A stretch of 64,000 nucleotides of DNA. It comes from Escherichia phage 4MG. Below are positions 1 to 64,000 of the stretch, one piece after another; the stretch's first letter is position 1; each line of letters starts with the position of its first letter. Location: sequence record NC_022968.1, one strand, 5' to 3'. Both the position numbers and the translations under genes were made by a program. The notes beneath the pieces were generated by a model. The model ran no database searches and was not told the origin of the DNA. It saw only the letters and a program-made list of their open reading frames with translations.

Positions 1-213
1 CGAATTCGCGATTCGATAGATTTCGGCAGAGTTGTGGTCTGCGGAAACATACGTTAAGTATCATCACCTATATGATTAAGTTCGAGGCAGTTTAACCTCC
101 AGCCTCGGCAGAGGCAAGATGTTTCCAACTTCGCTAACCAAAAACAGCATTTAAAAACTTTATCAGTTAACAGTGGGAATTACAAGATGTTTTTCATAAT
201 TCCCAAAGTTATT

Positions 214-861
214 TTAGATTGATCCCTCAATCTCTACTTCAGTCTTCGCGTTAGACTCGGACAACACAAAGTCAACGTTGGATTTGAAGTCTTCGATCTC
301 TGTTTCCAGAGCGCGAATTTTGTCTACCAGACCCAGCGGGTCAACGATAGAAGGAGTCCCCATGCTACGAACTGGACCTTCTACAACCGCCAACTGTGCA
401 GCGTCAGGCGCTTTATCACGTTGGATGTATCCGGCGCGAGCTGCTTCAAGCTTCGCTTCGAATTCCTGCGTATCGCGGTTCAGGCGAACCTGAGCGCTGT
501 TATACTGAGACTTCAACTTGCCAAGCAGAAGCTCTTTGAAAACGATAGTACGTTTACGCTCAATTGCCTGAGCAACAGTCATGGACTGGCCTGCGATCTC
601 AACGGTTGTTACCGCGTTAGACTGAACAACTTTCGCCTTCAGGTCGTCGCGAACAGCCAGAAGATCCTGAACACCCTGGAAGTCTGCCTGAGCAGCTTTC
701 TCGAATTCCTCAACGCTCTGGATAGAGCCTGGGATCTGACGGTTTGCGTCAGTGCCTTTCGCGATGTGGATCGTGTTCAGCGCTTCGATACGCTTCTGAA
801 TCTTTTCCTCAACCTTAGTCAGGGTAGCCAGAGCGCGGGTTACAGACATCTTAGTAGTCAT
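214..861 (-). CDS. hypothetical coiled-coil protein (215 aa)
   Basis: Track ORF; GAGGAGA SD upstream of ATG; Ala/Glu/Lys/Gln-rich heptad-like sequence, no catalytic motif seen. Confidence 0.5.
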   Translation of the reverse strand: MTTKMSVTRALATLTKVEEKIQKRIEALNTIHIAKGTDANRQIPGSIQSVEEFEKAAQADFQGVQDLLAVRDDLKAKVVQSNAVTTVEIAGQSMTVAQAIERKRTIVFKELLLGKLKSQYNSAQVRLNRDTQEFEAKLEAARAGYIQRDKAPDAAQLAVVEGPVRSMGTPSIVDPLGLVDKIRALETEIEDFKSNVDFVLSESNAKTEVEIEGSI

Positions 862-936
862 AGAATTCTCCTCTCATGAAATTTAAAATTTAAGTTACTT
901 CAAATATTTGCCGACATCCGTGTCGGCACAGCGGTA

Positions 937-1548
937 TTAGTTTTTGCCAGTGTTGACAACAACGCCTTGGCGGTTTGCATCAGCTTTCGCGATTTCCAGA
1001 CGGGTTTCGCGTTCTGCTTTCAGATCTTCACGGGCAGCTTCAAGCTGTTCGGTCAGCATTGCGATACGATCTTTGTCTGCCTTGGTATTGGCATTCAGTT
1101 CAGCAATTGCAACCTTGTGAGATGCTTCCAGATTCGCCTTAACAGCGTTCAGTTCAGCATATACTTTCTGTTTTGCATCTGCAACAGCGGTGTTGATTGC
1201 ATCTTCGTTGCTGTCCTTAGCAACAGCCAGTTCGTTACGCAGACCATCAACGACACCCGGTTCGATAGCGACGAGGCCACGAGCCTTCAGCAGTGCGTTC
1301 AGAACGCCGTCTTCATTTTCCAGAACCTTGATCTTCAGCTTAGACTTTTCTTCAGCGAATTTCTCATCAAACTGAGCTTCAATCTGACCAAGCTCTTGCT
1401 GTTTAAACTGAATTTCCTGACTGATGCGCTCAGAACCATCTGCCAGAGATTGCAGGTCAGCGACGACCTTACTCAGACCAGAGGCAGCGGTTGCAACAGC
1501 TTTGGTAGCACGTTCAGTTACAGAAATTACAGTTTTAGAATCAGACAT
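937..1548 (-). CDS. hypothetical coiled-coil protein (203 aa)
   Basis: Track ORF; AAGGAGA SD upstream; composition similar to neighbour 214-861. Confidence 0.5.
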   Translation of the reverse strand: MSDSKTVISVTERATKAVATAASGLSKVVADLQSLADGSERISQEIQFKQQELGQIEAQFDEKFAEEKSKLKIKVLENEDGVLNALLKARGLVAIEPGVVDGLRNELAVAKDSNEDAINTAVADAKQKVYAELNAVKANLEASHKVAIAELNANTKADKDRIAMLTEQLEAAREDLKAERETRLEIAKADANRQGVVVNTGKN

Positions 1549-1588
1549 TAAGTTCTCCTTTGCATTAAATTGAGTTTAGATACTACAC

Positions 1589-1726
1589 TTACACGTTTTG
1601 TTTGTCAAGCGAATCTTTAATTATTTCTTCGGTTGTTGGATTGTTTTCAAACCACGACCAATAATACCAGGCAATAATCAAAGAACAAATCACCGACATA
1701 ACAACAAAAATTACACCACCGCTCAT
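1589..1726 (-). CDS. small hydrophobic peptide (45 aa), putative membrane protein
   Basis: Not in track (<60 aa); ATG overlaps stop of 1723-1911 (ATGA coupling); hydrophobic core VIFVVMSVICSLIIAWYYW. Confidence 0.35.
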   Translation of the reverse strand: MSGGVIFVVMSVICSLIIAWYYWSWFENNPTTEEIIKDSLDKQNV

Positions 1727-1911
1727 CGTACAACGTCCTTGATTGAATCACAGACTTCGCCAACAGCATCGGCAGTTGGAGATACGATCATCTCATCAGC
1801 AGCATTGATTGCTTCACCTGCAAGCTCCACAAATGGGGTAGCTACAGCGGCAGTCACTTCAACTGCGGTTCCAACAACATCACCAGCCATGCGTAACAGA
1901 GATCCGAACAT
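1723..1911 (-). CDS. hypothetical small protein (62 aa)
   Basis: Track ORF; AAGGAGA SD about 7 nt upstream of ATG. Confidence 0.4.
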   Translation of the reverse strand: MFGSLLRMAGDVVGTAVEVTAAVATPFVELAGEAINAADEMIVSPTADAVGEVCDSIKDVVR

Positions 1912-1927
1912 TTTGTTCTCCTTTTAA

Positions 1928-2011
1928 TGGTGGACGGAGGTAAGGATTCGAACCTTACGTGATGCGCCCCTAAGCTGGGGGTCCAGGGATTCCTCACCTG
2001 TAATTAAGCAT
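1928..2011 (-). other. tRNA-like element (pseudo-tRNA or unusual tRNA), isotype unresolved
   Basis: Minus-strand T-arm TAAGG-TTCGAAT-CCTTA and 3' terminal ACCA directly downstream of tRNA-Lys; no 5' acceptor strand complementary to the 3' strand found by hand. Confidence 0.3.
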
Positions 2012-2031
2012 TACTCCCAAAGTCCATTGTT

Positions 2032-2107
2032 TGGTGGGGCATGAAGGATTCGAACCTTCGACCTTCGGCTTAAGAGGCCGCTACTCTAACCGCTGAGTTA
2101 ATACCCC
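2032..2107 (-). tRNA. tRNA-Lys (anticodon CUU)
   Basis: Hand-folded 76-nt cloverleaf: acceptor GGGGUAU/AUGCCCC, D-stem ACUC/GAGU, anticodon loop CUCUUAA, T-arm GAAGG-UUCGAAU-CCUUC, encoded CCA. Confidence 0.8.
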
Positions 2108-2220
2108 GAAATTTGGCCAGTGTTTTTCAAGACGTTGCACGGAATCGTCACGGTTGCCGCAGCCCTTTATTTTAAGACGCATCGCCGCAGCCAGCTTCGT
2201 CTATCCCCATGCCGGAGGAA

Positions 2221-2550
2221 TTACTTCTTCTTACCTTTCGGCGCTACGGCTTCAACAACCTTAGCGTCTTTAGCTTTACCAGCGCGTTCACGCTTGGTCT
2301 TGCCAGTGCGAACACGGTGTGAGGCAGAAATCACCTGACCGCCTTCAACGCGGGAAACAGATTCCCATACGAATACAACGTTGCCGTCTTCATCACGACG
2401 CTTCTTGCGAATGGAAACGGTTTTTGTAACACCGCCCAGGCGAACATCGTGTGGTGCAGAGTGAGTCTGCGTTGACTTCGACTCAAACTGGAAAGGCTGT
2501 TTGATTGCGTCGATTGCAGAAACTTTCTTAGTTGCGTTTTTCTTAGCCAT
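2221..2550 (-). CDS. hypothetical basic protein (109 aa)
   Basis: Track ORF; AGGAGA SD upstream; Lys/Arg-rich termini, no motif recognised. Confidence 0.5.
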   Translation of the reverse strand: MAKKNATKKVSAIDAIKQPFQFESKSTQTHSAPHDVRLGGVTKTVSIRKKRRDEDGNVVFVWESVSRVEGGQVISASHRVRTGKTKRERAGKAKDAKVVEAVAPKGKKK

Positions 2551-2619
2551 GTTGTATTTCTCCTCTATTTGCTAATGCCTTGTTGACGTTGGTAATACTA
2601 AACTTTCGTACTTCCTTTG

Positions 2620-2787
2620 TCAATCGTTTTTTAAATCTTTTTTCGGTTCTTTGTGAAGGCCGCGTGAAATGTCGTAACGGTCATACACAGAGTTGCTGTT
2701 GCCTACAGATGTTACCTTTCTGGAATCCCAGTTGAAGAACATTCTGTTTGGTTTGCTCATTCCGAAAAACTCATAAATCTTGTTCAT
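2620..2787 (-). CDS. hypothetical small protein (55 aa)
   Basis: Not in track; GGAGAG SD then ATG immediately downstream of tRNA-Met on the same strand; low-complexity-free sequence. Confidence 0.3.
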   Translation of the reverse strand: MNKIYEFFGMSKPNRMFFNWDSRKVTSVGNSNSVYDRYDISRGLHKEPKKDLKND

Positions 2788-2801
2788 GGTCTCTCCTCGT
2801 T

Positions 2802-2878
2802 TGGTAGTTCTGGCAGGGATTGAACCTGCGACCTCTTCCTTATGAGGGAAGCGCTCTAACCAACTAAGCTACAGAACC
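2802..2878 (-). tRNA. tRNA-Met (anticodon CAU; elongator Met or lysidine-type Ile2 cannot be distinguished)
   Basis: Hand-folded 77-nt cloverleaf: acceptor GGUUCUG/CAGAACU (G1-U72 wobble), D-stem GCUU/GAGC, anticodon stem CUUCC/GGAAG with loop CUCAUAA, T-arm GCAGG-UUCAAUC-CCUGC, encoded CCA. Confidence 0.8.
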
Positions 2879-3083
2879 ATCTCGTCTTGTTGAGGTGAAT
2901 ACTACGCACTATCTTTTCTATTGTCAACGTCTTTTTCATTATTTTCGCAAATAAAACAAAACGTCGCTCTTTTAGGCCCTATGTACTCTTTACCGCACTG
3001 CTTGCAAGCCCTGTGGTGATACATTCCACGAAGGCTTTCATGGGGCCAATCCCTCTCTGAGAAAGCAATACACTGGTCCATCT

Positions 3084-3203
3084 TTAAACGCCCCAGTTTT
3101 CTTCAGAGGAAATACCCTCTCCGAAACCAACGAAAACATCTACGTCTTCAGCTTGGCGAATTCCTTCACCGTAACCAATAAAGCCGTCAAATTCGTCTTT
3201 CAT
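3084..3203 (-). CDS. hypothetical small acidic peptide (39 aa)
   Basis: Not in track; AAGGAG SD 7 nt upstream of ATG; weak support. Confidence 0.25.
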   Translation of the reverse strand: MKDEFDGFIGYGEGIRQAEDVDVFVGFGEGISSEENWGV

Positions 3204-3266
3204 CGTTTTGCTCCTTTTCGTTTTGAACGTGTAATCGCCGCTTCAGCACGGCGCTGTTTGCGGTTT

Positions 3267-3512
3267 TTAGACTGTCCGGAAGATTCGGAGAGCGTACTTG
3301 ATCGTGGAATCACCGTCAACGGGGTAGAAATAGTATAAGCCGCCTTCTTCTCCGAAGGATGCAACATATTTCCAGGTTTCAATGCCGTAGCCAGTCGTAG
3401 TAAAAGCGATATCATCAGCTTCTTCAGTCGCTTCGTCCAGGGTTGGGTGATGTGATTCGTGCTCAAGATACTCTCCATTATCAGATTTGTGTACAAGTTT
3501 AAGTTTAAACAT
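3267..3512 (-). CDS. hypothetical acidic protein (81 aa)
   Basis: Track ORF on the block strand; no motif recognised. Confidence 0.4.
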   Translation of the reverse strand: MFKLKLVHKSDNGEYLEHESHHPTLDEATEEADDIAFTTTGYGIETWKYVASFGEEGGLYYFYPVDGDSTIKYALRIFRTV

Positions 3513-3591
3513 AATGACCTACCGTTAGTTAATTAAGAAATCGAGTTGTTTCGATAACTTAGATCTTATCAGCGGTCACTATTTTTGTCAA

Positions 3592-3837
3592 TCAAACAAT
3601 GCCAGAGTCCTTGACACCCCGCGAATACTCTGCTATAGCCAGCTTTTGCTCTGGCGTTAGCTCTTCTTCATCCTCTTTCGGGTTCTCGATCTCAAGGAAA
3701 TGTTCCTCAAGTCCGTCAAGAACATCTGGTTCCCACGCTTTCTTCTGGTCTGTGTGTACAGAAGCACGATTAAAATCGTTTTTTGCAACGTAATTACGCA
3801 CTGAAATCAGACCCCTTAATCTGTTTTTCGGTTTCAA
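3592..3837 (-). CDS. hypothetical protein (81 aa)
   Basis: Track ORF on the block strand; overlaps end of 3794-4105. Confidence 0.4.
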   Translation of the reverse strand: MKPKNRLRGLISVRNYVAKNDFNRASVHTDQKKAWEPDVLDGLEEHFLEIENPKEDEEELTPEQKLAIAEYSRGVKDSGIV

Positions 3838-4105
3838 CGAGGTCTACATTCCCCGTTTTCGTGTTTACCCAGCGGGTTTCTGTCTTTGTTGCGTGCATTG
3901 TATGTCCACAACCAAAGGAAATGATGCAAACACCTGGGCCGTGGGCTTCAAGATCAGCTTCAAATTCCTGTTTACAGACTTTACACTCCATCATCACTGG
4001 TCCAAACATCTTAGGCTCCTTAATATAATATGGATTTGTTGGTGTGTTATTACACGTAAGGCAATCTCGTACTGGGACTTCATGCCACTTGCATGGATTT
4101 TCCAT
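3794..4105 (-). CDS. hypothetical Cys-rich protein, zinc-ribbon-like (103 aa; true start may be internal Met)
   Basis: Track ORF; CKVCKQ ... CGH cysteine pairs. Confidence 0.4.
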   Translation of the reverse strand: MENPCKWHEVPVRDCLTCNNTPTNPYYIKEPKMFGPVMMECKVCKQEFEADLEAHGPGVCIISFGCGHTMHATKTETRWVNTKTGNVDLVETEKQIKGSDFSA

Positions 4106-4144
4106 AGCCTACCTATCAGAAAAGCCCCCGAAGGGGCTTGTGGA

Positions 4145-5827
4145 TTACAGTTGAGCGGCTGCTCGTTCACGAATCGTTGTCAGGTCTTCATCGACAATCA
4201 GTTTGCCGTTGTAGAACACACGACGCAGTTCGTTATCGTCAGACTGTACATCTTCAAGCTGACAATTGTCAATCAGTTCTAGCTGACCAAACATATTGCG
4301 AACAACCTTCAGGAAACCTTTTGCAGACTTCTTACCGAGGTCAGTCTTAGGTTCTTTGACAACCATGATCTGCTGACCATCAATAACCGCACCAGTTGCC
4401 TTCACAGCCATACCCAGTGAATCGCGGGTTGTGTACTGGGTAGTAAAGGAACCAACACCGTACACGATATTGCTGGATGCAAAGCCTTTATCTTTCAGAC
4501 GTTCAAAGATGTCTTTTGCACGAGCAACAGTGATAGAGTCACCGTAGATCAGGCCAACATGACTATCCAGAACTTTGTAACCCTTGGAGTTAACTTCACC
4601 ACCAAAGATTTCCCACAGACACTGGATTGCACCTTTGACTTCATGGTCTTGCAGATCGGAAGGCTCAAGATCAAGGTAATCCGTATCTTCATCGAATTCG
4701 ATGTTGTAATACTTACCTTTGACTGATACAACTTCACCTTTCTCGCTTTCCCATGCTGCGTCTTTGGCTTCAGACAGCGTTTCGAAATCACCAATATAAC
4801 GATACCCCGCAATGATATGTTCCGGAATGCCTGAATCAGGACGGAACACAACACGACCGTCACGAGCCATGATTTCTTCTTTCAGAATCAGTGCTGCACG
4901 GGTAATAATCGCCCAGAAGTCATAGCTGTCTGCTACGTAGGAAACAAAACCTTTCGGGAAAATTTCCGTGATGTAGCGTTTCAGGAATTCAACTTCAGCC
5001 AGGAAACGCAGTTCATCCAGGGACAAATCAGGATTTTCAGTTTTCAGGCGACCGACGATAAAGCCAATGTTAGTTGTTGCAACACTGTGTTCTGATGCAG
5101 GAATAGAACCAGCAACGAACTTACCTTTCATGTTGTAATAACGGTTCGCATACAGAATCGCAGGAATGGTATCTGTACCCATTGAGTTGATCAGTTGACC
5201 AAACTCACTCTGTGCCGCGTCGTGAGTACCAGATTCACCGCGATAAGCGAAGCAGTGGTTCTGGAACGGAACATGCAGGTTGTTATCACAAGTTTCGGCA
5301 GCGTATGCTTCAGACAGTTTGCGATACTGCCAGAAGGTAGTTGCAGTTGTGATGGTTTTCCATGTCTCTGCGGAGATCACGCTTTCCAGGAAGTTCGGCA
5401 ACCAGTAAAAATCAGGGTGCGTGTTCTGAATGGTGAACAGCGGAACCTGTACCGGGGACAGAGTGCCTTCAGGAATCGAACGGATTTCCAGTGGCAGGTA
5501 ACCAAGGTCATGCAGCTTTTCAAAGCCCCAGGTTTCAACCATGTCCGGGCCGATGCTCAGTTCACAAATTTCTTTGTACTGTGCGATAGCCGCTTTCTTT
5601 TTCATTTTGAAAAAGTTTTCGTTGAACAGGTCGATCAGGAACCATTTGATGAAACCTTGCAAGCCAGCCATCATCACACGCTGATCGTTATCAGCGAAGT
5701 GAATGAAGTGCTTTGCATTGCGTGGTGTCATGTTGTCCTGAACAATTTCAGAACGTCGGTCATACATGGAGATGTGTGAAGGTTTGTAAAAGTCAGCGAA
5801 TACGAGTGGGCTTTCTTTATGCAGCAT
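4145..5827 (-). CDS. nicotinamide phosphoribosyltransferase (NAMPT) family protein; candidate nicotinamide ADP-ribose transferase of an NAD+ reconstitution pathway
   Basis: 560-aa track ORF with AAGGAGA SD; NAMPT motif set FADFYKPSH, PLEIRSIPEGT, FTIQNTHPDFYWLPNF, AYRGESG, ASEHSVATT, VADSYDFW, FRPDSGIP. Confidence 0.88.
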   Translation of the reverse strand: MLHKESPLVFADFYKPSHISMYDRRSEIVQDNMTPRNAKHFIHFADNDQRVMMAGLQGFIKWFLIDLFNENFFKMKKKAAIAQYKEICELSIGPDMVETWGFEKLHDLGYLPLEIRSIPEGTLSPVQVPLFTIQNTHPDFYWLPNFLESVISAETWKTITTATTFWQYRKLSEAYAAETCDNNLHVPFQNHCFAYRGESGTHDAAQSEFGQLINSMGTDTIPAILYANRYYNMKGKFVAGSIPASEHSVATTNIGFIVGRLKTENPDLSLDELRFLAEVEFLKRYITEIFPKGFVSYVADSYDFWAIITRAALILKEEIMARDGRVVFRPDSGIPEHIIAGYRYIGDFETLSEAKDAAWESEKGEVVSVKGKYYNIEFDEDTDYLDLEPSDLQDHEVKGAIQCLWEIFGGEVNSKGYKVLDSHVGLIYGDSITVARAKDIFERLKDKGFASSNIVYGVGSFTTQYTTRDSLGMAVKATGAVIDGQQIMVVKEPKTDLGKKSAKGFLKVVRNMFGQLELIDNCQLEDVQSDDNELRRVFYNGKLIVDEDLTTIRERAAAQL

Positions 5828-5880
5828 GTTTTGTTTCTCCTTTGTGTGTTTTGATGGGGTGATTCTACACCCCGTTTCGT

Positions 5881-6414
5881 TTAGATGTCAAGTGAAAAAT
5901 CTAAAGATTTAGATTCTTCTGTTACAACCGTTGTTTCTTTAACCAGACGACAGCCTTTCACCTTGATTTCTTTGGCTGGTGACCACTTAGTCGCACGGAT
6001 ATAGAATGTGTTTGCACGAATAACCATGAACCGGGCTACATCTTCAGGTGGTTCCTCGTTAATAAAAATCGCAACACTTTCGTATGCAGGCCACTTCATA
6101 GGGTTTTCATCGGTAACATCGGAATGTATACCATTACCGTTGTTAGTGCGACCCGGTGTAGGCCAGATAGTACAAGGTCGATAGCAGGCGTGGTCATCAG
6201 GAACCTGAATAACGTGATTTTCTAACCACGAGCAAATTTTTTCCAGGTCAAAATCATAATGGTCTTCTTTCAGGTCTTCAATATCTGTACGATATTCAGC
6301 CCCAACACCACACTCACCGATTTGCCCGGTAATATGAGCGCACATGTCACGCTCAAAGTTTCCTGCGTATGAGTCAGTATCGACAACAAAAATAAAACGA
6401 GTTGATTCAGTCAT
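5881..6414 (-). CDS. hypothetical protein (177 aa) embedded between the NAMPT-like and Prs-like genes
   Basis: Track ORF; stop/start abuts 6414-7214; no motif recognised (no Nudix box, no P-loop). Confidence 0.5.
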   Translation of the reverse strand: MTESTRFIFVVDTDSYAGNFERDMCAHITGQIGECGVGAEYRTDIEDLKEDHYDFDLEKICSWLENHVIQVPDDHACYRPCTIWPTPGRTNNGNGIHSDVTDENPMKWPAYESVAIFINEEPPEDVARFMVIRANTFYIRATKWSPAKEIKVKGCRLVKETTVVTEESKSLDFSLDI

Positions 6415-7214
6415 TAAAAATTCTCCGTCCAGTCATGGTATGCGTAGATTTCATCAACCCCGCCATCGAGGATGATTTGTTTCCCGAATGAGAAAATGCC
6501 GTGCGTAACGTAAAGGATAACACGTTTTGCACCATTCTCTTTCAGGGCTTTAGCCAGGGCGATGAAGGTACGACCACCATCACAGATATCATCGACGACA
6601 ACGCATTCGCGTCCTTCAACATCACCAAAGATTGCTGTCCCCGTAATTTCGTTTGTTTTCAGGTCACGAACCTTACCAGCTTCAACCAGAGGGAGTCGCA
6701 TACGGTCGGCAACCTTCTGTGCCTTCTTGCGAGCGCCTGCGTCTGGTGCAACAATGGTCACATCTTTCCCGGCAAGTTGATCATGGAATTCTGCAACAAG
6801 AATCTCTTGTCCACGAATCTGAACATTGTCCAGCAGTGCAGCAGAAACATCACTGTGTGGGTCATCAACAATCACTTTGTCGAAGCCAAGCGAGTTGACG
6901 AGGTTTGCAAAAACCTTGATAGATAGTGACTGTCCAGGTTGCATCACGCGATCCTGACGGGCATACGGGATGTATGGCAGGTGCAGGGTAAACTCAGCAT
7001 GGTTATGCAGCCCTTCAAGACGGGAACATGCATCCACCAACATAGCTAATGCCATGACATCGGTGGAGTTTTTGATTTTTGCAGTGATATCGACGAAACC
7101 AATACCGCCTTTTGGGGCATGTTTCAGATCAATCTCAACCTGTTCCTCACCACCCTTGAAGGTGAAGTGGTTAACAGGCACTTCCAGTTTGTTCAAGCGT
7201 AATTCAATACTCAT
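6414..7214 (-). CDS. ribose-phosphate pyrophosphokinase (Prs) family protein; candidate ADP-ribose pyrophosphokinase
   Basis: 266-aa track ORF, AGGAGA SD; Prs motifs PYIPYARQDR and VVDDICDGGRTF, GAKRV; shorter than cellular Prs. Confidence 0.88.
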   Translation of the reverse strand: MSIELRLNKLEVPVNHFTFKGGEEQVEIDLKHAPKGGIGFVDITAKIKNSTDVMALAMLVDACSRLEGLHNHAEFTLHLPYIPYARQDRVMQPGQSLSIKVFANLVNSLGFDKVIVDDPHSDVSAALLDNVQIRGQEILVAEFHDQLAGKDVTIVAPDAGARKKAQKVADRMRLPLVEAGKVRDLKTNEITGTAIFGDVEGRECVVVDDICDGGRTFIALAKALKENGAKRVILYVTHGIFSFGKQIILDGGVDEIYAYHDWTENF

Positions 7215-7215
7215 T

Positions 7216-7533
7216 TTATTTCTCCTCTATCCAATCGTGAATTTCGTAAACCGTTTTGTTGTGGCCCATATTGGTGCGTGTTGTATCCTTTGTCAACCAT
7301 TTTATTTTCTCAAGGTTACCCACACACCGGGCAACAGTCGCCCTCGATAATCCTGTGGCATCAGCGATACTATCAAGTGACTCATGGTAAGTTTTCCGGA
7401 GAGACTTGAAGTAATGATACTGATGACGCATGTAGAGGTACACAATCTTGTCGTTGGACGAGGCGCAGGTCACCGACAGCAACTTCAGTTCGAAGTTACC
7501 GTAGATGTGCTTACCTGACGCGATGTACCCCAT
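7216..7533 (-). CDS. helix-turn-helix DNA-binding protein, putative transcriptional regulator (105 aa)
   Basis: Track ORF, GGAGGAGAG SD; HTH-like segment SIADATGLSRATVARCVGNL; first gene of leftward block next to divergent control region. Confidence 0.5.
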   Translation of the reverse strand: MGYIASGKHIYGNFELKLLSVTCASSNDKIVYLYMRHQYHYFKSLRKTYHESLDSIADATGLSRATVARCVGNLEKIKWLTKDTTRTNMGHNKTVYEIHDWIEEK

Positions 7534-7757
7534 GTCTCTCCTCCATAGCCTATACTCAAATTGACACTAAGCCTAGTCTCAAATTGATAACAGAAATAAA
7601 TACTATATAAAATAAATAAAACAATACTCTTTTAAAAAACAATAAAACATAAGATCTAAAAACAAGATCTTTTAGTATGATCTATATATTCTACTATCAA
7701 AGAGTCGCTGACTCGATGGAACGCAGTATGAATGAACAAAAATGTGCTGTCAAGTGG

Positions 7758-7785
7758 TTGACTTGAGATTTTGTTCATGTAGAAT
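7758..7785 (+). promoter_or_regulatory. sigma70-like promoter TTGACT-N16-TAGAAT for rightward block
   Basis: Hexamers read directly; 26 nt upstream of first + gene; coordinates +/-2. Confidence 0.5.
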
Positions 7786-7811
7786 GCTCGTATTGTTAAA
7801 GGAGATTGTTA

Positions 7812-8135
7812 ATGTTGTCAAGTAAACAAACAAAAGATATTGGTGATATGGTATGTGGAAAACCTCGTCGTAAACCTGAACAGACTGACGAGGAGAAGTC
7901 AAGACTTATGTTAATTCGTGATGTTTTTCATGAAACAATGAAAGAACAAAATGTGTGTGTTGTGTTACCAGATGGTAAGTCCGAGCAGGAAGTGTTCGGA
8001 GATTACCTCACGTCATTGCGTGGTCGATTAAGACGTAGAAATGTGACTGTGGTGTGGTATAAAGACTTGACAGTGGAACACATCGAGAGTAATAATTGTG
8101 TGGTGGATCTCAGTGAGATTCGTATAACGCTCTAG
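7812..8135 (+). CDS. hypothetical protein (107 aa)
   Basis: Track ORF (ATG at 7812 after AAAGGAG SD); no motif. Confidence 0.5.
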   Translation: MLSSKQTKDIGDMVCGKPRRKPEQTDEEKSRLMLIRDVFHETMKEQNVCVVLPDGKSEQEVFGDYLTSLRGRLRRRNVTVVWYKDLTVEHIESNNCVVDLSEIRITL

Positions 8136-8252
8136 GAAGCGTTGTAAGACGTTTTTATTGTGTGGTAGTACACTTGGGTTACCAACACCTGTTTAATTCA
8201 ATACAGGGCCGCTCAGAGGCTCTGAGGGCTATTGTGGAGGGTTAATTTGGAT

Positions 8253-8522
8253 ATGAAAAGCATTAGCAGTGAAAACTCCATCTACAAAGATGCGTATGAC
8301 GCTTTGGTGGGGTTCATGAAAGCTGCTGAGAAGCGGTATGGTGTGAAACTATACCTTGACAGCAAGGTTGACTGGGGTAAGACATGGATGGACTCCAGTG
8401 TGTACATTCATGGTGATCGCCATGTGGTTAATTTGGTGTGCATGAAACTGATTGTGTGGCAACACCAACAGAAGATTCTGGACGGTATTCTGTACGCTTA
8501 CCCGGCATCGGAGATGAAATGA
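8253..8522 (+). CDS. hypothetical protein (89 aa)
   Basis: Track frame, ATG after GGAGGG SD. Confidence 0.45.
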   Translation: MKSISSENSIYKDAYDALVGFMKAAEKRYGVKLYLDSKVDWGKTWMDSSVYIHGDRHVVNLVCMKLIVWQHQQKILDGILYAYPASEMK

Positions 8523-8803
8523 AAAAGGATATCAAGAAACCAGTTCGTGAGAAGTTCGATACCGAGGCGTTTGTGTTCACAACCGATATTGGTGTGATCA
8601 AAGAGGCGCTTCAGCGACTACATGACCAGGAGGCAGATCCTGAAGCAGAACCACTGACCAAAGACCAGATCTACTGGATGGGTTGGTGGGAGCTTAACAT
8701 GCCGGAGGTTGATCGTCGTAAGATCGAAAAGGTACTCACCTGCGCTAAAGAGAATGCGGCCTTGGGCCTGTATAAGAAAACCACAAAGAGGAAGAAAAAA
8801 TGA
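8519..8803 (+). CDS. hypothetical protein (94 aa), Lys-rich C-terminus
   Basis: ATGA overlap with upstream stop; frame of track ORF 8438-8803. Confidence 0.45.
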   Translation: MKKDIKKPVREKFDTEAFVFTTDIGVIKEALQRLHDQEADPEAEPLTKDQIYWMGWWELNMPEVDRRKIEKVLTCAKENAALGLYKKTTKRKKK

Positions 8804-9039
8804 GCAGACTTTCAAAGCTTCACAGACGAAAGAACATGCTGAAAGAAAAGCAGAAAAATATCACCGCAACTTTCCAAGTGTGCCGTGAAGCTATGAAGGC
8901 AAATCTGATAACGCCTTCACAGAGGCAGATTATCCGTGATATACTCCGGCCTGTGCTGCACGACCTGGAGGGCGAGGTTCGTGATGTTTTATGCCACATT
9001 CAAGAAGAACTTGAAAAATTAAATCAGGAGAATACATGA
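8800..9039 (+). CDS. hypothetical protein (79 aa)
   Basis: Track ORF; coupled start. Confidence 0.45.
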   Translation: MSRLSKLHRRKNMLKEKQKNITATFQVCREAMKANLITPSQRQIIRDILRPVLHDLEGEVRDVLCHIQEELEKLNQENT

Positions 9040-9629
9040 TCGACCACGTTACATCAGACACGCATTGGTGGCACACCAATATTCTGGGTTTTCCCTCGTG
9101 TGATAAATTCCGGAAAAACCTGTACGGTCCAAAGGAAGTCCGTGAAAGTCTGTATGCCATGAATGCTGGCATGATTGAAATCTGGAATAAGCACGTCAAA
9201 CCAGATGATGTCGTAGCACACCTCGGTGATTTCGTGATTGCTTACGGACGCTACATGGAGCCTCGCGTTCGTGACATCTTGGAAAAGATCAACGGAAAGA
9301 TCATTCTGGTTGGTGGAAACCATGACAACCGAGATACGAAACGTATCTTCCGTGAGTTTGGTCACGAAGTTGTTGATTATAAAGAGATTAACTTCAGCAC
9401 TGGAAAAGAGAAGGTGCATGTGTGTATGTCTCACTATCCGTTTGCATCGTGGAATAAAGCTCACCACGGGTCAGTTATGCTGCACGGTCATAGCCACGGC
9501 TCCTATACAGCCCCTGGTGGACGTATTCTGGATGTGGGTTGGGATGTACATGGTCGTCCTCTGACGATGCGTGAAGCCGTCCTGATGTGCCTTGAAAAAC
9601 CAATTTACACTGCTGATCACGGAGAATAA
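9036..9629 (+). CDS. calcineurin-like metallophosphoesterase (candidate RNA/DNA-end phosphatase)
   Basis: Track ORF 197 aa; motifs HLGDFV, GGNHDNRD, HGHSHG typical of metallophosphatases. Confidence 0.7.
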   Translation: MIDHVTSDTHWWHTNILGFPSCDKFRKNLYGPKEVRESLYAMNAGMIEIWNKHVKPDDVVAHLGDFVIAYGRYMEPRVRDILEKINGKIILVGGNHDNRDTKRIFREFGHEVVDYKEINFSTGKEKVHVCMSHYPFASWNKAHHGSVMLHGHSHGSYTAPGGRILDVGWDVHGRPLTMREAVLMCLEKPIYTADHGE

Positions 9630-9630
9630 T

Positions 9631-9987
9631 ATGCACAACAAAGTACGTAATTTCTTACCTAAGAAAACATCTAAGTCTTTTTATGCTACGATACACATTG
9701 CTGGGGATCTGGAATCAGCAAGACCATTGCTCCGTCAATGGACTATGCGTGGTGCTTGTGTACAACTAGTCGGGTGTGATTACATCTACACTGGCGGCTC
9801 TGAACGGGGTATGACAGTTCGCATCATGCAGTATCCTCGTTTTGAACGACCGGAGCACGAGATCCTTGAAATGGCGGTTGAACTTGCTAACTTTTTAGCT
9901 CAGGAACTCTGCCAGATCAGTTTCAGCATTGAAACTCCTTACAATACAACGTATTACCAAGCAGAAGGTTACGAAAAGCGATCATGA
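9631..9987 (+). CDS. hypothetical protein (118 aa)
   Basis: ATG after GGAG SD; frame of track ORF. Confidence 0.4.
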   Translation: MHNKVRNFLPKKTSKSFYATIHIAGDLESARPLLRQWTMRGACVQLVGCDYIYTGGSERGMTVRIMQYPRFERPEHEILEMAVELANFLAQELCQISFSIETPYNTTYYQAEGYEKRS

Positions 9988-10187
9988 AAATTCACAACAT
10001 AACCAAGGACAGGATTCATTTCATAATGGATTCAGGGGCTTACGGTTCAATTTCAAAGGTGGATGCCATGAAGTTTCTGTATGCTTCAAATATTCCTCAG
10101 GCAAAGCTTGACTCCCGTTCAGGAGAGTGTATTATTGACTCTATTACGAATACACAAGAACTGTGGGAGATATATCATGAAATTTAA
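9984..10187 (+). CDS. hypothetical protein (67 aa)
   Basis: Track ORF; coupled start. Confidence 0.4.
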   Translation: MKIHNITKDRIHFIMDSGAYGSISKVDAMKFLYASNIPQAKLDSRSGECIIDSITNTQELWEIYHEI

Positions 10188-11097
10188 CGTAGATGATCTG
10201 GTTGCTAAAAAGCTGGTAACCAAAAAGACTTACACCGAAGGCCCGTTCGCGGGTCTGTCTGTACTGAAATATAAGAACAATGTGTTCTGGGATAACCTGT
10301 GGCACACAGATGCGCGTCTGCTTGAGTGCCGTGGCATGGTTGTTGATGCAGAGGACAACGTTGTTATCTGGCCTTTCACGAAGATTTTCAATCGCTTCGA
10401 GAACAACACTGATGTCCCACAGGACAAGTTGGTGTGCGTACCTCGTAAAGTCAATGGCTTTATGGCAGCAATGAGTGTTTACAATGGTGAAGTAATTGTG
10501 TCTACCACAGGAACACTTGATTCTGAGTTTGCACAAATGGCAAAAGATAAGATCACTGGTTCCATGCCTGAAGGGATGCTTGACTATTTCGTGAAGAATG
10601 CTGGACCTTGCACACTTATCTTTGAAATATGTGATGAGAGTGATCCCCACATTGTCGCAGAAGAAGCGGGTGCTTATCTGATTGGTTGCCGGGTCCACTT
10701 AAGTGGTGGTATGCTTCCAGAGTGGGACCTTGATAGAGTTGCAAATCGTTATGGTTGGAAACGTGCTGACTGGGACAACATGATCTTCAGCGATGTTGTT
10801 AAGGCTTCCAAGTCAGTTAATCATGAAGGTTTTGTTGTTCGTGATGTTGACACCAATGAGCTACTGCTGAAAATTAAGTCTCCACATTACCTGGCGAAGA
10901 AGTTCCTGATGCGTGGTAGCCAGAACAAGTGGGACCTGATTTGGGACAACCCGAAAGAAGCCAAAAAACGTATCGACGAAGAGTTCTACGAACTTCTTGA
11001 CTGGCTGCGCTGGGCTTACGAAAAAGATGAGTGGGCGGCTAAGGACTCTCAGTATCGTCGTATGATTATTGAAAAATATTTTGAGGATCGCAAATGA
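10177..11097 (+). CDS. RNA ligase-like nucleotidyltransferase (Rnl2-like)
   Basis: 306 aa; covalent nucleotidyltransferase motifs KVNG (motif I), NHEGFVVRD (motif IV), LKIKSPHY (motif V). Confidence 0.55.
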   Translation: MKFNVDDLVAKKLVTKKTYTEGPFAGLSVLKYKNNVFWDNLWHTDARLLECRGMVVDAEDNVVIWPFTKIFNRFENNTDVPQDKLVCVPRKVNGFMAAMSVYNGEVIVSTTGTLDSEFAQMAKDKITGSMPEGMLDYFVKNAGPCTLIFEICDESDPHIVAEEAGAYLIGCRVHLSGGMLPEWDLDRVANRYGWKRADWDNMIFSDVVKASKSVNHEGFVVRDVDTNELLLKIKSPHYLAKKFLMRGSQNKWDLIWDNPKEAKKRIDEEFYELLDWLRWAYEKDEWAAKDSQYRRMIIEKYFEDRK

Positions 11098-11330
11098 CAC
11101 TCATGTCAATCAAGAACAAACTTGACCGGGCTGTTTCCATAATTACCAGACTTATCATTGGGTTATCTGTGTTTATCTTCTTATTTGCACTGATAATCTT
11201 TGTGAATTGGGTTATCGAAACTCTGGGTGGTAAAGTAATATTCGGTGGAATTCTGCTCATCATTGCGGTGATTGGCTGTTATGGTGTTGGATGTTCCATC
11301 TACCCACACAAAGAAAAGGGTGAAAAATGA
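11094..11330 (+). CDS. small membrane protein (78 aa)
   Basis: Track ORF; two hydrophobic helices. Confidence 0.45.
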   Translation: MTLMSIKNKLDRAVSIITRLIIGLSVFIFLFALIIFVNWVIETLGGKVIFGGILLIIAVIGCYGVGCSIYPHKEKGEK

Positions 11331-11671
11331 TCATCTGGCTTGATGACTTGAGAGACCCAAAAGACTACGGGTATCCTGATGCCTTGTGGTTCAAGACCTC
11401 TCAGAAGTTTATGGATTTTCTTGATAATCGGTCAAAGTTCTATCGTTATGTCACAGAGTGGCATTTTGATAATGACCTAGGTGAAGATTCAGAAAAGGAG
11501 GGCTATGACTGCCTACTGGCCTTGGAAGAGAAGCTTGTGTATGGGAAACTTCCTGTGCATGATGCTAAACTCTATGTCCATACGTCTAACCCTTCTGCGG
11601 CACAAAAGTTCATGCTTGCAAAAGAGAGCTTCTTGAAGTATCGTATCACGATCTTAAGAAACAATTACTGA
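11327..11671 (+). CDS. hypothetical protein (114 aa)
   Basis: Track ORF; coupled start. Confidence 0.45.
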   Translation: MIIWLDDLRDPKDYGYPDALWFKTSQKFMDFLDNRSKFYRYVTEWHFDNDLGEDSEKEGYDCLLALEEKLVYGKLPVHDAKLYVHTSNPSAAQKFMLAKESFLKYRITILRNNY

Positions 11672-11680
11672 GGAGAAGAG

Positions 11681-12088
11681 ATGGAAAAGACTCTGATCAT
11701 CCTGCGTGGTGTGTCTGGTGCTGGTAAGTCTACAGTAGCAGATATGCTGGCAGAGGATTTGTGGCCTGTCTATGAAGCAGATAAATTCCACTACACAGAA
11801 GATGGCGTGTACGACTGGAAACCTGAAAACATGCAGGCTGCACACGCATGGTGTCAGTCAGAGGTCAAAGATATGATGGGGTGGAATATCAGCAGGATCA
11901 TCGTATCTAACACCTCTACCAGTGAAAAAGAACTGAAGCCGTATCTTGATCTCGCAGCGGAGAACGGGTATCGTGTCATCAGCTTGGTGGTAGAAAACCG
12001 TCATGGCAATGACTCCATTCACAGCGTTCCGCAGGAAACCCGCGATGCTCAAGAGCGTCGTCTGCGTAACTCATTGAAATTACAGTAA
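11681..12088 (+). CDS. P-loop kinase, polynucleotide 5'-kinase-like
   Basis: 135 aa; Walker A GVSGAGKST at N-terminus; sits between RNA ligase-like and Sir2-like genes. Confidence 0.55.
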   Translation: MEKTLIILRGVSGAGKSTVADMLAEDLWPVYEADKFHYTEDGVYDWKPENMQAAHAWCQSEVKDMMGWNISRIIVSNTSTSEKELKPYLDLAAENGYRVISLVVENRHGNDSIHSVPQETRDAQERRLRNSLKLQ

Positions 12089-12098
12089 GGGGAAACAA

Positions 12099-12875
12099 TT
12101 GAGGCGTTTAATTGTTATTAGTGGTGCAGGCTTCTCTGCTGAAAGCGGTGTTCGTACATTCCGTACTGATACAGACTCCGGAAAGGCTTTGTGGGATGAG
12201 TACGACCTTGAAGAGGTCTGTAATATCCATGCTTTCCGTGGTAATTTCTATCACAAAACGCACATGTTTTATAACAAGCGTCGTGTAGAACTGCAAACTG
12301 TGCATCCGAATGCTGCACATATGCGTGTTGCTGAGTGGTATAAAAACTACCCAAAACAGGTTGTTAATCTGACGACAAACGTAGATGACCTGCTGGAACG
12401 TGCTGGTGTTCCTAAGGAAGATACTCTGTATATCCACGGATATCTGAAAGAACTTCGGTATAAACTTCACGAAGATTCTGAAGAGCAGTTAGTTGACATT
12501 GGTTACAATGAAGTAGATCCTGATGAATTTCACTGGTGCAAACCAAATGTGGTCTTCTTTGGTGAGGCTGCTCCAGCATATAACGACCTATACTCAACCC
12601 TAGATAGCCTGACATCTGAAGACATGGTGATTGTTGTTGGATGCTCAAACACAGTTATCAACTTCAACTGGGAGCTTTTCCCAGCATCAAGGATGGGTAC
12701 TAAGATTGTTGTGGTTAACCCTAATGTTCGCTACGATGAACAGTTGATGTACGAAGACGCTGGTGTTGTTGTATACCGAACTGGTGCTGTAGATGCGTTC
12801 AGCAACCCTGGTCTCATCAAAATGGTTGAGGATCACCTTGAAGGTAAAACCTCATTGCAGAAGAAGGAGAAATAA
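12099..12875 (+). CDS. Sir2-family (sirtuin-like) NAD+-dependent protein
   Basis: 258 aa, TTG start after AAGGGG SD; GAGFSAESGVRTFR NAD-binding signature, YIHGYL, VVGCSNTV, VVVNPN; no Cys4 zinc module. Confidence 0.7.
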   Translation: MRRLIVISGAGFSAESGVRTFRTDTDSGKALWDEYDLEEVCNIHAFRGNFYHKTHMFYNKRRVELQTVHPNAAHMRVAEWYKNYPKQVVNLTTNVDDLLERAGVPKEDTLYIHGYLKELRYKLHEDSEEQLVDIGYNEVDPDEFHWCKPNVVFFGEAAPAYNDLYSTLDSLTSEDMVIVVGCSNTVINFNWELFPASRMGTKIVVVNPNVRYDEQLMYEDAGVVVYRTGAVDAFSNPGLIKMVEDHLEGKTSLQKKEK

Positions 12876-14179
12876 TGTCAATTAGTTTAGACACACCAAC
12901 ACTATACGCCATTAACAAGGACGGATCGTATCAAGTTTGGAATGTAACCACAGAAGGTGATGAGGTTGTCGTTTCTTTCGGTAAGGAAAATGGAAAGATT
13001 CAACAAAAGCGCACCAAGTGTGAAATGAAAAACATTGGTCGTTCCAATGAAACCACCGCTGAGTTCCAGGCCGTCCTGGAGGCCCGGTCTAAGTGGGAGA
13101 AACAGGTCCGTTTAGGTTATCGTGAGACCAAAGAGGAGTTACAGACGGAAGAGAACTTCTCTCCTATGCTGGCACACGATGCGATCAAACGGTCAAAGTC
13201 AATCGTCTATCCTGCGTATATTCAGCCAAAGCTCGATGGTGTTCGTGCTCTTGTGACGCTTGACAAGGACGGCATCCCGGTGTTTAATAGCCGTGGCAAC
13301 AAAACATACCCAGTACAGGGCGCTTTATTGCAGCAAGTTAAAGAACTTGCAGAGCACACAGGGTTTGACAAGTTCGATGGTGAACTGTATATTCATGGTC
13401 TAAGCCTTCAGAAGATTGTTGCTTTGGCTAAGAAGTGGCGCACCCCTGAACAGATTGAAGCTGAGATCGAGAAAGACTATCAGGCTGATATCAAGCGCTG
13501 TAATAAGGCGGTTGCCGATGGTGAGCATCTCTGGAAAGACTTTGATGGTAATGTGTGGGCTGTTTCCACGTATAAACCAGTAAAAGACGTTGACCGCTTC
13601 AGTGGTTATTCCAGTCTTGACCTAGAGTATCACATCTTTGACATTCCTGTGAATGCACAAAGCCCTTGGTACTCTTATGAGCATGATAAGACCAGACATC
13701 AAGATCTGTTGGTGGTTGCCGATGCTGTTGAATGTGAACTTAACGTACCTATGGTGAAAGTTATCCACGGGATCGTGGTATCTTCTGAAAGGGAAGTTAA
13801 ATGGTCCATCGGTAAATACATGGAGCAGGGATTTGAAGGTTCAATCATCCGAAACTTCAAAGGTGTCTACGAATTTGGTCAACGATCCTCTGATCTCCAA
13901 AAATGGAAACAGTTCCAGGATGGTGAGGCAAAAGTTCTTGATTCTGTAGAGGATAAGAACGGTGAGGGTGTCCTGCTCTGTGAAGAAAGAGATGGTACTC
14001 GATTCAACTGCAAAATGAAAGGCACTCACGCAGAGCGTTCTCAGGCGAAGATGCTATTGTTGGTTGGCGATTTCATCAACTTTACATTCCAGTCGCGTAC
14101 TGATGATGGTGTACCTCAGTTCCCGGTGGGGCAGAGTGTACGTGAACTTGATACATTAACATGGGAGCCAGTATACTAA
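12875..14179 (+). CDS. ATP-dependent DNA ligase
   Basis: 434 aa; motif I KLDGVR, motif IV-like FEGSIIR; size typical of phage ATP ligases. Confidence 0.8.
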   Translation: MSISLDTPTLYAINKDGSYQVWNVTTEGDEVVVSFGKENGKIQQKRTKCEMKNIGRSNETTAEFQAVLEARSKWEKQVRLGYRETKEELQTEENFSPMLAHDAIKRSKSIVYPAYIQPKLDGVRALVTLDKDGIPVFNSRGNKTYPVQGALLQQVKELAEHTGFDKFDGELYIHGLSLQKIVALAKKWRTPEQIEAEIEKDYQADIKRCNKAVADGEHLWKDFDGNVWAVSTYKPVKDVDRFSGYSSLDLEYHIFDIPVNAQSPWYSYEHDKTRHQDLLVVADAVECELNVPMVKVIHGIVVSSEREVKWSIGKYMEQGFEGSIIRNFKGVYEFGQRSSDLQKWKQFQDGEAKVLDSVEDKNGEGVLLCEERDGTRFNCKMKGTHAERSQAKMLLLVGDFINFTFQSRTDDGVPQFPVGQSVRELDTLTWEPVY

Positions 14180-14625
14180 TGGGATTCTATAAACGTAAAC
14201 CTCAGGAAGTTGAAGCACACGTATTCAACGGATCGAGCACAGGGGTTGGTCAGGTGACCAAGTGGATCGAGACCGGGGTCTGGAAAGACGCTGAGATCCA
14301 CACACGGGATATCCGAAATATGGACGTGAATGGCGTTCAGGCGTTTCCTGGTGATTACATAGTAAAAGTGGGTGACCAGTTCACAGCAATGTCCCCACAA
14401 GCGTTCAGCGACCTTTATGAGGCTGTTAGCGATGAAGATCGTCTTCCAGGGGACTACAAAGCAAAGAACGTAGTGATGGGTGACAAAGTTGAGATGTGGG
14501 GTAAAGACTACATCGTAAAAGGTCACAAAATCAGTGGTGACGATATTATCCTCACCCTTGATGACGGATCTAACATTCAGCTTCGCGGCGAAGCAACCGT
14601 GAAGGTAACAGAGGTACGTGCATAA
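14179..14625 (+). CDS. hypothetical protein (148 aa)
   Basis: ATG after GGGAG SD in frame of track ORF. Confidence 0.45.
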   Translation: MGFYKRKPQEVEAHVFNGSSTGVGQVTKWIETGVWKDAEIHTRDIRNMDVNGVQAFPGDYIVKVGDQFTAMSPQAFSDLYEAVSDEDRLPGDYKAKNVVMGDKVEMWGKDYIVKGHKISGDDIILTLDDGSNIQLRGEATVKVTEVRA

Positions 14626-14996
14626 TGATCTGGTACTGGCTGGCGCTCTTAGGCGCAACACTGGTCACAGGGGGCGGTATTTATACCGCTTTCCGTTTCC
14701 GGAAAGACAAGCTCGATGACTTTATCGACTGGATTCAGGGTAAAGTAAAACGACTGCTGTTGATTTGGGCTGTGGTGTTGGGCCTGGTAACGCTGGCCCT
14801 TACCAAACCGTTGTGGAACACCATGACCTGTCAGTTCGACGGCATGGCCTACAAGGTGAATACGTCTTATTCTTGGTATAAGAATGGGACATATGGCGAC
14901 AAATGCCTGTTCGTTGCTAAGAACGGTGCTCTTTTGCCATTACGAATTATCCGTGACCAACCGGAAGGTGATCACGCAACAGATGTAATTAATTAA
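14625..14996 (+). CDS. membrane protein (123 aa)
   Basis: Track ORF; two predicted TM helices. Confidence 0.45.
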   Translation: MIWYWLALLGATLVTGGGIYTAFRFRKDKLDDFIDWIQGKVKRLLLIWAVVLGLVTLALTKPLWNTMTCQFDGMAYKVNTSYSWYKNGTYGDKCLFVAKNGALLPLRIIRDQPEGDHATDVIN

Positions 14997-15005
14997 GGAG
15001 AATCA

Positions 15006-15695
15006 ATGAGTAAGGTTTACGAAACACTTTTAGCGATGACAAAACCAACAGATCTGTACGCATATGCGGAGCATGTTATCGAATGGAACCATGTTGCATA
15101 TCGTGCTCGCAATAATGTGGCAACACCATTCGATCTGCAATGGGGCTTTATTCGTGAAGAATTCAACGAACTCGTTGACGCACTCCGTGTTGGTGACCGT
15201 ATCGAAACTGTTGACGCTGCCTGTGATCTCTTTGTTGTAGCTTCATACGCTTGCCAGTTGAAGAGTCCTGAGTATCTTCGTGAAGCCTGTATTCCTTCAC
15301 CGACACTGACGTTCACTATTGGCGATCTTGAGCACAACCTGTATGGCAATATGCGAGACCCGGTTTATGTTCTTAAGCTGGTAACTGCATTATGTTATCG
15401 CCTTGATATTAATCTTGACTACAATATGCGACAGGTGTTACATTCAAACGATACCAAATACCCATATGTGCAAGATATCCTTGCCTTGTGGCCTGGTAAG
15501 GCGAAAGCCGAAGCTTTACGTCAAGAATGTAAGGCAATCGAAGATCGTTCCAATGGTCGTTATGAGGGTGTTGGTTTCCGCGAGGTAATTGATATCCGCA
15601 ACCCGGATGTTAAAGGTTCACGCCTTGTCTTCTTCGATAGAAACGGAAAAATCATGAAGCCAAGCACTTTCGAAAGTCCGAAAATTATTGCTTGA
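15006..15695 (+). CDS. mazG: MazG-like nucleoside triphosphate pyrophosphohydrolase
   Basis: 229 aa; EExxE-type motif REEFNELVDA followed by ETVDAACD. Confidence 0.55.
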   Translation: MSKVYETLLAMTKPTDLYAYAEHVIEWNHVAYRARNNVATPFDLQWGFIREEFNELVDALRVGDRIETVDAACDLFVVASYACQLKSPEYLREACIPSPTLTFTIGDLEHNLYGNMRDPVYVLKLVTALCYRLDINLDYNMRQVLHSNDTKYPYVQDILALWPGKAKAEALRQECKAIEDRSNGRYEGVGFREVIDIRNPDVKGSRLVFFDRNGKIMKPSTFESPKIIA

Positions 15696-15719
15696 CAATG
15701 GATAAGGGGTCTGTATAAT
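15692..15719 (+). promoter_or_regulatory. strong sigma70-like promoter TTGACA-N16-TATAAT
   Basis: Consensus hexamers read directly, 30 nt upstream of 15750 ORF; coordinates +/-2. Confidence 0.55.
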
Positions 15720-15749
15720 GGCCCCTATCAAGACAGAGAGGAGAAAGCA

Positions 15750-15971
15750 GTGGAAGAAATTATTGATTACCCAGAGATTATTGCGTTAGCTAATCGCCTC
15801 GGCATTACTATCGTCAGTCGTGGTCCAAATACACGTTATCTGATCCGCTTCACCATGAAACGTCGCTGGGGTGGCGCTAAGAAGTACGCTTACGAATGTA
15901 CGCTTGGCACACTGACAGCGTATGTTGACCAGATTGAGCGCTCTGGTGGAAAGATTGTCGGCATTGATTAA
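15750..15971 (+). CDS. hypothetical protein (73 aa)
   Basis: Track ORF. Confidence 0.45.
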   Translation: MEEIIDYPEIIALANRLGITIVSRGPNTRYLIRFTMKRRWGGAKKYAYECTLGTLTAYVDQIERSGGKIVGID

Positions 15972-15977
15972 AAGTGT

Positions 15978-16005
15978 TTGACAAAAAGAATTAAAAAGCT
16001 ATACT
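15978..16005 (+). promoter_or_regulatory. sigma70-like promoter TTGACA-N16-TATACT
   Basis: Hexamers read directly upstream of 16039 ORF; coordinates +/-2. Confidence 0.5.
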
Positions 16006-16038
16006 GAACAGACTAAATAAACAGAGGAGAAACAAAAC

Positions 16039-16401
16039 ATGGCACGTACCGCAAAAATCAAAGTAGCACTGATCACCTCCCTGCCTTCTGACCCGGCATC
16101 CCGCGAGCGTCTGAAGTCAACCGTTAACGAAATCGTTGATCTACAGCGTCAAATCGCTGACCTGAAAGACCAGATCAAGGACATTCGTGCTGTGGAAAAA
16201 GAAAACCACAACATCTCTCCTAAGTTCCTGAATTCTCTGGTAAAACGTGAGTACGATGTGCGTTATGAAGCAGAGAAGAAGACTGCTGCACTCGATGCAG
16301 AGCAAGAGATCTTCACCGAAGCGGATATCCTGTTCGGTCGCGGCAAGCCTGCAAATGTCGCACAAACCGAAGAAGATGACGGTGCTGAGGACGCTGAATA
16401 A
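16039..16401 (+). CDS. hypothetical protein with acidic C-terminal tail (120 aa)
   Basis: Track ORF, GAGGAGA SD; coiled-coil-like, tail EEDDGAEDAE. Confidence 0.5.
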   Translation: MARTAKIKVALITSLPSDPASRERLKSTVNEIVDLQRQIADLKDQIKDIRAVEKENHNISPKFLNSLVKREYDVRYEAEKKTAALDAEQEIFTEADILFGRGKPANVAQTEEDDGAEDAE

Positions 16402-16592
16402 TGAAACACTACCTTAACGCTGTTGGTATCTTCCTGTTTATCTGCATCACCTTTGGCGTCGGTGTTCCGACGCTGGTGTCAGCGAAAGATACCCTGATGC
16501 TGTGTGCTGGTTTTGCATGGATCATCGCAACACCTGCAATCGTGTGGTATTGGGCGAGAAAAGCGTTCTTCCCTAAAAAATCGGAGGCGTAA
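16401..16592 (+). CDS. small membrane protein (63 aa)
   Basis: Track ORF; two hydrophobic segments. Confidence 0.45.
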   Translation: MKHYLNAVGIFLFICITFGVGVPTLVSAKDTLMLCAGFAWIIATPAIVWYWARKAFFPKKSEA

Positions 16593-16756
16593 TGTTACTA
16601 AACCTGAAAGCGTCTACCTGGGAAAAGTTGCAGCACTTAGCGCGAGTTAAGAATAAGTCTGCTGCTGCCCTTGTAGCAAAAATTGTTGACGAACATGTTG
16701 ACGAGAAAGTAAAAACTACCTATAAAATTGAAGAGGAGAACCAAACCAATGCTTAA
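16592..16756 (+). CDS. ribbon-helix-helix-like small DNA-binding protein (54 aa)
   Basis: Not in track; TAATG coupling; N-terminal pattern LNLKASTWEKLQHLARVKNKSAAALVAKIV resembles Arc/CopG RHH fold. Confidence 0.4.
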   Translation: MLLNLKASTWEKLQHLARVKNKSAAALVAKIVDEHVDEKVKTTYKIEEENQTNA

Positions 16757-17639
16757 GAATATCAAACGTGTGATTTTTGCTGGCCTGATCGCTCTGGGTG
16801 CCGTTGGCCTGACTGGTTGTGAACGTGCAACTGTCCCGGCAGGTTATGTGGGTGTGAAGGTTGACCTGTATGGCGACGAAAAGGGTGTTCAGCAGCAGGA
16901 AGTGGGTGTTGGTAAATACTGGCTGACCTGGAACGAAGAAATCTATCAGTTCCCTACATTCAACCAGTTAAACAACTACGACCAACCGTTTAACTTCCAG
17001 ACCAAGGATTCTATGACGGTCTCTGCGAAGGTTGGTGTTGAGTATTACGTTGACCGCTCCAAGGTCACCAAGATCTTCCAGACCTACCGTAAAGGTGTTC
17101 AGGAAATCACTGATGTCAACATTCGTCAGAACATCTCTGATGCACTGATCAAAGAAGCGGGTACGATGGATATCGGTACGCTGGCTGGCGATGGTAAATC
17201 TCAGCTTCTGGATCGTGTGACGAAGACCCTGAAAGCGAAGCTTGACCCGATTGGTATCGTGATCGTGAAACTGTCTTACACTGATGATCTGCGTTATCCA
17301 CCACAGGTAACCGCATCCATCAACGCGAAGATCGAAGCGACTCAGAAAGCGCTGCTGCGTGAAAACGAAATCCAGCAGACCAAAGCTGAAGCTCAGAAAC
17401 AGATCGAAGCCGCTCGCGGTGAAGCTGAATCTAAGCGACTGCAAGCTCAGGGTGAGGCAGATGCTAAAGTAGCACTGGCAAAAGGTGAAGCAGAATCCAT
17501 CCAACTGCGTGGTGATTCTCTCCGCAAAAACCCAGAAATTATGCAACTGGAAGCGATCAACAAGTGGAACGGTGTGACCCCGGTCTATATGACCAGCGGT
17601 TCTCAGACCCCATTCGTTACCCTGCCAGCAGGTAAATAA
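16749..17639 (+). CDS. SPFH (band-7/prohibitin-like) domain lipoprotein
   Basis: 296 aa; lipobox LTGC after hydrophobic signal; SPFH-like core followed by long Ala/Glu/Gln coiled coil. Confidence 0.7.
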   Translation: MLKNIKRVIFAGLIALGAVGLTGCERATVPAGYVGVKVDLYGDEKGVQQQEVGVGKYWLTWNEEIYQFPTFNQLNNYDQPFNFQTKDSMTVSAKVGVEYYVDRSKVTKIFQTYRKGVQEITDVNIRQNISDALIKEAGTMDIGTLAGDGKSQLLDRVTKTLKAKLDPIGIVIVKLSYTDDLRYPPQVTASINAKIEATQKALLRENEIQQTKAEAQKQIEAARGEAESKRLQAQGEADAKVALAKGEAESIQLRGDSLRKNPEIMQLEAINKWNGVTPVYMTSGSQTPFVTLPAGK

Positions 17640-17702
17640 GAGTTGACAAAAGGCCCGGTGATAGATTATCATCGGGTCTCAACTTAACAAAGGAGATACA
17701 AA

Positions 17703-17897
17703 ATGATCCGCACAACAATTCTTTTAGCAGTAGCTCTGCTCTCTTCTCCGGCGTTCGCCACAGTTAATACACTCTCTTTGGTAGATGAATACACCGATGG
17801 GAGTTCTAAAGTATGCATCTACAGCGACGGTAACCGTACCGAAAGCGTTGTGAAAGAAGGTGCTGGCTCATGTCCGTCTAAAAAGACGTTCCACTAA
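17703..17897 (+). CDS. small secreted protein (64 aa)
   Basis: Track ORF; signal peptide ending AFA. Confidence 0.45.
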   Translation: MIRTTILLAVALLSSPAFATVNTLSLVDEYTDGSSKVCIYSDGNRTESVVKEGAGSCPSKKTFH

Positions 17898-17908
17898 GAG
17901 GATGAACC

Positions 17909-18415
17909 ATGAGAGTAACTGATCAGCATGTTTTCTTCTTCACTTATCGTGATATGTTCAGCAACCACTTTCGACAGATAATTCCTATTCGTTGTGGTGG
18001 CTATGAGTTCTTCACGGTGGAGCACTTTATGATGTTCCAAAAAGCAATGCTCTTTGATGACAAAGAGATTGCTGCACGTATTGCCACAGTTGATAATCCA
18101 AACGAGGCAAAAGCGCTGGGTCGTAAAGTCAGGGACTTTGACAACAGTGTTTGGGAAGAAAACAGAATGGACATTGTAACAAACGGTCTTGTTCTGAAAA
18201 TGAAGGCTAACCGCTCTATTCTGGAGTCTGCACTGACTCACAGAGATGCTGGGCGGCGATTTGTAGAGGCATCCCCGTATGATGCAATCTGGGGTGTAAA
18301 ACTGAATGAATATGATCCACGCATTGATGATCCTGCTAACTGGCAAGGTCTTAATCTTCTCGGTGAGTGCTGGGAAAGAGCAATTGATGTTGTGATCGCA
18401 GCTTCGTGGAGGTGA
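17909..18415 (+). CDS. NADAR-domain (YbiA-like) protein
   Basis: 168 aa; motifs MFSNHF, TVEHFMMFQKA, DAIWGV, GLNLLGECWERA matching the YbiA/NADAR pattern. Confidence 0.75.
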   Translation: MRVTDQHVFFFTYRDMFSNHFRQIIPIRCGGYEFFTVEHFMMFQKAMLFDDKEIAARIATVDNPNEAKALGRKVRDFDNSVWEENRMDIVTNGLVLKMKANRSILESALTHRDAGRRFVEASPYDAIWGVKLNEYDPRIDDPANWQGLNLLGECWERAIDVVIAASWR

Positions 18416-18416
18416 G

Positions 18417-18854
18417 TTGAAATTAGAGATTGAACTTGTTCCAAAAACAGCTTGGTTTACTAACTTACGCTCTCACCTCACTAAATCCCAATGGGATGTC
18501 GTAAGAAAGAAATGCTATGCCAAAGCCAATTACAGATGTGAGATTTGTGGTGGTAAAGGGAATAAGCACCCTGTTGAGTGTCACGAAATCTGGGACTTTG
18601 GTAATGGTAAGATCACGCTGAAAGGTCTTATCGCGCTCTGCCCGTCATGTCACGAAGTAAAACATATCGGCCTTGCTGGTATTCGTGGAAGAGGAGAGAT
18701 TGCCCTTCGTCACTTCATGAGGGTCAACAATGTCTCCCGACAGGTTGCAGAGAAATACGTGAGCGAGGCATTTGCCTTGTATCATGAACGGAGTAAGCGA
18801 GAGAAATGGGAACTGGATGTCCGGTATTTGGACGAGTATTTGAGTAACGATTGA
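18417..18854 (+). CDS. HNH endonuclease (homing-endonuclease-like)
   Basis: 145 aa; CEICGG ... HPVECHEIWDF ... CPSCHEVKH HNH/zinc motifs. Confidence 0.7.
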   Translation: MKLEIELVPKTAWFTNLRSHLTKSQWDVVRKKCYAKANYRCEICGGKGNKHPVECHEIWDFGNGKITLKGLIALCPSCHEVKHIGLAGIRGRGEIALRHFMRVNNVSRQVAEKYVSEAFALYHERSKREKWELDVRYLDEYLSND

Positions 18855-18862
18855 GAGGGCTA

Positions 18863-19984
18863 GTGGGATATCCGTATGATAAAGATTGGAAAAATAAAGT
18901 CACGAATGACTGTGTGATCGCTTTAGACCTTGACCAGACTTGCTTTGTGTCTGCTGCTGGCGCTGAGAAGCGCACAATTAAGGCAACACACATCGCCTCT
19001 GGCAGGGAAAAGATCTTCAAAAACAGAACAGAATTCTGGGGTTCCACCAAAAGGGTGGTGGGCGGTTGGCTAAAAGACCAAAACGCCAATATGGAAATTA
19101 AGGCAAAATCCGAGGGTCGTGAATTCACACCTTGGGGACGCGATGACTTCCTGATTGAGGATATTCAGACTCCGGAACCTGTTGAAAACTGTCTGCACAT
19201 CCTGAAAACAAAGATCAACGCGATCTTTGAGCACTTAGAGATGGACAGCCAGTATGGTATGGGCGTGTTGGGTGGGGAAAATAACTTCCGTCTACTACTG
19301 CCTGCACCAGAACGCTATAAGGGTAACCGTGAGGACACCCTACGTCCTAAACTGTTACAGGAAACGCGTGATTACGTCAAGAAGAAGTACAAGGCAAAGG
19401 TAATTGACGGAGTAGAGGCAGATGATTATCTTTCTGTCCTGATGAATACCGGGTGGGAGTTCTACCAGGCGACTGGCAAGTTCAACTACATGGTTGCATC
19501 CTTCGACAAAGACCAGAAAGGAACGCCGGGGCTTCTGTTCGACACCATGCGGGACAGTGAAGAGAGATCATGGAAACATCCTATCCCTATGGTCATTGAT
19601 GACTCTATGGGTGAGATTTGGATGGAAGGTAATAAGGTTAAGGGTTGGGGACGTAAGTTCTTCGGCTACCAGATGCTCTGTGGCGATAGCTCAGATAACA
19701 TCAAGCCTTATCAGTGCTTTGACATCTCCGGACGATTTGGTGATACCGCCGCATTCAACCTAATCGGTCATTTACAGACTGAAAAGGATATGTGGACAGC
19801 TATTGTTGACCAGTATAAGACCTGGTTCCCTCAGGGTGTGGAGTTTACATCGTGGGATGGAACACAGCGTAAAATGAGTGCTGGTCAGTGGGCTTCGATC
19901 ATCTTCCAGATGGTATACATGAAGCGCACAGCCAACGATCCAACAACTCTGGCAACAGAACTGCGTCGTGTGGGGGTTTTATGA
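18863..19984 (+). CDS. 5'-3' exonuclease / flap endonuclease (RNase H-like)
   Basis: About 373 aa; N-terminal CVIALDLDQT, catalytic GVEADDYLSVL and helix-3-turn-helix CGDSSDNIKP motifs; GTG start after GAGAGGG SD. Confidence 0.8.
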   Translation: MGYPYDKDWKNKVTNDCVIALDLDQTCFVSAAGAEKRTIKATHIASGREKIFKNRTEFWGSTKRVVGGWLKDQNANMEIKAKSEGREFTPWGRDDFLIEDIQTPEPVENCLHILKTKINAIFEHLEMDSQYGMGVLGGENNFRLLLPAPERYKGNREDTLRPKLLQETRDYVKKKYKAKVIDGVEADDYLSVLMNTGWEFYQATGKFNYMVASFDKDQKGTPGLLFDTMRDSEERSWKHPIPMVIDDSMGEIWMEGNKVKGWGRKFFGYQMLCGDSSDNIKPYQCFDISGRFGDTAAFNLIGHLQTEKDMWTAIVDQYKTWFPQGVEFTSWDGTQRKMSAGQWASIIFQMVYMKRTANDPTTLATELRRVGVL

Positions 19985-20286
19985 TTGATGGGATGATCAT
20001 GGAAGCAGTAATGAGGGACTCCAAGGCCCTCGCTGTTTCTTCTCTGAAGCCTAAGTTCATAGTTGGAACAGGTATTTGGCGTATGCTTGAGACAGACCAC
20101 GGTGACTACGTGGTCTTCACAGATGACTTTATTGACCCGGATAAGGCCTTCACGGTACTTCTTCTTGAAGATTGTGAGCTTGTTGAAGGTGAGAAGTTGC
20201 TGTTGTTGACAAGCGTTGCCTATGGAGACCTTGAATGCTCCCTTGTTCTTTTCCGTGAAAATGCTGTGGATGGGAATGATGAGTGA
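19981..20286 (+). CDS. hypothetical protein (101 aa)
   Basis: ATGA overlap with upstream stop; frame of track ORF 19888-20286. Confidence 0.4.
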   Translation: MIDGMIMEAVMRDSKALAVSSLKPKFIVGTGIWRMLETDHGDYVVFTDDFIDPDKAFTVLLLEDCELVEGEKLLLLTSVAYGDLECSLVLFRENAVDGNDE

Positions 20287-20914
20287 TTTCCCATATGTAC
20301 TGATGTCTGTTGACCAGTCGCTATCCCATTGTGCTGTTGTTATCTGGCGCGATGGGGTGCCAATCTACAGGGAGATGATCAGGACAGGGTCTACAAAGAG
20401 TAAAGGGAAGCAAAGCCCGGATGTCTACTACTTTGACACTGTTTATGAGCAGATAGAGCACATCTGTAAGCGCATAAATGAACTCTGTGAAGAGTATTCA
20501 CCCGATGACTATGTGATGGAAGCACTAAGTCTTGGATCGATTGGTAGCGCAACAAGGGACCTTGCTGGACTGTTTTATTGTATTGCTCTCAGTCTGGATG
20601 ATTGCGGTAATCATTTTATTGAATACTTCAATATCCACACTGTTGCACCAACTTCTGTTAAGTCTTTTGCCCGTAGTCTGCTCCCGGAAGATGAGCAATG
20701 GGAAGTTAAGGAAAAGCTTGACAAAAAGAAGAATAAAATGGTATCATCCAAGTCCAAAGTTAAGATGGACAAAGCCATGATGGTTAAGGCTGTCAATTAC
20801 GACTGCCCTGGCTGGTTGGATGGTGTTACTCTTGCAGCAGGAAAGGCTGACTATGCAGATGCATATTTGATTGGGAAAAAGTTCTTGGAGGACCTATCCG
20901 CAGGAAAAGAGTAA
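20276..20914 (+). CDS. hypothetical protein, possible RuvC-like resolvase fold
   Basis: Frame of track ORF; acidic residues in LMSVDQS, VMEALS, ADYADAYLIG resemble RNase H-like resolvase layout; weak. Confidence 0.4.
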   Translation: MMSDFPYVLMSVDQSLSHCAVVIWRDGVPIYREMIRTGSTKSKGKQSPDVYYFDTVYEQIEHICKRINELCEEYSPDDYVMEALSLGSIGSATRDLAGLFYCIALSLDDCGNHFIEYFNIHTVAPTSVKSFARSLLPEDEQWEVKEKLDKKKNKMVSSKSKVKMDKAMMVKAVNYDCPGWLDGVTLAAGKADYADAYLIGKKFLEDLSAGKE

Positions 20915-20955
20915 AGAGTCCTGCATCTAAACCCAAGGCAAGGAAGAAACCTGTC

Positions 20956-21444
20956 GTGGTGCCATTGACGGCAGAACTTTGGGTTAAGGATGCAAGACAG
21001 ATAGCAGCATTCAGGGAGAAGTTAATTCTGGAACAAGGCGGTCTTGATCCTGTACTTGGTGAGCCACTTCGCAAACCATGTCTCGATCATGATCACTTCG
21101 ACGGAAAGTGTCGAGGAGTCCTTAGCCAGTGTGTGAATACGTTTGAAGGATATGTCCTGAAGGCTTGGATGAAGTACGTTTCTGCTTACACAGAGACCTC
21201 GTTGTCCACAGCGCTTAGAAATCTTGCTGACTACTTGGAACAAGATTTCAGTGGGTATCCTATTCATGCTGGCTACAAGGACGACATGCTGAAGTTTTTG
21301 AGAAGATGTACCAATGAGAAGATCATTGAAAGGGCTGAGTCGGATCTCGGCCTCATCATTCCGAAAGGAACTCAGAAGCATGACAGCATCACACTTTACC
21401 TTACGGAGTTTGTCAGACAGACGGAGGAAAGATTTGCTGAATAA
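20956..21444 (+). CDS. endonuclease VII-like Holliday junction resolvase
   Basis: 162 aa; PCLDHDHFDGKCRGVLSQCVN matches the T4 endonuclease VII H-N-H/zinc core. Confidence 0.7.
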   Translation: MVPLTAELWVKDARQIAAFREKLILEQGGLDPVLGEPLRKPCLDHDHFDGKCRGVLSQCVNTFEGYVLKAWMKYVSAYTETSLSTALRNLADYLEQDFSGYPIHAGYKDDMLKFLRRCTNEKIIERAESDLGLIIPKGTQKHDSITLYLTEFVRQTEERFAE

Positions 21445-21646
21445 TTTGAGTAAGCCCCTGAAGTTCTATTACAAGAACTGGCGCGGGGAATACGGTTACC
21501 GTACCGTGGTGGACCCGGTGATGTGGTATGGGTCTACAGAGTTTCACAAAAAGCCTCAATGGATGATCAAGGCATATGATGTCGAGAAAGATGCCGTGCG
21601 AGACTTTGCTGTGAATGATATCGTTGAATTTATCCGAGAGGTGTAA
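21380..21646 (+). CDS. hypothetical protein (about 88 aa)
   Basis: Frame of track ORF 21314-21646; ATG with AAAGGA SD; overlaps end of 20956-21444. Confidence 0.35.
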   Translation: MTASHFTLRSLSDRRRKDLLNNLSKPLKFYYKNWRGEYGYRTVVDPVMWYGSTEFHKKPQWMIKAYDVEKDAVRDFAVNDIVEFIREV

Positions 21647-22620
21647 TGCTGAGTGCAGAAGAAATCCTTGATTTAAAAGCTAAAGGCCTGAGTAACCGTG
21701 AAATTGCTCGTCGTTATCTGGGAAAAGAAAGCAAGGAATCCCACATCCGTCTTATTCTTAAGGCGCATGAGTATAACAAGGAAGCTGAGAGAGTGATCAG
21801 TGATGTTATTGAGCAGCATCCCGGTGCTAAGATCTTCCTCGGTGACGTAGAAGTATCACCAACACTGGCTTGGGTCTTTAACCGATTCAAGGCGTTTGTA
21901 ACACCTTCCCACGTAGAGCATGAACCTTACATGTACACATGGGCTGGTAAGTGGTTACATAACCCTGCGATCATCAGTCGCAAACTTCCTGACTACGAAA
22001 CGTTCAAAACAGATATCCACGACGACCGTGAACTGGTTGAAGAACTGTGGCATATTTTGGATGAGTGTGATATCTTCATCGCACACAACGCTCGCTTCGA
22101 CAAAGGTTGGGCTAACCAGCGTTTCGCGTTCCACGGAATGAAACCGCCATCTCCGTACATCGTGATCGATACGCTTGCAGAACTCAAGTCAGCATTCTCC
22201 TTGCCTTCTAACGCTCTGGAAGCTGCGTGTAATTACTTCCAACTGGACGCTCGTAAGCGCCACCACGAAGGTATCACGCTGTGGATTCGTTGTTTCCACG
22301 GAGAGATTGAAGCATTCGAAGAAATGGAATACTACAACATCGGGGATATCCCGACACTTGAAGGTATCTACTTGAAAGTCCGTCCTTTCATGAAGAAACA
22401 CCCTAACGTGACCCTGTACAATGATGAAGACGAAAACACGGTCCTGCGCTGTGTCCGTTGTAACTCTGATCAGGTTGTTGAGATGCCGGGTAAGGTCGGT
22501 ACTACGTACCTGTCTAAGTTCCAGGCATACCGTTGTGAGTGCTGCGGTTCTGTGATGCGTGACCGCCGTAACATCCGTACTAAGGAAGAAATGGCTAACA
22601 CGCTTGTGAATATCATTTAA
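21646..22620 (+). CDS. DEDD-family 3'-5' exonuclease with C-terminal zinc ribbon
   Basis: 324 aa; Exo I LGDVEV, Exo II IAHNARFD, C-terminal CVRC ... CECC. Confidence 0.55.
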   Translation: MLSAEEILDLKAKGLSNREIARRYLGKESKESHIRLILKAHEYNKEAERVISDVIEQHPGAKIFLGDVEVSPTLAWVFNRFKAFVTPSHVEHEPYMYTWAGKWLHNPAIISRKLPDYETFKTDIHDDRELVEELWHILDECDIFIAHNARFDKGWANQRFAFHGMKPPSPYIVIDTLAELKSAFSLPSNALEAACNYFQLDARKRHHEGITLWIRCFHGEIEAFEEMEYYNIGDIPTLEGIYLKVRPFMKKHPNVTLYNDEDENTVLRCVRCNSDQVVEMPGKVGTTYLSKFQAYRCECCGSVMRDRRNIRTKEEMANTLVNII

Positions 22621-22637
22621 GGGCTTCGGCCCTTTTG
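22621..22637 (+). terminator. intrinsic terminator (GGGCTTCGGCCC + TTTT)
   Basis: UUCG tetraloop hairpin and T-run immediately after stop at 22620. Confidence 0.6.
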
Positions 22638-22651
22638 CAAAGGAGAGAAGA

Positions 22652-23257
22652 TTGGATATTATTGTTCTTAACGCCCCGCCACAAAGCGGTAAAGATGAGA
22701 TCTCTGCGTATCTGTGCAAAGGTAATCCCAACATCAACCACGAAGAGGTAAAGGAACTCCTGTTTGAGGTTGCTATTCGTTCAGCGGGGATTTCCCGTGA
22801 GTTGTGGGATGCAATGTATACTCGTCGGTATAAAGAGATCCCAAGCCCATATCTGATGATTGATGGTGTGAATGTATCTCCACGTCAGTGGATGATCCAT
22901 TGCTCTGAGAAGGTTATCAAGCCGTTGTTTGGTAAGTCTGCATTTGGTAAGGCCGCTGTAGAGCACCTGAAAAAGACCTATGCGAATGATGAAGTCATTG
23001 TGTATTCTGATGGTGGTTTCAGGGAAGAAATCAAAGAGTTATCCGATTACGCATATTCAACTGGTGGTGAATTCTTCCTTGCACGTATCCACCGAAAAGG
23101 TTATGATTGGGGTAATGACAGTCGTAACTGGTTGTACCTTGATGGTATCAGAGGCCACGAACGTGACTTTGACAACAAAGAGGGCGGCATGATAGACTGT
23201 GCTGAAGAGGTTCTCGAATGGGCGAGAACTATTAGCTACGGAGAAGAGAATGCGTAA
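22652..23257 (+). CDS. P-loop protein, deoxynucleoside monophosphate kinase-like
   Basis: Track ORF (TTG start); N-terminal LNAPPQSGKDE resembles T4 dNMP kinase P-loop. Confidence 0.45.
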   Translation: MDIIVLNAPPQSGKDEISAYLCKGNPNINHEEVKELLFEVAIRSAGISRELWDAMYTRRYKEIPSPYLMIDGVNVSPRQWMIHCSEKVIKPLFGKSAFGKAAVEHLKKTYANDEVIVYSDGGFREEIKELSDYAYSTGGEFFLARIHRKGYDWGNDSRNWLYLDGIRGHERDFDNKEGGMIDCAEEVLEWARTISYGEENA

Positions 23258-23852
23258 ACCGCTAAATATCGGTATTGATGTTGACCTGACTTTTGTCGAT
23301 TCAGGGTCCCCTTGGATTCTATGGATGGAACAGGTGTATGGTGTGAGTGCTGACTACAAGCTTCCACCACCAAACCCACAAGGGAAACTCTACTACAACG
23401 TTTCCAAGTATTTTCCACCTGCAAAGGTAAATCAGGTTCCACCATACGAGTTCTGGGAAGACCCATACCTCTATGACAAACTGAAGCCTCTGCCTGGTGC
23501 AGTTGAAGCAGTAGCGGCTTGGGCCGAAGCTGGACACTTCAACCAGTTTGTGTCTTACTGTAAGAAAGGCCACTTCTCGTCTAAGGTGCGATTCCTGAAA
23601 CGTGAAACGGAAGAGTTTTTCAGTATCGAGCCAGGCTCAGGCCACGGGTTCTATGCAACGAAAAACAAAGCTGGTATCAAACTCGATGTCATCATTGATG
23701 ACCGCAACGAGTTCCTGAATCAGTTCGGTCCTGAAGTGATCAAGATTAAGTTCAAGACACCTTACGATCAGTCCGAAGAACTTCGTGTCTCGATTGACCT
23801 TGAGACCGATAACTGGGACGACATCCGGAAGTTTGTTCTGGACATTGCATAA
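23250..23852 (+). CDS. HAD-family phosphatase, 5'(3')-deoxyribonucleotidase-like
   Basis: ATG after GGAGAAGAG SD; HAD motif I GIDVDLT and motif IV VIIDDR. Confidence 0.55.
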   Translation: MRKPLNIGIDVDLTFVDSGSPWILWMEQVYGVSADYKLPPPNPQGKLYYNVSKYFPPAKVNQVPPYEFWEDPYLYDKLKPLPGAVEAVAAWAEAGHFNQFVSYCKKGHFSSKVRFLKRETEEFFSIEPGSGHGFYATKNKAGIKLDVIIDDRNEFLNQFGPEVIKIKFKTPYDQSEELRVSIDLETDNWDDIRKFVLDIA

Positions 23853-24046
23853 TGAAGAGATGCCCCACAGGAGACTTCGTTGTCCACTATGGGGATTGGG
23901 TGGAGGTTTTCACCGAGGACGGAACCTTCCTCATATCCTTCAAAGCAACAAGCGACATGTGTCAGGACATCCTGACACGTTATCTGGTGTTTAAAGCAGG
24001 AATGAACCCTGAGACACCATATCGAATCAAAAGGAGAGGCAAATGA
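23852..24046 (+). CDS. hypothetical protein (64 aa)
   Basis: Track ORF; coupled start. Confidence 0.4.
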   Translation: MKRCPTGDFVVHYGDWVEVFTEDGTFLISFKATSDMCQDILTRYLVFKAGMNPETPYRIKRRGK

Positions 24047-24366
24047 CATTAAAACAAGAATCTTTCGACATCCTGAAAAATGAATTGCAACGCCGTGTGG
24101 ATAAGGTTCCACAGGTTATGGGGTTTGATGCCTATGGTATCACCGCCGCAGATATGGGTCTCGATGCCGATTTCATTAACCGACTGATCACTGAAGCCTA
24201 CCTTGGTATCTTCACTGCCGAAGAAGCTGAAGAAATGATCGCATTCCAGCAACGCTTTGCTGATCGCACCGCGATCCTTGAAAAGGTTGTGGAAGAAGCT
24301 GTTGGAAAGGTAATGGAAGCCAACAAAGAAAACATCCTGAAAAAACTGCAAGAAGGGGTTAAGTAA
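24043..24366 (+). CDS. hypothetical protein (107 aa)
   Basis: Track ORF; coupled start. Confidence 0.45.
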   Translation: MTLKQESFDILKNELQRRVDKVPQVMGFDAYGITAADMGLDADFINRLITEAYLGIFTAEEAEEMIAFQQRFADRTAILEKVVEEAVGKVMEANKENILKKLQEGVK

Positions 24367-25331
24367 TGACAGAAGCTGTAATCGCTCGCGTAGTAGCGGA
24401 TAGTGTTTCTCCGCAGGGACAACGTATTACAACTTTTGAGCTTGAATACCCGCGTATCATCCACAGTGAGTTGATGACGCACCGACTATTCAGTCGTAAT
24501 GCTATGAGTAGCCGTGCAATTCCGATCAAGAAGATGATCGAGCAGGTTCAGCAAAATCCAGCAATGCCTGTTAAGTTCGGGAAGAACCAGCCCGGTATGC
24601 AAGATGCAGGTGACCATAACCAGTTGATCGATGCGGGTTATGAACCCGCAACTTGGTGGGGACTAGCAGGGCTGAGTGCAGCACGATTTGCTGAGGCATT
24701 TGCAGAAGCTGGGTATCATAAGCAGATTGCAAACCGCCTTCTGGAGCCATTCCAGCGTATGAAGACGGTCCTGACTGCTACCGACTTCGAGAACTTCTGG
24801 TGGTTGCGTGTGGATAAGGATGCAGATCCTACCATCTTCGCACTGGCTGAAGCCATGAAGAAGGCCTTTGATGAGTCCTTACCAGAACTTCTGGAACCGG
24901 GACAGTGGCATACGCCGTATGTTGATCACGTCTACGAATACGAAGACATTGACGACAAAGAATGTGTTGTGTTTGTTGGGTATTGTGTTCTTGACGAGAA
25001 CGACAAGCCTGTTATGCTTACCGTTGAGGAAGCAAAGGCAATATCTGCCTCGTGTTGTGCTCAGGTCTCTTACCGTGTCCTGAACAACACAAAAGATAAG
25101 GCGCTGGACATTTATGGGAAACTTTTGAGCGGTAATAAGGTTCATGCTTCTCCGTTCGAACACCAGGCTACGCCACTTGTTCATGCTTCCTGTGATGAAC
25201 TGGAGAATGGGGCATTCGCTTGGGAAGAGGGCGTTACCCACGTTGACCGGAATGGGATGTTCTGGAGTGGTAATTTCCGTGGTTGGTCACAACACCGCCA
25301 GTTAGTTCCCAACAACGTAGTTTCAGGTTGA
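24366..25331 (+). CDS. thyX: flavin-dependent thymidylate synthase (ThyX)-like
   Basis: 321 aa; signature MTHRLFSRNAMSSR fits the ThyX RHR-x2-S-x-N-x3-S-x-R pattern with Thr in place of first Arg. Confidence 0.65.
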   Translation: MTEAVIARVVADSVSPQGQRITTFELEYPRIIHSELMTHRLFSRNAMSSRAIPIKKMIEQVQQNPAMPVKFGKNQPGMQDAGDHNQLIDAGYEPATWWGLAGLSAARFAEAFAEAGYHKQIANRLLEPFQRMKTVLTATDFENFWWLRVDKDADPTIFALAEAMKKAFDESLPELLEPGQWHTPYVDHVYEYEDIDDKECVVFVGYCVLDENDKPVMLTVEEAKAISASCCAQVSYRVLNNTKDKALDIYGKLLSGNKVHASPFEHQATPLVHASCDELENGAFAWEEGVTHVDRNGMFWSGNFRGWSQHRQLVPNNVVSG

Positions 25332-25357
25332 CAAAGGTTCCAGTAATCCGTATCTTG
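25329..25357 (+). promoter_or_regulatory. sigma70-like promoter TTGACA-N17-TATCTT
   Basis: Hexamers read directly between thyX-like stop and next ORF; coordinates +/-2. Confidence 0.4.
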
Positions 25358-25412
25358 GTTGTATGAATTGCGGGGAGAGTTTCTCCCCGATTATAGGCAG
25401 AATGGAGAATAC

Positions 25413-25889
25413 ATGAGTAAAACAAAACGCAAACCTACCCAACACATTTCGGTCACTTTGGACTTCCTGAGAACCGTTCCTGGATTCGATGTGACACAAG
25501 AAAGTGGACTCCGCGCTGCCCTTTATGCAGTAGGATTCCAAGTCTCCGACAGTGAGGGTAATCCTAAGCAAGTAACTATGCTTAACAACAAAAATGTACG
25601 ATGTGCTAATTTGCCATATTTGTACCGTAAGACCACGATCTTTGTCGGTGACATGCGTCCGGACTATCCGTATGCAAAAATTTATAACGGCGTTGACATC
25701 CTTGATGTCGGTGTGTATTCAGAGCGCGACATGGAGTTCGTTATCGACTTGCCTTATGACATCCCGGTAAACGAAAAAGTCAACACCCGTAAGTACACAA
25801 AACGCGGTGACCGCCCAGACTCGTTCGATATTACGTTCAATAGTGAAGATGAAGCACGTCTGAGTGACGCATTTGGTCTGGGGGACTAA
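25413..25889 (+). CDS. hypothetical protein (158 aa)
   Basis: ATG after GGAG SD in frame of track ORF. Confidence 0.45.
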   Translation: MSKTKRKPTQHISVTLDFLRTVPGFDVTQESGLRAALYAVGFQVSDSEGNPKQVTMLNNKNVRCANLPYLYRKTTIFVGDMRPDYPYAKIYNGVDILDVGVYSERDMEFVIDLPYDIPVNEKVNTRKYTKRGDRPDSFDITFNSEDEARLSDAFGLGD

Positions 25890-26119
25890 TGAGTAAAGAG
25901 AAGACCAAGTGGAAAGACCGTGGCTTTGATGATAAGCATCACTACGCCGGGTGGCTCTACTTCAATGATTTGACCGATGACAGTAAGATGTACGATGATG
26001 TTTACTATGATCAATATTCTGGTAAAATAATCAATGTCACTGCTCCGTCTGAAGAAACACCTCAAGACGAGGAAGTTGACGAAGCCGATAAATATCTTGC
26101 TCAATTCGAAGAGAAATAA
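25889..26119 (+). CDS. hypothetical acidic protein (76 aa)
   Basis: Track ORF; coupled start. Confidence 0.4.
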   Translation: MSKEKTKWKDRGFDDKHHYAGWLYFNDLTDDSKMYDDVYYDQYSGKIINVTAPSEETPQDEEVDEADKYLAQFEEK

Positions 26120-26128
26120 GGAGAAAGT

Positions 26129-28444
26129 TTGATCAATACAGTTGTAAAGAGTGATGGAACAGAAGTTGTGTTCGAGCCGGAACGTCTTAACAAAGCAGCA
26201 ATCTTTGGTGATGACGGCAATGGCAACTGGTCACATATCTCAATGGACGCTTACAAGCGTCTGTATGACGGTTGCACCACTCGTGAAGTAAACCAGGCAT
26301 TGATCGACGCTTGTGTAAGTCGTAAAGATGAAGCTCACTCCCGCATGGCTGGACGTGTTCTCATCGGGCAGATCTACAAAGAGGCGTATGGTGGTTTTAC
26401 AAAGATCCCTACGCTGTTTAACTTCTACCACTACATGACCAATATCGGCTACTGGGAAGATATGGGTTATGACTCTTTCGACCTGATTAAGCTGGAAGAA
26501 GCTATTGATCACTCGAAAGACCTGAGTTATGGTTATGCGGTTCTGAAACAGTTCCGCGATAAGTACGGTATCAAGGACAACATCAACGATGTTCTGTTTG
26601 AATCTCCGCAGATGATGTTCATGGGTATCGCAATGGCAGTAATGAAACGTATGCCGAAGGAACGCCGTATCAATGACGTTATCCAACTGTACACGTACCT
26701 GTCTGATCTGAAGATCAATGCTCCAACGCCGTACCTGAATGGTCTGCGTACTGGTCGCACTGGCTATGCGTCATGTTGCATCATCAAAGCAGACGACACA
26801 GCTAAGAGCATCGGTGTTGCTCGTGAAGTTGCGTACACAATGACGGTTGCACAGGCCGGGATTGGGTATTACCTGTCCTCCCGTTCAATCGGTGATGGTG
26901 TCCGTGGCAATACGATCAAACACATGGGTAAAATCCCATATTACCGTGGGATTGACTCTGGTGTGAAAGAGAACCGTCAGTCAACTCGTGGTGGCTCTGC
27001 AACAGTTTCGTTCTTGGCTATCGACCCACAAGTCGAAGACCTGATGAAGCTGAAGAACCCGCTCACAGTGACCTCTAAACGCCTGAACACAATGGATTAC
27101 TCCATCGGTATTAACCAGTCGTTCATGAACCGTGTGGCTAAGAACCTTGACTGGATGCTGGTCTCTTACAAGGATGCACCTCAGTTACACGAGGGTATGT
27201 TTAAGATGACCATGCAGGAGTTCGATGCGGAAGTTGCTCGTATCGCAGCGGATAAGAAGATCCCTAAGACTTGGGTTAAAGCCCGTGACTTAGCTCTGGA
27301 GATCATCACACAACGAGCAGAAACAGGTCGCCTGTACGTGTACTGGCCTGATGAGATGAACCGACACACGCCGTTCCTGGAGACAATTTACTCCTCTAAC
27401 CTGTGTCAGGAAATCTGTCTGCCGACCAAGGGCTACAAAGATATGCGTAATATCTTCAACCCTGTTGCAGACGATGGTGAGGTTGCGCTATGCTTCCTGT
27501 CCTCTTTGGTTGCTGGTCGTGTTACTCCTGAAGAGTACGAGGATGTTGCTTACTACACCGTCCTGATGATCGATAACGTTATGGATATCATGGAATATCC
27601 GTATGAGAACATGAAGCACACAGCCGAATCTCGTCGTTCGATTGGTGTTGGCCTGACTAACCTTGCTCACTACATCGCGAAACACAAAGTCGCGTATGGT
27701 TCTCCGGAAAGCAAGCAGTTGGTTCACGATCTGGCAGAACTGCACAGCTACAGCCTGCACAAGGCAAGCTTGCGACTGGCGAAAGAGCGTGGTGTGGCAC
27801 CGTGGATGCATAAGACCAAATACCCTCAGGGTTGGTTGCCTATCGACACCTATAACAAGGCAGTTGATAGTGTTGTGAAGAATCCGAGTCTGAAGCAGGA
27901 CTGGGAAACTCTGCGACAGGAAATCATCAAGAATGGTGGTATTCGTAACAGTGTTCTGGAAGCGTATATGCCGAACGAAAGTTCCTCATTGGCTACCAAC
28001 ACAACCAACGGTCTGTATCCGGTACGTGATCATGTGATCTTCAAGAAATCGCCTCAAGGCTCTGTGCTGTTTATTGTGCCTGAGTATGAAGAACTGAAGG
28101 ATTACTACACCTCTGCGTGGGATATCAACACAAACGACCTGATTGACATTTACGCCATCATTCAGAAGTTCGCAGGCCAGGCAATCAGTGCTGACCTCTA
28201 CATCGACTACACCCAGTTGAAAGACGGGAAGATTTCGATGAAAGACCAGATTGGTTATCTGATCCGTGCGACGAAGATGGGGATGAAGACCTGGTACTAC
28301 CTGAACTCGAAGGTTGGTGCTGGCGACTCCCTCACCGCAGAACTTCAGGCGAAGAAAGAAGCAGAAGAGGCCACCCGCAAGGATTATCCTCTGATCGCTG
28401 ACAACTCTGTCGAAGATCCGTACTGTGAAGGTTGTGCATTGTAA
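26129..28444 (+). CDS. nrdA: ribonucleotide reductase large subunit (class I, NrdA)
   Basis: 771 aa; TTG start after AAGGAGAAAG; active-site region SNLCQEICLP and overall class I alpha layout. Confidence 0.88.
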   Translation: MINTVVKSDGTEVVFEPERLNKAAIFGDDGNGNWSHISMDAYKRLYDGCTTREVNQALIDACVSRKDEAHSRMAGRVLIGQIYKEAYGGFTKIPTLFNFYHYMTNIGYWEDMGYDSFDLIKLEEAIDHSKDLSYGYAVLKQFRDKYGIKDNINDVLFESPQMMFMGIAMAVMKRMPKERRINDVIQLYTYLSDLKINAPTPYLNGLRTGRTGYASCCIIKADDTAKSIGVAREVAYTMTVAQAGIGYYLSSRSIGDGVRGNTIKHMGKIPYYRGIDSGVKENRQSTRGGSATVSFLAIDPQVEDLMKLKNPLTVTSKRLNTMDYSIGINQSFMNRVAKNLDWMLVSYKDAPQLHEGMFKMTMQEFDAEVARIAADKKIPKTWVKARDLALEIITQRAETGRLYVYWPDEMNRHTPFLETIYSSNLCQEICLPTKGYKDMRNIFNPVADDGEVALCFLSSLVAGRVTPEEYEDVAYYTVLMIDNVMDIMEYPYENMKHTAESRRSIGVGLTNLAHYIAKHKVAYGSPESKQLVHDLAELHSYSLHKASLRLAKERGVAPWMHKTKYPQGWLPIDTYNKAVDSVVKNPSLKQDWETLRQEIIKNGGIRNSVLEAYMPNESSSLATNTTNGLYPVRDHVIFKKSPQGSVLFIVPEYEELKDYYTSAWDINTNDLIDIYAIIQKFAGQAISADLYIDYTQLKDGKISMKDQIGYLIRATKMGMKTWYYLNSKVGAGDSLTAELQAKKEAEEATRKDYPLIADNSVEDPYCEGCAL

Positions 28445-28451
28445 TTCTTAT

Positions 28452-28470
28452 GGGGCTTCGGCCCCGTTTT
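28452..28470 (+). terminator. intrinsic terminator-like hairpin (GGGGCTTCGGCCCC + GTTTT) between nrdA and nrdB
   Basis: UUCG tetraloop stem-loop followed by T-run, 12 nt before nrdB start. Confidence 0.5.
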
Positions 28471-28481
28471 AGAGGGGAATA

Positions 28482-29570
28482 ATGGCTGTATTTAACGTTG
28501 AGAACACCGCTCATAAAACTGGTGACTATCCGCTGTTCTTAGGGCAGCAAATGGGGATGTATGACTCCATCAACAAAAAGTACCCGCAACTGTTCGACCT
28601 GTACAAAAAGCAGAAAGAGCAGGACTGGTCTGAAGATGAAGTTGAACTGAACCAATCCATTACCGATTTCGCGACCTGTAGCAAATCAACCTACGATGTC
28701 ATGGTCCAGACGATCATGTGGCAGTGGGAAGCCGACAGCGTTGCAGCACAGGCGATTATTTGTCTGTTCGCACCATTCATCACCAATAGTGAACTGTTTG
28801 CTATGATGATGAAGCAATCTGAGATTGAAGTTCTTCATGCTTTAACGTATTCTGATATTGTCCGTCAGTGTCTGCCAAACTCACGACAGATCATTGAAGA
28901 CATTCAGAATAACCAAGCTGTTCTCGAACGCTCTGGTGTAATCGTGAAGTATATGCGTGAACTGGAAGTTCTCGGTGCAAAATACCGTATCGATCCTGAG
29001 TCCGTGGACAAAGAAGAGATTCGCCGTGGTATTCTGCGAGCGCTGTTCTCTCTGCTTGGTCTTGAAGGTATCGAGTTCATCTCCAGCTTTGCATGTACCT
29101 TTGCACTGGCAGAACAGGGTGTGTTCGTTCAGGTCGGTCAGCTTGTCCAGAAAATCATGCTGGATGAAATGCTGCACACCAAGATGGACTTCGGTGTTAT
29201 TGACATTCTCCTGAAAGACCCTGTGTGGAAAGATAGTTTCTACGCTATCAAGTCAGAACTGAAGGCGATCCTCGATGAGGTACGTACAAACGAGTATGCA
29301 TGGGGTGATTACCTGTTCAGTGAAGGCCGTGCGATCATCGGGCTTAACGCTCCATTACTGAAGGACTGGACAGACTGGAACTGCGCCCCGATCTACGATT
29401 ACTACGGTATCGAACGTGACTTCGAAGCACCAAAACGCGATCCTCTTCCGTTCATGGACACTTGGATGAACCCAAGCAAACAGCAGAATGCGAATCAGGA
29501 ACAAACCAACACCGATTATCGTGTCAACGCGGCAATTGATGACACTGAAGGCGAAACCTGGGATTTCTAA
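28482..29570 (+). CDS. nrdB: ribonucleotide reductase small subunit (NrdB)
   Basis: 362 aa; di-iron/radical region IEVLHALTYSDIV, ferritin-like layout; directly follows nrdA. Confidence 0.85.
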   Translation: MAVFNVENTAHKTGDYPLFLGQQMGMYDSINKKYPQLFDLYKKQKEQDWSEDEVELNQSITDFATCSKSTYDVMVQTIMWQWEADSVAAQAIICLFAPFITNSELFAMMMKQSEIEVLHALTYSDIVRQCLPNSRQIIEDIQNNQAVLERSGVIVKYMRELEVLGAKYRIDPESVDKEEIRRGILRALFSLLGLEGIEFISSFACTFALAEQGVFVQVGQLVQKIMLDEMLHTKMDFGVIDILLKDPVWKDSFYAIKSELKAILDEVRTNEYAWGDYLFSEGRAIIGLNAPLLKDWTDWNCAPIYDYYGIERDFEAPKRDPLPFMDTWMNPSKQQNANQEQTNTDYRVNAAIDDTEGETWDF

Positions 29571-29580
29571 GGAGAAAAAT

Positions 29581-29937
29581 ATGACAGTGCAAGACAACGT
29601 TCCACTTAAACCGCTACGCTTAGTGGCTTACGACCCACAGAAACTCCATCTTTTCCTTGGTGGCGAACGGGTTAGTGGATTCATGCCATACCGTAAGATT
29701 TCCTTGCGCCGTGGTCTGAACGGCACGTTTGAAATGGAAATTTTCCTAAGTGGGGTGTCTTCTTGGGTCCCTAAGTTGCGTCAACTTTTAGGTTATGAAA
29801 TGGCTATCAGTGTTCAGTATCCAAATGAATTTGCTGATAATCTTGGTTTTGAGGATGTTGGTGTCCTCTCCGGATTCGACCTGCACTTCACCAACGAAGT
29901 TCCGGAAATTGTGTTCTACTTTAAAAATAAGGATTGA
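29581..29937 (+). CDS. hypothetical protein (118 aa)
   Basis: ATG after AAGGAGAAAAAT; frame of track ORF. Confidence 0.45.
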   Translation: MTVQDNVPLKPLRLVAYDPQKLHLFLGGERVSGFMPYRKISLRRGLNGTFEMEIFLSGVSSWVPKLRQLLGYEMAISVQYPNEFADNLGFEDVGVLSGFDLHFTNEVPEIVFYFKNKD

Positions 29938-29938
29938 T

Positions 29939-30205
29939 ATGAGTATCAAAGACAATACCTTCGTGATCTATGGCAAAGATAGCTGCCCTCACTGTGTTCG
30001 TGCGAAAGAATTCGCAAAGTCAAAAGGTCTTGACTTCCTGTACATGACCCTTGACAAGAACTATACAAAGGAAGAACTGGTTGCCAAATGTGCTCCAGTG
30101 ATCCCGACAACCGTCCCACGCGTATTTATGGAAGTAGACGGTACTGAGCGTTATGTAGGGACCGCAGATGAGTTTATCGCATTTGTGAAATCTCATAACA
30201 TCTGA
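29939..30205 (+). CDS. glutaredoxin/NrdH-like redoxin
   Basis: 88 aa; CPHC active site in thioredoxin-fold context, adjacent to nrdAB. Confidence 0.7.
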   Translation: MSIKDNTFVIYGKDSCPHCVRAKEFAKSKGLDFLYMTLDKNYTKEELVAKCAPVIPTTVPRVFMEVDGTERYVGTADEFIAFVKSHNI

Positions 30206-30234
30206 TTGACAGTCGTCTAAAAACCATATAAGAT
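30206..30234 (+). promoter_or_regulatory. sigma70-like promoter TTGACA-N17-TAAGAT
   Basis: Hexamers read directly after redoxin stop; coordinates +/-2. Confidence 0.4.
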
Positions 30235-30282
30235 TAACTAAGCCCATCCTCATGTTGTTGGTGGGCCACAAAGGAGAAAAGA

Positions 30283-30423
30283 ATGAGCAAACGTACTCTG
30301 CGTAAGGCATATCAAAAGGAACTGGCACTGGAACTGCGTGGTAAAAAGCGTAAGACTAAACGTGCCACTGAAGACGAACTCCTGCAACTGGTAGCTGACG
30401 CTGCTGCCCGTAGCACATACTGA
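30283..30423 (+). CDS. small basic protein (46 aa)
   Basis: Not in track; AAAGGAGAAAAGA SD then ATG; Lys/Arg-rich. Confidence 0.35.
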   Translation: MSKRTLRKAYQKELALELRGKKRKTKRATEDELLQLVADAAARSTY

Positions 30424-30431
30424 GGTAACCC

Positions 30432-30857
30432 ATGACTGACGTTATCAATGATGAAGGACAAACATTCGTCCCAATGCCACAATCAGAGCTTGACACTATT
30501 CTGTTTGGTGACCACGAGCAACTGGCCCGTGACTTTGTTGGTCTTGTATTCCCACGACTGATTAATCAGTTCAGTGAACAGACTCAATACCAGATCGAGG
30601 CAATGCGCCAGATGAAGTCTAGTTCAAAAGACCCGGCTTTCGAAAAGGAACTGAATGCCGCTCAGGTTCGCCTGAAAAAGGCTCTTTCCGAAGAGGTTAT
30701 GCAAAAAGTTATGGATAAGATGGTCTATCTCCTGAAAGAAGAGCTTGCGCCACATGAGCTGGCCTATGCTATCTACCAGGAACGTATTACCATCAAGATC
30801 TCTGGGATTGCCGCCCAACTTGAAACGGCTTTTGAAGAGGCGCTAGGAGAGGGTTAA
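30432..30857 (+). CDS. hypothetical protein (141 aa)
   Basis: Track ORF. Confidence 0.45.
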   Translation: MTDVINDEGQTFVPMPQSELDTILFGDHEQLARDFVGLVFPRLINQFSEQTQYQIEAMRQMKSSSKDPAFEKELNAAQVRLKKALSEEVMQKVMDKMVYLLKEELAPHELAYAIYQERITIKISGIAAQLETAFEEALGEG

Positions 30858-30876
30858 TCCGTAAGGAGGTCTTCTT

Positions 30877-31431
30877 TTGAAACTAACGCTTGAACAACTC
30901 AACAAGATTTTTCCAGTAGGTGCATCCGCTGGGCGTAACGCAAAGTTCATTGATGCACTGAACGACTTGTTTGAGAAGGGTGGTATTAATACTGTCAACC
31001 GTATCGCCGGATTCCTCTCCCAAATTGGTGTGGAGTCTGCCGAGTTCCGTTACGTCAAGGAGCTTGGGAAGGATTCGTACTTTGATAAGTATGATACTGG
31101 CTCTATCGCAAAGCGTCTTGGTAACACCCCAGAGAAGGATGGGGATGGGGCCAAGTACAAGGGGAGAGGCCTGATTCAGGTAACCGGACTTGCAAACTAC
31201 AAAGCTTGCGGTAAGGCACTTGGTCTGGACCTCGTTAACCACCCAGAATTGCTTGAACAGCCTAAGTATGCAGTTGCCAGCGCTGGTTGGTATTGGAACA
31301 TGAGAAACATCAACGCCGCTTGCGATGCTGATGATATCGTTAAGATTACCAAGCTGGTAAACGGTGGTACAAACCACCTGGCCGAGCGCACAGCCTATTA
31401 CAAAAAGGCAAAATCTGTTCTAACCTCGTAA
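30877..31431 (+). CDS. endolysin, glycoside hydrolase family 19 (chitinase-like) fold
   Basis: 184 aa, TTG start after AAGGAGG; GRGLIQVTGLANY and ASAGWYWNM resemble GH19 catalytic signatures. Confidence 0.6.
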   Translation: MKLTLEQLNKIFPVGASAGRNAKFIDALNDLFEKGGINTVNRIAGFLSQIGVESAEFRYVKELGKDSYFDKYDTGSIAKRLGNTPEKDGDGAKYKGRGLIQVTGLANYKACGKALGLDLVNHPELLEQPKYAVASAGWYWNMRNINAACDADDIVKITKLVNGGTNHLAERTAYYKKAKSVLTS

Positions 31432-31442
31432 GGAGAACCAAT

Positions 31443-32243
31443 ATGGGAAGAAGCAAAGAGGCTCGTGCAACAAAACTGAGCGCCCGTCAACAGCAACGTG
31501 CTGAACGTCAGGCCGCTAGTCAGGCAAAGCACCACCCGAAATTCGATGAGGAACGAAAAAGCGCACCACCGCTAGTTGCTCTGAATGAAAAGCAGCAGGA
31601 TTACCTTCACAAGTTGCAGACATGCAACATTATCATCGCGAAGGGGATCTTCGGAACAGGTAAAACCTACCTTGCATCCGCTCATGCTGCCGACTTGCTG
31701 CGTAGAAACGAACTCGACAAGATCATTGTCGCTCGTCCATACGTGCAGACGGGTAAAACCTCCGGCTTCAAACCGGGTACTTCACTGGAAAAGCTGTTCC
31801 CTTACGTCCGAAATATGCTGGATACCATCCGTAAGCGTATGGGTGATGGGGCTTACTACAATGCCCTGAAGGACGGCTTGAATGGGCGTATCGAAGTTCA
31901 GGAACTGGAAAGCATCCGTGGTCGTTCATTCGACGAAAAGAGCTTCCTGCTGATCGACGAAGCGCAGCAGAGCACCCCGGAAGAAATGCTGAGTATCATC
32001 ACTCGTATTTCTGATAACTGTACGCTCGTAGTCATGGGTGATGCAAGTCAGAAAGATATTCATGGTCAGTCAGGCCTTGAATGGTTGATCGAGTTCACTC
32101 AGCGTCACAATCTTGCAGGCGTGGGATCTGTTTCCTTTGATGACCCGAATGAGGATATCGTTCGTGGTGGTATGGTTCGCGACATCGCTCTTGGCCTCAT
32201 GGCTGACCGCGAAGAGAAGCGCTATACCCCGATGGCTTCTTAA
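31443..32243 (+). CDS. phoH: PhoH-like ATPase
   Basis: 266 aa; Walker A GIFGTGKTY and PhoH-like layout. Confidence 0.7.
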   Translation: MGRSKEARATKLSARQQQRAERQAASQAKHHPKFDEERKSAPPLVALNEKQQDYLHKLQTCNIIIAKGIFGTGKTYLASAHAADLLRRNELDKIIVARPYVQTGKTSGFKPGTSLEKLFPYVRNMLDTIRKRMGDGAYYNALKDGLNGRIEVQELESIRGRSFDEKSFLLIDEAQQSTPEEMLSIITRISDNCTLVVMGDASQKDIHGQSGLEWLIEFTQRHNLAGVGSVSFDDPNEDIVRGGMVRDIALGLMADREEKRYTPMAS

Positions 32244-32253
32244 CAGGAGGATT

Positions 32254-32886
32254 ATGGCATATTACACTGGGGTAGGATCTCGCGAAACACCCCCAGAGGT
32301 TATCAGCGTCATGGAAGACGCTGCTTTCCGATTAGCAAGACTTGGATTCACACTGCGAAGTGGAAAAGCCGGGGGTGCTGATGAGGCATTTCAGGTAGGA
32401 ATGCAAAAATATTACGAATCTCTTGACAATGGAAAACAAGAAGAGTATCGTACACGCTTGGCAGAGATTTACATACCGTGGGACGGGTTTGCAGCAGATA
32501 ATGACAAGCTCTGGGATTATTGGGATTATCCTTTGAGTTATGTCGATTACCTAATGCCGGAGCAAAAAGTGGTCAGGGACTCACTGGTCGAGGAAATTCA
32601 TCCTAATTTCGAGGCACTTAAGAAGAAGCGTGGTGCTTTTGCACTTCACTCTCGCAACGTGCATCAGGTTTTGGGTGCAAATATTCTTGAGCCGCGCCCC
32701 TCTGCGTTTTGCCTGTACTATGCATCCGAGGATAAGCATGGTAATCCGAAAGGTGGTACGGCTACTGCGGTAAATCTTGCCAAAAAATATGGCGTGAGAA
32801 CGCTTAATCTAAACACTCCGGAGCGCTTGGCCTTACTTGAGCAGTTCCTGACCAATCTTGAGAGGAAAAGAGGTGTCCAGGTTTAG
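32254..32886 (+). CDS. DprA/Smf-like Rossmann (SLOG) domain protein
   Basis: About 210 aa; GVGSRETP ... RSGKAGGADEAFQVG matches DprA Rossmann-domain motifs; lacks DprA flanking domains. Confidence 0.45.
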   Translation: MAYYTGVGSRETPPEVISVMEDAAFRLARLGFTLRSGKAGGADEAFQVGMQKYYESLDNGKQEEYRTRLAEIYIPWDGFAADNDKLWDYWDYPLSYVDYLMPEQKVVRDSLVEEIHPNFEALKKKRGAFALHSRNVHQVLGANILEPRPSAFCLYYASEDKHGNPKGGTATAVNLAKKYGVRTLNLNTPERLALLEQFLTNLERKRGVQV

Positions 32887-33181
32887 AGATAAGCTGAATC
32901 AGTCCTATTGTCTCGTGAAATATGACAAAAAGGGCTGGGTTCTGGCTAAAAAGACAGGAAAACGGATTTATGTCACTGAAAGTAATGGTGAAATCCGCTA
33001 TATCTGCACCACAGATGATACTGACCAGTTCAAACATCTTACCGAGTCCTTGGAATATGAGTCAAGGAAGACCCTTGTAGTGGGTGATGTGGTGAGATTG
33101 GACAATTTTGGGCCATATCATGTGGTTGATTCCGGTTACCGTGGGGATGACGGTGAAGTGAAATATCTGATAGCTCGATAG
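32873..33181 (+). CDS. hypothetical protein (about 102 aa)
   Basis: GTG after GAGAGGAAAAGAG in frame of track ORF. Confidence 0.4.
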   Translation: MSRFRDKLNQSYCLVKYDKKGWVLAKKTGKRIYVTESNGEIRYICTTDDTDQFKHLTESLEYESRKTLVVGDVVRLDNFGPYHVVDSGYRGDDGEVKYLIAR

Positions 33182-33188
33182 GAGGAGT

Positions 33189-33671
33189 ATGACAGTTAGT
33201 ATTCATGGGGTTATCTCCCATCGAAAACTGATGGAGTTGAAGAATTGTGGGGTTGTTTCTCCGGGGCTGTTTGATGCTGAAGCGGAAAGCCTCTTCAATT
33301 TTTATCGTAAGGTTGTGGCTCAGTCTCTGTATGAGATGAACGATGGGTTCTTTACCCGAATGATTTATAACACTGCCGCAGCAGAACGCGATGCACGGTG
33401 GATGTTCCCGGATCGTCGTGATTTGCTGAATCACCTGATCTACCTGGATGGTAAATCCAAGTATGTGACTGTCGAAAAGGAAGAACTTGACAAGTTCACA
33501 ATGCTGCACACCGCAGCCGTAGCCTCTGAAAGGGCGAGAAAAGTTCTCGTGACATTCAAGTACAGCGACCAGGTACTTGTCGATGACGAAACAGGGTATT
33601 ACATCGACTGGCTGATGAAGAATGCATACATTCTGAAAGGCTATATTGCAAACGCTCGTGAGGAGGATTAA
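33189..33671 (+). CDS. hypothetical protein (160 aa)
   Basis: Track ORF. Confidence 0.45.
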   Translation: MTVSIHGVISHRKLMELKNCGVVSPGLFDAEAESLFNFYRKVVAQSLYEMNDGFFTRMIYNTAAAERDARWMFPDRRDLLNHLIYLDGKSKYVTVEKEELDKFTMLHTAAVASERARKVLVTFKYSDQVLVDDETGYYIDWLMKNAYILKGYIANAREED

Positions 33672-33672
33672 T

Positions 33673-34596
33673 ATGGAACAGAACAAGAACTTTTTCGGAA
33701 TGCCGGGATTCAGTGGCAACGTGTACAGCTACCCTGTCCACTCTCACGATCATGTTATCTACATTGATGACCTGTCATGGTTAGAAGATCATCAGGACCG
33801 CTTGCAGGTAATTCGCCAGGCATCTCCTGATGATACCATTCGTGTGGTAATTAACAGTCCTGGTGGGGTTGTTTCTATCGCAATGGCTTATGTAAGTGCT
33901 ATTCGTGAAAGCCAGGCGTCGATTGTTACCCACGCAGAAGGTAACGTGTGTTCTGCTGGTACTGTTCTGTGGCTTGCCTGTAAGGATCGCACGGTCTCTC
34001 CCCTGACTATGTTCATGTTCCACAACTACCAGGGCGGTACGTATGGTGACGGTGCAAACATGTACAGCCAGATTGCCTTTGAAAAGCACTACTTTGATCG
34101 CCTGATGGATACCTTCTACACCGGGGTTCTGACAGAGACTGAAATTGCTACGATCAAAGGTGGTGGTCAGGTGTGGATGGATGAAGTTGAGATCCTGAAG
34201 CGCACCCCAGCGGTTCTGCTCGATGAACGAAACATTAAGCGTATGCAAGAGGGGCAGCGTCCGATCATCTCCGGTGAGAAGCCGAAAGAAAAGACCGTGG
34301 TCGAGAATGTTGATCTGAATAACCTCCCTGAAGACGGCGTGCCAGAAAGCATTTTCCTGAGAATTGAAGTTGAGGGTGAGACCTTTAAGTTCGACGTATC
34401 GACTCTCCAGGCAAAAGACTTTGATCCTTTCAACGTTGCTGAACTGCAAACCATCTACTCTCAGATTGGTGCAATCGCCTCAGGGTCAGAGGAAGCCTTG
34501 ATTGTGAATACTCGAAACCGTCAGGACCTGATCGATGCGATTCTCGCCGCTTCTGAAGAGATTATGGCTGATGTGCTGGAGAAAATGGGGAAATAA
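33673..34596 (+). CDS. ClpP-like (S14 family) serine peptidase
   Basis: About 307 aa; VVINSPGGVVSIAMAYVSAI and CSAG nucleophile-like motif; C-terminal extension. Confidence 0.55.
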   Translation: MEQNKNFFGMPGFSGNVYSYPVHSHDHVIYIDDLSWLEDHQDRLQVIRQASPDDTIRVVINSPGGVVSIAMAYVSAIRESQASIVTHAEGNVCSAGTVLWLACKDRTVSPLTMFMFHNYQGGTYGDGANMYSQIAFEKHYFDRLMDTFYTGVLTETEIATIKGGGQVWMDEVEILKRTPAVLLDERNIKRMQEGQRPIISGEKPKEKTVVENVDLNNLPEDGVPESIFLRIEVEGETFKFDVSTLQAKDFDPFNVAELQTIYSQIGAIASGSEEALIVNTRNRQDLIDAILAASEEIMADVLEKMGK

Positions 34597-35276
34597 TGTC
34601 TGCGCCTTTGAAGAAGAAGGGGGAACGTAGGGATTATGACGTGTATGAGACACCAGAATGGGCTGTCACGGCCCTTTTGGATGTTATCCCTATCAACCCA
34701 CACTGGAAATATTTAGAGCCGTGTAGAGCGTCTGGGAGATTCTACAACCACATGCCAATAGGTTCAGCCTGGGGTGAAATCCGTCATGGTGTGGATTATC
34801 TCAACACAGAGTACAAGCATGTGGATTGTATCATCACAAACCCGCCTTATTCTTTGGCTCAGGAGTTCGTTACAAAGGCCCTTGAAGATGCGGATGTGGT
34901 AATTATGCTCCTCAGGTTAGGATTCCTTGAAAGCCAGATCCGGAACAAGTGGTGGCAGGACAATAAACCGTCCAGCCTGATGGTCTTATCACAAAGGCCT
35001 TCATTCACCGAAGACGGTAAGACTGATGGTTCTGGGTACGCTTACTTTGTGTGGGATAAGAAGAACCGCCTTAACCTTGAACCATTCTATTTCTTGGAGG
35101 GTCAAAGCGATGAGTGTCGCAAACAAGATGCGAGAGATCGCAAACAACGCAGAAAAGCAAACGCCAGCAGAAATGAAGGACATCTTCGAACAGATAGTGA
35201 GCGGGATAGCTCAGTGTGCGAGGAAGGGGATGTACGGGATGGGACTCTCAATGGACTTCCCGGTGGAGATGAGTGA
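34596..35276 (+). CDS. DNA methyltransferase (N6-adenine/N4-cytosine type)
   Basis: 226 aa; catalytic IITNPPY motif; C-terminal 55 aa look non-globular. Confidence 0.7.
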   Translation: MSAPLKKKGERRDYDVYETPEWAVTALLDVIPINPHWKYLEPCRASGRFYNHMPIGSAWGEIRHGVDYLNTEYKHVDCIITNPPYSLAQEFVTKALEDADVVIMLLRLGFLESQIRNKWWQDNKPSSLMVLSQRPSFTEDGKTDGSGYAYFVWDKKNRLNLEPFYFLEGQSDECRKQDARDRKQRRKANASRNEGHLRTDSERDSSVCEEGDVRDGTLNGLPGGDE

Positions 35277-35388
35277 TTACCTGCCTCATATTGTTGGGGA
35301 TCTTCGTAATGGAGGTTTCACAGTTGACATCATCGGATACCAGCCGACAATGCAAGGCACTTCGATAAACTTCTTTGTTACCTGGTAA
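35110..35388 (+). CDS. hypothetical protein (92 aa) overlapping 3' end of methyltransferase ORF
   Basis: ATG after GGAGGG SD; different frame from 34596-35276. Confidence 0.4.
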   Translation: MSVANKMREIANNAEKQTPAEMKDIFEQIVSGIAQCARKGMYGMGLSMDFPVEMSDYLPHIVGDLRNGGFTVDIIGYQPTMQGTSINFFVTW

Positions 35389-35393
35389 ATTAA

Positions 35394-35413
35394 CCCGCTT
35401 CGGCGGGTTTTTT
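35394..35413 (+). terminator. intrinsic terminator (CCCGCTTCGGCGGG + TTTTTT)
   Basis: UUCG tetraloop hairpin plus T-run right after stop at 35388. Confidence 0.6.
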
Positions 35414-35424
35414 CGTTTTTGTGC

Positions 35425-35453
35425 TTGACATCAATTTTACCGAGGATTATTAT
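35425..35453 (+). promoter_or_regulatory. sigma70-like promoter TTGACA-N17-TATTAT
   Basis: Hexamers read directly, just downstream of terminator; coordinates +/-2. Confidence 0.5.
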
Positions 35454-35474
35454 CTACCCAACAAAGGAGAACAC

Positions 35475-35747
35475 ATGAAATTTTTCATCTATTACCGACC
35501 ACTGGAAACGATTCGATTCAAAGAGTACATGGGTGACTTGATCCATCTCTCCACTGAAGAGAAAGAATATTCCCCGGATGGGAAAGTTTGGAAAATTAGA
35601 CGTTGCAATCGTCCACAGAGTGTGTATACTCGTTTAGTAAAGATGCTGGCACATGGTGGGATGGAGAGTGACATGGTTTACCCTCTTGACGGCAAACGGT
35701 CAGTAAGAGATCTTGTTAACTACATGAATAAATGGGAGAACAAATAA
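35475..35747 (+). CDS. hypothetical protein (90 aa)
   Basis: ATG after AAAGGAGAAC; frame of track ORF. Confidence 0.45.
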   Translation: MKFFIYYRPLETIRFKEYMGDLIHLSTEEKEYSPDGKVWKIRRCNRPQSVYTRLVKMLAHGGMESDMVYPLDGKRSVRDLVNYMNKWENK

Positions 35748-35965
35748 TGTCAAAACGCCTTACGAAAGAGCAAGCGATTATCATCACCGGGTTTACAGGG
35801 CGCACAGCTTGTGGTTTTAGCCTTTTTCACGAGGATGTTGAAAAGCGTCTTGGGCGTCCTGTTTGGACGCATGAGTTTGCCAACAAACAATTCTCTGAAG
35901 AGCTTCGCGATCTCTATCGTGAAGATTACCTGGCGATCTGTTACAGTGAGGAGGAAGCAGAATGA
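35747..35965 (+). CDS. hypothetical protein (72 aa)
   Basis: Coupled ATG in frame of track ORF. Confidence 0.4.
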   Translation: MSKRLTKEQAIIITGFTGRTACGFSLFHEDVEKRLGRPVWTHEFANKQFSEELRDLYREDYLAICYSEEEAE

Positions 35966-36351
35966 GCGAACTGAATGCTCGTGAAAAGCTGTTAGCCATT
36001 GCTGACTGGTTGGGTTGGCAGAATGAAGATCTATCTTTCGGCCTGAAGTCTCCTGAAGATGCAGTCAAGCTGTACAACTACTGGCAGGAACGTGCCGACA
36101 CCCTACCTGAAATGGCAGACGAGGTAGAGGACGACGAAGGTCGTTATGTGTTCATGTTCCGTAAACATGCCTTGGGCTATGACCCGCTTGGACAGGATGT
36201 TGAGATCCTTGCAAGCCTTGCACGGGACAAGTATGAAGAGAACAACGAAACACCGTGCTGTGATTTCAATGGACTCCGTAAACACGTTCGTACAATGTAC
36301 ATGAACGATGCCGAGTGGAAACTGCAAAAGGAGTATGGCCTTGTTCGATGA
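35962..36351 (+). CDS. hypothetical acidic protein (129 aa)
   Basis: Track ORF. Confidence 0.45.
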   Translation: MSELNAREKLLAIADWLGWQNEDLSFGLKSPEDAVKLYNYWQERADTLPEMADEVEDDEGRYVFMFRKHALGYDPLGQDVEILASLARDKYEENNETPCCDFNGLRKHVRTMYMNDAEWKLQKEYGLVR

Positions 36352-36493
36352 AAAATTTGAAGCGTGGTTCAATGAGAACTACCCTCATGTGACCGATCCA
36401 ATCACTCGTGCCATTGCTCACTGTGCGTGGGATGCCCGGTGGGAGCTTCTGGTTGAAGAATTCCGTGAAGTTCACGGGGAGAAACAAAAATGA
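36335..36493 (+). CDS. hypothetical small protein (52 aa)
   Basis: ATG after AAAAGGAG in frame of track ORF. Confidence 0.35.
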   Translation: MALFDEKFEAWFNENYPHVTDPITRAIAHCAWDARWELLVEEFREVHGEKQK

Positions 36494-36741
36494 ACGGGGT
36501 CTCCATCAAGTATCGAGCATACTGGGGTGGGACTCGAAAACAACCGCTCGCAGGGTTCTCTGTAGGCAACAAACCCTGGGTGACTGTTCGCGAGAACTAC
36601 GAAAAGCCTCTGCTTGTTCTCTGCACATGTGGGGCAAACGACTGGACCGATAACGGTCGCACAATGAATGAATACGAATGTGGCTGTTGTGGCGAATTCG
36701 TACTAACAGAACCTAAACAGGAGAAACACAATGACCAATAA
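36490..36741 (+). CDS. hypothetical Cys-rich protein (83 aa)
   Basis: Track ORF; CTCG ... CGCCGEF cysteine cluster. Confidence 0.4.
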   Translation: MNGVSIKYRAYWGGTRKQPLAGFSVGNKPWVTVRENYEKPLLVLCTCGANDWTDNGRTMNEYECGCCGEFVLTEPKQEKHNDQ

Positions 36742-37042
36742 AACGTACACCGTTGTAAAAGACCAGTGCCATGAAAACATGGGTACTCCGTCTACCGTGG
36801 GTCAGTCAGTGACCACAATTGTGGCAGTTCCTTCTGGAACACAGATCGTGATAGTAGACCAAAACGGAGCCAAAGGCTTTTCACGGGTTCGTCGTGATGT
36901 TTATCTTACTCTTGGCGGTACATCACGAATTGCAGACAGATTCGGAAATGTTTCAGATTGTACATTCTCTGTGTACATTGGTGGGGTCGCCTATAATGGT
37001 AACGATGTGTACACCGCAGAGGAACTGGGGATCACCGAATGA
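36731..37042 (+). CDS. hypothetical protein (103 aa)
   Basis: Track ORF. Confidence 0.4.
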   Translation: MTNKTYTVVKDQCHENMGTPSTVGQSVTTIVAVPSGTQIVIVDQNGAKGFSRVRRDVYLTLGGTSRIADRFGNVSDCTFSVYIGGVAYNGNDVYTAEELGITE

Positions 37043-37305
37043 AAGTAACCGCGTTTTTAAAGTACGATTTATACCCGTACTACATTGTTCTTGAAGGGGA
37101 ACTCCAAGAGAACTTTGATGTGAAAACCAGTTGTGGAACCTATTCCCACACAAAAGTTCTGCGTGTTAAGCCTTTCTCTGAGTACGATTTACACTCTAAA
37201 ATACACAGAGATATCAAACAACAGCATGATCGTTGTCTTCGTAAATTAAAAGTTGACTTGTTGAAGCAAAATGGTATAGACTTCATCAACACAGAAAATT
37301 TCTAA
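37039..37305 (+). CDS. hypothetical protein (88 aa)
   Basis: Track ORF. Confidence 0.4.
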   Translation: MKVTAFLKYDLYPYYIVLEGELQENFDVKTSCGTYSHTKVLRVKPFSEYDLHSKIHRDIKQQHDRCLRKLKVDLLKQNGIDFINTENF

Positions 37306-37314
37306 GGAGAAAAG

Positions 37315-38568
37315 ATGAAAGTATATCTGGTAGGTGGCGCAGTACGTGACGGTTTGCTTGGTCGTGAAGTTCATGACCGTGACTACGTGGTTGTGGGTGC
37401 AACGCACGAAGAAATGATCAATAAAGGTTTCACCCAGGTTGGCGCTGCTTTTCCAGTATACCTGCATCCTGAAACCAACGAAGAGTATGCTTTGGCCCGT
37501 ACCGAGCGCAAGACGGGCAACGGTCATACAGACTTCGAAACATTCTTCAGCCCGGACGTGACTTTGGTTGAGGATTTGTCTCGTAGAGACCTGACGATCA
37601 ACGCTATGGCTAAAGATTTGGAAACAGGAGAGATCATCGACCCGTTTGGTGGTCAGTATGATATCGAAAAGAAAATTCTGCGTCATACAACGCTGGCATT
37701 CCTTGACGATCCTCTCCGCATCCTGCGTGTGTACCGATTCAAAGCACAACTGGGCAAAGACTGGGAAATCCATGCCGACACTAAAGCTCTGTGCTTTAAT
37801 AACCGTTATGGGCTGTCCCACATCAGCGGTGAGCGTAAGTGGAAAGAGATGGAGAAAGCCCTTGGTTCTGACAACTTCCGGGCATATGCTGAAGCAATGG
37901 CAGAGCTTGGTGAGTTGCCAGAACTGGATGCCCTGCGTGGAGTAGCACAACCACCAGAACACCACCCGGAAGGTGATGCTTTCGTTCATACACTGCTGTG
38001 TTTGGATGTGGCTGACCTTTACGAGGCTAACCCGTATACCAAATTTGCAGTGCTGTGCCATGACTTCGGTAAGGCGATCACTTTCCGTAAATACGGCAAT
38101 CTGATCGGGCATGAAGAGGCAGGTCTGGAACCAGTACGTACATTGTGTGAGCGTATCCGTGTGCCTAACGACTTCCGTGATGTTGCACTGTACGTAACAG
38201 AGCACCACACCCGTGTTCACTGTATCGCCCCTCGTGGCGGCAATAAGGGTGCAAAGCCACGGTCACTGATGAAACTGTTTGAGGCAGCAGGTAATGTGGC
38301 GAGCGCCAAAACAGCGATGAAGGTTGGTTCTTTGGCAGATGCGTGTTTCTGCGATGCAAAAGGTCGTGGTCCAACAAAAATTGCAGAGCCGTATCCGCAG
38401 GGTTATGTTCTGATGGATGCTTTCCGTTGCATGAAGGCTGTTGACACTAAGGTGATCTCTGCTGAGTGCCTTGCAAAAGGTAAGAGCGGTATCGAGATTG
38501 GTGAAGCTATTCGTGTTGCACGTATTGATGCTATCCGTAGCATCACCCAGCGTGAAATTAAGTGGTAG
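37315..38568 (+). CDS. tRNA nucleotidyltransferase (CCA-adding enzyme) with HD domain
   Basis: 417 aa; class II head MKVYLVGGAVRDGLLGREVHDRDYVVVG, RRDLTINAMA, and HD-type CHDFGK motif. Confidence 0.85.
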   Translation: MKVYLVGGAVRDGLLGREVHDRDYVVVGATHEEMINKGFTQVGAAFPVYLHPETNEEYALARTERKTGNGHTDFETFFSPDVTLVEDLSRRDLTINAMAKDLETGEIIDPFGGQYDIEKKILRHTTLAFLDDPLRILRVYRFKAQLGKDWEIHADTKALCFNNRYGLSHISGERKWKEMEKALGSDNFRAYAEAMAELGELPELDALRGVAQPPEHHPEGDAFVHTLLCLDVADLYEANPYTKFAVLCHDFGKAITFRKYGNLIGHEEAGLEPVRTLCERIRVPNDFRDVALYVTEHHTRVHCIAPRGGNKGAKPRSLMKLFEAAGNVASAKTAMKVGSLADACFCDAKGRGPTKIAEPYPQGYVLMDAFRCMKAVDTKVISAECLAKGKSGIEIGEAIRVARIDAIRSITQREIKW

Positions 38569-38576
38569 GAGAGACT

Positions 38577-39038
38577 ATGACCCTATTTGATTTTCCAAAA
38601 CCGAATGGCAAGACGGTGCAGGAGAAGTACGAATATGCCAAGTTCCTAGTGTTGTGCAAGGAGCCTACACTGGAACTTCTGCGATTCCTTGAAAGGGAGA
38701 AAGATAATTTTACGTACCGTCATCTTATGGTTGGTGGTTACACGTTTAGCTATGACCTTGTGTGGAGCAAAGGACTGCTCTTTGATAATCTTTCCCGGCA
38801 GGATACTACCTATCCACACTACGGTGTGGGCGGGTATGTAAGCAATGTCACCAGCAGGTACTATGGTTTTTCGTGGGCGAACCCTTATGAGGCATCTTTG
38901 TTGGAAAAGGCTGTTGACAACCTTATATTGTGGTCGGAAGAGCGTACAAGACTGGCAGAGATCCAGAGGGAAAAGGATATTCAAAATGCTCACCGAACTC
39001 GTGTCAAAGAATGGTTGAATACCCATGAAGAAAGCTGA
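38577..39038 (+). CDS. hypothetical protein (153 aa)
   Basis: ATG after AGGAGAG in frame of track ORF. Confidence 0.45.
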   Translation: MTLFDFPKPNGKTVQEKYEYAKFLVLCKEPTLELLRFLEREKDNFTYRHLMVGGYTFSYDLVWSKGLLFDNLSRQDTTYPHYGVGGYVSNVTSRYYGFSWANPYEASLLEKAVDNLILWSEERTRLAEIQREKDIQNAHRTRVKEWLNTHEES

Positions 39039-39231
39039 CAAGGAAGAGTACACATACGAGAAACACCATTTCTACGCAGACAAACATGCAGGGAAGCAGG
39101 TCTGCGCCTGGTGCGGCCTTGTAGCCTTGAGAAACAAGGCAAGTGACTGGTGCGTTGACAAGGGGTGCAACTACAAACTGCACCCGTCTTATCGCAGCGC
39201 CATGTACAAATTTACGCAATTCTTCAAATAG
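39025..39231 (+). CDS. hypothetical Cys-containing small protein (68 aa)
   Basis: Track ORF; CAWCG ... C ... C pattern. Confidence 0.4.
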   Translation: MKKADKEEYTYEKHHFYADKHAGKQVCAWCGLVALRNKASDWCVDKGCNYKLHPSYRSAMYKFTQFFK

Positions 39232-39239
39232 GAGAGCAT

Positions 39240-39560
39240 ATGTTCTGGTGGATTGATAATGTTGTAGGGCCATATATGTTCTTCGTGAACGAGTGGTTTG
39301 AGTGGCTGACGCTTGGTGTACTGATCGTGTCTTCTGCATTGATAGGTAAATTCTTCCATCCAAGAAGTTTTGATAGCTGGGAGGACTATTTCTGGCCCGT
39401 GTTGTTTATCACGGTGGCGACAGTGCTTATTCCAACTGCATCGGTACTGATAATGTTTATACTTCCGATAATCGCCGTTGTCCTCTTGATCGCAGCGGTA
39501 GGTGGTGGAATATTCTGGGCTGTGCAGAATAACTTCTGGATAAAAAGGGGAAAACAATGA
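39240..39560 (+). CDS. membrane protein (106 aa)
   Basis: ATG after AGGAGAG; three hydrophobic segments. Confidence 0.45.
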   Translation: MFWWIDNVVGPYMFFVNEWFEWLTLGVLIVSSALIGKFFHPRSFDSWEDYFWPVLFITVATVLIPTASVLIMFILPIIAVVLLIAAVGGGIFWAVQNNFWIKRGKQ

Positions 39561-39775
39561 CTATTGAACTTGTAATTTACCTGTGCATCGGTATACTGTG
39601 CATGGTCGCTGTAATAGCTGCTGATTGGTTCTTGGCAGATAGATTATCTGGACAAGGAATTGGTATTGGGCTGCTGGCTGTTGTGTTCTGGCCTTTATTT
39701 GGGATTTGCCTTATTGGTGGCCTGATAGCTGCCCTGTTTGAAGAAGATTTTGTAATCGCAAGGAGAAAGAGATGA
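39557..39775 (+). CDS. membrane protein (72 aa)
   Basis: Track ORF; two hydrophobic helices. Confidence 0.45.
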   Translation: MTIELVIYLCIGILCMVAVIAADWFLADRLSGQGIGIGLLAVVFWPLFGICLIGGLIAALFEEDFVIARRKR

Positions 39776-40260
39776 AGACACGCATGTACTGCGTAGTAAA
39801 CCAATATATTGCTGGCATCCATGCCGGGATTCAGTCGGCACACGCGATGTCGGAGATGTTCCTTGATTACTCTCAGCGCCGTAACAATGCCGGAAACCTG
39901 TTGTGGGACTGGGCTGATCGCGACAAGACCGTAATCGTGCTCAACGGTGGCTACCAGTCTTCATTGCAGGAACTATGTGAGAAACTGAAGCCTCTGAGCG
40001 GCACTTACCCTTGGGCTTCCTTCTGTGAGGAACAGGATGCCCTGAACGGTGCGATGACCGCAGTTGCTGTTGTGCTGCCTGAGTATATGTACTCACCGCA
40101 ATACGCAGAAGTTGTTGACTTGGTGAAATTACCAGGTTACAATCCACCACAAGTTGCTAATCAGTATCGTGACGAGATGGGAAATACCATCCACAACTAT
40201 ACGCAACCTGAAAAAGACCTGATCACAATGATCAAATCATTCCGACTGAAAGGAGAATAA
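39772..40260 (+). CDS. hypothetical protein (162 aa)
   Basis: Track ORF; no motif recognised. Confidence 0.45.
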   Translation: MKTRMYCVVNQYIAGIHAGIQSAHAMSEMFLDYSQRRNNAGNLLWDWADRDKTVIVLNGGYQSSLQELCEKLKPLSGTYPWASFCEEQDALNGAMTAVAVVLPEYMYSPQYAEVVDLVKLPGYNPPQVANQYRDEMGNTIHNYTQPEKDLITMIKSFRLKGE

Positions 40261-40262
40261 AT

Positions 40263-40598
40263 ATGATCTACACTATCTTTTTACTCTGGACCCTCTTTGG
40301 CCTTGGCATCTGTACATATTCTTGGCTGAAAGGCGAAGATACCGTTGCCGACCCGAAATCGTTTGGTGTATTCGTTGTTCTGGCAATGGTCGAGGGGCTG
40401 ATGTTGGTAACAACCCTGATCCCACCAAGCGCGGGTCTGTTTGCAGGGTGCTTGTTTGGTTTCTGGCTGTTCCGTCACCTGGTGGCAGCAAAAGCAATTC
40501 TCACCGGGAAGACCTGCAAAAACAAGAATATGGGTTATGGCATTCTTGTTAACGCCGTGTTCCTTGGCCTTGTGACCATCTCTTACTTCGGAGGGTAA
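40263..40598 (+). CDS. membrane protein (111 aa)
   Basis: Track ORF; multiple hydrophobic helices. Confidence 0.45.
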   Translation: MIYTIFLLWTLFGLGICTYSWLKGEDTVADPKSFGVFVVLAMVEGLMLVTTLIPPSAGLFAGCLFGFWLFRHLVAAKAILTGKTCKNKNMGYGILVNAVFLGLVTISYFGG

Positions 40599-40599
40599 T

Positions 40600-40776
40600 A
40601 TGAAAGTTGAAGAACTGAACCCGGAAATCCTTGTAGCCATGATAAATGCAGCGAGCAACATCGCCGCTGCTAAAATCAGGACAATTGGTGACGAATTCAA
40701 CCGTGACCACAACTTTTTTAGCCGGGAATTTGGACGTGTTATCGAAGGCGTAATGAAAGAGGTCAACAAAGAATGA
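40600..40776 (+). CDS. hypothetical small protein (58 aa)
   Basis: Not in track; fills gap with coupled start and ATGA overlap with next gene. Confidence 0.35.
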   Translation: MKVEELNPEILVAMINAASNIAAAKIRTIGDEFNRDHNFFSREFGRVIEGVMKEVNKE

Positions 40777-41114
40777 AAGACGTTCGTGGTGAAACCCTGA
40801 ATGTTGGTGATGAGGTTTATATCTACTGGGGGTATAACCAATTGCGCCCAGCCGTGGTAAAGCAGATCACTAAAAACAAGGCCAAAGTGTTTTGTGACGG
40901 GTCACTCTCCAAATGGAAGTCAGGTGAGTGCATGATCAAGGCAGAAGAACCAACAGGCTACTACCCTGACGAGGTGATCATGCTTCTTGAAGAGATTCGT
41001 CGTATTCGGGATGAGGCTCCGATGAATAAAGAGGGTCTTCCAACAAAACAACTGTGCCAGGGGCTTCTGAATTTTTGGGATATGAAGCGCCCAATGAAAC
41101 TGGTTACCTCTTAA
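40773..41114 (+). CDS. hypothetical protein (113 aa)
   Basis: Track ORF. Confidence 0.45.
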   Translation: MKDVRGETLNVGDEVYIYWGYNQLRPAVVKQITKNKAKVFCDGSLSKWKSGECMIKAEEPTGYYPDEVIMLLEEIRRIRDEAPMNKEGLPTKQLCQGLLNFWDMKRPMKLVTS

Positions 41115-41122
41115 GGAGAGAT

Positions 41123-42196
41123 ATGAAAACTTTTGATATGATGCGATGCTACTCAGGTAGCCTCGCGTATGGGACTAATCTCCCAACATCGGATGTTGAT
41201 ATCCGTGGTCTGTTCTGTGCGGAACCTAAGTTCATCCGTACTCCATTCTTCAATATCAAAGAGCAGACGCTCGCTGATGAAGAGGATGGTAAGATCTACG
41301 AACTGACAAACTTCATGAAGTTGTTTGTGGAGATGAACCCCAACATCATCGAACTGATGTTTGTTGATGAAAAAGATATCATTTCCAGTTCAGACGCTTA
41401 CGCATACCTGCGTACAATGGCACCTGAGCTTATGTCAAGTAAGGTTGCATTTAGCTTCTCTGGTTATGCTATGGCACAGCTTAAGCGTATCCGTGGTCAT
41501 GATAAGTGGATCACCAATCCGCAACCGGAGGAAAAGCCAACGCAAAAGGACTTCTTCCGTTTAGTCCACAACTACAGTGAGCACCCTTTCCTTGCTGGTG
41601 TAATTAAGCACGAACGCTTCATGGAGGCCATGACAAATCTGAACGATATGTGCGTCCTCGTTCCTTATGGCAACGACATCTATGGTGTGATGGAGAACTT
41701 CAGTAGCTCAGGTATGTTCAACGCAGATGGTTCTATTCGTCATGTTGACTACCAGCAACTGTCTGATACAGACAAGCGCCGGAAACCTGTGTTCATTGTA
41801 AAGTATCTGGCAGAAGAGCACAAACAGGCAAAGGAGAAGCACCGTAACTACTGGGCCTGGAAGCAGAACCGTAACGAAGTGCGTCATCAGCTTGAAGTGA
41901 ACTTTGGGTACGACACCAAACACGCCATGCATCTTGTACGTCTGATGCGCATGGCTGAAGAGATCCTGACTGATGGAAAGGTTCTGGTGAAGCGTCCTGA
42001 CGCTCAAGAACTCTTAGATATCCGTGGTGGCAAGTGGACTCTTGACGAGCTTCTTAAATGGGCTGATGAAAAAGATCATTACATTCGCGAAGTTCTGTAC
42101 AAAAAGACAGACCTGCCGAAGTACACCGATCTTGAGTTAGCTTCTCGTGTTCTCATGACAGCGCAGGATATCTGCTGGGCGAGTATGGATGTTTGA
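41123..42196 (+). CDS. polymerase-beta superfamily nucleotidyltransferase of unknown specificity
   Basis: About 357 aa; GSLAYGTNLPTSDVDIRGL fits the G[SG]-x(9-13)-D-h-[DE] nucleotidyltransferase signature; helical C-terminal domain. Confidence 0.6.
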   Translation: MKTFDMMRCYSGSLAYGTNLPTSDVDIRGLFCAEPKFIRTPFFNIKEQTLADEEDGKIYELTNFMKLFVEMNPNIIELMFVDEKDIISSSDAYAYLRTMAPELMSSKVAFSFSGYAMAQLKRIRGHDKWITNPQPEEKPTQKDFFRLVHNYSEHPFLAGVIKHERFMEAMTNLNDMCVLVPYGNDIYGVMENFSSSGMFNADGSIRHVDYQQLSDTDKRRKPVFIVKYLAEEHKQAKEKHRNYWAWKQNRNEVRHQLEVNFGYDTKHAMHLVRLMRMAEEILTDGKVLVKRPDAQELLDIRGGKWTLDELLKWADEKDHYIREVLYKKTDLPKYTDLELASRVLMTAQDICWASMDV

Positions 42197-42401
42197 GGCA
42201 ATCGTAGGCATAATTGGGGTTGCATATGCTGTGATTGCTGTGGTATACTCCGTGAAGATGGAGAACGATAAGGTTCTTAAGCAGGTATATAAAGCAAAGT
42301 CAGATCATGACTGGTCAGAAATATGCTTTGCGGTCGGGTTCGCCTGGCCGCTGGCTACTTTGCTCCACTATGTTATGAGGAGAAGAAATGCGTCAGCTTG
42401 A
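42189..42401 (+). CDS. small membrane protein (70 aa)
   Basis: Track ORF; hydrophobic N-terminus. Confidence 0.4.
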   Translation: MFEAIVGIIGVAYAVIAVVYSVKMENDKVLKQVYKAKSDHDWSEICFAVGFAWPLATLLHYVMRRRNASA

Positions 42402-42564
42402 ATTTTCAGGAAAAATGCTTGAGCTTGTTGCTGAGTGGATGGATGACTATAAACGTCAACGTAGCTTCAGCGACGAGCCTGAGAACTGGCCTTATGAGCG
42501 CACCCAAGAAGACTGGATGAGTGACTTCTTTGTGTGGCTCCAGTGTAAGGGGTATCCGGTATGA
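42388..42564 (+). CDS. hypothetical small protein (58 aa)
   Basis: Not in track; coupled to neighbours. Confidence 0.35.
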   Translation: MRQLEFSGKMLELVAEWMDDYKRQRSFSDEPENWPYERTQEDWMSDFFVWLQCKGYPV

Positions 42565-42791
42565 GCTTCGGGACACTAACAGCAGAGCAGGCACAGATCC
42601 TGCAAGACCGTTATAAAGAACAGCAAGGTATTGAGAAGGTCGTATGGCCCTCACCAGGTAACTCCGGTGTTATCAAATGCCTGCATGACCAATGTCCTAA
42701 TTGCGGGGGAACAGGTGTTCGCAAAGACGGCTTAGGACTGTGCTTCCACGGGATAGCCTGTCCTTGCCCTAAATGCAGTTTTACTTGCTGA
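42561..42791 (+). CDS. zinc-ribbon-like Cys-rich protein (76 aa)
   Basis: Track ORF; CPNCGG ... CPCPKC. Confidence 0.4.
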   Translation: MSFGTLTAEQAQILQDRYKEQQGIEKVVWPSPGNSGVIKCLHDQCPNCGGTGVRKDGLGLCFHGIACPCPKCSFTC

Positions 42792-42798
42792 GGTATTA

Positions 42799-43449
42799 AT
42801 GGAAGAGATGCTATTGGTTGGTGGTGGAAAATCACCTGGGGTCACTGTCCTTGATATTGACCCATCAAAACAAACCCTTGGACAAACAAACCTTGTAGAT
42901 GTCTACGGGCATCCGTTTACAAAGGTTGGGGCTGGCAATGCCATAATTCAGGATGTCTCTGGTCAAGGAAGGGTCATGTCCTTCCCAGGATCAGCATACT
43001 TCGAGACACCAATGACGGCAGACATAAGCATGGCAGTAGGTAAATTTGAAGTTCGTTCTGAGTTTTATCTCAACAATACCGCAACTATGGCAGTATGGGG
43101 TACAGGGGATTATGTCTCTACAGGAAATATTGTTGGTGGGGTATTGCAGGTGGCGAACCTGTCTGGAGGTTCTCAGTATTTTGTTACAGACAATATTGGA
43201 AACTTTGTGAGGGCATTCTTCAGTCCGGCTGCTCCGGGGTGGAATGATTTCTCAATGATTTGGGACTCAACAACCAAAGTTATGAAAGTAGTGAATAACA
43301 ACAATCCTTTAGCGACACAACAATACATAATTCCATATGGCTTTGGAAACGGGACAAAGTTGAGTGTCGGGGGAAGCTATCCACGAGGAGTCGGTTCTTA
43401 TACCCTACAGGGATACCTGAAGCGGTTGCGGATCATTAAGTTATCATGA
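42799..43449 (+). CDS. LamG/concanavalin-like beta-sandwich protein (paralogue of 47782-48435)
   Basis: 216 aa; beta-rich, Gly/Thr-rich; shares N-terminal M-x-E-M-L ... GKS-P and C-terminal Y-L-K-R-L-R-I pattern with 47782 ORF. Confidence 0.35.
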   Translation: MEEMLLVGGGKSPGVTVLDIDPSKQTLGQTNLVDVYGHPFTKVGAGNAIIQDVSGQGRVMSFPGSAYFETPMTADISMAVGKFEVRSEFYLNNTATMAVWGTGDYVSTGNIVGGVLQVANLSGGSQYFVTDNIGNFVRAFFSPAAPGWNDFSMIWDSTTKVMKVVNNNNPLATQQYIIPYGFGNGTKLSVGGSYPRGVGSYTLQGYLKRLRIIKLS

Positions 43450-43522
43450 TTCATCCTGTCTCCTATATAATATCTTGACTAACCATGATAAAATGGAGGT
43501 TAATAATATGATAGGAGGTAGT

Positions 43523-44011
43523 ATGTTTCAGAAATTAGTTCGTGAACACCCTACCCTACAAGAACACTGGCAGACCCTGCTGGAAAAGGGGTTCATAGAG
43601 AACTCTAAGGGTTGCATCGCGCTTGTACGCAAGTACGCCGCTGATGAAAGAGTGCTTATTATCAGGGATGCTAAAAACAGTATCCTTTATACCATTCGTG
43701 TAGGGCGATTGGAAGTTACTCGTGGCGTAGACACACAAAACCCGGTGACGTATACATTCCGTGTGGGTGATATGGGGAAGCTCGACCCAGAGCATCTGGA
43801 AGAGGCATTTGACCAATATGAGGGTTTTGAGACTTCCATCCGTGATCTCTATCGTACAATCGACAGGATCATTAACGAGTATAAGAAGTCTCTTGGATGG
43901 GGATACAGAATCAAAGATTGGTTCAGAAACCCGCCGAACAAGGTGTTCTTTGCTGTATTCGTTATCTATGCAATAATTAGCATGGTTGTGTATTTCTATC
44001 CACTTTTCTGA
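43523..44011 (+). CDS. hypothetical protein with C-terminal transmembrane anchor
   Basis: ATG after AGGAGG; hydrophobic C-terminus VFFAVFVIYAIISMVVYFYPLF. Confidence 0.45.
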   Translation: MFQKLVREHPTLQEHWQTLLEKGFIENSKGCIALVRKYAADERVLIIRDAKNSILYTIRVGRLEVTRGVDTQNPVTYTFRVGDMGKLDPEHLEEAFDQYEGFETSIRDLYRTIDRIINEYKKSLGWGYRIKDWFRNPPNKVFFAVFVIYAIISMVVYFYPLF

Positions 44012-44016
44012 GGAGA

Positions 44017-44418
44017 TTGTCTATGAGGGACAGAGGAGATTATTACCGTAAGTACGCCGAGCGGAGGCGAATGATAGACCGTGAGCGTCGTTCTACGCCA
44101 GAAGGAAAGGCAAGGCAGTTACAGATCAGGCTTGAGCGTATCGAGGCTGAGAAACGTGCAACCATGCACAGTGAGTGGGACATCTTTGTAAGAGAAGAGG
44201 CCAACCATCTTTGCAACGTGAGGATGTGTGAAACTGGCATCCGTTGGGAGCCAGACCACATGCTGCCCCTCCGGGCAAAGATTGTCTCCGGCCTTAACTG
44301 TGGTGATAATATCCAGGTAATCCCTGCAAAGATGAATCGTAGCAAAAAGAACCACATGATTTATACCAACCGCTTTGAGTGGATTAAGGATTTGGAGACC
44401 GTATGCAGGATGAAATGA
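44017..44418 (+). CDS. HNH endonuclease
   Basis: 133 aa; HLCNVRMCE ... EPDHMLP ... NCGDNIQVIPAKMNRSKKNH HNH-type motifs. Confidence 0.6.
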   Translation: MSMRDRGDYYRKYAERRRMIDRERRSTPEGKARQLQIRLERIEAEKRATMHSEWDIFVREEANHLCNVRMCETGIRWEPDHMLPLRAKIVSGLNCGDNIQVIPAKMNRSKKNHMIYTNRFEWIKDLETVCRMK

Positions 44419-44897
44419 TTAGACTGTTTGTAAAAGACACCAGCCACGAGGTGATAAGCAAACTCCCCGGAATATCTAGTGCTGTTGCACAGGTAAAGTC
44501 CGGGGTTTGTGGGGCAATTGTTTTTGTCGTGAAGTCAAAACACAACATTGATTCTGAAGGCATACTCAATCCAAGATTGGTTATCACAAAGAGTGCTGGT
44601 AAGAATGAGCAGATATTTATGATAGCCACGAGTAAGGATGAGAAGATTTGGATTCATCCGGACGAAGTTTTCATTGGTAACACCCAGGTCTACAACCGGG
44701 ACATGTTCTTTGATGCTTCTGCTCCAACTGAGGAAGAAGTCCAAATGCTGAGAATGGCTAAAGGTGCGGATTTGGATGCCCTTATGAAGGCATTTGGGAA
44801 AGTCCCCGGAAGGATTATGGAAAGGATAATGTCCGGGACTTTTGTGGAAGAGTACACAGCGGTAACCAAAGAAAAGGTAATCGTTTTAATGGGATAA
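44403..44897 (+). CDS. hypothetical protein (164 aa)
   Basis: Track ORF. Confidence 0.45.
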   Translation: MQDEMIRLFVKDTSHEVISKLPGISSAVAQVKSGVCGAIVFVVKSKHNIDSEGILNPRLVITKSAGKNEQIFMIATSKDEKIWIHPDEVFIGNTQVYNRDMFFDASAPTEEEVQMLRMAKGADLDALMKAFGKVPGRIMERIMSGTFVEEYTAVTKEKVIVLMG

Positions 44898-44923
44898 CCC
44901 GCCTTGAGCGGGTTTTCTTTTAT
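44896..44923. terminator. bidirectional intrinsic terminator (AACCCGCCTTGAGCGGGTT flanked by A-run and T-run)
   Basis: Hairpin sits between convergent genes 44403-44897 (+) and 44920-45234 (-). Confidence 0.5.
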
Positions 44924-45234
44924 CTGTCTTTTGACATTTTCTCAATAACGAGCCTGTCAGAATCATCCAACAGCATGAGGTGCTCTAAAGGAATGTCAAT
45001 TGTTACTGGCATACCCCTAACGTGACATTCAAACCAGATGTCGTCTGGTGGGTATGGGATACGATCAGGTCCAAACTTTGATCGTTGGATCACAAAGCAT
45101 TCACGACCATTAAGTTGCCCGGTAAGAGGGTTTTTAGGGCTGAATCCGTACAGAAGGCAAATGGTGTCCTCGCGTACACGGTTATCTGGTTCATTGCGGT
45201 CTGGACGACCACCCTTATCTTCGAGTAATTGCAT
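44920..45234 (-). CDS. hypothetical protein (104 aa)
   Basis: Track ORF on minus strand inside the + block. Confidence 0.45.
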   Translation of the reverse strand: MQLLEDKGGRPDRNEPDNRVREDTICLLYGFSPKNPLTGQLNGRECFVIQRSKFGPDRIPYPPDDIWFECHVRGMPVTIDIPLEHLMLLDDSDRLVIEKMSKDR

Positions 45235-45539
45235 TATTTGACTCCAAAGTTGAGTTTGCCATTGAGCTTCTGCACACGATGCGGCAGTATTTCTTCATAC
45301 CACCAATCTTTCTCATGAAGACGGTATGATACGTGGGTCCCATAAGTATCTTCCTGACCGTTCTCACCCTTGATGCGGTAAGTCCTGGTGAAGATGTCAC
45401 GGATTGTTGCTTCAAACTGACCATCGATCAAGACGATCTCATTGTATTTGTACTTATCTTGTTCTAAGATTTCTTGAGACATTATGTTTCTCCTTTGTGT
45501 TGGTAAGGTAAGATTATCAGTGAAATTATTTTTAGTCAA
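45234..45539 (-). CDS. hypothetical protein (101 aa)
   Basis: Track ORF; AAGGAGAAACA SD; coupled to 44920-45234. Confidence 0.45.
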   Translation of the reverse strand: MTKNNFTDNLTLPTQRRNIMSQEILEQDKYKYNEIVLIDGQFEATIRDIFTRTYRIKGENGQEDTYGTHVSYRLHEKDWWYEEILPHRVQKLNGKLNFGVK

Positions 45540-45543
45540 TAGT

Positions 45544-45572
45544 TGACATCATCTTTATTCCTGCCATAATGG
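45544..45572 (+). promoter_or_regulatory. sigma70-like promoter TTGACA-N16-CATAAT
   Basis: Hexamers read directly in divergent gap before 45602 ORF; coordinates +/-2. Confidence 0.45.
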
Positions 45573-45601
45573 TTGAACACAAACCGTTTCAAGGAGAAAC
45601 C

Positions 45602-46750
45602 ATGAAAAGCATTAAACTGAGCATTGCACCAACCTACGTAGCCCATTGGTCATGGTGGGAGGGCGTTCGTGAACTCATTCAGAACGCCATTGACGCTGGT
45701 GACCACGAAGTTGTGTTCATTAAGGACACCATTTCAATTGCATCCTACGGTGGTAAGCTGCCTATCCAATCCCTCCTGATGGGTAAGACCACTAAGGAAG
45801 ATGATGATACCAAGATCGGTAAGTTTGGCGAGGGGATGAAGGTAGGTTTCCTGTGCCTGTTACGTGAAGGTGCAGACATTACCATGTACAACGGTCGAGA
45901 TCTGTGGAAACCAGAGCTTGCGATGGATGATGTGTTCGACGAGAAGGTTCTCTCTGTCAATATCGAGGAGGGGCGTTTCCCTAATCGCTCTGAGGATTGT
46001 GTTACCATCCATATCAAGAATGTTCCTGAACACGCCATACGTGAAATAAAGAACAACTATGCCCCGGAACGTGCTAATCTTGAGGTGGTGTTTGAAGCAG
46101 AGGGCTATGGTAAGGCCTACGCGAAAAAGAACGAGCGTGATTACAAGGATTGCCGTCTATACGTTAATGGCCTGTACGTAACCACCGTTGAGGGTAAGTA
46201 CAAGTTCGATTATGACTTCCCGGCAGACCGATTCACTCTGGATCGTGACCGTAACCAGGCAAGTGAGTTCGAAGTTCGCTGGAATGCAACCCGTCTTCTG
46301 TCACAATCTGACGATGTGCTTATGCTGGCAGACCTGGGTGTTGGTCAGTACGATGACCTTGAGCACTTCGATAGTCAGAACGAGTCAAGCTATTATGTTC
46401 GTGGTTATGAACAGGACACTCTCGAAGAACGGGCGGTATCCATCTTCCGTGAACAAAATGGTTGGAAGGCATTCCCTATCAATGCCAATTGGTCTGATAG
46501 TCGTAAACGATTAGTTACTGAAATGGCGATCAGCCACGGCAAAACTCCGGTGACAGTCAAGAAAGCAGCCTACCAGATGCTGAAACACGAGTTTTCTGTG
46601 CCTGAGGAGATCAACGAAATGGTTGAATTCAAGGCTCTTAGCTACCTTGAGAAATTCCTTGCAAAACACGGTCGAAAACTGTACAGTAAGCCGCGTAAGG
46701 ACCTGGAAAAAACAATCCATATGCTAAAAGTGGCTAAAGGGGAAGCATGA
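45602..46750 (+). CDS. GHKL-type (histidine kinase/MutL/Hsp90-like) ATPase-fold protein
   Basis: About 382 aa; N-box ELIQNAIDAG and G2-box-like GKFGEGMKVGF; the D-x-G-x-G box is not evident. Confidence 0.45.
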   Translation: MKSIKLSIAPTYVAHWSWWEGVRELIQNAIDAGDHEVVFIKDTISIASYGGKLPIQSLLMGKTTKEDDDTKIGKFGEGMKVGFLCLLREGADITMYNGRDLWKPELAMDDVFDEKVLSVNIEEGRFPNRSEDCVTIHIKNVPEHAIREIKNNYAPERANLEVVFEAEGYGKAYAKKNERDYKDCRLYVNGLYVTTVEGKYKFDYDFPADRFTLDRDRNQASEFEVRWNATRLLSQSDDVLMLADLGVGQYDDLEHFDSQNESSYYVRGYEQDTLEERAVSIFREQNGWKAFPINANWSDSRKRLVTEMAISHGKTPVTVKKAAYQMLKHEFSVPEEINEMVEFKALSYLEKFLAKHGRKLYSKPRKDLEKTIHMLKVAKGEA

Positions 46751-46908
46751 CATACTCGATCTACGGCAGAATGTCAAAAGACTCGGCCTCCCGCGAGGGG
46801 GCCTGGTACTGTTTGAAAACTAAGGTTTCTGTTGACAATGTTCAGCAGGTTATGGAATACTACGCTAAGACATGGCGATATGTGGAGAAAAGAAATGAAA
46901 TTGAGTGA
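46747..46908 (+). CDS. hypothetical small protein (53 aa)
   Basis: Not in track; ATGA overlap with upstream stop. Confidence 0.3.
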   Translation: MTYSIYGRMSKDSASREGAWYCLKTKVSVDNVQQVMEYYAKTWRYVEKRNEIE

Positions 46909-47143
46909 AATCAAAAAGGTCCTTGAGCAGTCCCGCTCTAATGGTATTTATTTTCACGATAAGGGTTGGAATCAGGACCCAGGAAGTGTTCGTGGACTGG
47001 CCTACCTCTCTAAGGATGGTCATTTGTTCATGACCTACTTACACCCACTTAAAAATAGGCGTGTGGTACGTCCATTCACGCCGGACATGGAAAACATGCT
47101 CAGACCGTCAGAGGGCCTTGTCATCTGGGAGGGTTCTGTATGA
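46895..47143 (+). CDS. hypothetical protein (82 aa)
   Basis: ATG in frame of track ORF 46832-47143. Confidence 0.4.
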   Translation: MKLSEIKKVLEQSRSNGIYFHDKGWNQDPGSVRGLAYLSKDGHLFMTYLHPLKNRRVVRPFTPDMENMLRPSEGLVIWEGSV

Positions 47144-47334
47144 AAATTTCAAGCAATATGAAGAACTTCCTCATCGGCTTTCCGGTAGTGATTTTCGTTC
47201 TGGTAACTCTCGGCTTCCTGATCTCAACTTTCGGCCCAGGCTCCCTATTAATCCTTGGATTTTTGGCATTTTTCGGGATGATCGGGATTGTTGTTGGGGA
47301 TTTTATTCGTGATAAGTTCGGGGTCTGGAAATGA
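47140..47334 (+). CDS. small membrane protein (64 aa)
   Basis: Track ORF; two hydrophobic helices. Confidence 0.45.
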   Translation: MKISSNMKNFLIGFPVVIFVLVTLGFLISTFGPGSLLILGFLAFFGMIGIVVGDFIRDKFGVWK

Positions 47335-47507
47335 CAGAACAAGAACTACGTGTGCAACAGGCAGGTGACCTGTTGCATTACATTGAGAAAACGCTGCTGT
47401 TTGAGGCGGTTTTTAATTACTGGGAAGACCGTTGTCGGGTTGCAGACAAGATTAAAGAGCTTCACGAAATGGCTGTAGAGCCACGGGAGCCGTATGCAAA
47501 GTCGTGA
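47331..47507 (+). CDS. hypothetical small protein (58 aa)
   Basis: Not in track; ATGA overlap with upstream stop. Confidence 0.3.
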   Translation: MTEQELRVQQAGDLLHYIEKTLLFEAVFNYWEDRCRVADKIKELHEMAVEPREPYAKS

Positions 47508-47742
47508 TTATCGTGAGCTACTGAAAGAGATCCACGGGGATTCTATTGATAACTGGTATCTCCCAGAAGAAGAGTGGGGAAAGGAGAACGCTATGGGCGG
47601 TGAAAATATTCTGGAGTTCATTAACCACGAGGTGTGGAAAGACACCGACACAGGGCAATGGCGATTCAAGGACAAGCTTTTCAAGCGAGAGGGTCAGGCC
47701 CGTAAAGCGGCACGTCTGTACTTTCGCAAGAAATTCTCCTGA
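47494..47742 (+). CDS. hypothetical protein (82 aa)
   Basis: Track ORF. Confidence 0.4.
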   Translation: MQSRDYRELLKEIHGDSIDNWYLPEEEWGKENAMGGENILEFINHEVWKDTDTGQWRFKDKLFKREGQARKAARLYFRKKFS

Positions 47743-47781
47743 TTTTGTGATAAAATAAAGGTTTACAAATAGGAGGAAATA

Positions 47782-48435
47782 ATGTTAGAAGCGATGTTAA
47801 CAGCGGGTAAGAGTGCCCCAGTTGTGGGTAATAAGACTCTTCTTCTGCTACAGGCAGATAAAGGCGGTGTCGATCAGGCAAAAAGTGACAGGGTGTTCTC
47901 TAAAGTGGCGACAGTTAGTACCACAACCACAGCAAAGTTCAACAACAAGCAGTTTGATTGCCTGTCTGCGGCAAGTTATTTTGAAATAATGGCGGCAAAC
48001 AAAACAGACCTTGTTTTTGGGTCAACAGATGACTACACTATCGAATTCTGGTGTAAGAACTCCAGTGTTGCATCCTCGTGGTGGTTGTATTTTGGAACCG
48101 GAACACAAAGTTGCTTGAAGGTATATCAGAGCGTTGTCTACTTACAGGATCAACTGAGGTATCTAAGTTTTAACTCAAACTTCTGGCCTTTATCAACATG
48201 GGCGCATATAGCAATTGTTAACAAGGACGGTATAACAAAGCTTTATATCAACGGGTCAACCGCTGTGACTGGGGCTGGTTTTGCTTCTGGGGGTTGGAGT
48301 CTCCCATCTGTCTATGCGCGAATTGGGTATGGTGAGGCTACAGCGTTTGCATACATGGACCAAATCAGGATCAGTAAGGTTGCCAGGTATAGCGGTAACT
48401 TCTCTGTTCCAACAGCACCCTTTATTCTTGATTAA
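47782..48435 (+). CDS. LamG/concanavalin-like beta-sandwich protein (paralogue of 42799-43449)
   Basis: 217 aa; beta-rich; AGGAGGAAATA SD. Confidence 0.35.
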   Translation: MLEAMLTAGKSAPVVGNKTLLLLQADKGGVDQAKSDRVFSKVATVSTTTTAKFNNKQFDCLSAASYFEIMAANKTDLVFGSTDDYTIEFWCKNSSVASSWWLYFGTGTQSCLKVYQSVVYLQDQLRYLSFNSNFWPLSTWAHIAIVNKDGITKLYINGSTAVTGAGFASGGWSLPSVYARIGYGEATAFAYMDQIRISKVARYSGNFSVPTAPFILD

Positions 48436-48456
48436 GGCCCTTAGGGGCCTTTTTTG
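48435..48456 (+). terminator. intrinsic terminator (AGGCCC-TTAG-GGGCCT + TTTTT)
   Basis: Hairpin and T-run immediately after stop at 48435. Confidence 0.6.
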
Positions 48457-48459
48457 TTG

Positions 48460-48488
48460 TTGACATCCAGAAAAATAGCTGGTACGCT
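48460..48488 (+). promoter_or_regulatory. sigma70-like promoter TTGACA-N17-TACGCT
   Basis: Hexamers read directly after terminator; coordinates +/-2. Confidence 0.4.
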
Positions 48489-48515
48489 CTTGGTAGATAA
48501 CTAACAGGAGAAACT

Positions 48516-48632
48516 ATGGACACTATTTTAACAATCATCTTCCTTCTTGTGATGGTAGGTGTTGGTTTACGAGGACTGCCCTTCTGGGCCTGGGTTGTTT
48601 TGGCACACGAATCTAAAAGGAGGGATCGATGA
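48516..48632 (+). CDS. tiny membrane peptide (38 aa)
   Basis: Not in track; AGGAG SD; hydrophobic ILTIIFLLVMVGVGL. Confidence 0.3.
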   Translation: MDTILTIIFLLVMVGVGLRGLPFWAWVVLAHESKRRDR

Positions 48633-48823
48633 AGCGAAGATACCGAGTTGTTACAGCAATTTCAGAGGGCGGCACTGAAATGTTTGTGCTACAGACCCGG
48701 AATATCTTCTGGCCCTTCTGGGCTGATGTGAGTCGGCATATGTACGAGGAATATGCTACAAGGGCCTTAGAGACAGAGAAGAAAAAAGATGCCTACAAGG
48801 GACGTGTCGTTCGCTTAGGCTGA
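48629..48823 (+). CDS. hypothetical protein (64 aa)
   Basis: Track ORF; coupled start. Confidence 0.4.
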   Translation: MKRRYRVVTAISEGGTEMFVLQTRNIFWPFWADVSRHMYEEYATRALETEKKKDAYKGRVVRLG

Positions 48824-48871
48824 TATTTGCTGCCGTCAGGCAGCGCCGCAAAAATCCAATAGGAGATTTTC

Positions 48872-49039
48872 GTGAAAAGAGGTGTAACTTTTGAGAAAGC
48901 GGTAGCCCTCGTTGAGGACACGCTTTCCAAAACAGGGGCCGGAAAATACATTAACGAGTACGTGGTGAAAATTATGGAGATCACGTATGATATGGGCTTC
49001 AAAGCCGGGGCAAAGACCTTAGAGAAGGAGAGGAAATGA
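48872..49039 (+). CDS. hypothetical small protein (55 aa)
   Basis: Not in track; GTG after AGGAG SD; ATGA overlap with next gene. Confidence 0.3.
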   Translation: MKRGVTFEKAVALVEDTLSKTGAGKYINEYVVKIMEITYDMGFKAGAKTLEKERK

Positions 49040-49281
49040 ACATTTTTATTGACGAGCGTCGTGGAACGCCGATCACCCAGGAAGAGCGCGAGTGGATCGA
49101 GAAAGAGATCCGTGAACTCGAAGCGTACCGTGTAGATGAGGATGCGCTAGCCGCTGAAGCGCAGTCTATGAGGGAGGAAGGCATGTCTGCTTTTGATCGT
49201 GACGTGATCATTATGTGTATTGATGCTGATATCTACGGAATGAAACGAACCCTCGAACAGGGTCGTGTTATTTTGTGGTAA
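49036..49281 (+). CDS. hypothetical acidic protein (81 aa)
   Basis: Track ORF. Confidence 0.45.
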   Translation: MNIFIDERRGTPITQEEREWIEKEIRELEAYRVDEDALAAEAQSMREEGMSAFDRDVIIMCIDADIYGMKRTLEQGRVILW

Positions 49282-49286
49282 TTCGC

Positions 49287-49315
49287 TTGACAGCCAGTTA
49301 ATGCTGGCTTAAAAT
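49287..49315 (+). promoter_or_regulatory. sigma70-like promoter TTGACA-N17-TAAAAT
   Basis: Hexamers read directly upstream of membrane-peptide cluster; coordinates +/-2. Confidence 0.5.
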
Positions 49316-49354
49316 CACTGCATACAAAACAAATCCATAAAGGAGAAATAAAAC

Positions 49355-49522
49355 ATGCTGTCATTAACCACTATCGCTTTTACCCTGAACCTTATCGCGG
49401 CGGTACTAAATACCTACATCGGTTTCCAGGGAAAGTCTACGTTCAATCTCGGCCTTGCGATGTTTAACTGGCTCCTGACAGGGGCATTTCTGGCTGCGTT
49501 GGCACACGAGACAGGGTTATAA
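49355..49522 (+). CDS. tiny membrane peptide (55 aa)
   Basis: Not in track; AAGGAGAAATA SD; hydrophobic; coordinates +/-1. Confidence 0.35.
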   Translation: MLSLTTIAFTLNLIAAVLNTYIGFQGKSTFNLGLAMFNWLLTGAFLAALAHETGL

Positions 49523-49662
49523 TGAAAGCTCATCGCTGGAACGTACCAAAAACGAAAAAGATGACAGACATTCAGTACCTGTTCGGCGTTGCCGGGGTGC
49601 TTATGTGTGTGGTAGCATTCATTGGTTTTTGGTTGCTCATCCTTGCGGCGCTGCTGTCATGA
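49522..49662 (+). CDS. tiny membrane peptide (46 aa)
   Basis: Not in track; coupled start; hydrophobic C-terminal half; coordinates +/-1. Confidence 0.3.
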   Translation: MKAHRWNVPKTKKMTDIQYLFGVAGVLMCVVAFIGFWLLILAALLS

Positions 49663-49760
49663 AGCCGATGAGCGAGTACCTGCTGTGCTTCCTGTACTTC
49701 GTTATGGTCTTTGCCATTGGAAGCGTTGTCTGGGGCATGTTTATTTTCCTTACCAACTGA
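49659..49760 (+). CDS. tiny hydrophobic peptide (about 33 aa)
   Basis: Not in track; coupled start; my reading of this stretch was ambiguous by one nucleotide. Confidence 0.2.
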   Translation: MKPMSEYLLCFLYFVMVFAIGSVVWGMFIFLTN

Positions 49761-49769
49761 GGATAAAAG

Positions 49770-49952
49770 ATGACACATGAAGATTATGTAAAAGATATGG
49801 ATGACAAATCCCTGCGACAGCATGTTGAGCATGGAAGACAATTCCTCATTGACCACCCTGAGCCGGAGGCCCTGAAAGGTCGTAGTCAGGTCCGTAAGTG
49901 GGTTGAGTGTGCAGAGCGTGAACTGAAACGGCGATTCCCTGATGAATCGTAG
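49770..49952 (+). CDS. hypothetical protein (60 aa)
   Basis: Track ORF. Confidence 0.4.
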   Translation: MTHEDYVKDMDDKSLRQHVEHGRQFLIDHPEPEALKGRSQVRKWVECAERELKRRFPDES

Positions 49953-50250
49953 CATCACCTATGCCGATATCAGCGCGTTGACCAGAGACCTTCTTCAAAG
50001 AACCTATCCTAAAGGGAAGGCTCTTTGCATTCGTGCTGACTCTGACTTCTTCCGTGTTGGGGAGTCTTACGATATCGTCCGTATCGATCACTGGGAAGAT
50101 ACAGTCCACATAGCCACCGGGAATTATTTTGACGATGTTCTGGTCTGCGGAAGAACAATGTACGAAGGCATTGTTGCGGCTAAGGTCGAGAACGAAGAAA
50201 ATGTTTACGTGTTTGATATTTGTGAGAGGAGACAAAAACGTGAAAGTTAA
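49942..50250 (+). CDS. hypothetical protein (102 aa)
   Basis: Track ORF. Confidence 0.45.
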   Translation: MNRSITYADISALTRDLLQRTYPKGKALCIRADSDFFRVGESYDIVRIDHWEDTVHIATGNYFDDVLVCGRTMYEGIVAAKVENEENVYVFDICERRQKRES

Positions 50251-50470
50251 TGTAACACAGAAGAACAAAGCCAGAGCGATCATTGGTGAACTGGAGGCTG
50301 GCGACGGATTCCTTTTTGACGGGTATCCATATATGGTTTGTGAGAACGGCTTGCTGGTGAACTATAAAGGCTACGTGCCTGCGGTTTGCCTTCGTAATGC
50401 AAGAATTGTGACCATCCGATTTGAAACGGAGGTCCAGTTAACGCAGATCGATGTGGAGTACACCGTATGA
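50238..50470 (+). CDS. hypothetical protein (77 aa)
   Basis: GTG start in frame of track ORF 50129-50470. Confidence 0.35.
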
Positions 50471-50859
50471 GTGAAATGCGAATAACCGATGACCCTATCA
50501 AGGCCATTGAGGGGACAGTTGGTGATATTACCATCACAGGGACTGGGGTTTACTACCCAGCACACAGAACGATCAGCATCAGCCAACCGAATGCAAATCG
50601 GCCAGACGACGAAGATTTTGTCCTGATGTGCGACGTTTCAGATTTGCCTAAACTGATCGCTGCCCTGAAAGAAATCCAGAAAGCATATGAGGGGCCGATC
50701 TCCTATAGTGGAGAACGATCTGCACACTACGCTAGTGGCTGGGATGATTGCATGAGACATCACAGAGGCCCACAACTACCAGACGGTTACCGTGGACCCT
50801 TGGGTGTTGTAAATAGCGAATATGATGAAGGCTGGAATGATGCCTGGGATTTCTTATAG
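50467..50859 (+). CDS. hypothetical protein (130 aa)
   Basis: Track ORF; coupled start. Confidence 0.45.
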   Translation: MSEMRITDDPIKAIEGTVGDITITGTGVYYPAHRTISISQPNANRPDDEDFVLMCDVSDLPKLIAALKEIQKAYEGPISYSGERSAHYASGWDDCMRHHRGPQLPDGYRGPLGVVNSEYDEGWNDAWDFL

Positions 50860-50867
50860 GAGATGCC

Positions 50868-51287
50868 ATGATTGATTATGATATGCTGAATGAGTATTTC
50901 CTCCATGAACGCCATGAGCGGTTGATGGTTGTTTACAAAGAGGGCAGTGTTTCACAGGCAGAGCTATATCGCAGACAAAAGTACCTGAAGGCTTACTACT
51001 TCGTCAGTGATAAGCGAGAACTGCGGATGATGATCTGCGGAATCCGGTTCAGTGGTGTCATCATTGAGCCTGGTGCAGACCTGACCTACGAGAATTTCCG
51101 TTACTCGATGAGCCGTATGCGGTCAGAAGATGATGACCTGTTATTTGTGATGGACGATAAACATAAGGAACGTCTGGACGATATCATGGAAGAGTTCTGG
51201 GAAAGTTCCAGCAACAAAGAACTCATGGATAAATTCAAGGAGCGGATCAAGTTTGTAAAAATGGAGGATACGAAATGTCAGCATTAA
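50868..51287 (+). CDS. hypothetical protein (139 aa)
   Basis: Track ORF. Confidence 0.45.
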   Translation: MIDYDMLNEYFLHERHERLMVVYKEGSVSQAELYRRQKYLKAYYFVSDKRELRMMICGIRFSGVIIEPGADLTYENFRYSMSRMRSEDDDLLFVMDDKHKERLDDIMEEFWESSSNKELMDKFKERIKFVKMEDTKCQH

Positions 51288-51466
51288 TGGTTGTGCTCTG
51301 GGTATTGTGGTTTGTGATCGCCGTGCGACTGAACTTCGAATTCGTTGGAATGCGGAGCATGGTTCAGTTCTTCCCGGAAGGCTGGCGTTGGTGGATGTTG
51401 CCAGTACAACTGTTGACACTCTTCAACTTCGCCATGTGTGTACTCTTCAATCCGTTTTCGGGGTGA
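51275..51466 (+). CDS. small membrane protein (63 aa)
   Basis: Track ORF; hydrophobic helices. Confidence 0.45.
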   Translation: MSALMVVLWVLWFVIAVRLNFEFVGMRSMVQFFPEGWRWWMLPVQLLTLFNFAMCVLFNPFSG

Positions 51467-51470
51467 TACC

Positions 51471-51899
51471 ATGATAAAACATTGCCACAATTGCAGTGCC
51501 TGTTGTGAAGTTATCGCTATAGACAACATCACACACGAAGACTTCCACGAAAAGATCAGGACCGGAAGAATATCCGCTATCCACGGGGAGATGATGAAAC
51601 CAATCTCCAGGGATGAGGCCTACAAACGGAATCCTCTTGTTGTTACAGGTCGTGAGGAAGTTGGTAAAGGAACAAAACACTTCACCAGCTACTTTACCTG
51701 CACAAAGCTGAAAGACAACAAGTGCTCAATGTACGAGGATCGCCCGTACATGTGCAGCGGGTATCCGTTCTATGACCGGGAGCCTGTTGACACACAATCC
51801 CACGCTTCTCTGTGCAAGACACAGCTACGCAGGAAGGACACCCCGTACTCACCAACATGTACGTATGTCCCAACACTAATCGCGGTCAGAAATATCTAA
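51471..51899 (+). CDS. Cys-rich protein, putative metal-binding (CxxCxxCC)
   Basis: ATG in frame of track ORF; CHNCSACCEV plus later Cys pairs. Confidence 0.4.
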   Translation: MIKHCHNCSACCEVIAIDNITHEDFHEKIRTGRISAIHGEMMKPISRDEAYKRNPLVVTGREEVGKGTKHFTSYFTCTKLKDNKCSMYEDRPYMCSGYPFYDREPVDTQSHASLCKTQLRRKDTPYSPTCTYVPTLIAVRNI

Positions 51900-51923
51900 C
51901 CCACACAATAATGGAGCTTAAAG

Positions 51924-52481
51924 GTGACTAAGAAAAGAACAGAACTCAAGTTGTATAGACTAGTTTTCATGCTGGACCATATCAAAGAGTGCGATGTTGA
52001 TGAGACTGGGTATTTGATATATCCAACAACAGACAATAAGTTGTACGACATATACATACTTGCTGAAAATAAAGAAAGTGTCATATTCAGGGCGGGAAGC
52101 TCCATAGCGGATCGCCAATCCTATTTTGGGATTGGTAATTTTTGGGGTGATGTAGAGGTCCTGAAAGTGGAAGAGATCCCCAGTGAAGACTATAAGGAAT
52201 ATATCATCACCGACACCCCTTTTGAAGGGGGTGGATTAAAGGTCTGGTGTTCAGGACCTGGTTATGAAAAGAGTAAATGGGAAGAGCTATGCGATGTCAA
52301 AGAAGGTACTAATATGCTCCGTGTATCAGACCTCAATGCTCACGCCGGGTGTGGTGCAGTACCTGCCAAAACGATAGAGGCTGCGCTTGAGAGATACAGG
52401 CTAGAAAGGGCAGAGCAAGAGCGCAGACACAAGGAGCGGGAGGAACGGAAGCTCAAGAGGCAGGCAAAGAAAGTAAAGTAA
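51924..52481 (+). CDS. hypothetical protein with basic coiled-coil C-terminus (185 aa)
   Basis: Track ORF. Confidence 0.45.
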   Translation: MTKKRTELKLYRLVFMLDHIKECDVDETGYLIYPTTDNKLYDIYILAENKESVIFRAGSSIADRQSYFGIGNFWGDVEVLKVEEIPSEDYKEYIITDTPFEGGGLKVWCSGPGYEKSKWEELCDVKEGTNMLRVSDLNAHAGCGAVPAKTIEAALERYRLERAEQERRHKEREERKLKRQAKKVK

Positions 52482-52491
52482 CACACAACAA

Positions 52492-52519
52492 GGGAGCCTG
52501 AAGAGGCTCCTTTTCTTTT
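52492..52519 (+). terminator. intrinsic terminator (GGAGCC-loop-GGCTCC + TTTTCTTTT)
   Basis: Hairpin and T-run right after stop at 52481. Confidence 0.55.
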
Positions 52520-52603
52520 ATCTAAAGTGGCACATCAATTTCCCTTGACCTGAAGTGTCCCGTCGATTATACTCCATCTATCAATTACACGAGGAGAAAT
52601 TTT

Positions 52604-52717
52604 ATGACTGGACTTGAATTTTTAGTGCTAAGTGCGTGGGTGTGCTTCATGCTGTTCGGAAGCATTGGCCTGCTTCTGTGGGTATCTGTTGGTCCAGTGG
52701 CTAAGAAGGACGAATGA
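52604..52717 (+). CDS. tiny membrane peptide (37 aa)
   Basis: Not in track; GAGGAGAAATTTT SD; hydrophobic. Confidence 0.3.
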   Translation: MTGLEFLVLSAWVCFMLFGSIGLLLWVSVGPVAKKDE

Positions 52718-52893
52718 TGGAACTGATTATCTTGTGGGGACTGCTGATCCTCTGTGTTGTCCTGATAGTGCTTGCTATCTGCGCCATCTTCAGCGATGAC
52801 GATGACGACACGCCTTCCTCCGGCTCAGGCACTGTTGATACCGCTATGCTGATCACCACACAACAGGCTATGGTTGTCACCATGATTTTATAA
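52714..52893 (+). CDS. small membrane protein with acidic tail (59 aa)
   Basis: Not in track; coupled start; hydrophobic N-terminus then DDDDD. Confidence 0.3.
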   Translation: MMELIILWGLLILCVVLIVLAICAIFSDDDDDTPSSGSGTVDTAMLITTQQAMVVTMIL

Positions 52894-52905
52894 GGAGAAC
52901 ACAAC

Positions 52906-53133
52906 ATGTTTATATTCAGCAAAGAAGTGGTCAACACCCTTCTGAAAGAGGCCCACCAGGAATTAACAAGGGTTGAGGATGCCCTGCTTGCACTTCACGA
53001 CAGGGGGTACGGAATGTGCTCTGAAGAGTTCGTTTCCCTGATGGAGTATCGCAGACTGACAAAGAATTCCATTGAAGATCTGGAGAAGAAGTTCAAAAGA
53101 CTTGGGCTGATTGAGGAGATCCTGAAGAAATGA
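52906..53133 (+). CDS. hypothetical protein (75 aa)
   Basis: Track ORF; AAGGAGAACACAAC SD. Confidence 0.45.
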   Translation: MFIFSKEVVNTLLKEAHQELTRVEDALLALHDRGYGMCSEEFVSLMEYRRLTKNSIEDLEKKFKRLGLIEEILKK

Positions 53134-53369
53134 AAGAGCACGAGTTCAAAATACGTTTCGACAAAGCCACAGGTGAGTGGCGTGTATGGGTGAAGGTTCC
53201 GTTCCTGTTCTTCTGGACCTGCTGGCAGGTTGTTTTCAAAACCCAGAATGGCATATACGGAAATCCGTTCTTTGATAGCGAAAGAGACTGCGAGAAAGGC
53301 ATCGAGAAGTGGAAGCTGGAAAACGCACCGGACTATGAGCGTTACAACACAACCCACCGCAAACTCTAA
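53130..53369 (+). CDS. hypothetical protein (79 aa)
   Basis: Track ORF; coupled start. Confidence 0.45.
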   Translation: MKEHEFKIRFDKATGEWRVWVKVPFLFFWTCWQVVFKTQNGIYGNPFFDSERDCEKGIEKWKLENAPDYERYNTTHRKL

Positions 53370-53378
53370 GGAGAACAC

Positions 53379-53666
53379 ATGGCTTTCCACAAGGTTGTAA
53401 AAGCGCCTGCGAAACGGGCGCATATAAAGAATTACCCACACAAGAAGTCTGAAGCGAGAGACCGAAGAGTGAAGTGGTTATGGGACTATACAAAATCACT
53501 TCTTGGGGTTATCCTCGTAAACAGCGGCTATCATAAGTTTCACTTCTACGAACAATGGAGTGCTGTGAAAAAAGAGCTTAAAGAACTCGATGCTTACGAT
53601 GAGCGAAACACCTGGCTCATTATCTCAGATGTTAAGTGGGAGCACAACAGATTTTATCGGTGGTGA
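53379..53666 (+). CDS. hypothetical basic protein (95 aa)
   Basis: Track ORF; AAGGAGAACAC SD; last gene of rightward block. Confidence 0.45.
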   Translation: MAFHKVVKAPAKRAHIKNYPHKKSEARDRRVKWLWDYTKSLLGVILVNSGYHKFHFYEQWSAVKKELKELDAYDERNTWLIISDVKWEHNRFYRW

Positions 53667-53679
53667 CCACACAAAAGGG

Positions 53680-53708
53680 TTGACGTAAACTGTCAGCCCT
53701 GTTATAGT
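53680..53708 (+). promoter_or_regulatory. sigma70-like promoter TTGACG-N17-TATAGT firing into the ORF-free island
   Basis: Hexamers read directly 14 nt after last + gene; no ORF with SD follows; coordinates +/-2. Confidence 0.45.
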
Positions 53709-54433
53709 CATTATACGCCACATCTCCTGAAGCGGGAGGATACAATCACCAGACCTGCGTGAAAGGTTGTACACCCTGTTAACATTCTGTCATGTCGATA
53801 AAACACCATTTCATAAACATATACCCCACAACATGTCGATGCTATAAACATGTCTGAAGTGACCCAGCAAATTAGCCGGGGACTAATCGCCTTGCGATAT
53901 ACCCACCCCTCCCCCGCCCGGAGGGAAACGTAAACAGGCCCCTCTCTTTGTGTTTTCTGGCACGAAAATATCCTGAAGAGGCAGGGCCTCGAAGACAGGT
54001 GTTTCTGGGCGCAATCTCTATGTCTGATGTGTTAGACGGACAATCACAGCCCCTCCGGGTTGTCAAGGATCTTTACAAAATATCTGAGAGGTCTGACCAC
54101 GAGACCCTATCGAGTTTTTGGCACGATGATTGCATGATGATTACGTGGCGCAACTAATGATTACAAGTGCAACTATTAGCAATGTGACAGTTTACACCTG
54201 TTACAGCACGATTTGCTCTTGACTTGCTTATATTTGTGTGAATGAGCCTATTTAACATAATACACGTTATGCGAACCACAGATCACCGGGAGACAGGCCA
54301 TATAGTCACATATGTTATCATTGCATCAGTGAACCATACCACAAGGCAACCAATAGCCTGCTACATGTTACCACCACGACAGTTTCACGCTGTTATTATT
54401 CATTTTGTGGGGTGTTTTGTCGATGAGAATACA

Positions 54434-54446
54434 AATGATAATCATT
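54434..54446. promoter_or_regulatory. Fur-box-like palindromic 13-mer AATGATAATCATT
   Basis: Identical to the central 13 nt of the E. coli Fur consensus GATAATGATAATCATTATC; second identical copy at 54584-54596. Confidence 0.4.
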
Positions 54447-54583
54447 CTGAATACGATTTCGATTTCAGTTTCGAAATGAAAACCATTCTCAAATGGAAAA
54501 TATTTTGTAAATCTGCCATAAAAAGCTTGACACAGAGGGAAAAATGTGTTTAGCATTTAAGCCTATCTTGAGCATCCAACCGC

Positions 54584-54596
54584 AATGATAATCATT
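54584..54596. promoter_or_regulatory. Fur-box-like palindromic 13-mer AATGATAATCATT (second copy)
   Basis: Exact repeat of 54434-54446, 150 bp away. Confidence 0.4.
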
Positions 54597-54782
54597 AACG
54601 TTAAGCCTTGCTACGCCTGGCTTTAATAGACTTTTCCTATCAATAAAAAGCTTGACAGTTTACACCTTTTCATGCTCAAGAAAACCGCTTTTCATCGGGC
54701 ATCTAGCCCGGTTTACAACATGATTAATCATGATTTGTCAATCATTAAACATGATTAAACCGCTTTTGATCTTCATAACCTG

Positions 54783-54802
54783 GCGACACAATAACACGAG
54801 GG
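54783..54802. repeat. left arm of perfect 20-bp inverted repeat GCGACACAATAACACGAGGG
   Basis: Exact reverse complement of 54976-54995; arms 173 bp apart with nested 11-bp inverted repeat. Confidence 0.7.
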
Positions 54803-54975
54803 CGATCATGCGATAGCGTGATCGGTGTTATCGTGGCGAGGTTATAAAATACTTCAACTATGCAATAGTTGCATTATGAATTATTCATTGTTCTAGTCAT
54901 CTTGTCTGTTAACGCTTAGGCGCTAACGAGCCACGATAACGCGAACGAAAACGATATTTATTATCGTTTGAGTTA

Positions 54976-54995
54976 CCCTCGTGTTATTGTGTCGC
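54976..54995. repeat. right arm of perfect 20-bp inverted repeat CCCTCGTGTTATTGTGTCGC
   Basis: Exact reverse complement of 54783-54802. Confidence 0.7.
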
Positions 54996-55131
54996 TCGCT
55001 CCGCTCGCGCCACTCACCCCGATAACGCGAACGATATTTTTATTTGACAAAAGATGATTACTATGCTCAAAAAAGACAGTTCACACAAAGGGTTAGATGA
55101 GAAAAGTTATCATTTCAGGGCTTTTGCTTCG

Positions 55132-55327
55132 TATTCACTCAATTTGCATAAAAACACGGTGTTTATTCACTTGATAACCTGCGTTATCATTTTTGGGGTG
55201 TGAGTGAGTCAAAGGCGGGTAATGATACACGATTAAACGCAATATAACGCGTTTTGAGAGGGTTTATCTGTTAGGCTTGCCGTTGTATGGCTTCAAAGAG
55301 ATCTCTTTAAATTCACTTTTTTGCATA
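55132..55327 (-). promoter_or_regulatory. regulatory cassette C: two conserved boxes (ATTCACT-N-TTGCATA type) about 179 bp apart, with AAAGAGATCTCTTT palindrome
   Basis: Boxes at about 55132-55150 and 55311-55327; paralogous to cassettes at 56538-56732 and 61218-61414. Confidence 0.5.
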
Positions 55328-55376
55328 AAGACGGGTAAAGATTTAGTGTTTTGTTTGGGGTGTTGGTATGATATGC

Positions 55377-55400
55377 AAAAAGCCGGGGATTATCCCGGCC
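55377..55400 (-). terminator. intrinsic terminator of leftward block (GCCGGGGA-UUA-UCCCGGC + UUUUU on minus strand)
   Basis: Hairpin and U-run immediately downstream of last minus gene (stop at 55420). Confidence 0.6.
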
Positions 55401-55419
55401 TTACTTGGTGTGACTTTGA

Positions 55420-55635
55420 TCAGATAAACATTGCAGCATAATGATCGTAAAGGTCTTGCGCTTGTCTGGCAGGCCAGCGGCTTTCATCCACCGGGACACG
55501 TAGATCAATCGGGCGGCGATCTTTCAATCCGTTAACATGAAAAAATGTTTCACCTGTAAGCTGTACGATCTCCAGTTTAACGAGGTTGTCAGAATCTTTT
55601 ACGGTCTGCTGAATGAGAATAGTAGTCATTTGCAA
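55420..55635 (-). CDS. hypothetical protein (71 aa)
   Basis: Track ORF; coupled to upstream gene. Confidence 0.45.
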   Translation of the reverse strand: MQMTTILIQQTVKDSDNLVKLEIVQLTGETFFHVNGLKDRRPIDLRVPVDESRWPARQAQDLYDHYAAMFI

Positions 55636-56001
55636 TTACTCCACAATTGTGATGGTTTGACCTGGTAACAGGAAATTCCCGGTTTTATCGTCAAAAATTC
55701 CGGTTGCACTTGTTACGGTGACCGTTTCGCCTGATGTCACGATCATAACTTGGGATTCAGTTGGATAATCAAAGGTGTAAAGGCGAGGTGTTAACGGCTT
55801 GCCGCTTTCTTTCGAATAGTTAACATCATAATCATAAACGGCTTGACATTTGATCGCTACCGTTTCGGCCTTGTAATAGTGGTTATCATAGCCATAGCCA
55901 CGCATAAACGGCGCGGATATTTCCAGGACTTCACACAGCGAACCACGAAACAACATATCGCCTTTTTTCAGGTCTAAAAGGTTGATTTTCTTAAGATCCA
56001 T
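55636..56001 (-). CDS. hypothetical protein (121 aa)
   Basis: Track ORF; GAGAGG SD after stem-loop. Confidence 0.45.
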   Translation of the reverse strand: MDLKKINLLDLKKGDMLFRGSLCEVLEISAPFMRGYGYDNHYYKAETVAIKCQAVYDYDVNYSKESGKPLTPRLYTFDYPTESQVMIVTSGETVTVTSATGIFDDKTGNFLLPGQTITIVE

Positions 56002-56024
56002 TTTGTTTACCTCTCAAAGTGTAA

Positions 56025-56043
56025 CGGGGCGACTAGCGCCCCC
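56025..56043 (-). repeat. intergenic GC-rich stem-loop (CGGGGCG-ACUAG-CGCCCCG)
   Basis: Lies between stop of 56052-56429 and SD of 55636-56001. Confidence 0.5.
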
Positions 56044-56051
56044 GATGATTA

Positions 56052-56429
56052 TTACTGATAAGCGGGATCGTTGGTGATGTCGATCCAATGAGTTAAATCA
56101 ATTTTGCCTTTTTCTTTCATTTTCTCGATCAGGCGGTCGGCTAATGTCTCAGAACGAACATAAACATTCTCGCTAAAATCCTGGCCTGTTTCATCGTCGA
56201 TCATTTCGCAATATTCGATTTTACCGATGAAAGCATGATTCAAGGCGTAAGTTTTACCAGTAAACCAGTTGTGTAAATGAATCTCGCATTTATAATCATC
56301 GCTACGGCCTTCAGTAGTCATAACGTCGATCAGATCACCTTTGAAAACTGAAAGATTCCACATGAGATCTTTAGTTTTACCGCCAAAATCTTTAGTTTCT
56401 ACGGTTGAAGCCAGGTTAATGATCGACAT
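56052..56429 (-). CDS. hypothetical protein (125 aa)
   Basis: Track ORF; AAGAGG SD; first gene after cassette D. Confidence 0.45.
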   Translation of the reverse strand: MSIINLASTVETKDFGGKTKDLMWNLSVFKGDLIDVMTTEGRSDDYKCEIHLHNWFTGKTYALNHAFIGKIEYCEMIDDETGQDFSENVYVRSETLADRLIEKMKEKGKIDLTHWIDITNDPAYQ

Positions 56430-56485
56430 TTGATTTACCTCTTAGTCTGTTTTGTTTGATTTCGTTTGTTTGCCCTACGAGATAA

Positions 56486-56514
56486 ATATTACTATAGGGG
56501 GATCAGCACGTCAA
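56486..56514 (-). promoter_or_regulatory. sigma70-like promoter on minus strand, TTGACG-N17-TAATAT
   Basis: Read on reverse complement; about 50 nt upstream of ATG at 56429 and about 25 nt downstream of conserved box. Confidence 0.5.
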
Positions 56515-56537
56515 TAGCTCTTTACATAACTTTACAC

Positions 56538-56732
56538 TATTCACTGTTTGCATCTTTATGCATCGCTATGCAATTCATTTCATGGTGAAATTACTTTTTA
56601 GGCGTTTTTCCGTGTCAAGCTATTTTTATATAGCCTTTAAACGTCCTGTAACGCGTTTTAAGCGGTTTTGCGTCCAGGCTGTACCCTAGCCCGTTTTAAC
56701 GGAGATCTCCCCATATTCACTATTTTGCATAG
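56538..56732 (-). promoter_or_regulatory. regulatory cassette D: two conserved boxes about 175 bp apart, with GGAGATCTCC palindrome and Fur-box-like motifs nearby
   Basis: Boxes at about 56538-56553 and 56713-56732; internal segment shares AACGCGTTTTAAGCGG-like motif with cassettes C and E. Confidence 0.5.
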
Positions 56733-56884
56733 GATTTGAGGGTGTAGTGATAATCATTCTCATCGCCCAGCGATTAGCCCCCGGCTAACTATCTAAATGA
56801 TAGTGATTCTCATTACCGGAATAACAGGCACCTCCGGTGGCTTTCCTCCGGTGTCCATCGTTGCCGCTTCCACAAAAGAATAAC

Positions 56885-56912
56885 AAAAACCGGGACAGAA
56901 AACAAGCCCCGG
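56885..56912 (-). terminator. candidate intrinsic terminator on minus strand (CCGGGG...CCCGG hairpin + UUUUU)
   Basis: Immediately downstream of stop of 56926-57243; loop is long (about 13 nt), so weaker call. Confidence 0.35.
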
Positions 56913-56925
56913 AATTGTAAAGATT

Positions 56926-57243
56926 TTAGCGGATATTTATCCCGGCGGGTAGCCAGTAGCCAGAATAATGATCATGAGGTGTGAACCCGTGGGACGGCTT
57001 TATATATGTAACTGATAACCATTCTCGATCATCCAGATAAAGCGCCTCATCTATTGCCACCACAAAACACAATTCACCTTCACGATCTTTAACGGTTGCG
57101 ATAGCGTGTTTTTCTATCGCCTTTTCAAGTGCAGCCAGGCCGCGCCGGAATTGTTCCGGGCGTGTGCGGTAACCTAAGTTATCCTCAGGGCAAAGTCTGT
57201 TTAAGGTAGCCCAGCTAACCGCAATCATTTTTTGAAGTGTCAT
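56926..57243 (-). CDS. hypothetical protein (105 aa)
   Basis: Internal ATG of track ORF with AAGAGG SD; abuts stop of upstream gene. Confidence 0.4.
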   Translation of the reverse strand: MTLQKMIAVSWATLNRLCPEDNLGYRTRPEQFRRGLAALEKAIEKHAIATVKDREGELCFVVAIDEALYLDDREWLSVTYIKPSHGFTPHDHYSGYWLPAGINIR

Positions 57244-57253
57244 TGTCTGCCTC

Positions 57254-57730
57254 TTATCTGTAACGGTGCATTGATTCACGATAGACCGATCCGCCGTCGA
57301 ACTTCTCCGCACTTCTCAGGGCGTCCACTAGCTCGCACATTTTGCGGAGTACATACGAACAATGATCATTAAAGTCAATGGCTTTTTTAATCATTTCCTC
57401 TTTACTCTCCCCATCAATAAAGACAAGTTGATCAAGGGCGTTATAGTGATCAAGCCAGGCGCGGATCGCGTCATGCTCCAGGGGGCGATCTGTCTGGCTA
57501 AAACTTGACAGGCCGAAAGATTCAAAAGTGTTTACATTGTCCATTAATTCATCATAAGCGGTTTCCCAGCTACTAGCCCAGAACTCAACCGCATCAGATT
57601 GAAAATCAGGATCATCAGGGTCAATAAAACAGATTGAAAAAAGTTGCAGGCCTTCACGCTTTGTTAAGGTATAGCGAGCACTATCAAGGGCGCGTGTTTT
57701 GGTGTCTTCTGGGGTGATTTCATATTTCAT
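57254..57730 (-). CDS. hypothetical acidic protein (about 158 aa)
   Basis: Frame of track ORF; start chosen at MKYEITPED; start uncertain. Confidence 0.4.
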   Translation of the reverse strand: MKYEITPEDTKTRALDSARYTLTKREGLQLFSICFIDPDDPDFQSDAVEFWASSWETAYDELMDNVNTFESFGLSSFSQTDRPLEHDAIRAWLDHYNALDQLVFIDGESKEEMIKKAIDFNDHCSYVLRKMCELVDALRSAEKFDGGSVYRESMHRYR

Positions 57731-57872
57731 TCTTTGATACCTATAAACGGAAAATGTGAGAGATCTGCGGGGCGTAAGTGTTGACTTTGAACCCATTCAC
57801 CAGACATCAGAGCCAGGACACGGGAACCGCGCCAGCGGTAGCGATTCCCATTCAAAAGGTTAACGTAAATGA

Positions 57873-58100
57873 TCATGCGCCGTAAAGACCATCACTATTA
57901 AAATCATCCTCAAAAGAGGCCAAGTATTCGAAAAATTCAAACTCCATCGCGACAACATGTTTAACCAAATCAGCATTTTTGTATTCAGCCGGGGACAGGC
58001 GGATCGGCGCGTCACTATATAGATCCGTAAGTTCGATGTATTCCCCGACCTTTTGAGCGGTTACCGTGTTTTTCTTGTTGTCGAAAATTACTTGTTTCAT
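57873..58100 (-). CDS. hypothetical protein (75 aa)
   Basis: Track ORF. Confidence 0.45.
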   Translation of the reverse strand: MKQVIFDNKKNTVTAQKVGEYIELTDLYSDAPIRLSPAEYKNADLVKHVVAMEFEFFEYLASFEDDFNSDGLYGA

Positions 58101-58321
58101 GATATACGCTCAATAATAATGATTGCTTGCGGGATAGAATCAGGAGTAACGATCAGGGCTTTTGATTGACGAATTTTAAAGCCTAGTTTCGCTTTGCACA
58201 CCGTGGCGGTCATTTTCCGCATTTCAGGATCTACGTTTGCACCTTCACAGAACCATACAGCCTTTTCACCTGCGATAAGGTTGCGTAAAAATTCAGTTTG
58301 CCCGGTTTGATTCTTTAACAT
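58097..58321 (-). CDS. hypothetical protein (74 aa)
   Basis: Track ORF; AAAGGTAAAC SD after stem-loop. Confidence 0.45.
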   Translation of the reverse strand: MLKNQTGQTEFLRNLIAGEKAVWFCEGANVDPEMRKMTATVCKAKLGFKIRQSKALIVTPDSIPQAIIIIERIS

Positions 58322-58342
58322 TTCGTTTACCTTTCAAAGTAT

Positions 58343-58361
58343 GCCGGGGACGTTCCCCGGC
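58343..58361 (-). repeat. intergenic stem-loop GCCGGGGA-CGU-UCCCCGGC
   Basis: Perfect 8-bp stem, about 20 nt upstream of ATG at 58321. Confidence 0.55.
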
Positions 58362-58368
58362 TTGCTGA

Positions 58369-58629
58369 TTAGATTGATTTTTCGATATCGGCTAAAATCT
58401 CTTTTGCAAGAGTATAGTTTACATTCAGATCCCGCGCTATGTCTTCGGCTAACAGTTTACGACCTACGTTACCGAAACTTAACATTCTTTTAACTTCTGG
58501 TAACCCTTTGCCCCAATAGTTATAGCAGGAATCACCGATATATTTTGAGTAAAACGCGTTATCGTTGCGAACTCCACCTAAAACAGCGACATTAACAGAG
58601 ATAACGTGTTTAAAATTGTGCTTTTCCAT
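58369..58629 (-). CDS. hypothetical protein (86 aa)
   Basis: Track ORF; AAAGGTAAAC SD after stem-loop. Confidence 0.45.
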   Translation of the reverse strand: MEKHNFKHVISVNVAVLGGVRNDNAFYSKYIGDSCYNYWGKGLPEVKRMLSFGNVGRKLLAEDIARDLNVNYTLAKEILADIEKSI

Positions 58630-58649
58630 TTTGTTTACCTTTTCGGCTT

Positions 58650-58670
58650 GCCGGGGAGGTATTCCCCGGC
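58650..58670 (-). repeat. intergenic stem-loop GCCGGGGA-GGUAU-UCCCCGGC
   Basis: Perfect 8-bp stem, about 20 nt upstream of ATG at 58629. Confidence 0.55.
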
Positions 58671-58714
58671 CTCAAAAAGATATTAACCGATCCGCGCCTT
58701 GCTTGCAAGCGTTT

Positions 58715-59059
58715 TTATTCATCTTCCCCGTAATCATCGCCAATGTTGAAAATGTCCAGCATATCACCAGCAGCGATCCACAGCAGGTACATTTCCAGGG
58801 TATGGCGATCCATATTATCGATCCCGTCTACCCCTTCACGCTCGATCCCGGTTTCAGCCAGATAATCCCGGATCATTTGATCGGTGTAGGCGCTAAACTG
58901 TAAACCGTCCCGGAAATAGGGCAGGGCTTCAACGGTGGAGGCTTCACAATCCCCAGAGTGGGCGATCTCTTCTACCTGGTCACGGTCACGGAAAATCAGA
59001 CACAACCGACCACAGGAGGAAGACCAATAAACGTTTTTCTTTTTCATGATTAAGCCCAC
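58715..59059 (-). CDS. hypothetical acidic protein (114 aa)
   Basis: Track ORF. Confidence 0.45.
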   Translation of the reverse strand: MGLIMKKKNVYWSSSCGRLCLIFRDRDQVEEIAHSGDCEASTVEALPYFRDGLQFSAYTDQMIRDYLAETGIEREGVDGIDNMDRHTLEMYLLWIAAGDMLDIFNIGDDYGEDE

Positions 59060-59283
59060 ACTTTAGCATAAGAGAAGAGATCGGAAATATAGCCACGATA
59101 CCCGCCGCGCTTGTGATTGCTTGCGTTATTCTTCCAGGCAACAACCACAGATCCCGAACGTTTTACACCACAGAAGATCCCGCGATCCCCACCTTTTCCG
59201 GCTTCTACCCATTGCCCCGGCTGCAATTTTGCAACGTTGGTTTGAGCGTCCCAGATATCCACGGTTTTAGTGTATCGTGCCAT
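59050..59283 (-). CDS. hypothetical protein (77 aa)
   Basis: Track ORF; AAAGGTAAAT SD after stem-loop. Confidence 0.45.
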   Translation of the reverse strand: MARYTKTVDIWDAQTNVAKLQPGQWVEAGKGGDRGIFCGVKRSGSVVVAWKNNASNHKRGGYRGYISDLFSYAKVWA

Positions 59284-59303
59284 AATATTTACCTTTCATT
59301 ATG

Positions 59304-59323
59304 ACCGGGGACAATCCCCGGCC
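59304..59323 (-). repeat. intergenic stem-loop CCGGGGA-CAA-UCCCCGG
   Basis: About 20 nt upstream of ATG at 59283; followed on minus strand by CATAAT. Confidence 0.55.
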
Positions 59324-59335
59324 TGTTAGAATACT

Positions 59336-59677
59336 TTAGCCGATCTGGTTTTCAGAGTCAACCGGGAAAACATCATTTACAATCTCAACAACTACCGCGA
59401 AAACATCCAGAGCATCACGGATCGGCAGGCTATCCGCTTGCTTTACATAGCCTTTCACGCTTTCAAGCTGATAAGAGATGTAATGAGCTTTGCAGGGTTT
59501 TTGTGTGCCGTGATCAATGCTGTTTTCCGTGCGGATCATGATATCCAGGCGATCCCCGTTCACAGCGTCATTGATATGACAAAAACGCAATAACGTTTTA
59601 TCATCGAAACGACGAAAATCACATTTTGCTTTGTCAGTAACGCCAGCCAGGAAGAAAAATTTATTTGCCAGTTCCAT
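59336..59677 (-). CDS. hypothetical protein (113 aa)
   Basis: Track ORF; GAGG SD. Confidence 0.45.
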   Translation of the reverse strand: MELANKFFFLAGVTDKAKCDFRRFDDKTLLRFCHINDAVNGDRLDIMIRTENSIDHGTQKPCKAHYISYQLESVKGYVKQADSLPIRDALDVFAVVVEIVNDVFPVDSENQIG

Positions 59678-59692
59678 TTTTAAAACCTCGTT

Positions 59693-59809
59693 TTAGAATA
59701 AAGATAATAACAGCAGGAAGATCACGAAAGACCACACCAGACGACACATGATCCGCGCCTCAGTGTAAACCGGGTTTTCGGTAGTGTATTCTACTTTGTA
59801 ACCTTTCAT
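59693..59809 (-). CDS. tiny membrane peptide (38 aa)
   Basis: Not in track; GAGGTG SD; hydrophobic C-terminus LVWSFVIFLLLLSLF. Confidence 0.3.
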   Translation of the reverse strand: MKGYKVEYTTENPVYTEARIMCRLVWSFVIFLLLLSLF

Positions 59810-59826
59810 GATTCACCTCACCAGGT

Positions 59827-59847
59827 GACCGGGAACCGCTCCCGGCC
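59827..59847 (-). repeat. intergenic stem-loop CCGGGA-ACCGC-UCCCGG
   Basis: Between 59889-60185 and the 59693-59809 peptide ORF. Confidence 0.5.
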
Positions 59848-59888
59848 TTGTCTGATAATTATTGATCAACCGTTCCCCGTTGTCAAAT

Positions 59889-60185
59889 TTATTTTTTGGC
59901 CTCTTGTGTGGCGTACATTTCAACCAAACTTTGAGCGCTCAAATTATCCACAAAAAAGGATGTCACGGCAACCGCCGGATCACCTTCCACGGCTTCACCT
60001 TCCGGCATTGGTTCGACTTCCGGCGATGGTATGCAAGCCGGATTAATCCAGCGGCGATCCTCGGAATAGCCACGCGCTACAATGTAGCAGGTTAGCGGAT
60101 CGTCGTATGATTCAACAATAAAATCATCACACTGTTTAAGCGCAAGGGCGCTATAAAAACACATTCCGGCGAATACTTCAAACAT
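59889..60185 (-). CDS. hypothetical protein (98 aa)
   Basis: Track ORF. Confidence 0.45.
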   Translation of the reverse strand: MFEVFAGMCFYSALALKQCDDFIVESYDDPLTCYIVARGYSEDRRWINPACIPSPEVEPMPEGEAVEGDPAVAVTSFFVDNLSAQSLVEMYATQEAKK

Positions 60186-60194
60186 GATCTTTAC

Positions 60195-60413
60195 CTACTT
60201 TTTGAGGGTGAGGATAGGGCGTTTATCGCCTTCTTTAACTCCGGGATCTAGCTCATCACAGATCCCGATCTGCTCGCCTTTGCCTAACGTGTATTCGTTT
60301 TCGTACACGTTGCAAGCCTGCTCGGTGGGGAATGTTTTTTTAACATCCCAGCTACATTCTAACTTCATTGAAGTTAGCGAGATATGGCAGGCCATAACGA
60401 TAAACCCGAACAT
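60195..60413 (-). CDS. hypothetical protein (72 aa)
   Basis: Track ORF. Confidence 0.45.
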   Translation of the reverse strand: MFGFIVMACHISLTSMKLECSWDVKKTFPTEQACNVYENEYTLGKGEQIGICDELDPGVKEGDKRPILTLKK

Positions 60414-60649
60414 TACGCCACCTCTTCAAAAGTCGATTCCCAGGCCCCGTGATAATCAACGCCGTTTTCGGTGTCCTCATCACAAGAGTGGATATTATCA
60501 AAAAGTTCGCCGGATGTATAGCCCTCATTCAACATTTCGAAAATTCTTTCTTGTGCTGATTCTTCTAAAAAATCCGCGTGGCGGTCTAATACTTCACCGT
60601 TATTATCTGACTTTTTCCACCAATAAGAGATTTTGATTTCGCGTTTCAT
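60413..60649 (-). CDS. hypothetical acidic protein (78 aa)
   Basis: Internal ATG (MKREIKISYWW) of track ORF with GGAG SD. Confidence 0.4.
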   Translation of the reverse strand: MKREIKISYWWKKSDNNGEVLDRHADFLEESAQERIFEMLNEGYTSGELFDNIHSCDEDTENGVDYHGAWESTFEEVA

Positions 60650-60756
60650 TTTTCGGACTCCAGAATGATATGGATAGCGACAACAGAGCAAGCCGCTACG
60701 ATGAAAGATACCAGCGCCGCCACACACCAAAGGTTTGTATAATCTAACATTTTCAT
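60646..60756 (-). CDS. tiny membrane peptide (36 aa)
   Basis: Not in track; AGAGAGG SD; ATGA overlap with downstream gene. Confidence 0.35.
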   Translation of the reverse strand: MKMLDYTNLWCVAALVSFIVAACSVVAIHIILESEK

Positions 60757-60826
60757 TACCTCTCTTTAAGTGGTGGCATTATTGCCGCCTATGAATAAAG
60801 ATACCATAAGCGGCGCAGATTGCAAG

Positions 60827-61117
60827 TTATTTTTTGATCTGGTTTGTGCGGTTATAGTCCTCATACCGTACACGGGACACGGTGACCGATTGAGGGAGGA
60901 GGCAACGCACACGATCCGCGCGGTTGTCATATTTCTGGATATGTGCCGGGGTATTGTTGCGGGTAAACTTCACGCGTAAACGTAATTTTGTTGGATCACG
61001 GTCATCGATCCCGGTGACCACACCGAACCCAATTTGACCATAATTATGATAAACCATTTTGCCCAAGTATTTGTTTTCAAGAGCATTTTTAGTCAGAGCA
61101 TTCATTACTTTACACAT
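60827..61117 (-). CDS. hypothetical protein (96 aa)
   Basis: Track ORF; AAAAGGTAAAT SD; first gene after cassette E. Confidence 0.45.
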   Translation of the reverse strand: MCKVMNALTKNALENKYLGKMVYHNYGQIGFGVVTGIDDRDPTKLRLRVKFTRNNTPAHIQKYDNRADRVRCLLPQSVTVSRVRYEDYNRTNQIKK

Positions 61118-61168
61118 GATATTTACCTTTTGGTTGTGTGGGCTTCACTATGTCGCCCTACGTGTTAA

Positions 61169-61196
61169 ATATTAACAGATTCACGCCAGGACGCAA
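61169..61196 (-). promoter_or_regulatory. sigma70-like promoter on minus strand, TTGCGT-N16-TAATAT
   Basis: Read on reverse complement; about 50 nt upstream of ATG at 61117, downstream of conserved box. Confidence 0.45.
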
Positions 61197-61217
61197 GAAA
61201 ATTATTAAATCTTTACA

Positions 61218-61414
61218 ATATTCACTGTTTTGCATAAGTATTCAATGATATGCAAATAGTTTCACGTTGTTACTAAATTTAAGCCCTTTTGAGCGTGGCG
61301 CGGTTTCGTGATACCGCTTTAAAGCTCCTGTAAGCCTCTCTAAGCGCTTCAACGTCGAACCCTGGCAAGTGCATCACCTCGCGGAGAAGTCCCCAAATTC
61401 ACTTTTTTGCATAG
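61218..61414 (-). promoter_or_regulatory. regulatory cassette E: two conserved boxes about 177 bp apart
   Basis: Boxes at about 61218-61236 and 61395-61414; paralogous to cassettes C and D. Confidence 0.5.
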
Positions 61415-61440
61415 AAAAAAGGCCGGGGATCGTCCCGGCC
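61415..61440 (-). terminator. intrinsic terminator on minus strand (GGCCGGGACGAUCCCCGGCC + UUUUUU)
   Basis: Hairpin and U-run immediately downstream of stop at 61446. Confidence 0.6.
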
Positions 61441-61445
61441 TCTTG

Positions 61446-61649
61446 TTAGTCAGTTTGTACGGCTTGCCACTGTAAAGCACGTTTGCGATCCGCCAACCGT
61501 TTATTGAGATTTGGATCATAACGGTCTGGCGTCCAGGTTTTGGCAACGCGTTCCGGCTTGTGTAATTTGTCGTTACGTTGGCGGCGCTCGTTTACTTCAC
61601 CATAAGCCAGGCGATCACGCTTGCTTGTCATCTTCTCAATATTTCGCAT
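61446..61649 (-). CDS. hypothetical basic protein (67 aa)
   Basis: Track ORF. Confidence 0.45.
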   Translation of the reverse strand: MRNIEKMTSKRDRLAYGEVNERRQRNDKLHKPERVAKTWTPDRYDPNLNKRLADRKRALQWQAVQTD

Positions 61650-61663
61650 TCTAAACCCTCGTT

Positions 61664-62011
61664 TTATTTTCGTTTGTTGTATACATGTTCAATGATCCGG
61701 CCTTGCTGTTCTGCTAGCTCATTAGCTCGCCATTCTATGATCTCGGTTATCTGCTCTTTTGTGCCTTCTTTGTGATACGTGATAAACCCGCCACGCTTTT
61801 TCACTTCACACAATAGCCCGTTACCCTCAAGATCATTTAATGCCCCAGATCGCCGGGTGTGGTAGTGCTTACCGTGGAACCTATATTCAATATAATGATA
61901 CACTTTCCCGATCCTGTATTCGTAGTAAATCCAGAGCACTCCCCGCCATAGCCTGGCGGGGATCTTCCAGTAAATAGCAGCAGCAGCTACCAAAAACAGG
62001 ATTTTAAACAC
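61664..62011 (-). CDS. hypothetical protein with N-terminal hydrophobic segment (115 aa)
   Basis: Track ORF. Confidence 0.45.
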   Translation of the reverse strand: MFKILFLVAAAAIYWKIPARLWRGVLWIYYEYRIGKVYHYIEYRFHGKHYHTRRSGALNDLEGNGLLCEVKKRGGFITYHKEGTKEQITEIIEWRANELAEQQGRIIEHVYNKRK

Positions 62012-62013
62012 TG

Positions 62014-62580
62014 TTAATAATCCTCTAACATTTCGCGCAGGGCTTCCAGTTCCTCACCTGTAAAGATCTTGCGGAGTTCCTCGCCTGTTTTCTGGCAAGC
62101 AAGATAAATCTCTAAACCTTTGCGGCTATCCTCATCATAACCCATGTTAGCGCAAAAATCAGCATGAGTTTCTGATCCACAATCAGCATCAGCTAGCAGG
62201 CAGTAAAGCACGTTTGCGGCGCAAGGTGTCGCAACATATACACGGTAACCGAAAGACATTGCTTTATTATTGTTGCGTTTGTAATCGTCGCGTGTCCAGT
62301 TTTTCTGATCCACTTGTGCAACTTTCGCGCCAACTTTCGCAAGCTCTCGCGCATCAGTCGGAGTTACGCCACCGTTACGGCCTACACGGTGCCCGGTTCC
62401 CGTTTTAAATTCAGTGCGGTAAACGTTAGCGCCCTTTTCGAAACTCACAAAAAACAGATCCGCTTCCCACTTAGGATCATTGTTAACGCCGCCATATTGA
62501 GCATTAAAAGTAATGCCCTTTTCTTTCAGGAAGTTAGAAACGGCTACGTCTTGATCGTTGAAAGTGATTTTGTTATTCAT
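62014..62580 (-). CDS. hypothetical protein (188 aa)
   Basis: Track ORF; largest gene of the right block; no motif recognised. Confidence 0.5.
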   Translation of the reverse strand: MNNKITFNDQDVAVSNFLKEKGITFNAQYGGVNNDPKWEADLFFVSFEKGANVYRTEFKTGTGHRVGRNGGVTPTDARELAKVGAKVAQVDQKNWTRDDYKRNNNKAMSFGYRVYVATPCAANVLYCLLADADCGSETHADFCANMGYDEDSRKGLEIYLACQKTGEELRKIFTGEELEALREMLEDY

Positions 62581-62675
62581 GATATTTTACCTTTTGTTTG
62601 GTTTGGCATTATTGCCGGGTTATTTCTCTTACTTGGTGGAGCTATCTTAAAGCCCCACCTATTAAGAGTCAACAA

Positions 62676-62861
62676 CTATTTAATAATTTCTTTGCCGAAA
62701 GAATCAAAAGAGGCGATCACTTTTAGATTATCATCTAACAGCTTGCCGGGGATCTTTAGATTGTTGATCCGTTGGCTAGCCTCTTGTTTAACGTCCTCAA
62801 TAGTGCGGCTTGCCGAATTGAAGATCGTTAAAACTTGCCCGTTATCCATGCTTACAACCAT
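62676..62861 (-). CDS. hypothetical protein (61 aa)
   Basis: Track ORF. Confidence 0.4.
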   Translation of the reverse strand: MVVSMDNGQVLTIFNSASRTIEDVKQEASQRINNLKIPGKLLDDNLKVIASFDSFGKEIIK

Positions 62862-62862
62862 T

Positions 62863-63258
62863 TCACACCGCCTTTAAATAATTGTTAGTTACTCGGTAAA
62901 CGTGGCGATAAGCTTGTTTTTTGGTGTGCGGCGCATAGGTCATAGACTGATAAGCCAGATCATAACCGATTTTTTCAAGCCAGTAAAGCGCGGCGCTTTG
63001 CCCTTCATTGTGTGATTGTTCCCGGCGGCGTGGCGATTCCAGGACGGTGACGCCGAACCCGGTATAACCATTTTGCACGGACAGAAGATCCCCACGGTGA
63101 AGCGTGGCGCGGTATTTGTTGATCGTGTTACCGTTGACATCTCGCCCAAAATCAAAGGAATCAATGACCACGAAAAAATCCCCGGTTGTCTGGCGTGAAA
63201 CTTCTTTCAGGCGGTTAACAGCGTCATACAGATTGATTGAGGTTTTAAACTTTGCCAT
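62863..63258 (-). CDS. hypothetical protein (131 aa)
   Basis: Track ORF; AAAGGTAAAG SD after stem-loop. Confidence 0.45.
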   Translation of the reverse strand: MAKFKTSINLYDAVNRLKEVSRQTTGDFFVVIDSFDFGRDVNGNTINKYRATLHRGDLLSVQNGYTGFGVTVLESPRRREQSHNEGQSAALYWLEKIGYDLAYQSMTYAPHTKKQAYRHVYRVTNNYLKAV

Positions 63259-63288
63259 TTTCTTTACCTTTAGTCAGTGCCGGGAACC

Positions 63289-63306
63289 GTCCCGGCTTGA
63301 GTAGAA
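63289..63306 (-). repeat. intergenic stem-loop GCCGGGA-ACCG-UCCCGGC
   Basis: About 25 nt upstream of ATG at 63258. Confidence 0.5.
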
Positions 63307-63337
63307 TTATCGGCTTTTCTTGCCGGGGTGTCAATAC

Positions 63338-63631
63338 TTACAGAAGATTTTTTAATTCTTCGTAAGTGGCGGCGCTAATCTCGGTTACAGATTTAACACG
63401 TACAACATGAGCGCCACAATCAGACCAATAACCGCTTTCGTTCACTTCGTCGATATCATCGAAAGAATAATGGGCGGCGGCGCAACGGTTTTCCGCTTCG
63501 TTGGTTGCATCTTCCAGGGAGTGATCAACAATAAGATCCACGGTCGGGAATTCTTTCCCATCATACATGCAATAGATACGGGCAAGGAAAAATTTTGCTG
63601 GGGCGGTAGTGGTTTTGTTTGTAGTAGTCAT
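63338..63631 (-). CDS. hypothetical acidic protein (97 aa)
   Basis: Track ORF; AAAAAAGGTAATAC SD after stem-loop. Confidence 0.45.
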   Translation of the reverse strand: MTTTNKTTTAPAKFFLARIYCMYDGKEFPTVDLIVDHSLEDATNEAENRCAAAHYSFDDIDEVNESGYWSDCGAHVVRVKSVTEISAATYEELKNLL

Positions 63632-63652
63632 TTTGTATTACCTTTTTTGTGT

Positions 63653-63671
63653 GGCGGGAACTATTCCCGCC
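63653..63671 (-). repeat. intergenic stem-loop GGCGGGA-ACUAU-UCCCGCC
   Basis: About 20 nt upstream of ATG at 63631. Confidence 0.5.
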
Positions 63672-63711
63672 TTGATTTGTAATATAATCGATCTAGCTTA
63701 GGATTGCAAAT

Positions 63712-63909
63712 TTATTTTGCAACATAATCCGGGTTAGGTGTACGGCGTTCAATGATCCGGGCTTCGTACCCGTTGCGGCGATAATCTTTCTTTGTTGCTC
63801 TCGCATCAGACCAATTTGCCTCGGCGCAGGAATCCTCCCAGCCGTTGCAGGTTCTTTCCTGTACGATGATTTCATAAAGCCATTTATTAACACGCGGAGC
63901 CTTTGCCAT
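63712..63909 (-). CDS. hypothetical protein (65 aa)
   Basis: Track ORF; GAGGTAAAC SD. Confidence 0.45.
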   Translation of the reverse strand: MAKAPRVNKWLYEIIVQERTCNGWEDSCAEANWSDARATKKDYRRNGYEARIIERRTPNPDYVAK

Positions 63910-63940
63910 TTCGTTTACCTCGTTTTGTTTCGGTTTTGGT

Positions 63941-63970
63941 ATTATGCGCCGGATTCCCGGCGCTTGTCAA
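63941..63970 (-). promoter_or_regulatory. candidate sigma70-like promoter on minus strand (TTGACA-N18-CATAAT) with stem-loop GCGCCGGGAAUCCGGCGC in the spacer
   Basis: Read on reverse complement at right edge of window, about 30 nt upstream of ATG at 63909. Confidence 0.4.
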
Positions 63971-64000
63971 ATTTATTTTCTTGCCATATGAGCAGCAAGC

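Follow-up and report, generated by a model that had tools for sequence, protein, structure and literature searches.

Three separately organized modules related to NAD+ and ADP-ribose, of kinds already described in phages, probably lie within positions 4145–18415 of an Escherichia phage 4MG sequence

The genes at 4145–18415 of the window, which is the whole 64,000-nucleotide stretch of Escherichia phage 4MG DNA analyzed here (NC_022968.1), probably form three separately organized phage modules that have already been described, joined by an unrelated SLOG protein farther right, and not one system. As judged by homology, the modules are an operon for rebuilding NAD+, a sirtuin within a cluster predicted to repair RNA, and an enzyme that removes ADP-ribose from DNA. 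Their components add new members to known kinds, and the sole novel item is a 177-aa orphan encoded between Adps and Namat. The source phage belongs to Vequintavirinae (Seunavirus-like), and its DNA is 86% identical to that of EC152 and GAP31. The original prediction was that five NAD/ADP-ribose-type genes, in an unusual combination, may form one coordinated counter-defense program: the coordinates of the genes were correct and their family assignments stood in the ORF check and profile matches, and the interpretation held for NAD+ rebuilding and was plausible for mark removal but found no support for coordination, unusualness, a writer or reader role of Sir2, or a link to the SLOG protein. 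What this study shows directly is to which families the proteins belong, which signature residues they keep, how the genes are ordered, and how they are distributed among phages; from this we infer all enzymatic activities and the timing of expression.

The minus-strand genes running from 7533 to 4145 are, in order, a winged-helix gene, Adps, the 177-aa orphan, and Namat. Both members of the predicted Prs/NAMPT-like pair at 4145–7214 are indeed present and bear the sequence signatures of NARP1 (Adps plus Namat), in agreement with the claim that the phage rebuilds NAD+, but the count of two genes and the extent of the pair had to be revised because a third ORF lies between them and the operon starts one gene further upstream. 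The 266-aa protein (6414–7214, minus strand) is a probable Adps-type PRPS-like enzyme, the ADP-ribose pyrophosphokinase of NARP1: the Pribosyltran, Pribosyl_synth, and Pribosyltran_N domains all exceed their Pfam cut-offs, and it shares 38% identity with ICP1 Adps, the activity of which was demonstrated biochemically (PMC13586617), with R87, H121, D161, K185, D212, D213, and D216 all invariant in the alignment. It is ~40–50 residues shorter at the C terminus than canonical PRPS, with alignments stopping at chain residue ~259 of 316, and because this early stop corresponds to the missing α11-α12 module, the absence of which is a family signature of Adps (PMC13586617), the protein conforms to that signature. 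As in characterized Adps, the substrate-binding and catalytic residues are kept and the C terminus is truncated.

The 560-aa protein (4145–5827, minus strand) matches Pfam NAPRTase (E 1.6e-27) and NCBIfam PRK09198 (475.7 bits, above the cut-off of 405), but its top PDB matches are the structures of SpbetaL1 Namat (9W5X/9W5W, E 3e-124), while true Nampt enzymes reach only ~1e-47 to 1e-53, which suggests that it is the Namat-type nicotinamide ADP-ribose transferase of NARP1. In the motif GSFTTQY at residues 459–465, the two aromatics of the selectivity-clamp helix are preserved; they correspond to F392 and Y396 of SpbetaL1, the residues exchanged in the published clamp mutants F392G and Y396K (PMC12774641), and RPDSG retains the catalytic R306 (PMC12774641). 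The clamp-loop position is occupied by Lys-His instead of the Arg of SpbetaL1, so the likeness is only loose at this point. The protein is also ~70 residues longer than SpbetaL1 Namat owing to two insertions, at roughly residues 255–275 and 342–396. It is very improbable that the two proteins are instead a true PRPP synthetase and a true Nampt, which would produce NMN for completion by host NadR/PncC or a phage NMNAT in a NARP2-like salvage route. That reading agrees with the labels of Pfam, NCBIfam, and PHROG, all of which name Prs and Nampt/NAPRTase, and with the finding that SpbetaL1 Namat still shows PRPP-dependent activity in vitro at about half the level of Nampt. However, the E-value of the 560-aa protein is ~70 orders of magnitude better for characterized Namat than for any Nampt and the Namat-specific clamp aromatics are present, whereas the 266-aa protein has no PRPS C-terminal module and equals active ICP1 Adps at the named sites. 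Moreover, no NMNAT domain was found in the ~55 window ORFs scanned against Pfam, and an identical annotation in Bas63 was disproved by experiment.

NARP1, the preferred identity of the operon, is an experimentally established counter-defense pathway that converts ADP-ribose and nicotinamide into NAD+ (Osterman et al. 2024; PMC12774641; PMC13586617), and the NARP1 operon of Bas63, a BASEL E. coli phage, overcame SIR2-HerA defense in vivo (bioRxiv 10.1101/2024.02.11.579819). By homology, the Adps of 4MG would pyrophosphorylate ADP-ribose with ATP to form ADPR-PP, the ADP-ribose being the leftover of host NADase defenses such as Thoeris, DSR, SIR2-HerA, and SEFIR, and Namat would then restore NAD+ from ADPR-PP and nicotinamide. 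The first gene of the operon encodes the 105-aa winged-helix protein (7216–7533, minus strand) and ends 1 nt before the Adps start. This protein gives several sub-threshold wHTH matches, including PF24409 (“wHTH-PRTase associated” in Pfam, E 2.8e-4), and is homologous (E 5e-7) to the product of the wHTH gene immediately 5' of Ro1 Adps; the Ro1 and PVP-SE1 orthologs likewise match PF24409 weakly. The start of the 177-aa orphan gene (5881–6414, minus strand) overlaps the Adps stop by 1 nt, and the confidently predicted structure of its product matched no known fold.

The second module lies on the plus strand at ~9036–15695 and reproduces the published type-2 sirtuin neighborhood. Its sirtuin (12099–12875, 258 aa; PF02146 (SIR2), E 2.3e-23; PHROG 2162, E 1.5e-111) starts with TTG, 7 nt downstream of an AAGGGG Shine-Dalgarno sequence. 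Alignment with E. coli CobB (1S5P) showed conservation of GAGxSxxSG, TNVD, and the catalytic His (H113 of YIHG), while the zinc CxxC...CxxC module is absent because the protein has only three cysteines. The surrounding plus-strand genes encode a calcineurin-like phosphoesterase, an optional member of the neighborhood (9036–9629; PF00149, E 2.7e-6, above the cut-off; PHROG 547); a T4 Rnl1-like RNA ligase (10081–11097; PHROG 562, “RNA ligase and tail fiber protein attachment catalyst,” E 5.7e-65), whose GAP31 ortholog is annotated as RNA ligase 1; a cREC (cyclic-phosphate-processing receiver domain) protein (11327–11671; PF20274, E 6.9e-18, 65.6 bits, above the cut-off of 27); a small P-loop nucleotide/polynucleotide kinase-like protein (11681–12088; PF13671 AAA_33, E 5e-8; PHROG 2071 and PHROG 505, “polynucleotide kinase”); a DNA ligase directly 3' of Sir2, which is ATP-dependent and not NAD-dependent (12875–14179; PF01068, PF14743); and a MazG-superfamily pyrophosphohydrolase-like protein (15006–15695; PF01503, 22.3 bits, above the cut-off of 21.3; PHROG 671, “nucleotide pyrophosphohydrolase,” E 7.8e-25). 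Further RNA-repair-type genes, for a CCA-adding enzyme and an RlaP protein, are located to the right.

The type-2 neighborhood was named for Escherichia phage V5 and Proteus phage Mydo, with a predicted role in RNA-end repair (Iyer et al. 2022; PMC9503650, section 3.7.3), and Mydo is a close relative whose Adps is 87.6% identical. Following that published prediction, the sirtuin might act in a KptA/Tpt1-like manner, using NAD+ to strip the 2'-phosphate off the ends of RNAs that host nucleases have cut, and the ends freed of it could be religated. The suggestion that Sir2 writes or reads marks in an NAD program therefore found no support, given its place in an RNA-repair-type neighborhood (PMC9503650) and the lack of a match to the PADLOC defense-SIR2 models. 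Another possibility, though a somewhat unlikely one, is that the sirtuin serves not in RNA repair but as a CobB-like deacylase or ADP-ribosyltransferase on host or phage proteins, or as a decoy or competitor for host SIR2 defenses. The solved structures nearest to it are those of protein deacylases from bacteria and archaea, such as CobB (1S5P, E 4e-20) and Sir2Af, its catalytic His and NAD-binding motifs are intact, and literature searches on the RNA-repair prediction turned up only two comparative-genomics papers and no supporting experiment. RNA repair is nevertheless favored by a gene order conserved across Vequintavirinae, in which the sirtuin accompanies Rnl1, cREC, kinase, phosphoesterase, and MazG, by related arrangements in jumbo and SP15-like phages, and by the loss of the zinc-binding cysteines that canonical deacylases keep.

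The third module is an orphan, AdfN-like NADAR protein of 168 aa (17909–18415, plus strand; PF08719, E 6.2e-34, 118 bits against a cut-off of 35). No DarT-like gene lies beside it, its neighbors being a 64-aa ORF and an HNH endonuclease. The top PDB match is Phytophthora NADAR 8BAU (E 4.9e-15), E38 and K45 are spaced 7 residues apart as are the catalytic E36/K43 of T4 AdfN, and the DAIWG motif is retained (PMC11825919). Phage NADARs, including one from Vequintavirinae, strip ADP-ribose from DNA guanine and neutralize DarTG1 (PMC11825919), and AdfN from Bas60 (Vequintavirinae) neutralized DarT1, with three phages rescued (Johannesman et al. 2025). The predicted removal of ADP-ribose marks is thus plausible for a member of this family: the protein may be an antitoxin-like glycohydrolase that, by homology, takes ADP-ribose off guanine in phage DNA and cancels DarT1-type defense. 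Action on small molecules instead of DNA, either as a YbiA-type N-glycosidase of riboflavin intermediates or in the processing of soluble ADP-ribose signals, seems unlikely. NCBIfam TIGR02464 (“riboflavin biosynthesis intermediates N-glycosidase”) does score 120 bits against a cut-off of 73.7, and phage NADARs have been argued to target mainly soluble ADP-ribose derivatives (PMC9503650), but E. coli YbiA is only marginally similar (E 0.0024) compared with PnNADAR, a DNA-guanine ADP-ribosyl hydrolase (E 4.9e-15), and all three phage NADARs tested, from three lineages including Vequintavirinae, neutralized DarT1 or DarTG1.

It is quite improbable that the Adps/Namat, Sir2, NADAR, and SLOG genes constitute one coordinated NAD+/ADP-ribose counter-defense program. 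In a closed-loop version, the sirtuin and NADAR would yield nicotinamide together with derivatives of ADP-ribose, the derivatives would be trimmed to ADP-ribose by cREC and the phosphoesterase, and NARP1 would recycle the products into NAD+. The AT-rich divergent intergenic region at 7534–7805, where the strand switches, separates the minus-strand NARP1 operon from the plus-strand block and holds sigma-70-like sites, matched by consensus only, on both the minus (7753–7725 and 7821–7792) and the plus strand (7584–7613 and 7758–7785). Another plus-strand site (17643–17672; TTGACA-18-TATCAT, near-consensus at 11/12 positions, again a consensus match only) precedes a small ORF (17703–17897) and the NADAR gene. 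All the genes do lie in a region rich in such sites (41 found against 26.4 ± 5.3 expected), but the modules are separated by 4–10 kb and occupy both strands, and the intervening DNA holds unrelated genes as well as several promoter-like sites.

Adps, Sir2, and NADAR occur together in 53 of the 58 records whose Adps is closest to that of 4MG, and pairwise co-occurrence exceeds the expectation under independence 4.6-fold for Adps-Sir2, 19.8-fold for Adps-NADAR, and 15-fold for Sir2-NADAR, an excess for which phylogeny, genome size, and redundancy among the records are confounders. A functional link between the modules may therefore exist, and it would be in line with the recruitment of the ADP-ribose-producing “feeder” enzymes Adpp and RyDEP by known NARP1 operons, and with the presence of another NAD+-restoring pathway, NARP3 (shown for Bas30), in T5-like phages, where the 4MG-type sirtuin is common. 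The excess, however, is uncorrected for shared ancestry and for the known association of NADAR with large genomes (PMC9503650). Only 143 of the 996 Sir2-bearing records (14%) also carry Adps, leaving 86% without it, and 91% of Adps-bearing records have no Sir2; only 439 of 1575 Adps-bearing records share the partner gene. Sir2 is missing from GAP31 and FENT2, and in GAP31 an unrelated 74-aa ORF takes its place in otherwise unchanged surroundings. The known targets also differ, being NAD+ depletion, DNA ADP-ribosylation, and RNA cleavage. With opposite strands or separate promoter-like sites and independent distributions, the notion of coordination finds no support, and neither does that of an unusual combination: since almost all close relatives carry the three modules, the set is ordinary for the lineage, and over-representation of such domains in large phages has been reported previously (PMC9503650). 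The last gene of the supposed program encodes a stand-alone, 210-aa Rossmann protein of the SLOG superfamily, DprA clade (32254–32886, plus strand). The fold was correctly recognized, but the neighbors (PhoH, endolysin, RNR, protease, and methyltransferase) give no pointer to NAD, and the protein has no link to the other three modules.

Each component has known counterparts. The operon resembles NARP1 of Bas63, SpbetaL1, ICP1, and DyoEdafos in that a PRPS-like gene adjoins a Nampt-like gene in one operon, and it shares the setting of a large lytic phage of Enterobacteria. It differs in that the 177-aa gene stands between those for the two enzymes and that a wHTH gene is coupled to them on the upstream side. 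A third gene occupies the same slot in NARP1-AP of Vibrio phage Gary (Adps-Adpp-Namat), and RyDEP-NARP1 of phage DyoEdafos likewise has an extra gene within or beside the operon. The sirtuin cluster shares with those of V5 and Mydo, from the same phage subfamily, the sirtuin, T4-like RNA ligase, cREC, nucleotide kinase, MazG-type pyrophosphatase, and calcineurin-like phosphoesterase; there is no substantial difference, an ATP-dependent DNA ligase following the sirtuin here and the function there also being predicted. The SLOG protein, compared with DprA, LOG, the ThsA SLOG, and ShosA, is a lone domain that scores below the Pfam DprA cut-off. NADAR, like T4 gp30.3, AdfN-Bas32, and AdfN-Bas60 (Johannesman et al. 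2025), is an orphan in a lytic phage with catalytic Glu/Lys 7 residues apart and a place in an early/DNA-metabolism region, and the Bas60–62 proteins come from Vequintavirinae, as the 4MG protein does. The 4MG NADAR shares only 38–42% identity with those of Vequintavirinae-type phages of E. coli, and even within its own clade the alleles diverge, falling from 96% to 53% identity among relatives whose Adps is 82–89% identical.

The genes named in the original prediction all lie where it had placed them, and profile searches uphold their family assignments: a NAPRTase/Nampt-like ORF at 4145-5827 and a PRPS-like ORF at 6414-7214 on the minus strand, and a SIR2 ORF at 12099-12875 and a NADAR ORF at 17909-18415 on the plus strand. 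The first two had been described as a pair occupying 4145-7214, which holds for both enzymes but overlooks two genes, a 177-aa ORF between them (5881-6414) and a winged-helix gene that heads the operon. Phage operons of the "Prs + Nampt" type have been known since 2024 to encode Adps, which forms ADPR-PP from ADP-ribose and ATP, and Namat, which forms NAD+ from ADPR-PP and nicotinamide, and the two jointly overcome NAD-depleting defenses (bioRxiv 10.1101/2024.02.11.579819). The 560-aa product of the Nampt-like gene is nearer to the characterized Namat than to Nampt, with an E value of 3e-124 for the SpbetaL1 Namat structures 9W5X/9W5W, whereas genuine Nampt from Xanthomonas and mammals gives 1e-47 to 1e-53. 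In its selectivity-clamp helix, GSFTTQY (residues 459-465) aligns with GSFTYQY of SpbetaL1, and both aromatics are kept, equivalent to F392 and Y396, the positions of the published SpbetaL1 clamp mutants F392G and Y396K (PMC12774641). The catalytic core also keeps its Arg, in an RPDSG motif (residue 329) that lines up with the R306 motif of SpbetaL1. The clamp loop of Namat supplies an adenine-stacking residue, which is either Arg or the residue that follows Lys/Tyr (PMC12774641), and the window protein, with Lys and then His at the SpbetaL1 R40 position and a 5-residue insertion in the loop, loosely fits the published pattern in which the residue after Lys stacks. Compared with SpbetaL1 Namat, it is ~70 residues longer and has two insertions, at roughly residues 255-275 and 342-396; its orthologs in phages Ro1, PVP-SE1, and GAP31 are of similar length to it.

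The 266-aa product of the PRPS-like gene is 38% identical to Adps of ICP1, for which activity and structure have been published (PMC13586617). R87, H121, D161, K185, D212, D213, and D216 (ICP1 Adps numbering) are all invariant in a three-way alignment of the window, ICP1, and GAP31 proteins, a test that is necessary but non-discriminating because most of these residues are also conserved in PRPS. The protein stops ~40-50 residues short of canonical PRPS, its residues 19-246 aligning with chain residues 36-259 of the 316 in E. coli Prs, and it lacks the PRPS C-terminal alpha11-alpha12 module, the loss of which is a signature of the Adps family (PMC13586617). The Adps and Namat genes are on the same strand with a single gene between them, and no NMNAT domain, the NARP2 partner of Nampt, was found among ~55 window ORFs scanned against Pfam. 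Judged from sequence, the membership of the 266-aa and 560-aa proteins in NARP1, the phage NAD+-rebuilding pathway, is well supported, and they would be expected to have the corresponding enzymatic activities; homology to tested systems gives good grounds for the view that this phage rebuilds NAD+. The annotations "Prs" and "Nampt" in this phage group would be better replaced by Adps and Namat. Shortly before Namat, where the 177-aa gene ends, there is a near-consensus sigma-70-like site (5862-5891, minus strand; TTGACA-18-TAGAAT, 11/12) that could serve as an internal promoter. Downstream of the operon are genes for tRNA-Lys(CTT) and tRNA-Met(CAT) (2032-2107 and 2802-2878, minus strand).

Throughout this phage group, Adps is preceded by the coupled winged-helix gene (7216-7533, minus strand), the product of which has 105 aa in the window versus 186-187 aa in Ro1 and PVP-SE1 (L010:2936-3499 and L011:2939-3499). 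The window protein matches Ro1 gp150 (E 5e-7), and weak, sub-threshold matches to PF24409 "wHTH-PRTase associated" were obtained for all three orthologs, while no similarity was found between it and the product of the ICP1 gene upstream of Adps. The 177-aa gene is rare, occurring in 14 of 50,697 phage records, and lies between Adps and Namat in 10 of the 14 (GAP31, EC152, LNA4, the EspYZU phages, SPLA5a, and Csp-D17); in Ro1 and PVP-SE1, Namat directly follows Adps without an intervening gene. In the window it shares one base with the Adps stop. It sits in the slot that in NARP1-AP, the Adps-Adpp-Namat variant, is occupied by the Macro-domain phosphatase Adpp. Its product has no match in Pfam, NCBIfam, or PADLOC and therefore is not Adpp, which acts on ADPR-1''-phosphate. 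Another candidate, RyDEP, a RyR-domain enzyme encoded beside the NARP1 operon of DyoEdafos, was judged unlikely because neither a RyR Pfam match nor a RyR fold match was obtained. None of the seven metagenomic homologs of the 177-aa protein adjoins NARP1 in its genomic context, and the genes near them include Nudix (twice), PTH2 (twice), a T4 gp30.3-family gene (once), and RlaP (once). On one metagenomic contig the homolog (L012:5721-6170) lies 1.2 kb from the T4 gp30.3-family (AdfN-type) gene, and on contigs L005 and L014 the homolog has a Nudix gene nearby. The N-terminal motif of the protein is near-invariant (D11, T12, Y15, and G17-N18-F19-E20-R21). It is conceivable, albeit improbable, that the 177-aa protein is a structurally new third kind of NARP1 accessory, coupled to Adps and placed in the Adpp slot of NARP1-AP. 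In that case it could either act as a "feeder" enzyme, turning another defense-made NAD+ breakdown product into ADP-ribose, or inhibit a defense against which NARP1 alone fails. If the accessory reading is true, the motif from D11 to R21 would be the putative active or binding site.

The 168-aa NADAR protein scores 118.1 bits against PF08719 (cut-off, 35.1). Among solved structures it is closest to PnNADAR, the NADAR of Phytophthora (8BAU, E 4.9e-15), E. coli YbiA being marginal, and its E38 and K45, aligned to SSEQYFMKRK of PnNADAR, match the catalytic E36 and K43 of AdfN, the anti-DarT NADAR of phage T4. The NADARs of phages T4, Bas32, and Bas60 strip ADP-ribose from DNA guanine and neutralize DarT1, and they rescue plating on hosts with DarTG1 though not on those with DarTG2; the Bas60-type NADAR is encoded by the Vequintavirinae phages Bas60-62 (Johannesman et al. 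2025, PMC11825919). NADARs of E. coli Vequintavirinae-type phages are 38-42% identical to that of the window. Homology to tested phage NADARs likewise gives good grounds for predicting the supposed removal of ADP-ribose marks. The gene is an orphan in that no DarT toxin gene is adjacent to it, its neighbors being a 64-aa ORF and an HNH endonuclease, and a near-consensus sigma-70-like site (17643-17672) is found just upstream. In close relatives NADAR identity drops stepwise (96, 88, 78, 59, and 54%, the lowest being 53%) while Adps identity stays at 82-89%, a contrast that suggests turnover of the NADAR allele independent of Adps, in a pattern resembling allele replacement or rapid evolution. 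The labels "GTP cyclohydrolase II" and "hypothetical protein" given to this gene in the phage group would be better changed to NADAR (AdfN-like). A 303-aa SPFH/Band 7 domain protein, the GAP31 ortholog of which is annotated as "lipoprotein," is encoded at 16728-17639 (plus strand), and a T4 gp30.8 homolog (PF06019, E 1.9e-29) is located at 56052-56429 (minus strand) in the right-hand minus-strand block.

The Sir2 protein scores 83.5 bits against PF02146 (cut-off, 24), and GAGFSAESG, TNVD, and the catalytic H113 are kept in its alignment with E. coli CobB. It has just three cysteines, C41, C147, and C182, with no CxxC pair, and the zinc-binding four-cysteine module is therefore missing. The family is represented in 996 phage records, with T5-like phages accounting for many of these. 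Around the gene, all on the plus strand, are a calcineurin-like phosphoesterase (9036-9629; Metallophos PF00149), an Rnl1-type RNA ligase (10081-11097; PHROG 562), a cREC protein (11327-11671; PF20274, E 7e-18), a small AAA_33 kinase (11681-12088), an ATP-dependent DNA ligase (12875-14179), and a MazG-like protein (15006-15695; PRA-PH/MazG PF01503, PHROG 671). A type 2 sirtuin neighborhood has been described in phage V5 and in Mydo, a Proteus phage closely related to that of the window (Iyer et al. 2022, PMC9503650, section 3.7.3). It combines the sirtuin with cREC, MazG, a T4-like RNA ligase, a nucleotide kinase, and, optionally, a calcineurin-like phosphoesterase. All of its listed components are present within 9036-15695, whereas the ATP-dependent DNA ligase is outside that list. 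The sirtuin is predicted to perform a KptA-like, NAD+-dependent removal of RNA 2'-phosphates ahead of ligation (PMC9503650). We found no experimental test of this prediction in the literature, and action of the window Sir2 on protein instead of RNA is a live alternative. A role in writing or reading ADP-ribose marks, which had been proposed as a possibility, is not supported, given the RNA-repair-type neighborhood and the lack of any PADLOC match at E <= 1e-3 to the profiles of defense-type SIR2 (ThsA, DSR, and SIR2-HerA); Sir2 is better annotated as belonging to a gene cluster of the RNA-repair type. GAP31 has, in place of Sir2, an unrelated 74-aa ORF, GAP31_168 (L001:11161-11385), with the flanking kinase and DNA ligase kept. 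This ORF was considered as a Sir2 remnant and rejected for the absence of sequence similarity, so that Sir2 has been replaced here rather than having decayed. FENT2 is absent from the Sir2 matches. Farther right on the plus strand are a CCA-adding enzyme (37315-38568; PolyA_pol head and HD), a weak PTH2-like match of the RNA-repair/tRNA-maintenance type (39772-40260), and an RlaP "RNA repair pathway" nucleotidyltransferase (41054-42196).

The combination of these genes had been regarded as unusual and as a possible coordinated counter-defense program. Over 90% of its length, the window segment 4000-19000 shares 86% identity with Enterobacter phage EC152 and Cronobacter phage GAP31 (Vequintavirinae, Seunavirus), the annotated GAP31 region being collinear with it, and its identity to many phages of Klebsiella, Raoultella, and Proteus is ~81%; hosts of the relatives are Klebsiella, Cronobacter, Enterobacter, and Salmonella. 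Among the 58 closest records, defined by Adps of at least 77% identity, Sir2 is found in 55, NADAR in 56, and Adps, Sir2, and NADAR together in 53, which speaks against the combination being unusual. In tblastn searches of the whole collection with single and chimeric queries, Adps was found in 1575 records, Sir2 in 996, and NADAR in 715, with overlaps of 143 (Adps and Sir2), 439 (Adps and NADAR), and 211 (Sir2 and NADAR) that amount to 4.6, 19.8, and 15 times the expectation under independence, respectively, as raw ratios that ignore ancestry, redundancy, and genome size. Redundancy is exemplified by NADAR in 233 Staphylococcus phage records. NADAR is known to be concentrated among phages of medium or jumbo size, with co-occurrence of these domains above chance (Iyer et al., PMC9503650). 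The overlap of Adps with SLOG is ~424 records; the 210-aa window protein of this kind (32254-32886, plus strand) has a SLOG Rossmann-like fold, falls below the cut-off of Pfam DprA PF02481 (14.9 versus 29.6 bits), and has homologs at 38-41% identity that carry PF02481.

The genes are on the minus strand to the left of ~7534 and on the plus strand from ~7806, where the sign of the GC skew also flips, and the modules either are on different strands or have several promoter-like sites and unrelated genes between them, nothing in the sequence indicating their co-regulation. These separations, the absence of Adps from 86% of the Sir2-bearing records, and the turnover of NADAR argue against a coordinated program. 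Because 53 of the 58 relatives share the trio, its parts vary independently, and the modules are separately placed, Adps, Sir2, and NADAR constitute a lineage trait of independent parts that is not special to this phage. Within 3000-20000, 41 promoter-like sites were found versus 26.4 +/- 5.3 expected, and a perfect sigma-70 consensus (TTGACA-16-TATAAT, 12/12) is located at 15692-15719 (plus strand). No Macro, Nudix, ART, NMNAT, or PnuC/NadR domain was detected in ~30 further window ORFs, most of them >100 aa. The Klebsiella "NAD+ anti-defense" paper mentions none of the NAD/ADP-ribose genes treated here.

For phage therapy, the presence of these genes would predict resistance to NAD-depleting defenses and to DarTG1. 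What remains of interest is the orphan gene inside NARP1 and the predicted role of a zinc-less phage sirtuin, while the Adps/Namat, Sir2, and NADAR modules themselves are further members of already known kinds.

Follow-up and report, generated by a model that had tools for sequence, protein, structure and literature searches.

The window that we analyzed is a stretch of 64,000 nucleotides from Escherichia phage 4MG (NC_022968.1), a member of the Vequintavirinae (Mydovirus-like). From position 8438 to 15695, its genes abut or overlap one another in a tightly packed, co-directional array that ends with a gene for a MazG-like protein. NAMPT-like and Prs-like NAD genes lie directly upstream of this array. 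The initial annotation, made from the letters and ORF translations, had proposed that three ORFs encode a phosphatase, an RNA-ligase-like protein, and a P-loop kinase that heal and seal RNA ends. All three were present on the strand and at the coordinates it gave, and their translations contained every motif that it named, with HLGDFV, GGNHD, and GHSHG in the 197-residue product of 9036-9629; RKVNG, EGFVVRD, and KIKSP in the 306-residue product of 10177-11097; and the Walker A motif GVSGAGKST in the 135-residue product of 11681-12088. It had mentioned neither the cREC gene between the ligase and kinase genes nor the Sir2 gene just downstream. The features are given below, where locus counts refer to a survey of 70 IMG/VR viral loci carrying the ligase subfamily of the window (30-96% identity).

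9036..9629, + strand: metallophosphoesterase, assigned to the aq_1665/1XM7 family, 197 aa (Pfam Metallophos, phrog_547, metal-ligand motifs)
9631..9987, + strand: 118-aa protein, phrog_4848 (8e-49); in 5 of 70 ligase loci
9984..10187, + strand: 67-aa ORF, lineage-specific (matches only PHROG families without assigned function); in 1 of 70 loci
10177..11097, + strand: predicted Rnl1-type ATP-dependent RNA ligase, 306 aa (phrog_562, T4 Rnl1 profile and fold match)
11094..11330, + strand: 78-aa hydrophobic (membrane-like) small protein, lineage-specific (phrog_30308); in 1 of 70 loci
11327..11671, + strand: cREC domain protein, 114 aa (PF20274 cREC_REC, 6.9e-18)
11681..12088, + strand: predicted minimal Pnk-type P-loop kinase, 135 aa (AAA_33, phrog_505, profile and fold matches)
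12099..12875, + strand: divergent Sir2-family protein, 258 aa (Pfam SIR2 2.3e-23, phrog_2162 1.5e-111)
12875-14179, within the same array: ATP-dependent DNA ligase
15006..15695, + strand: MazG-like nucleotide pyrophosphohydrolase, 229 aa (Pfam PRA-PH 1.8e-4)

The 118-residue protein had no Pfam or NCBIfam match; its gene, inserted in this lineage between those of the phosphoesterase and ligase, is probably outside the core. The 3' end of the 67-residue ORF overlaps the start of the ligase gene. If translated from the upstream ATG at 10081, the ligase would have 338 residues, but we preferred the start at 10177 because the consensus of the homologues opens with MKFNVDDL, which corresponds to this position.

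The ligase sequence matched phrog_562, 'RNA ligase and tail fiber protein attachment catalyst' (5.5e-65). As a single sequence it had no match in Pfam, NCBIfam, or the PDB; most of its homologues carry PF09511, and a family profile searched against the PDB matched T4 Rnl1 and no other entry (3e-10, residues 48-236). In this alignment, catalytic Lys91 of motif I (KVNG) corresponded to Lys99 of T4 Rnl1, Glu150 of motif III to Glu159, Glu217-Gly218 of motif IV to Glu227-Gly228, and Lys232/Lys234 of motif V to Lys240/Lys242. An AF2 model (pLDDT 93) used as a Foldseek query found T4 Rnl1 as the best match (6e-13), followed by fungal Trl1 ligase domains, Rnl3, Rnl5, and Rnl2. Sequence and model comparisons thus agree in identifying the 10177-11097 product as a remote T4 Rnl1-type RNA ligase, which is predicted to carry out sealing. 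Its helical C-terminal region has ~70 residues, compared with ~120 in T4 Rnl1, where the C-terminal domain confers tRNA specificity; because the region in the phage protein is far shorter, a tRNA target is only putative.

The 135-residue protein matched AAA_33 (5e-8) and phrog_505, 'polynucleotide kinase' (7e-8), and its family profile matched Pnkp1 (4xrp, 1.7e-7), T4 Pnk (5e-5), and the kinase domain of Clostridium thermocellum Pnkp (CthPnkp; 1.6e-4) in the PDB. The same three enzymes were the top Foldseek matches (TM 0.72-0.77) to an AF2 model with a pLDDT of 90.8. The P-loop and the general-base Asp34, which aligns with Asp35 of T4 Pnk, are invariant in the family. A histidine occupies the position of Arg38 in T4 Pnk, which we counted against a role in repair, and there is no fused phosphatase domain. 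Sequence and modeled fold identify it as a minimal Pnk-type polynucleotide kinase, predicted to heal 5' ends.

The 9036-9629 product matched Metallophos (PF00149; 28.4 bits versus a cutoff of 21.5, 2.7e-6) and phrog_547, 'phosphoesterase' (3e-50). Asp8-x-His10, Gly64-Asp65, Gly94-Asn95-His96, His133, and Gly151-His152-x-His154 are invariant among 34 homologues with 31-84% identity, and the binuclear-metal site is complete. The family profile matched PDB 1xm7 (7e-25), which places the protein in the family of aq_1665, itself functionally uncharacterized, and not in the lambda-phosphatase/CthPnkp clade, to which the family-profile search gave no specific similarity. Given an uncharacterized family and no similarity to the CthPnkp clade, an activity on RNA 3' ends is inferred from gene context alone; the predicted role is that of a 2',3'-cyclic phosphodiesterase and/or 2'/3'-phosphatase.

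That context is strongly conserved. Of the 70 loci, 66 carry the phosphoesterase gene less than 7 kb from the ligase gene, 59 carry the kinase gene next to it, and 57 carry both. The genes are usually adjacent and nearly always share a strand; the median gap to the ligase is 133 bp for the phosphoesterase and 0 bp for the kinase, and the order is phosphoesterase-ligase-kinase in some lineages and kinase-ligase-phosphoesterase in others. This grouping lies far beyond chance, given that 57 of the 70 viral loci, which are diverged and vary in gene order, share it. One locus (L068) encodes a 430-residue kinase-ligase fusion. In a reciprocal survey of 80 loci chosen via the phosphoesterase, 42 had the ligase. 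Thus, the phosphoesterase, ligase, and kinase genes are functionally linked.

The initial annotation's reading of the three genes as an RNA repair set is supported: family and fold are Rnl1-type for the ligase and Pnk-type for the kinase, the phosphoesterase site is intact, linkage holds in both directions, and a kinase-ligase fusion exists. Two competing readings of the locus bear on these results. First, the genes might have unrelated functions and merely share an early-gene or counter-defense island, with the ligase serving as a tail-fiber attachment factor like T4 gp63, the P-loop protein as a nucleotide kinase, and the phosphoesterase as an enzyme that degrades nucleotide second messengers or dephosphorylates proteins. 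GenBank does annotate the ligase as 'RNA ligase and tail fiber protein attachment catalyst', calcineurin-like phosphodiesterases of other phages have been proposed to attack defense signals (PMC7824862), and 38 of the 80 phosphoesterase loci, many of them on short contigs, had no ligase in the flank. Against mere co-location, the genes stay adjacent across lineages even where ligase identity is 30% and their order differs, and kinase and ligase can be fused. Moreover, the ligase homologue of Bas54, another member of the Vequintavirinae, tolerates insertions, unlike rnlA of T4 and Bas37, which argues against an essential role in virion assembly in Vequintavirinae-type phages. We regard this reading as very unlikely.

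Second, the kinase and phosphoesterase could clean 5'-OH/3'-phosphate nicks in DNA during repair or replication, acting with a DNA ligase three genes downstream, while the 'RNA ligase' is incidental or acts on DNA. The gene at 12875-14179 is a genuine ATP-dependent DNA ligase in the same array, and T4 Pnk acts on DNA ends too in vitro. The phosphoesterase also had a weak, sub-threshold match (E 0.004, 16.6 bits versus a cutoff of 150) to the NCBIfam model for PdeM, a ligase-associated DNA-damage endonuclease. In Pseudomonas putida, a metallophosphoesterase occurs in a DNA repair operon with DNA ligase (PMC7826289). By contrast, the best fold and sequence matches of the 10177-11097 protein were all RNA ligases, with DNA ligases scoring far lower; the L068 fusion joins the kinase to the RNA ligase and not to a DNA ligase; and a DNA ligase gene was near the RNA ligase in 29 of 70 loci and near the phosphoesterase in 11 of 80, compared with the 42 that had the RNA ligase. 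DNA-end processing is, in our judgment, highly improbable.

The remaining genes of the array bear on how RNA repair might proceed in the Vequintavirinae. The cREC_REC match exceeds a cutoff of 27 bits, and the protein has acidic residues Asp6-Asp7 and Asp48/Asp50; cREC is predicted to be a metal-independent cyclic phosphodiesterase whose substrates would be RNA 2',3'-cyclic phosphates or ADP-ribose 1''-2'' cyclic phosphate (PMC7824862, PMC9503650). The Sir2 protein keeps the GAGxS and catalytic-histidine motifs but lacks the usual four zinc-binding cysteines, with only a single cysteine following the catalytic histidine, and such atypical Sir2 proteins are predicted to remove RNA 2'-phosphates using NAD+, like KptA/Tpt1 (PMC9503650, section 3.7.3). 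In Klebsiella phage VLCpiM5b, the MazG-like product carries the annotation 'nucleotide pyrophosphohydrolase'. These proteins could support a yeast-like Trl1/Tpt1-type pathway, a variant of the repair explanation and compatible with it. In this pathway, cREC or the metallophosphoesterase would convert the 2',3'-cyclic phosphate to a 3'-OH/2'-phosphate end, and the junction sealed by the ligase would carry a 2'-phosphate. The divergent Sir2 would strip this phosphate by transferring ADP-ribosyl from NAD+, and the ADP-ribose cyclic phosphate formed on the side would be handled by cREC, the phosphoesterase, or MazG. Consistent with this published prediction (PMC9503650, section 3.7.3), the array itself contains the cREC, Sir2, and MazG-like genes, NAMPT-like and Prs-like genes occur less than 7 kb from the ligase in 34 and 24 of the 70 loci, respectively, and fungal Trl1 ligase domains almost equal T4 Rnl1 as fold matches. 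However, Sir2 and cREC were each found in 10 of 70 ligase loci (cREC exclusively in Vequintavirinae-type loci) and MazG in 12, and the rarity of Sir2 and cREC beside the common phosphoesterase and kinase indicates that the core works without them. Nor do they strictly co-occur: cREC is present and Sir2 absent in L011 and L012, and the reverse holds for L013-L015. The cREC activity is itself a prediction, and we know of no sirtuin that acts on RNA 2'-phosphate. A Trl1/Tpt1-type route is possible but doubtful. Across the 70 loci, the triad of phosphoesterase, ligase, and kinase forms the widespread core, to which particular clades add sirtuin, cREC, and MazG.

Comparison with known systems helps to place this core. 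Phage T4 uses Pnkp (PseT) and Rnl1 (gp63) to repair tRNAs cut by the anticodon nuclease PrrC. The chemistry expected here is the same, namely 5' phosphorylation, 3' phosphate removal, and Rnl1-type sealing, and the ligase and kinase belong to the families of T4 Rnl1 and the T4 Pnk kinase domain. The kinase, however, stands alone at 135 residues without a HAD phosphatase, 3' healing being assigned to a separate metallophosphoesterase, and the ligase has 306 residues and KVNG in motif I (Asn for Asp), compared with 374 and KEDG in T4 Rnl1. Identity to the T4 proteins is ~20-30% over parts only, and phmmer searches with them found no match in the window. CthPnkp combines the same enzyme classes, a P-loop kinase, a binuclear metallophosphoesterase that hydrolyzes 2',3'-cyclic phosphates to heal 3' ends, and an ATP-dependent ligase (PMC2190708), but in one polypeptide, whereas the window has three small genes with an aq_1665-family phosphoesterase and an Rnl1-type ligase. 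The Pnkp1-Rnl-Hen1 system likewise splits its activities over polypeptides (PMC4411300), and Pnkp1 is the best PDB sequence match of the kinase; we detected no Hen1-like methyltransferase among the neighboring ORFs scanned. Fungal and plant Trl1 (ligase-kinase-CPD) and Tpt1 share the Rnl1 ligase clade with the window, and the L068 relative has a kinase-ligase fusion. The window proteins are separate and include neither a 2H cyclic phosphodiesterase nor Tpt1/KptA, and NAD+-dependent 2'-phosphate removal would be possible if Sir2 replaces Tpt1.

The initial annotation had further suggested a differently assembled repair system. Separate small proteins and a metallophosphoesterase in place of a HAD phosphatase bear this out. 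The use of a metallophosphoesterase is not new in principle, CthPnkp being a precedent, and the array is an instance of a sirtuin-centered, NAD-linked RNA repair neighborhood predicted in 2022 for phage V5 and Proteus phage Mydo, which has the same genes (T4-like tRNA ligase, cREC, nucleotide kinase, atypical sirtuin, MazG, and calcineurin-like phosphoesterase) in the same phage group, Vequintavirinae/Mydovirus (Iyer, Burroughs, Anantharaman, and Aravind, 2022, Viruses 14:1977; PMC9503650, section 3.7.3, type 2). That study, computational only like ours, placed the sirtuin at the center and called the phosphoesterase 'occasional', whereas phosphoesterase, ligase, and kinase occurred in 66, 70, and 59 of our 70 loci. 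The same RNA-repair prediction was made independently for Pakpunavirus (PMC12846349).

The genes and their conserved linkage, the family and fold assignments, and the intact catalytic residues are direct observations, and they make it likely that the array is a phage cassette for healing and sealing RNA, most likely tRNA. We infer its substrates, reaction order, and biological target as follows. [quoted passage not shown] The Pnk-type kinase would phosphorylate the 5'-OH; the phosphoesterase, like the metallophosphoesterase domain in bacterial Pnkp, would open and remove a cyclic or terminal phosphate and so leave a 3'-OH that can be ligated; and the Rnl1-type ligase would self-adenylylate on Lys91, pass AMP to the 5'-phosphate, and seal the break. 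In the Vequintavirinae, cREC, Sir2, and MazG, together with the NAMPT- and Prs-like genes upstream, may provide, or tidy up after, an NAD+-dependent 2'-phosphate route.

Our literature search found no biochemical or genetic test of the proteins of this module. In Bas54, the genes annotated as sirtuin, hypothetical, RNA ligase, polynucleotide kinase, and phosphoesterase, whose orthology to those of the window is judged from annotation, sizes, and order, tolerate transposon insertions on E. coli K-12, which fits a conditional counter-defense role. Against such a role, insertions in them showed no depletion on clinical isolates (adjusted p 0.75-1.0 in the comparisons retrieved).

The phosphoesterase, ligase and kinase ORFs that the initial annotation had grouped as an RNA end-healing and sealing set were found on the plus strand at the positions listed here, and every motif quoted for them was present in the translations. 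This three-gene set stood, but the annotation had overlooked a cREC_REC protein and a Sir2 protein in the same co-directional array (~8438-15695), in which consecutive ORFs adjoin or share a few bases.

Features of the array and its surroundings in the window
2032-2107 and 2802-2878, minus strand: tRNA-Lys (anticodon CTT) and tRNA-Met (CAT), a few kb from the repair cassette
4145-5827, minus strand: NAMPT-like gene (NAPRTase family, 1.6e-27)
5881-6414, minus strand: 177-aa ORF between the NAMPT-like and Prs-like genes, no family match
6414-7214, minus strand: Prs-like ribose-phosphate pyrophosphokinase
7216-7533, minus strand: small wHTH protein, weak match to 'wHTH-PRTase associated'
9036-9629, plus strand: metallophosphoesterase
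9631-9987, 9984-10187 and 11094-11330, plus strand: three small interleaved ORFs, found in 1-5 of the 70 ligase loci surveyed
10177-11097, plus strand: Rnl1-type ligase, 306 aa
11327-11671, plus strand: cREC_REC protein ('cyclic-phosphate processing receiver'; PF20274, 6.9e-18), between ligase and kinase
11681-12088, plus strand: Pnk-type kinase
12099-12875, plus strand: Sir2 protein, downstream of the kinase
12875-14179, plus strand: ATP-dependent DNA ligase, 434 aa, sharing one base with the Sir2 stop codon (the codon's last, the DNA ligase gene's first)
15006-15695, plus strand: MazG-like pyrophosphatase, end of the array
15692-15719, plus strand: sigma-70 promoter of perfect consensus (TTGACA-16-TATAAT), right where the MazG-like gene ends

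The promoter at the end of the MazG-like gene may start the next transcription unit; a promoter and terminator scan of 7200-16200 revealed no other clear operon boundaries, and terminators in that region were at chance level. The GC skew of the window reverses at ~8 kb and again at ~55 kb; the first reversal coincides with a minus-to-plus switch of gene strand at ~7.5-7.8 kb, and GC content falls to 0.41 at 54-56 kb. The 3-kb region shares ~86% DNA identity with Klebsiella, Raoultella, Cronobacter and Enterobacter phages of the Vequintavirinae, relatives that include Klebsiella phage VLCpiM5b (genus Mydovirus), and the ligase is 93% identical at the protein level to that of Enterobacter phage EC152. 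These identities indicate that the window is part of an rV5/Mydo-like myovirus genome of roughly 145 kb.

The kinship of the ligase to T4 RNA ligase 1 was revealed only by a homologue profile and by predicted structure. As a single sequence, the ligase matched phrog_562 (the T4 gp63 'RNA ligase and tail fiber attachment catalyst' family; 5.5e-65) and had no match in Pfam (E<=0.01), NCBIfam or the PDB, though PF09511 is a precomputed match in most of its homologues. Similarly, phmmer searches of all window ORFs with full-length T4 Pnk and T4 Rnl1 returned no match at E<=1, and pairwise BLAST detected weak similarity between these T4 enzymes and the window proteins. A family profile from an alignment of 28 homologues (51-89% identity) had T4 RNA ligase 1 as its only match in the PDB (two sequences, E 3e-10), with residues 48-236 aligned. 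In this alignment, Lys99, Glu159, Glu227-Gly228 and Lys240/Lys242 of T4 Rnl1 correspond to Lys91, Glu150, Glu217-Gly218 and Lys232/Lys234 of the window ligase, and these residues of motifs I (K91-V-N-G), III, IV and V are invariant in the 28 homologues. Foldseek comparison of an AlphaFold model (pLDDT 93) with the PDB placed T4 Rnl1 at the top (E 6e-13, TMq 0.63-0.66), followed by fungal Trl1 ligase domains and then archaeal Rnl3, Naegleria Rnl5 and T4 Rnl2, with DNA ligases scoring far lower. The window enzyme differs from T4 Rnl1 in length (306 versus 374 aa) and in motif I (KVNG versus KEDG). Only ~70 helical residues (237-306) follow motif V, the T4 profile alignment ends at residue 236, and both model and alignment lack the T4-type C-terminal tRNA-specificity domain of ~120 aa. 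Profile and model thus assign the protein as a remote and shorter RNA ligase of the Rnl1 clade, predicted to catalyze ATP-dependent self-adenylylation and sealing of 3'-OH and 5'-phosphate RNA ends.

The kinase matched AAA_33 and phrog_505 ('polynucleotide kinase'). In the PDB, the strongest matches of its profile were polynucleotide kinases of RNA repair: Pnkp1 from the Pnkp1-Rnl-Hen1 complex at 1.7e-7, T4 Pnk at 5e-5 and the kinase domain of CthPnkp at 1.6e-4. Gly13, Gly15 and Lys16 of the P-loop, Asp34, His37 and an NRHG motif are invariant in 26 aligned homologues. Asp34 aligns by HMMER with the general base Asp35 of T4 Pnk, and invariant His37 occupies the position of T4 Arg38, a residue that contacts the phosphoacceptor and has no Arg equivalent here. 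T4 Pnk, the CthPnkp kinase and Pnkp1 made up the top five Foldseek hits (TM 0.72-0.77) of the kinase model (pLDDT 90.8); PFKFB, PSTK and gluconate kinases followed close behind, so the margin of the Pnk-type fold assignment is modest. At 135 aa, the protein has no second domain and hence no phosphatase of the T4-Pnkp type.

The phosphoesterase exceeded the Pfam cutoff for Metallophos (PF00149; 28.4 versus 21.5 bits) and matched phrog_547 ('phosphoesterase'). The DxH, GD, GNH[DE], H and GHxH motifs for a binuclear metal site are all present, and the metal ligands Asp8-x-His10, Gly64-Asp65, Gly94-Asn95-His96, His133 and Gly151-His152-x-His154 are invariant in 34 aligned homologues (31-84% identity). 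Retention of every canonical ligand predicts an active enzyme that is kept under selection. Among solved structures, the one close relative is aq_1665 of Aquifex aeolicus (1XM7; profile E 7e-25), which comes from structural genomics and has no assigned function; homology therefore cannot tell the substrate. GpdQ, MJ0936 and YfcE were distant matches (E>=1e-3), and neither lambda phosphatase nor the Pnkp phosphatase was among the seven PDB matches at E<=1. Relatives of the enzyme are encoded in more than 561 viral loci, and this phage gene context offers a functional hypothesis for the orphan aq_1665 family.

We searched six-frame ORFs of 70 IMG/VR viral loci carrying the ligase subfamily (30-96% identity) with the window proteins, and multiple features of these loci point to functional coupling of ligase, kinase and phosphoesterase. 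First, 66 of the 70 loci have the phosphoesterase no more than 7 kb from the ligase (median gap 133 bp), 59 have the kinase there (median gap 0 bp) and 57 have both. Second, the ligase strand is shared by the phosphoesterase in 66 of 67 cases and by the kinase in 58 of 59; in one rV5-type locus (L029), the gene pair is on the opposite strand. Third, adjacency is kept through rearrangement: the window and its relatives have the order phosphoesterase-ligase-kinase, and many other lineages have kinase-ligase-phosphoesterase. Finally, a single 430-aa ORF (6530-7819) in locus L068 (IMGVR_UViG_3300048597_000133) fuses a kinase (residues 4-123) to a ligase (157-406); kinase and ligase are fused in fungal Trl1 too, in the reverse domain order. 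Adjacency that survives rearrangement, combined with a fusion, is the classical sign of functional coupling. This fusion and the adjacency in 59 of 70 loci are the context for predicting that the kinase phosphorylates 5'-OH polynucleotide ends. Retained linkage and the fusion also disfavour an account in which the three genes are unrelated neighbours and the ligase serves tail-fibre attachment, as T4 gp63 does; we assign that account a low probability.

Kinase counts come from first-round phmmer matches (59 loci) and, later, from the kinase alignment with a coverage filter. An iterated kinase HMM was discarded when it drifted to 128 matches that included generic P-loop ORFs and the fused ligase. 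Single-linkage clustering of ORFs merged the ligase and kinase families as a result of the L068 fusion, and antisense shadow ORFs that posed as 'conserved families' were ignored.

The ligase subfamily was present in 605 phage records of GenBank, for phages of Escherichia, Pseudomonas, Vibrio, Klebsiella, Acinetobacter and other hosts; Pseudomonas phage PaoP5, for example, has the order 'phosphohydrolase', three small ORFs, RNA ligase, 138-aa protein, Prs-like gene and NAMPT. In a reciprocal set of 80 loci picked via the phosphoesterase, mostly at 32-42% identity and many on short contigs, 42 had the ligase, 19 this kinase and 11 a DNA ligase. Linkage to the ligase (66/70 and 42/80) is the only observation from which we infer 2',3'-cyclic phosphodiesterase and 3'/2'-phosphomonoesterase activity of the phosphoesterase on RNA ends. 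The array might instead serve DNA-end repair together with the nearby DNA ligase, which lies 1.8 kb from the RNA ligase; a DNA ligase also occurs within 7 kb of the RNA ligase in 29 of the 70 loci. We consider this improbable, as phosphoesterase loci carry the RNA ligase far more often than a DNA ligase, the fusion partner of the kinase in L068 is the RNA ligase, and the ligase fold is of the RNA-ligase type.

The cREC, Sir2 and MazG genes, by contrast with the triad, are near the ligase in only 10-12 of the 70 loci, all of Vequintavirinae type, and Sir2 and cREC do not strictly co-occur. The conserved core is the phosphoesterase-ligase-kinase triad and not the sirtuin, a refinement added by the present survey. 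The NAD-binding motif (GAGxS) and the catalytic His (in YIHG) are retained in the window Sir2 protein, which is an atypical sirtuin in that a single cysteine stands in place of the usual four-Cys zinc module. Directly upstream of the array, a divergently transcribed block (4145-7533) holds the NAMPT-like, Prs-like and wHTH genes, and the NAMPT-like and Prs-like pair resembles phage genes for NAD+ salvage or reconstitution. Of the 70 loci, 34 have a NAMPT-like gene and 24 a Prs-like gene no more than 7 kb from the ligase, and such genes are also near it in PaoP5 and Vibrio phage Ceto. The 177-aa ORF between the two window genes, shared by just 2 of the 70 related loci, may have been inserted or may represent a split-off NAMPT N-terminus; VLCpiM5b has a longer NAMPT (604 aa) that directly abuts its Prs gene. 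VLCpiM5b also carries tRNA-Thr, tRNA-Lys and two tRNA-Met genes at the place of the window tRNA genes. Carrying tRNA genes has also been proposed as a way for phages to counter tRNA-cleaving defences.

Families, intact active sites and linkage support the RNA healing and sealing reading of the initial annotation, and from them we infer the substrates and a tRNA target. In the pathway that we consider most likely, the kinase would put a phosphate back on the 5' end, the metallophosphoesterase would open the 3'-terminal phosphate and take it off, and the Rnl1-type ligase would seal the break by the lysyl-AMP route. Precedent for a metallophosphoesterase as 3'-end healer comes from the central domain of Clostridium thermocellum Pnkp, a Mn2+/Ni2+-dependent enzyme that acts both as a 2',3'-cyclic phosphodiesterase and as a monoesterase; lambda phosphatase shares a cyclic phosphodiesterase activity of this kind (PMC2190708). 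The system is predicted to work like T4 Pnkp and Rnl1 without being a member of that system; as the initial annotation had suggested, it is built differently, with separate ORFs, no bifunctional kinase-HAD phosphatase polypeptide and a metallophosphoesterase in a gene of its own. It is likewise predicted to work like bacterial Pnkp/Hen1 without belonging there, as it has three separate ORFs and a phosphoesterase of a different clade; none of 20 ORFs scanned across 4145-15695 matched a methyltransferase (Hen1).

The extra Vequintavirinae genes suggest a second, NAD+-linked branch. A published proposal has the sirtuin acting on a 2'-phosphate in the manner of KptA/Tpt1 and cREC resolving cyclic phosphates (PMC9503650, PMC7824862). 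This branch is plausible but weaker than the core, because Sir2, cREC and MazG are missing from most core loci and Sir2-cREC co-occurrence is not strict. A bolder reading, which we advance as a speculative one with the balance against it, is a distinct tRNA repair machine of three proteins (an aq_1665-type metallophosphoesterase, a short Rnl1-type ligase and a 135-aa mini-Pnk), in the Vequintavirinae perhaps coupled to the sirtuin. There, the atypical sirtuin would strip the RNA 2'-phosphate with NAD+, cREC would dispose of the by-product, cyclic ADP-ribose phosphate, and the adjacent NAD-synthesis genes would supply NAD+. We know of no sirtuin that removes an RNA 2'-phosphate. If true, the three-protein machine would be a widespread third architecture beside T4 Pnkp-HAD/Rnl1 and bacterial Pnkp/Hen1 and would give the orphan 1XM7 family a function.

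Transposon-insertion data are available for a Vequintavirinae phage, Bas54, in which genes bas54_0207-0211 (annotated as sirtuin, hypothetical, RNA ligase, polynucleotide kinase and phosphoesterase) were matched to the window genes by annotation, sizes and order, not by alignment. Insertions in these genes were abundant on E. coli K-12 and were not depleted on clinical isolates in the comparisons retrieved; insertions in rnlA of T4 and of Bas37 were not tolerated.

The novelty suggested by the initial annotation did not hold, as both the idea and the same neighbourhood had already been published as predictions. Burroughs and Aravind are said to have given, in 2016, what is likely the first description of such gene contexts, and the idea has been in the comparative-genomics literature since 2016-2022. 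A 'type 2' sirtuin-linked RNA repair neighbourhood was published for Escherichia phage V5 and Proteus phage Mydo (Iyer et al., 2022; PMC9503650), and the window is an instance of it, with ligase, cREC, kinase, sirtuin, MazG and phosphoesterase all on the plus strand between 9036 and 15695. That paper presents the system as sirtuin-linked, whereas our survey identifies the triad as the conserved core and the phosphoesterase as a member of the aq_1665 family. A Pakpunavirus genome paper annotated an adjacent kinase and ligase as tRNA repair, the kinase having no T4 3'-phosphatase domain (PMC12846349). We found no experimental work on the window's module in the literature.

Defences that cleave tRNA, among them PrrC, RloC, PARIS, retron-associated nucleases and Cas13, are now known to be common, and phage repair of such damage has, to our knowledge, been demonstrated only for the T4 Pnkp/Rnl1 pair. 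The worthwhile questions are biochemical: RNA 3'-end healing by an aq_1665-type enzyme, the tRNA specificity of a short Rnl1 and the action of the sirtuin on RNA. Hundreds of sequenced phages of Escherichia, Klebsiella, Pseudomonas and Vibrio carry the module, and several of these phages are candidates for phage therapy. Should the prediction hold, the module would rank as the most widespread alternative repair kit, its presence would help to forecast the hosts that a phage can overcome, and it would provide a function for the aq_1665 family together with a compact ligase, kinase and phosphatase set of possible use as reagents.
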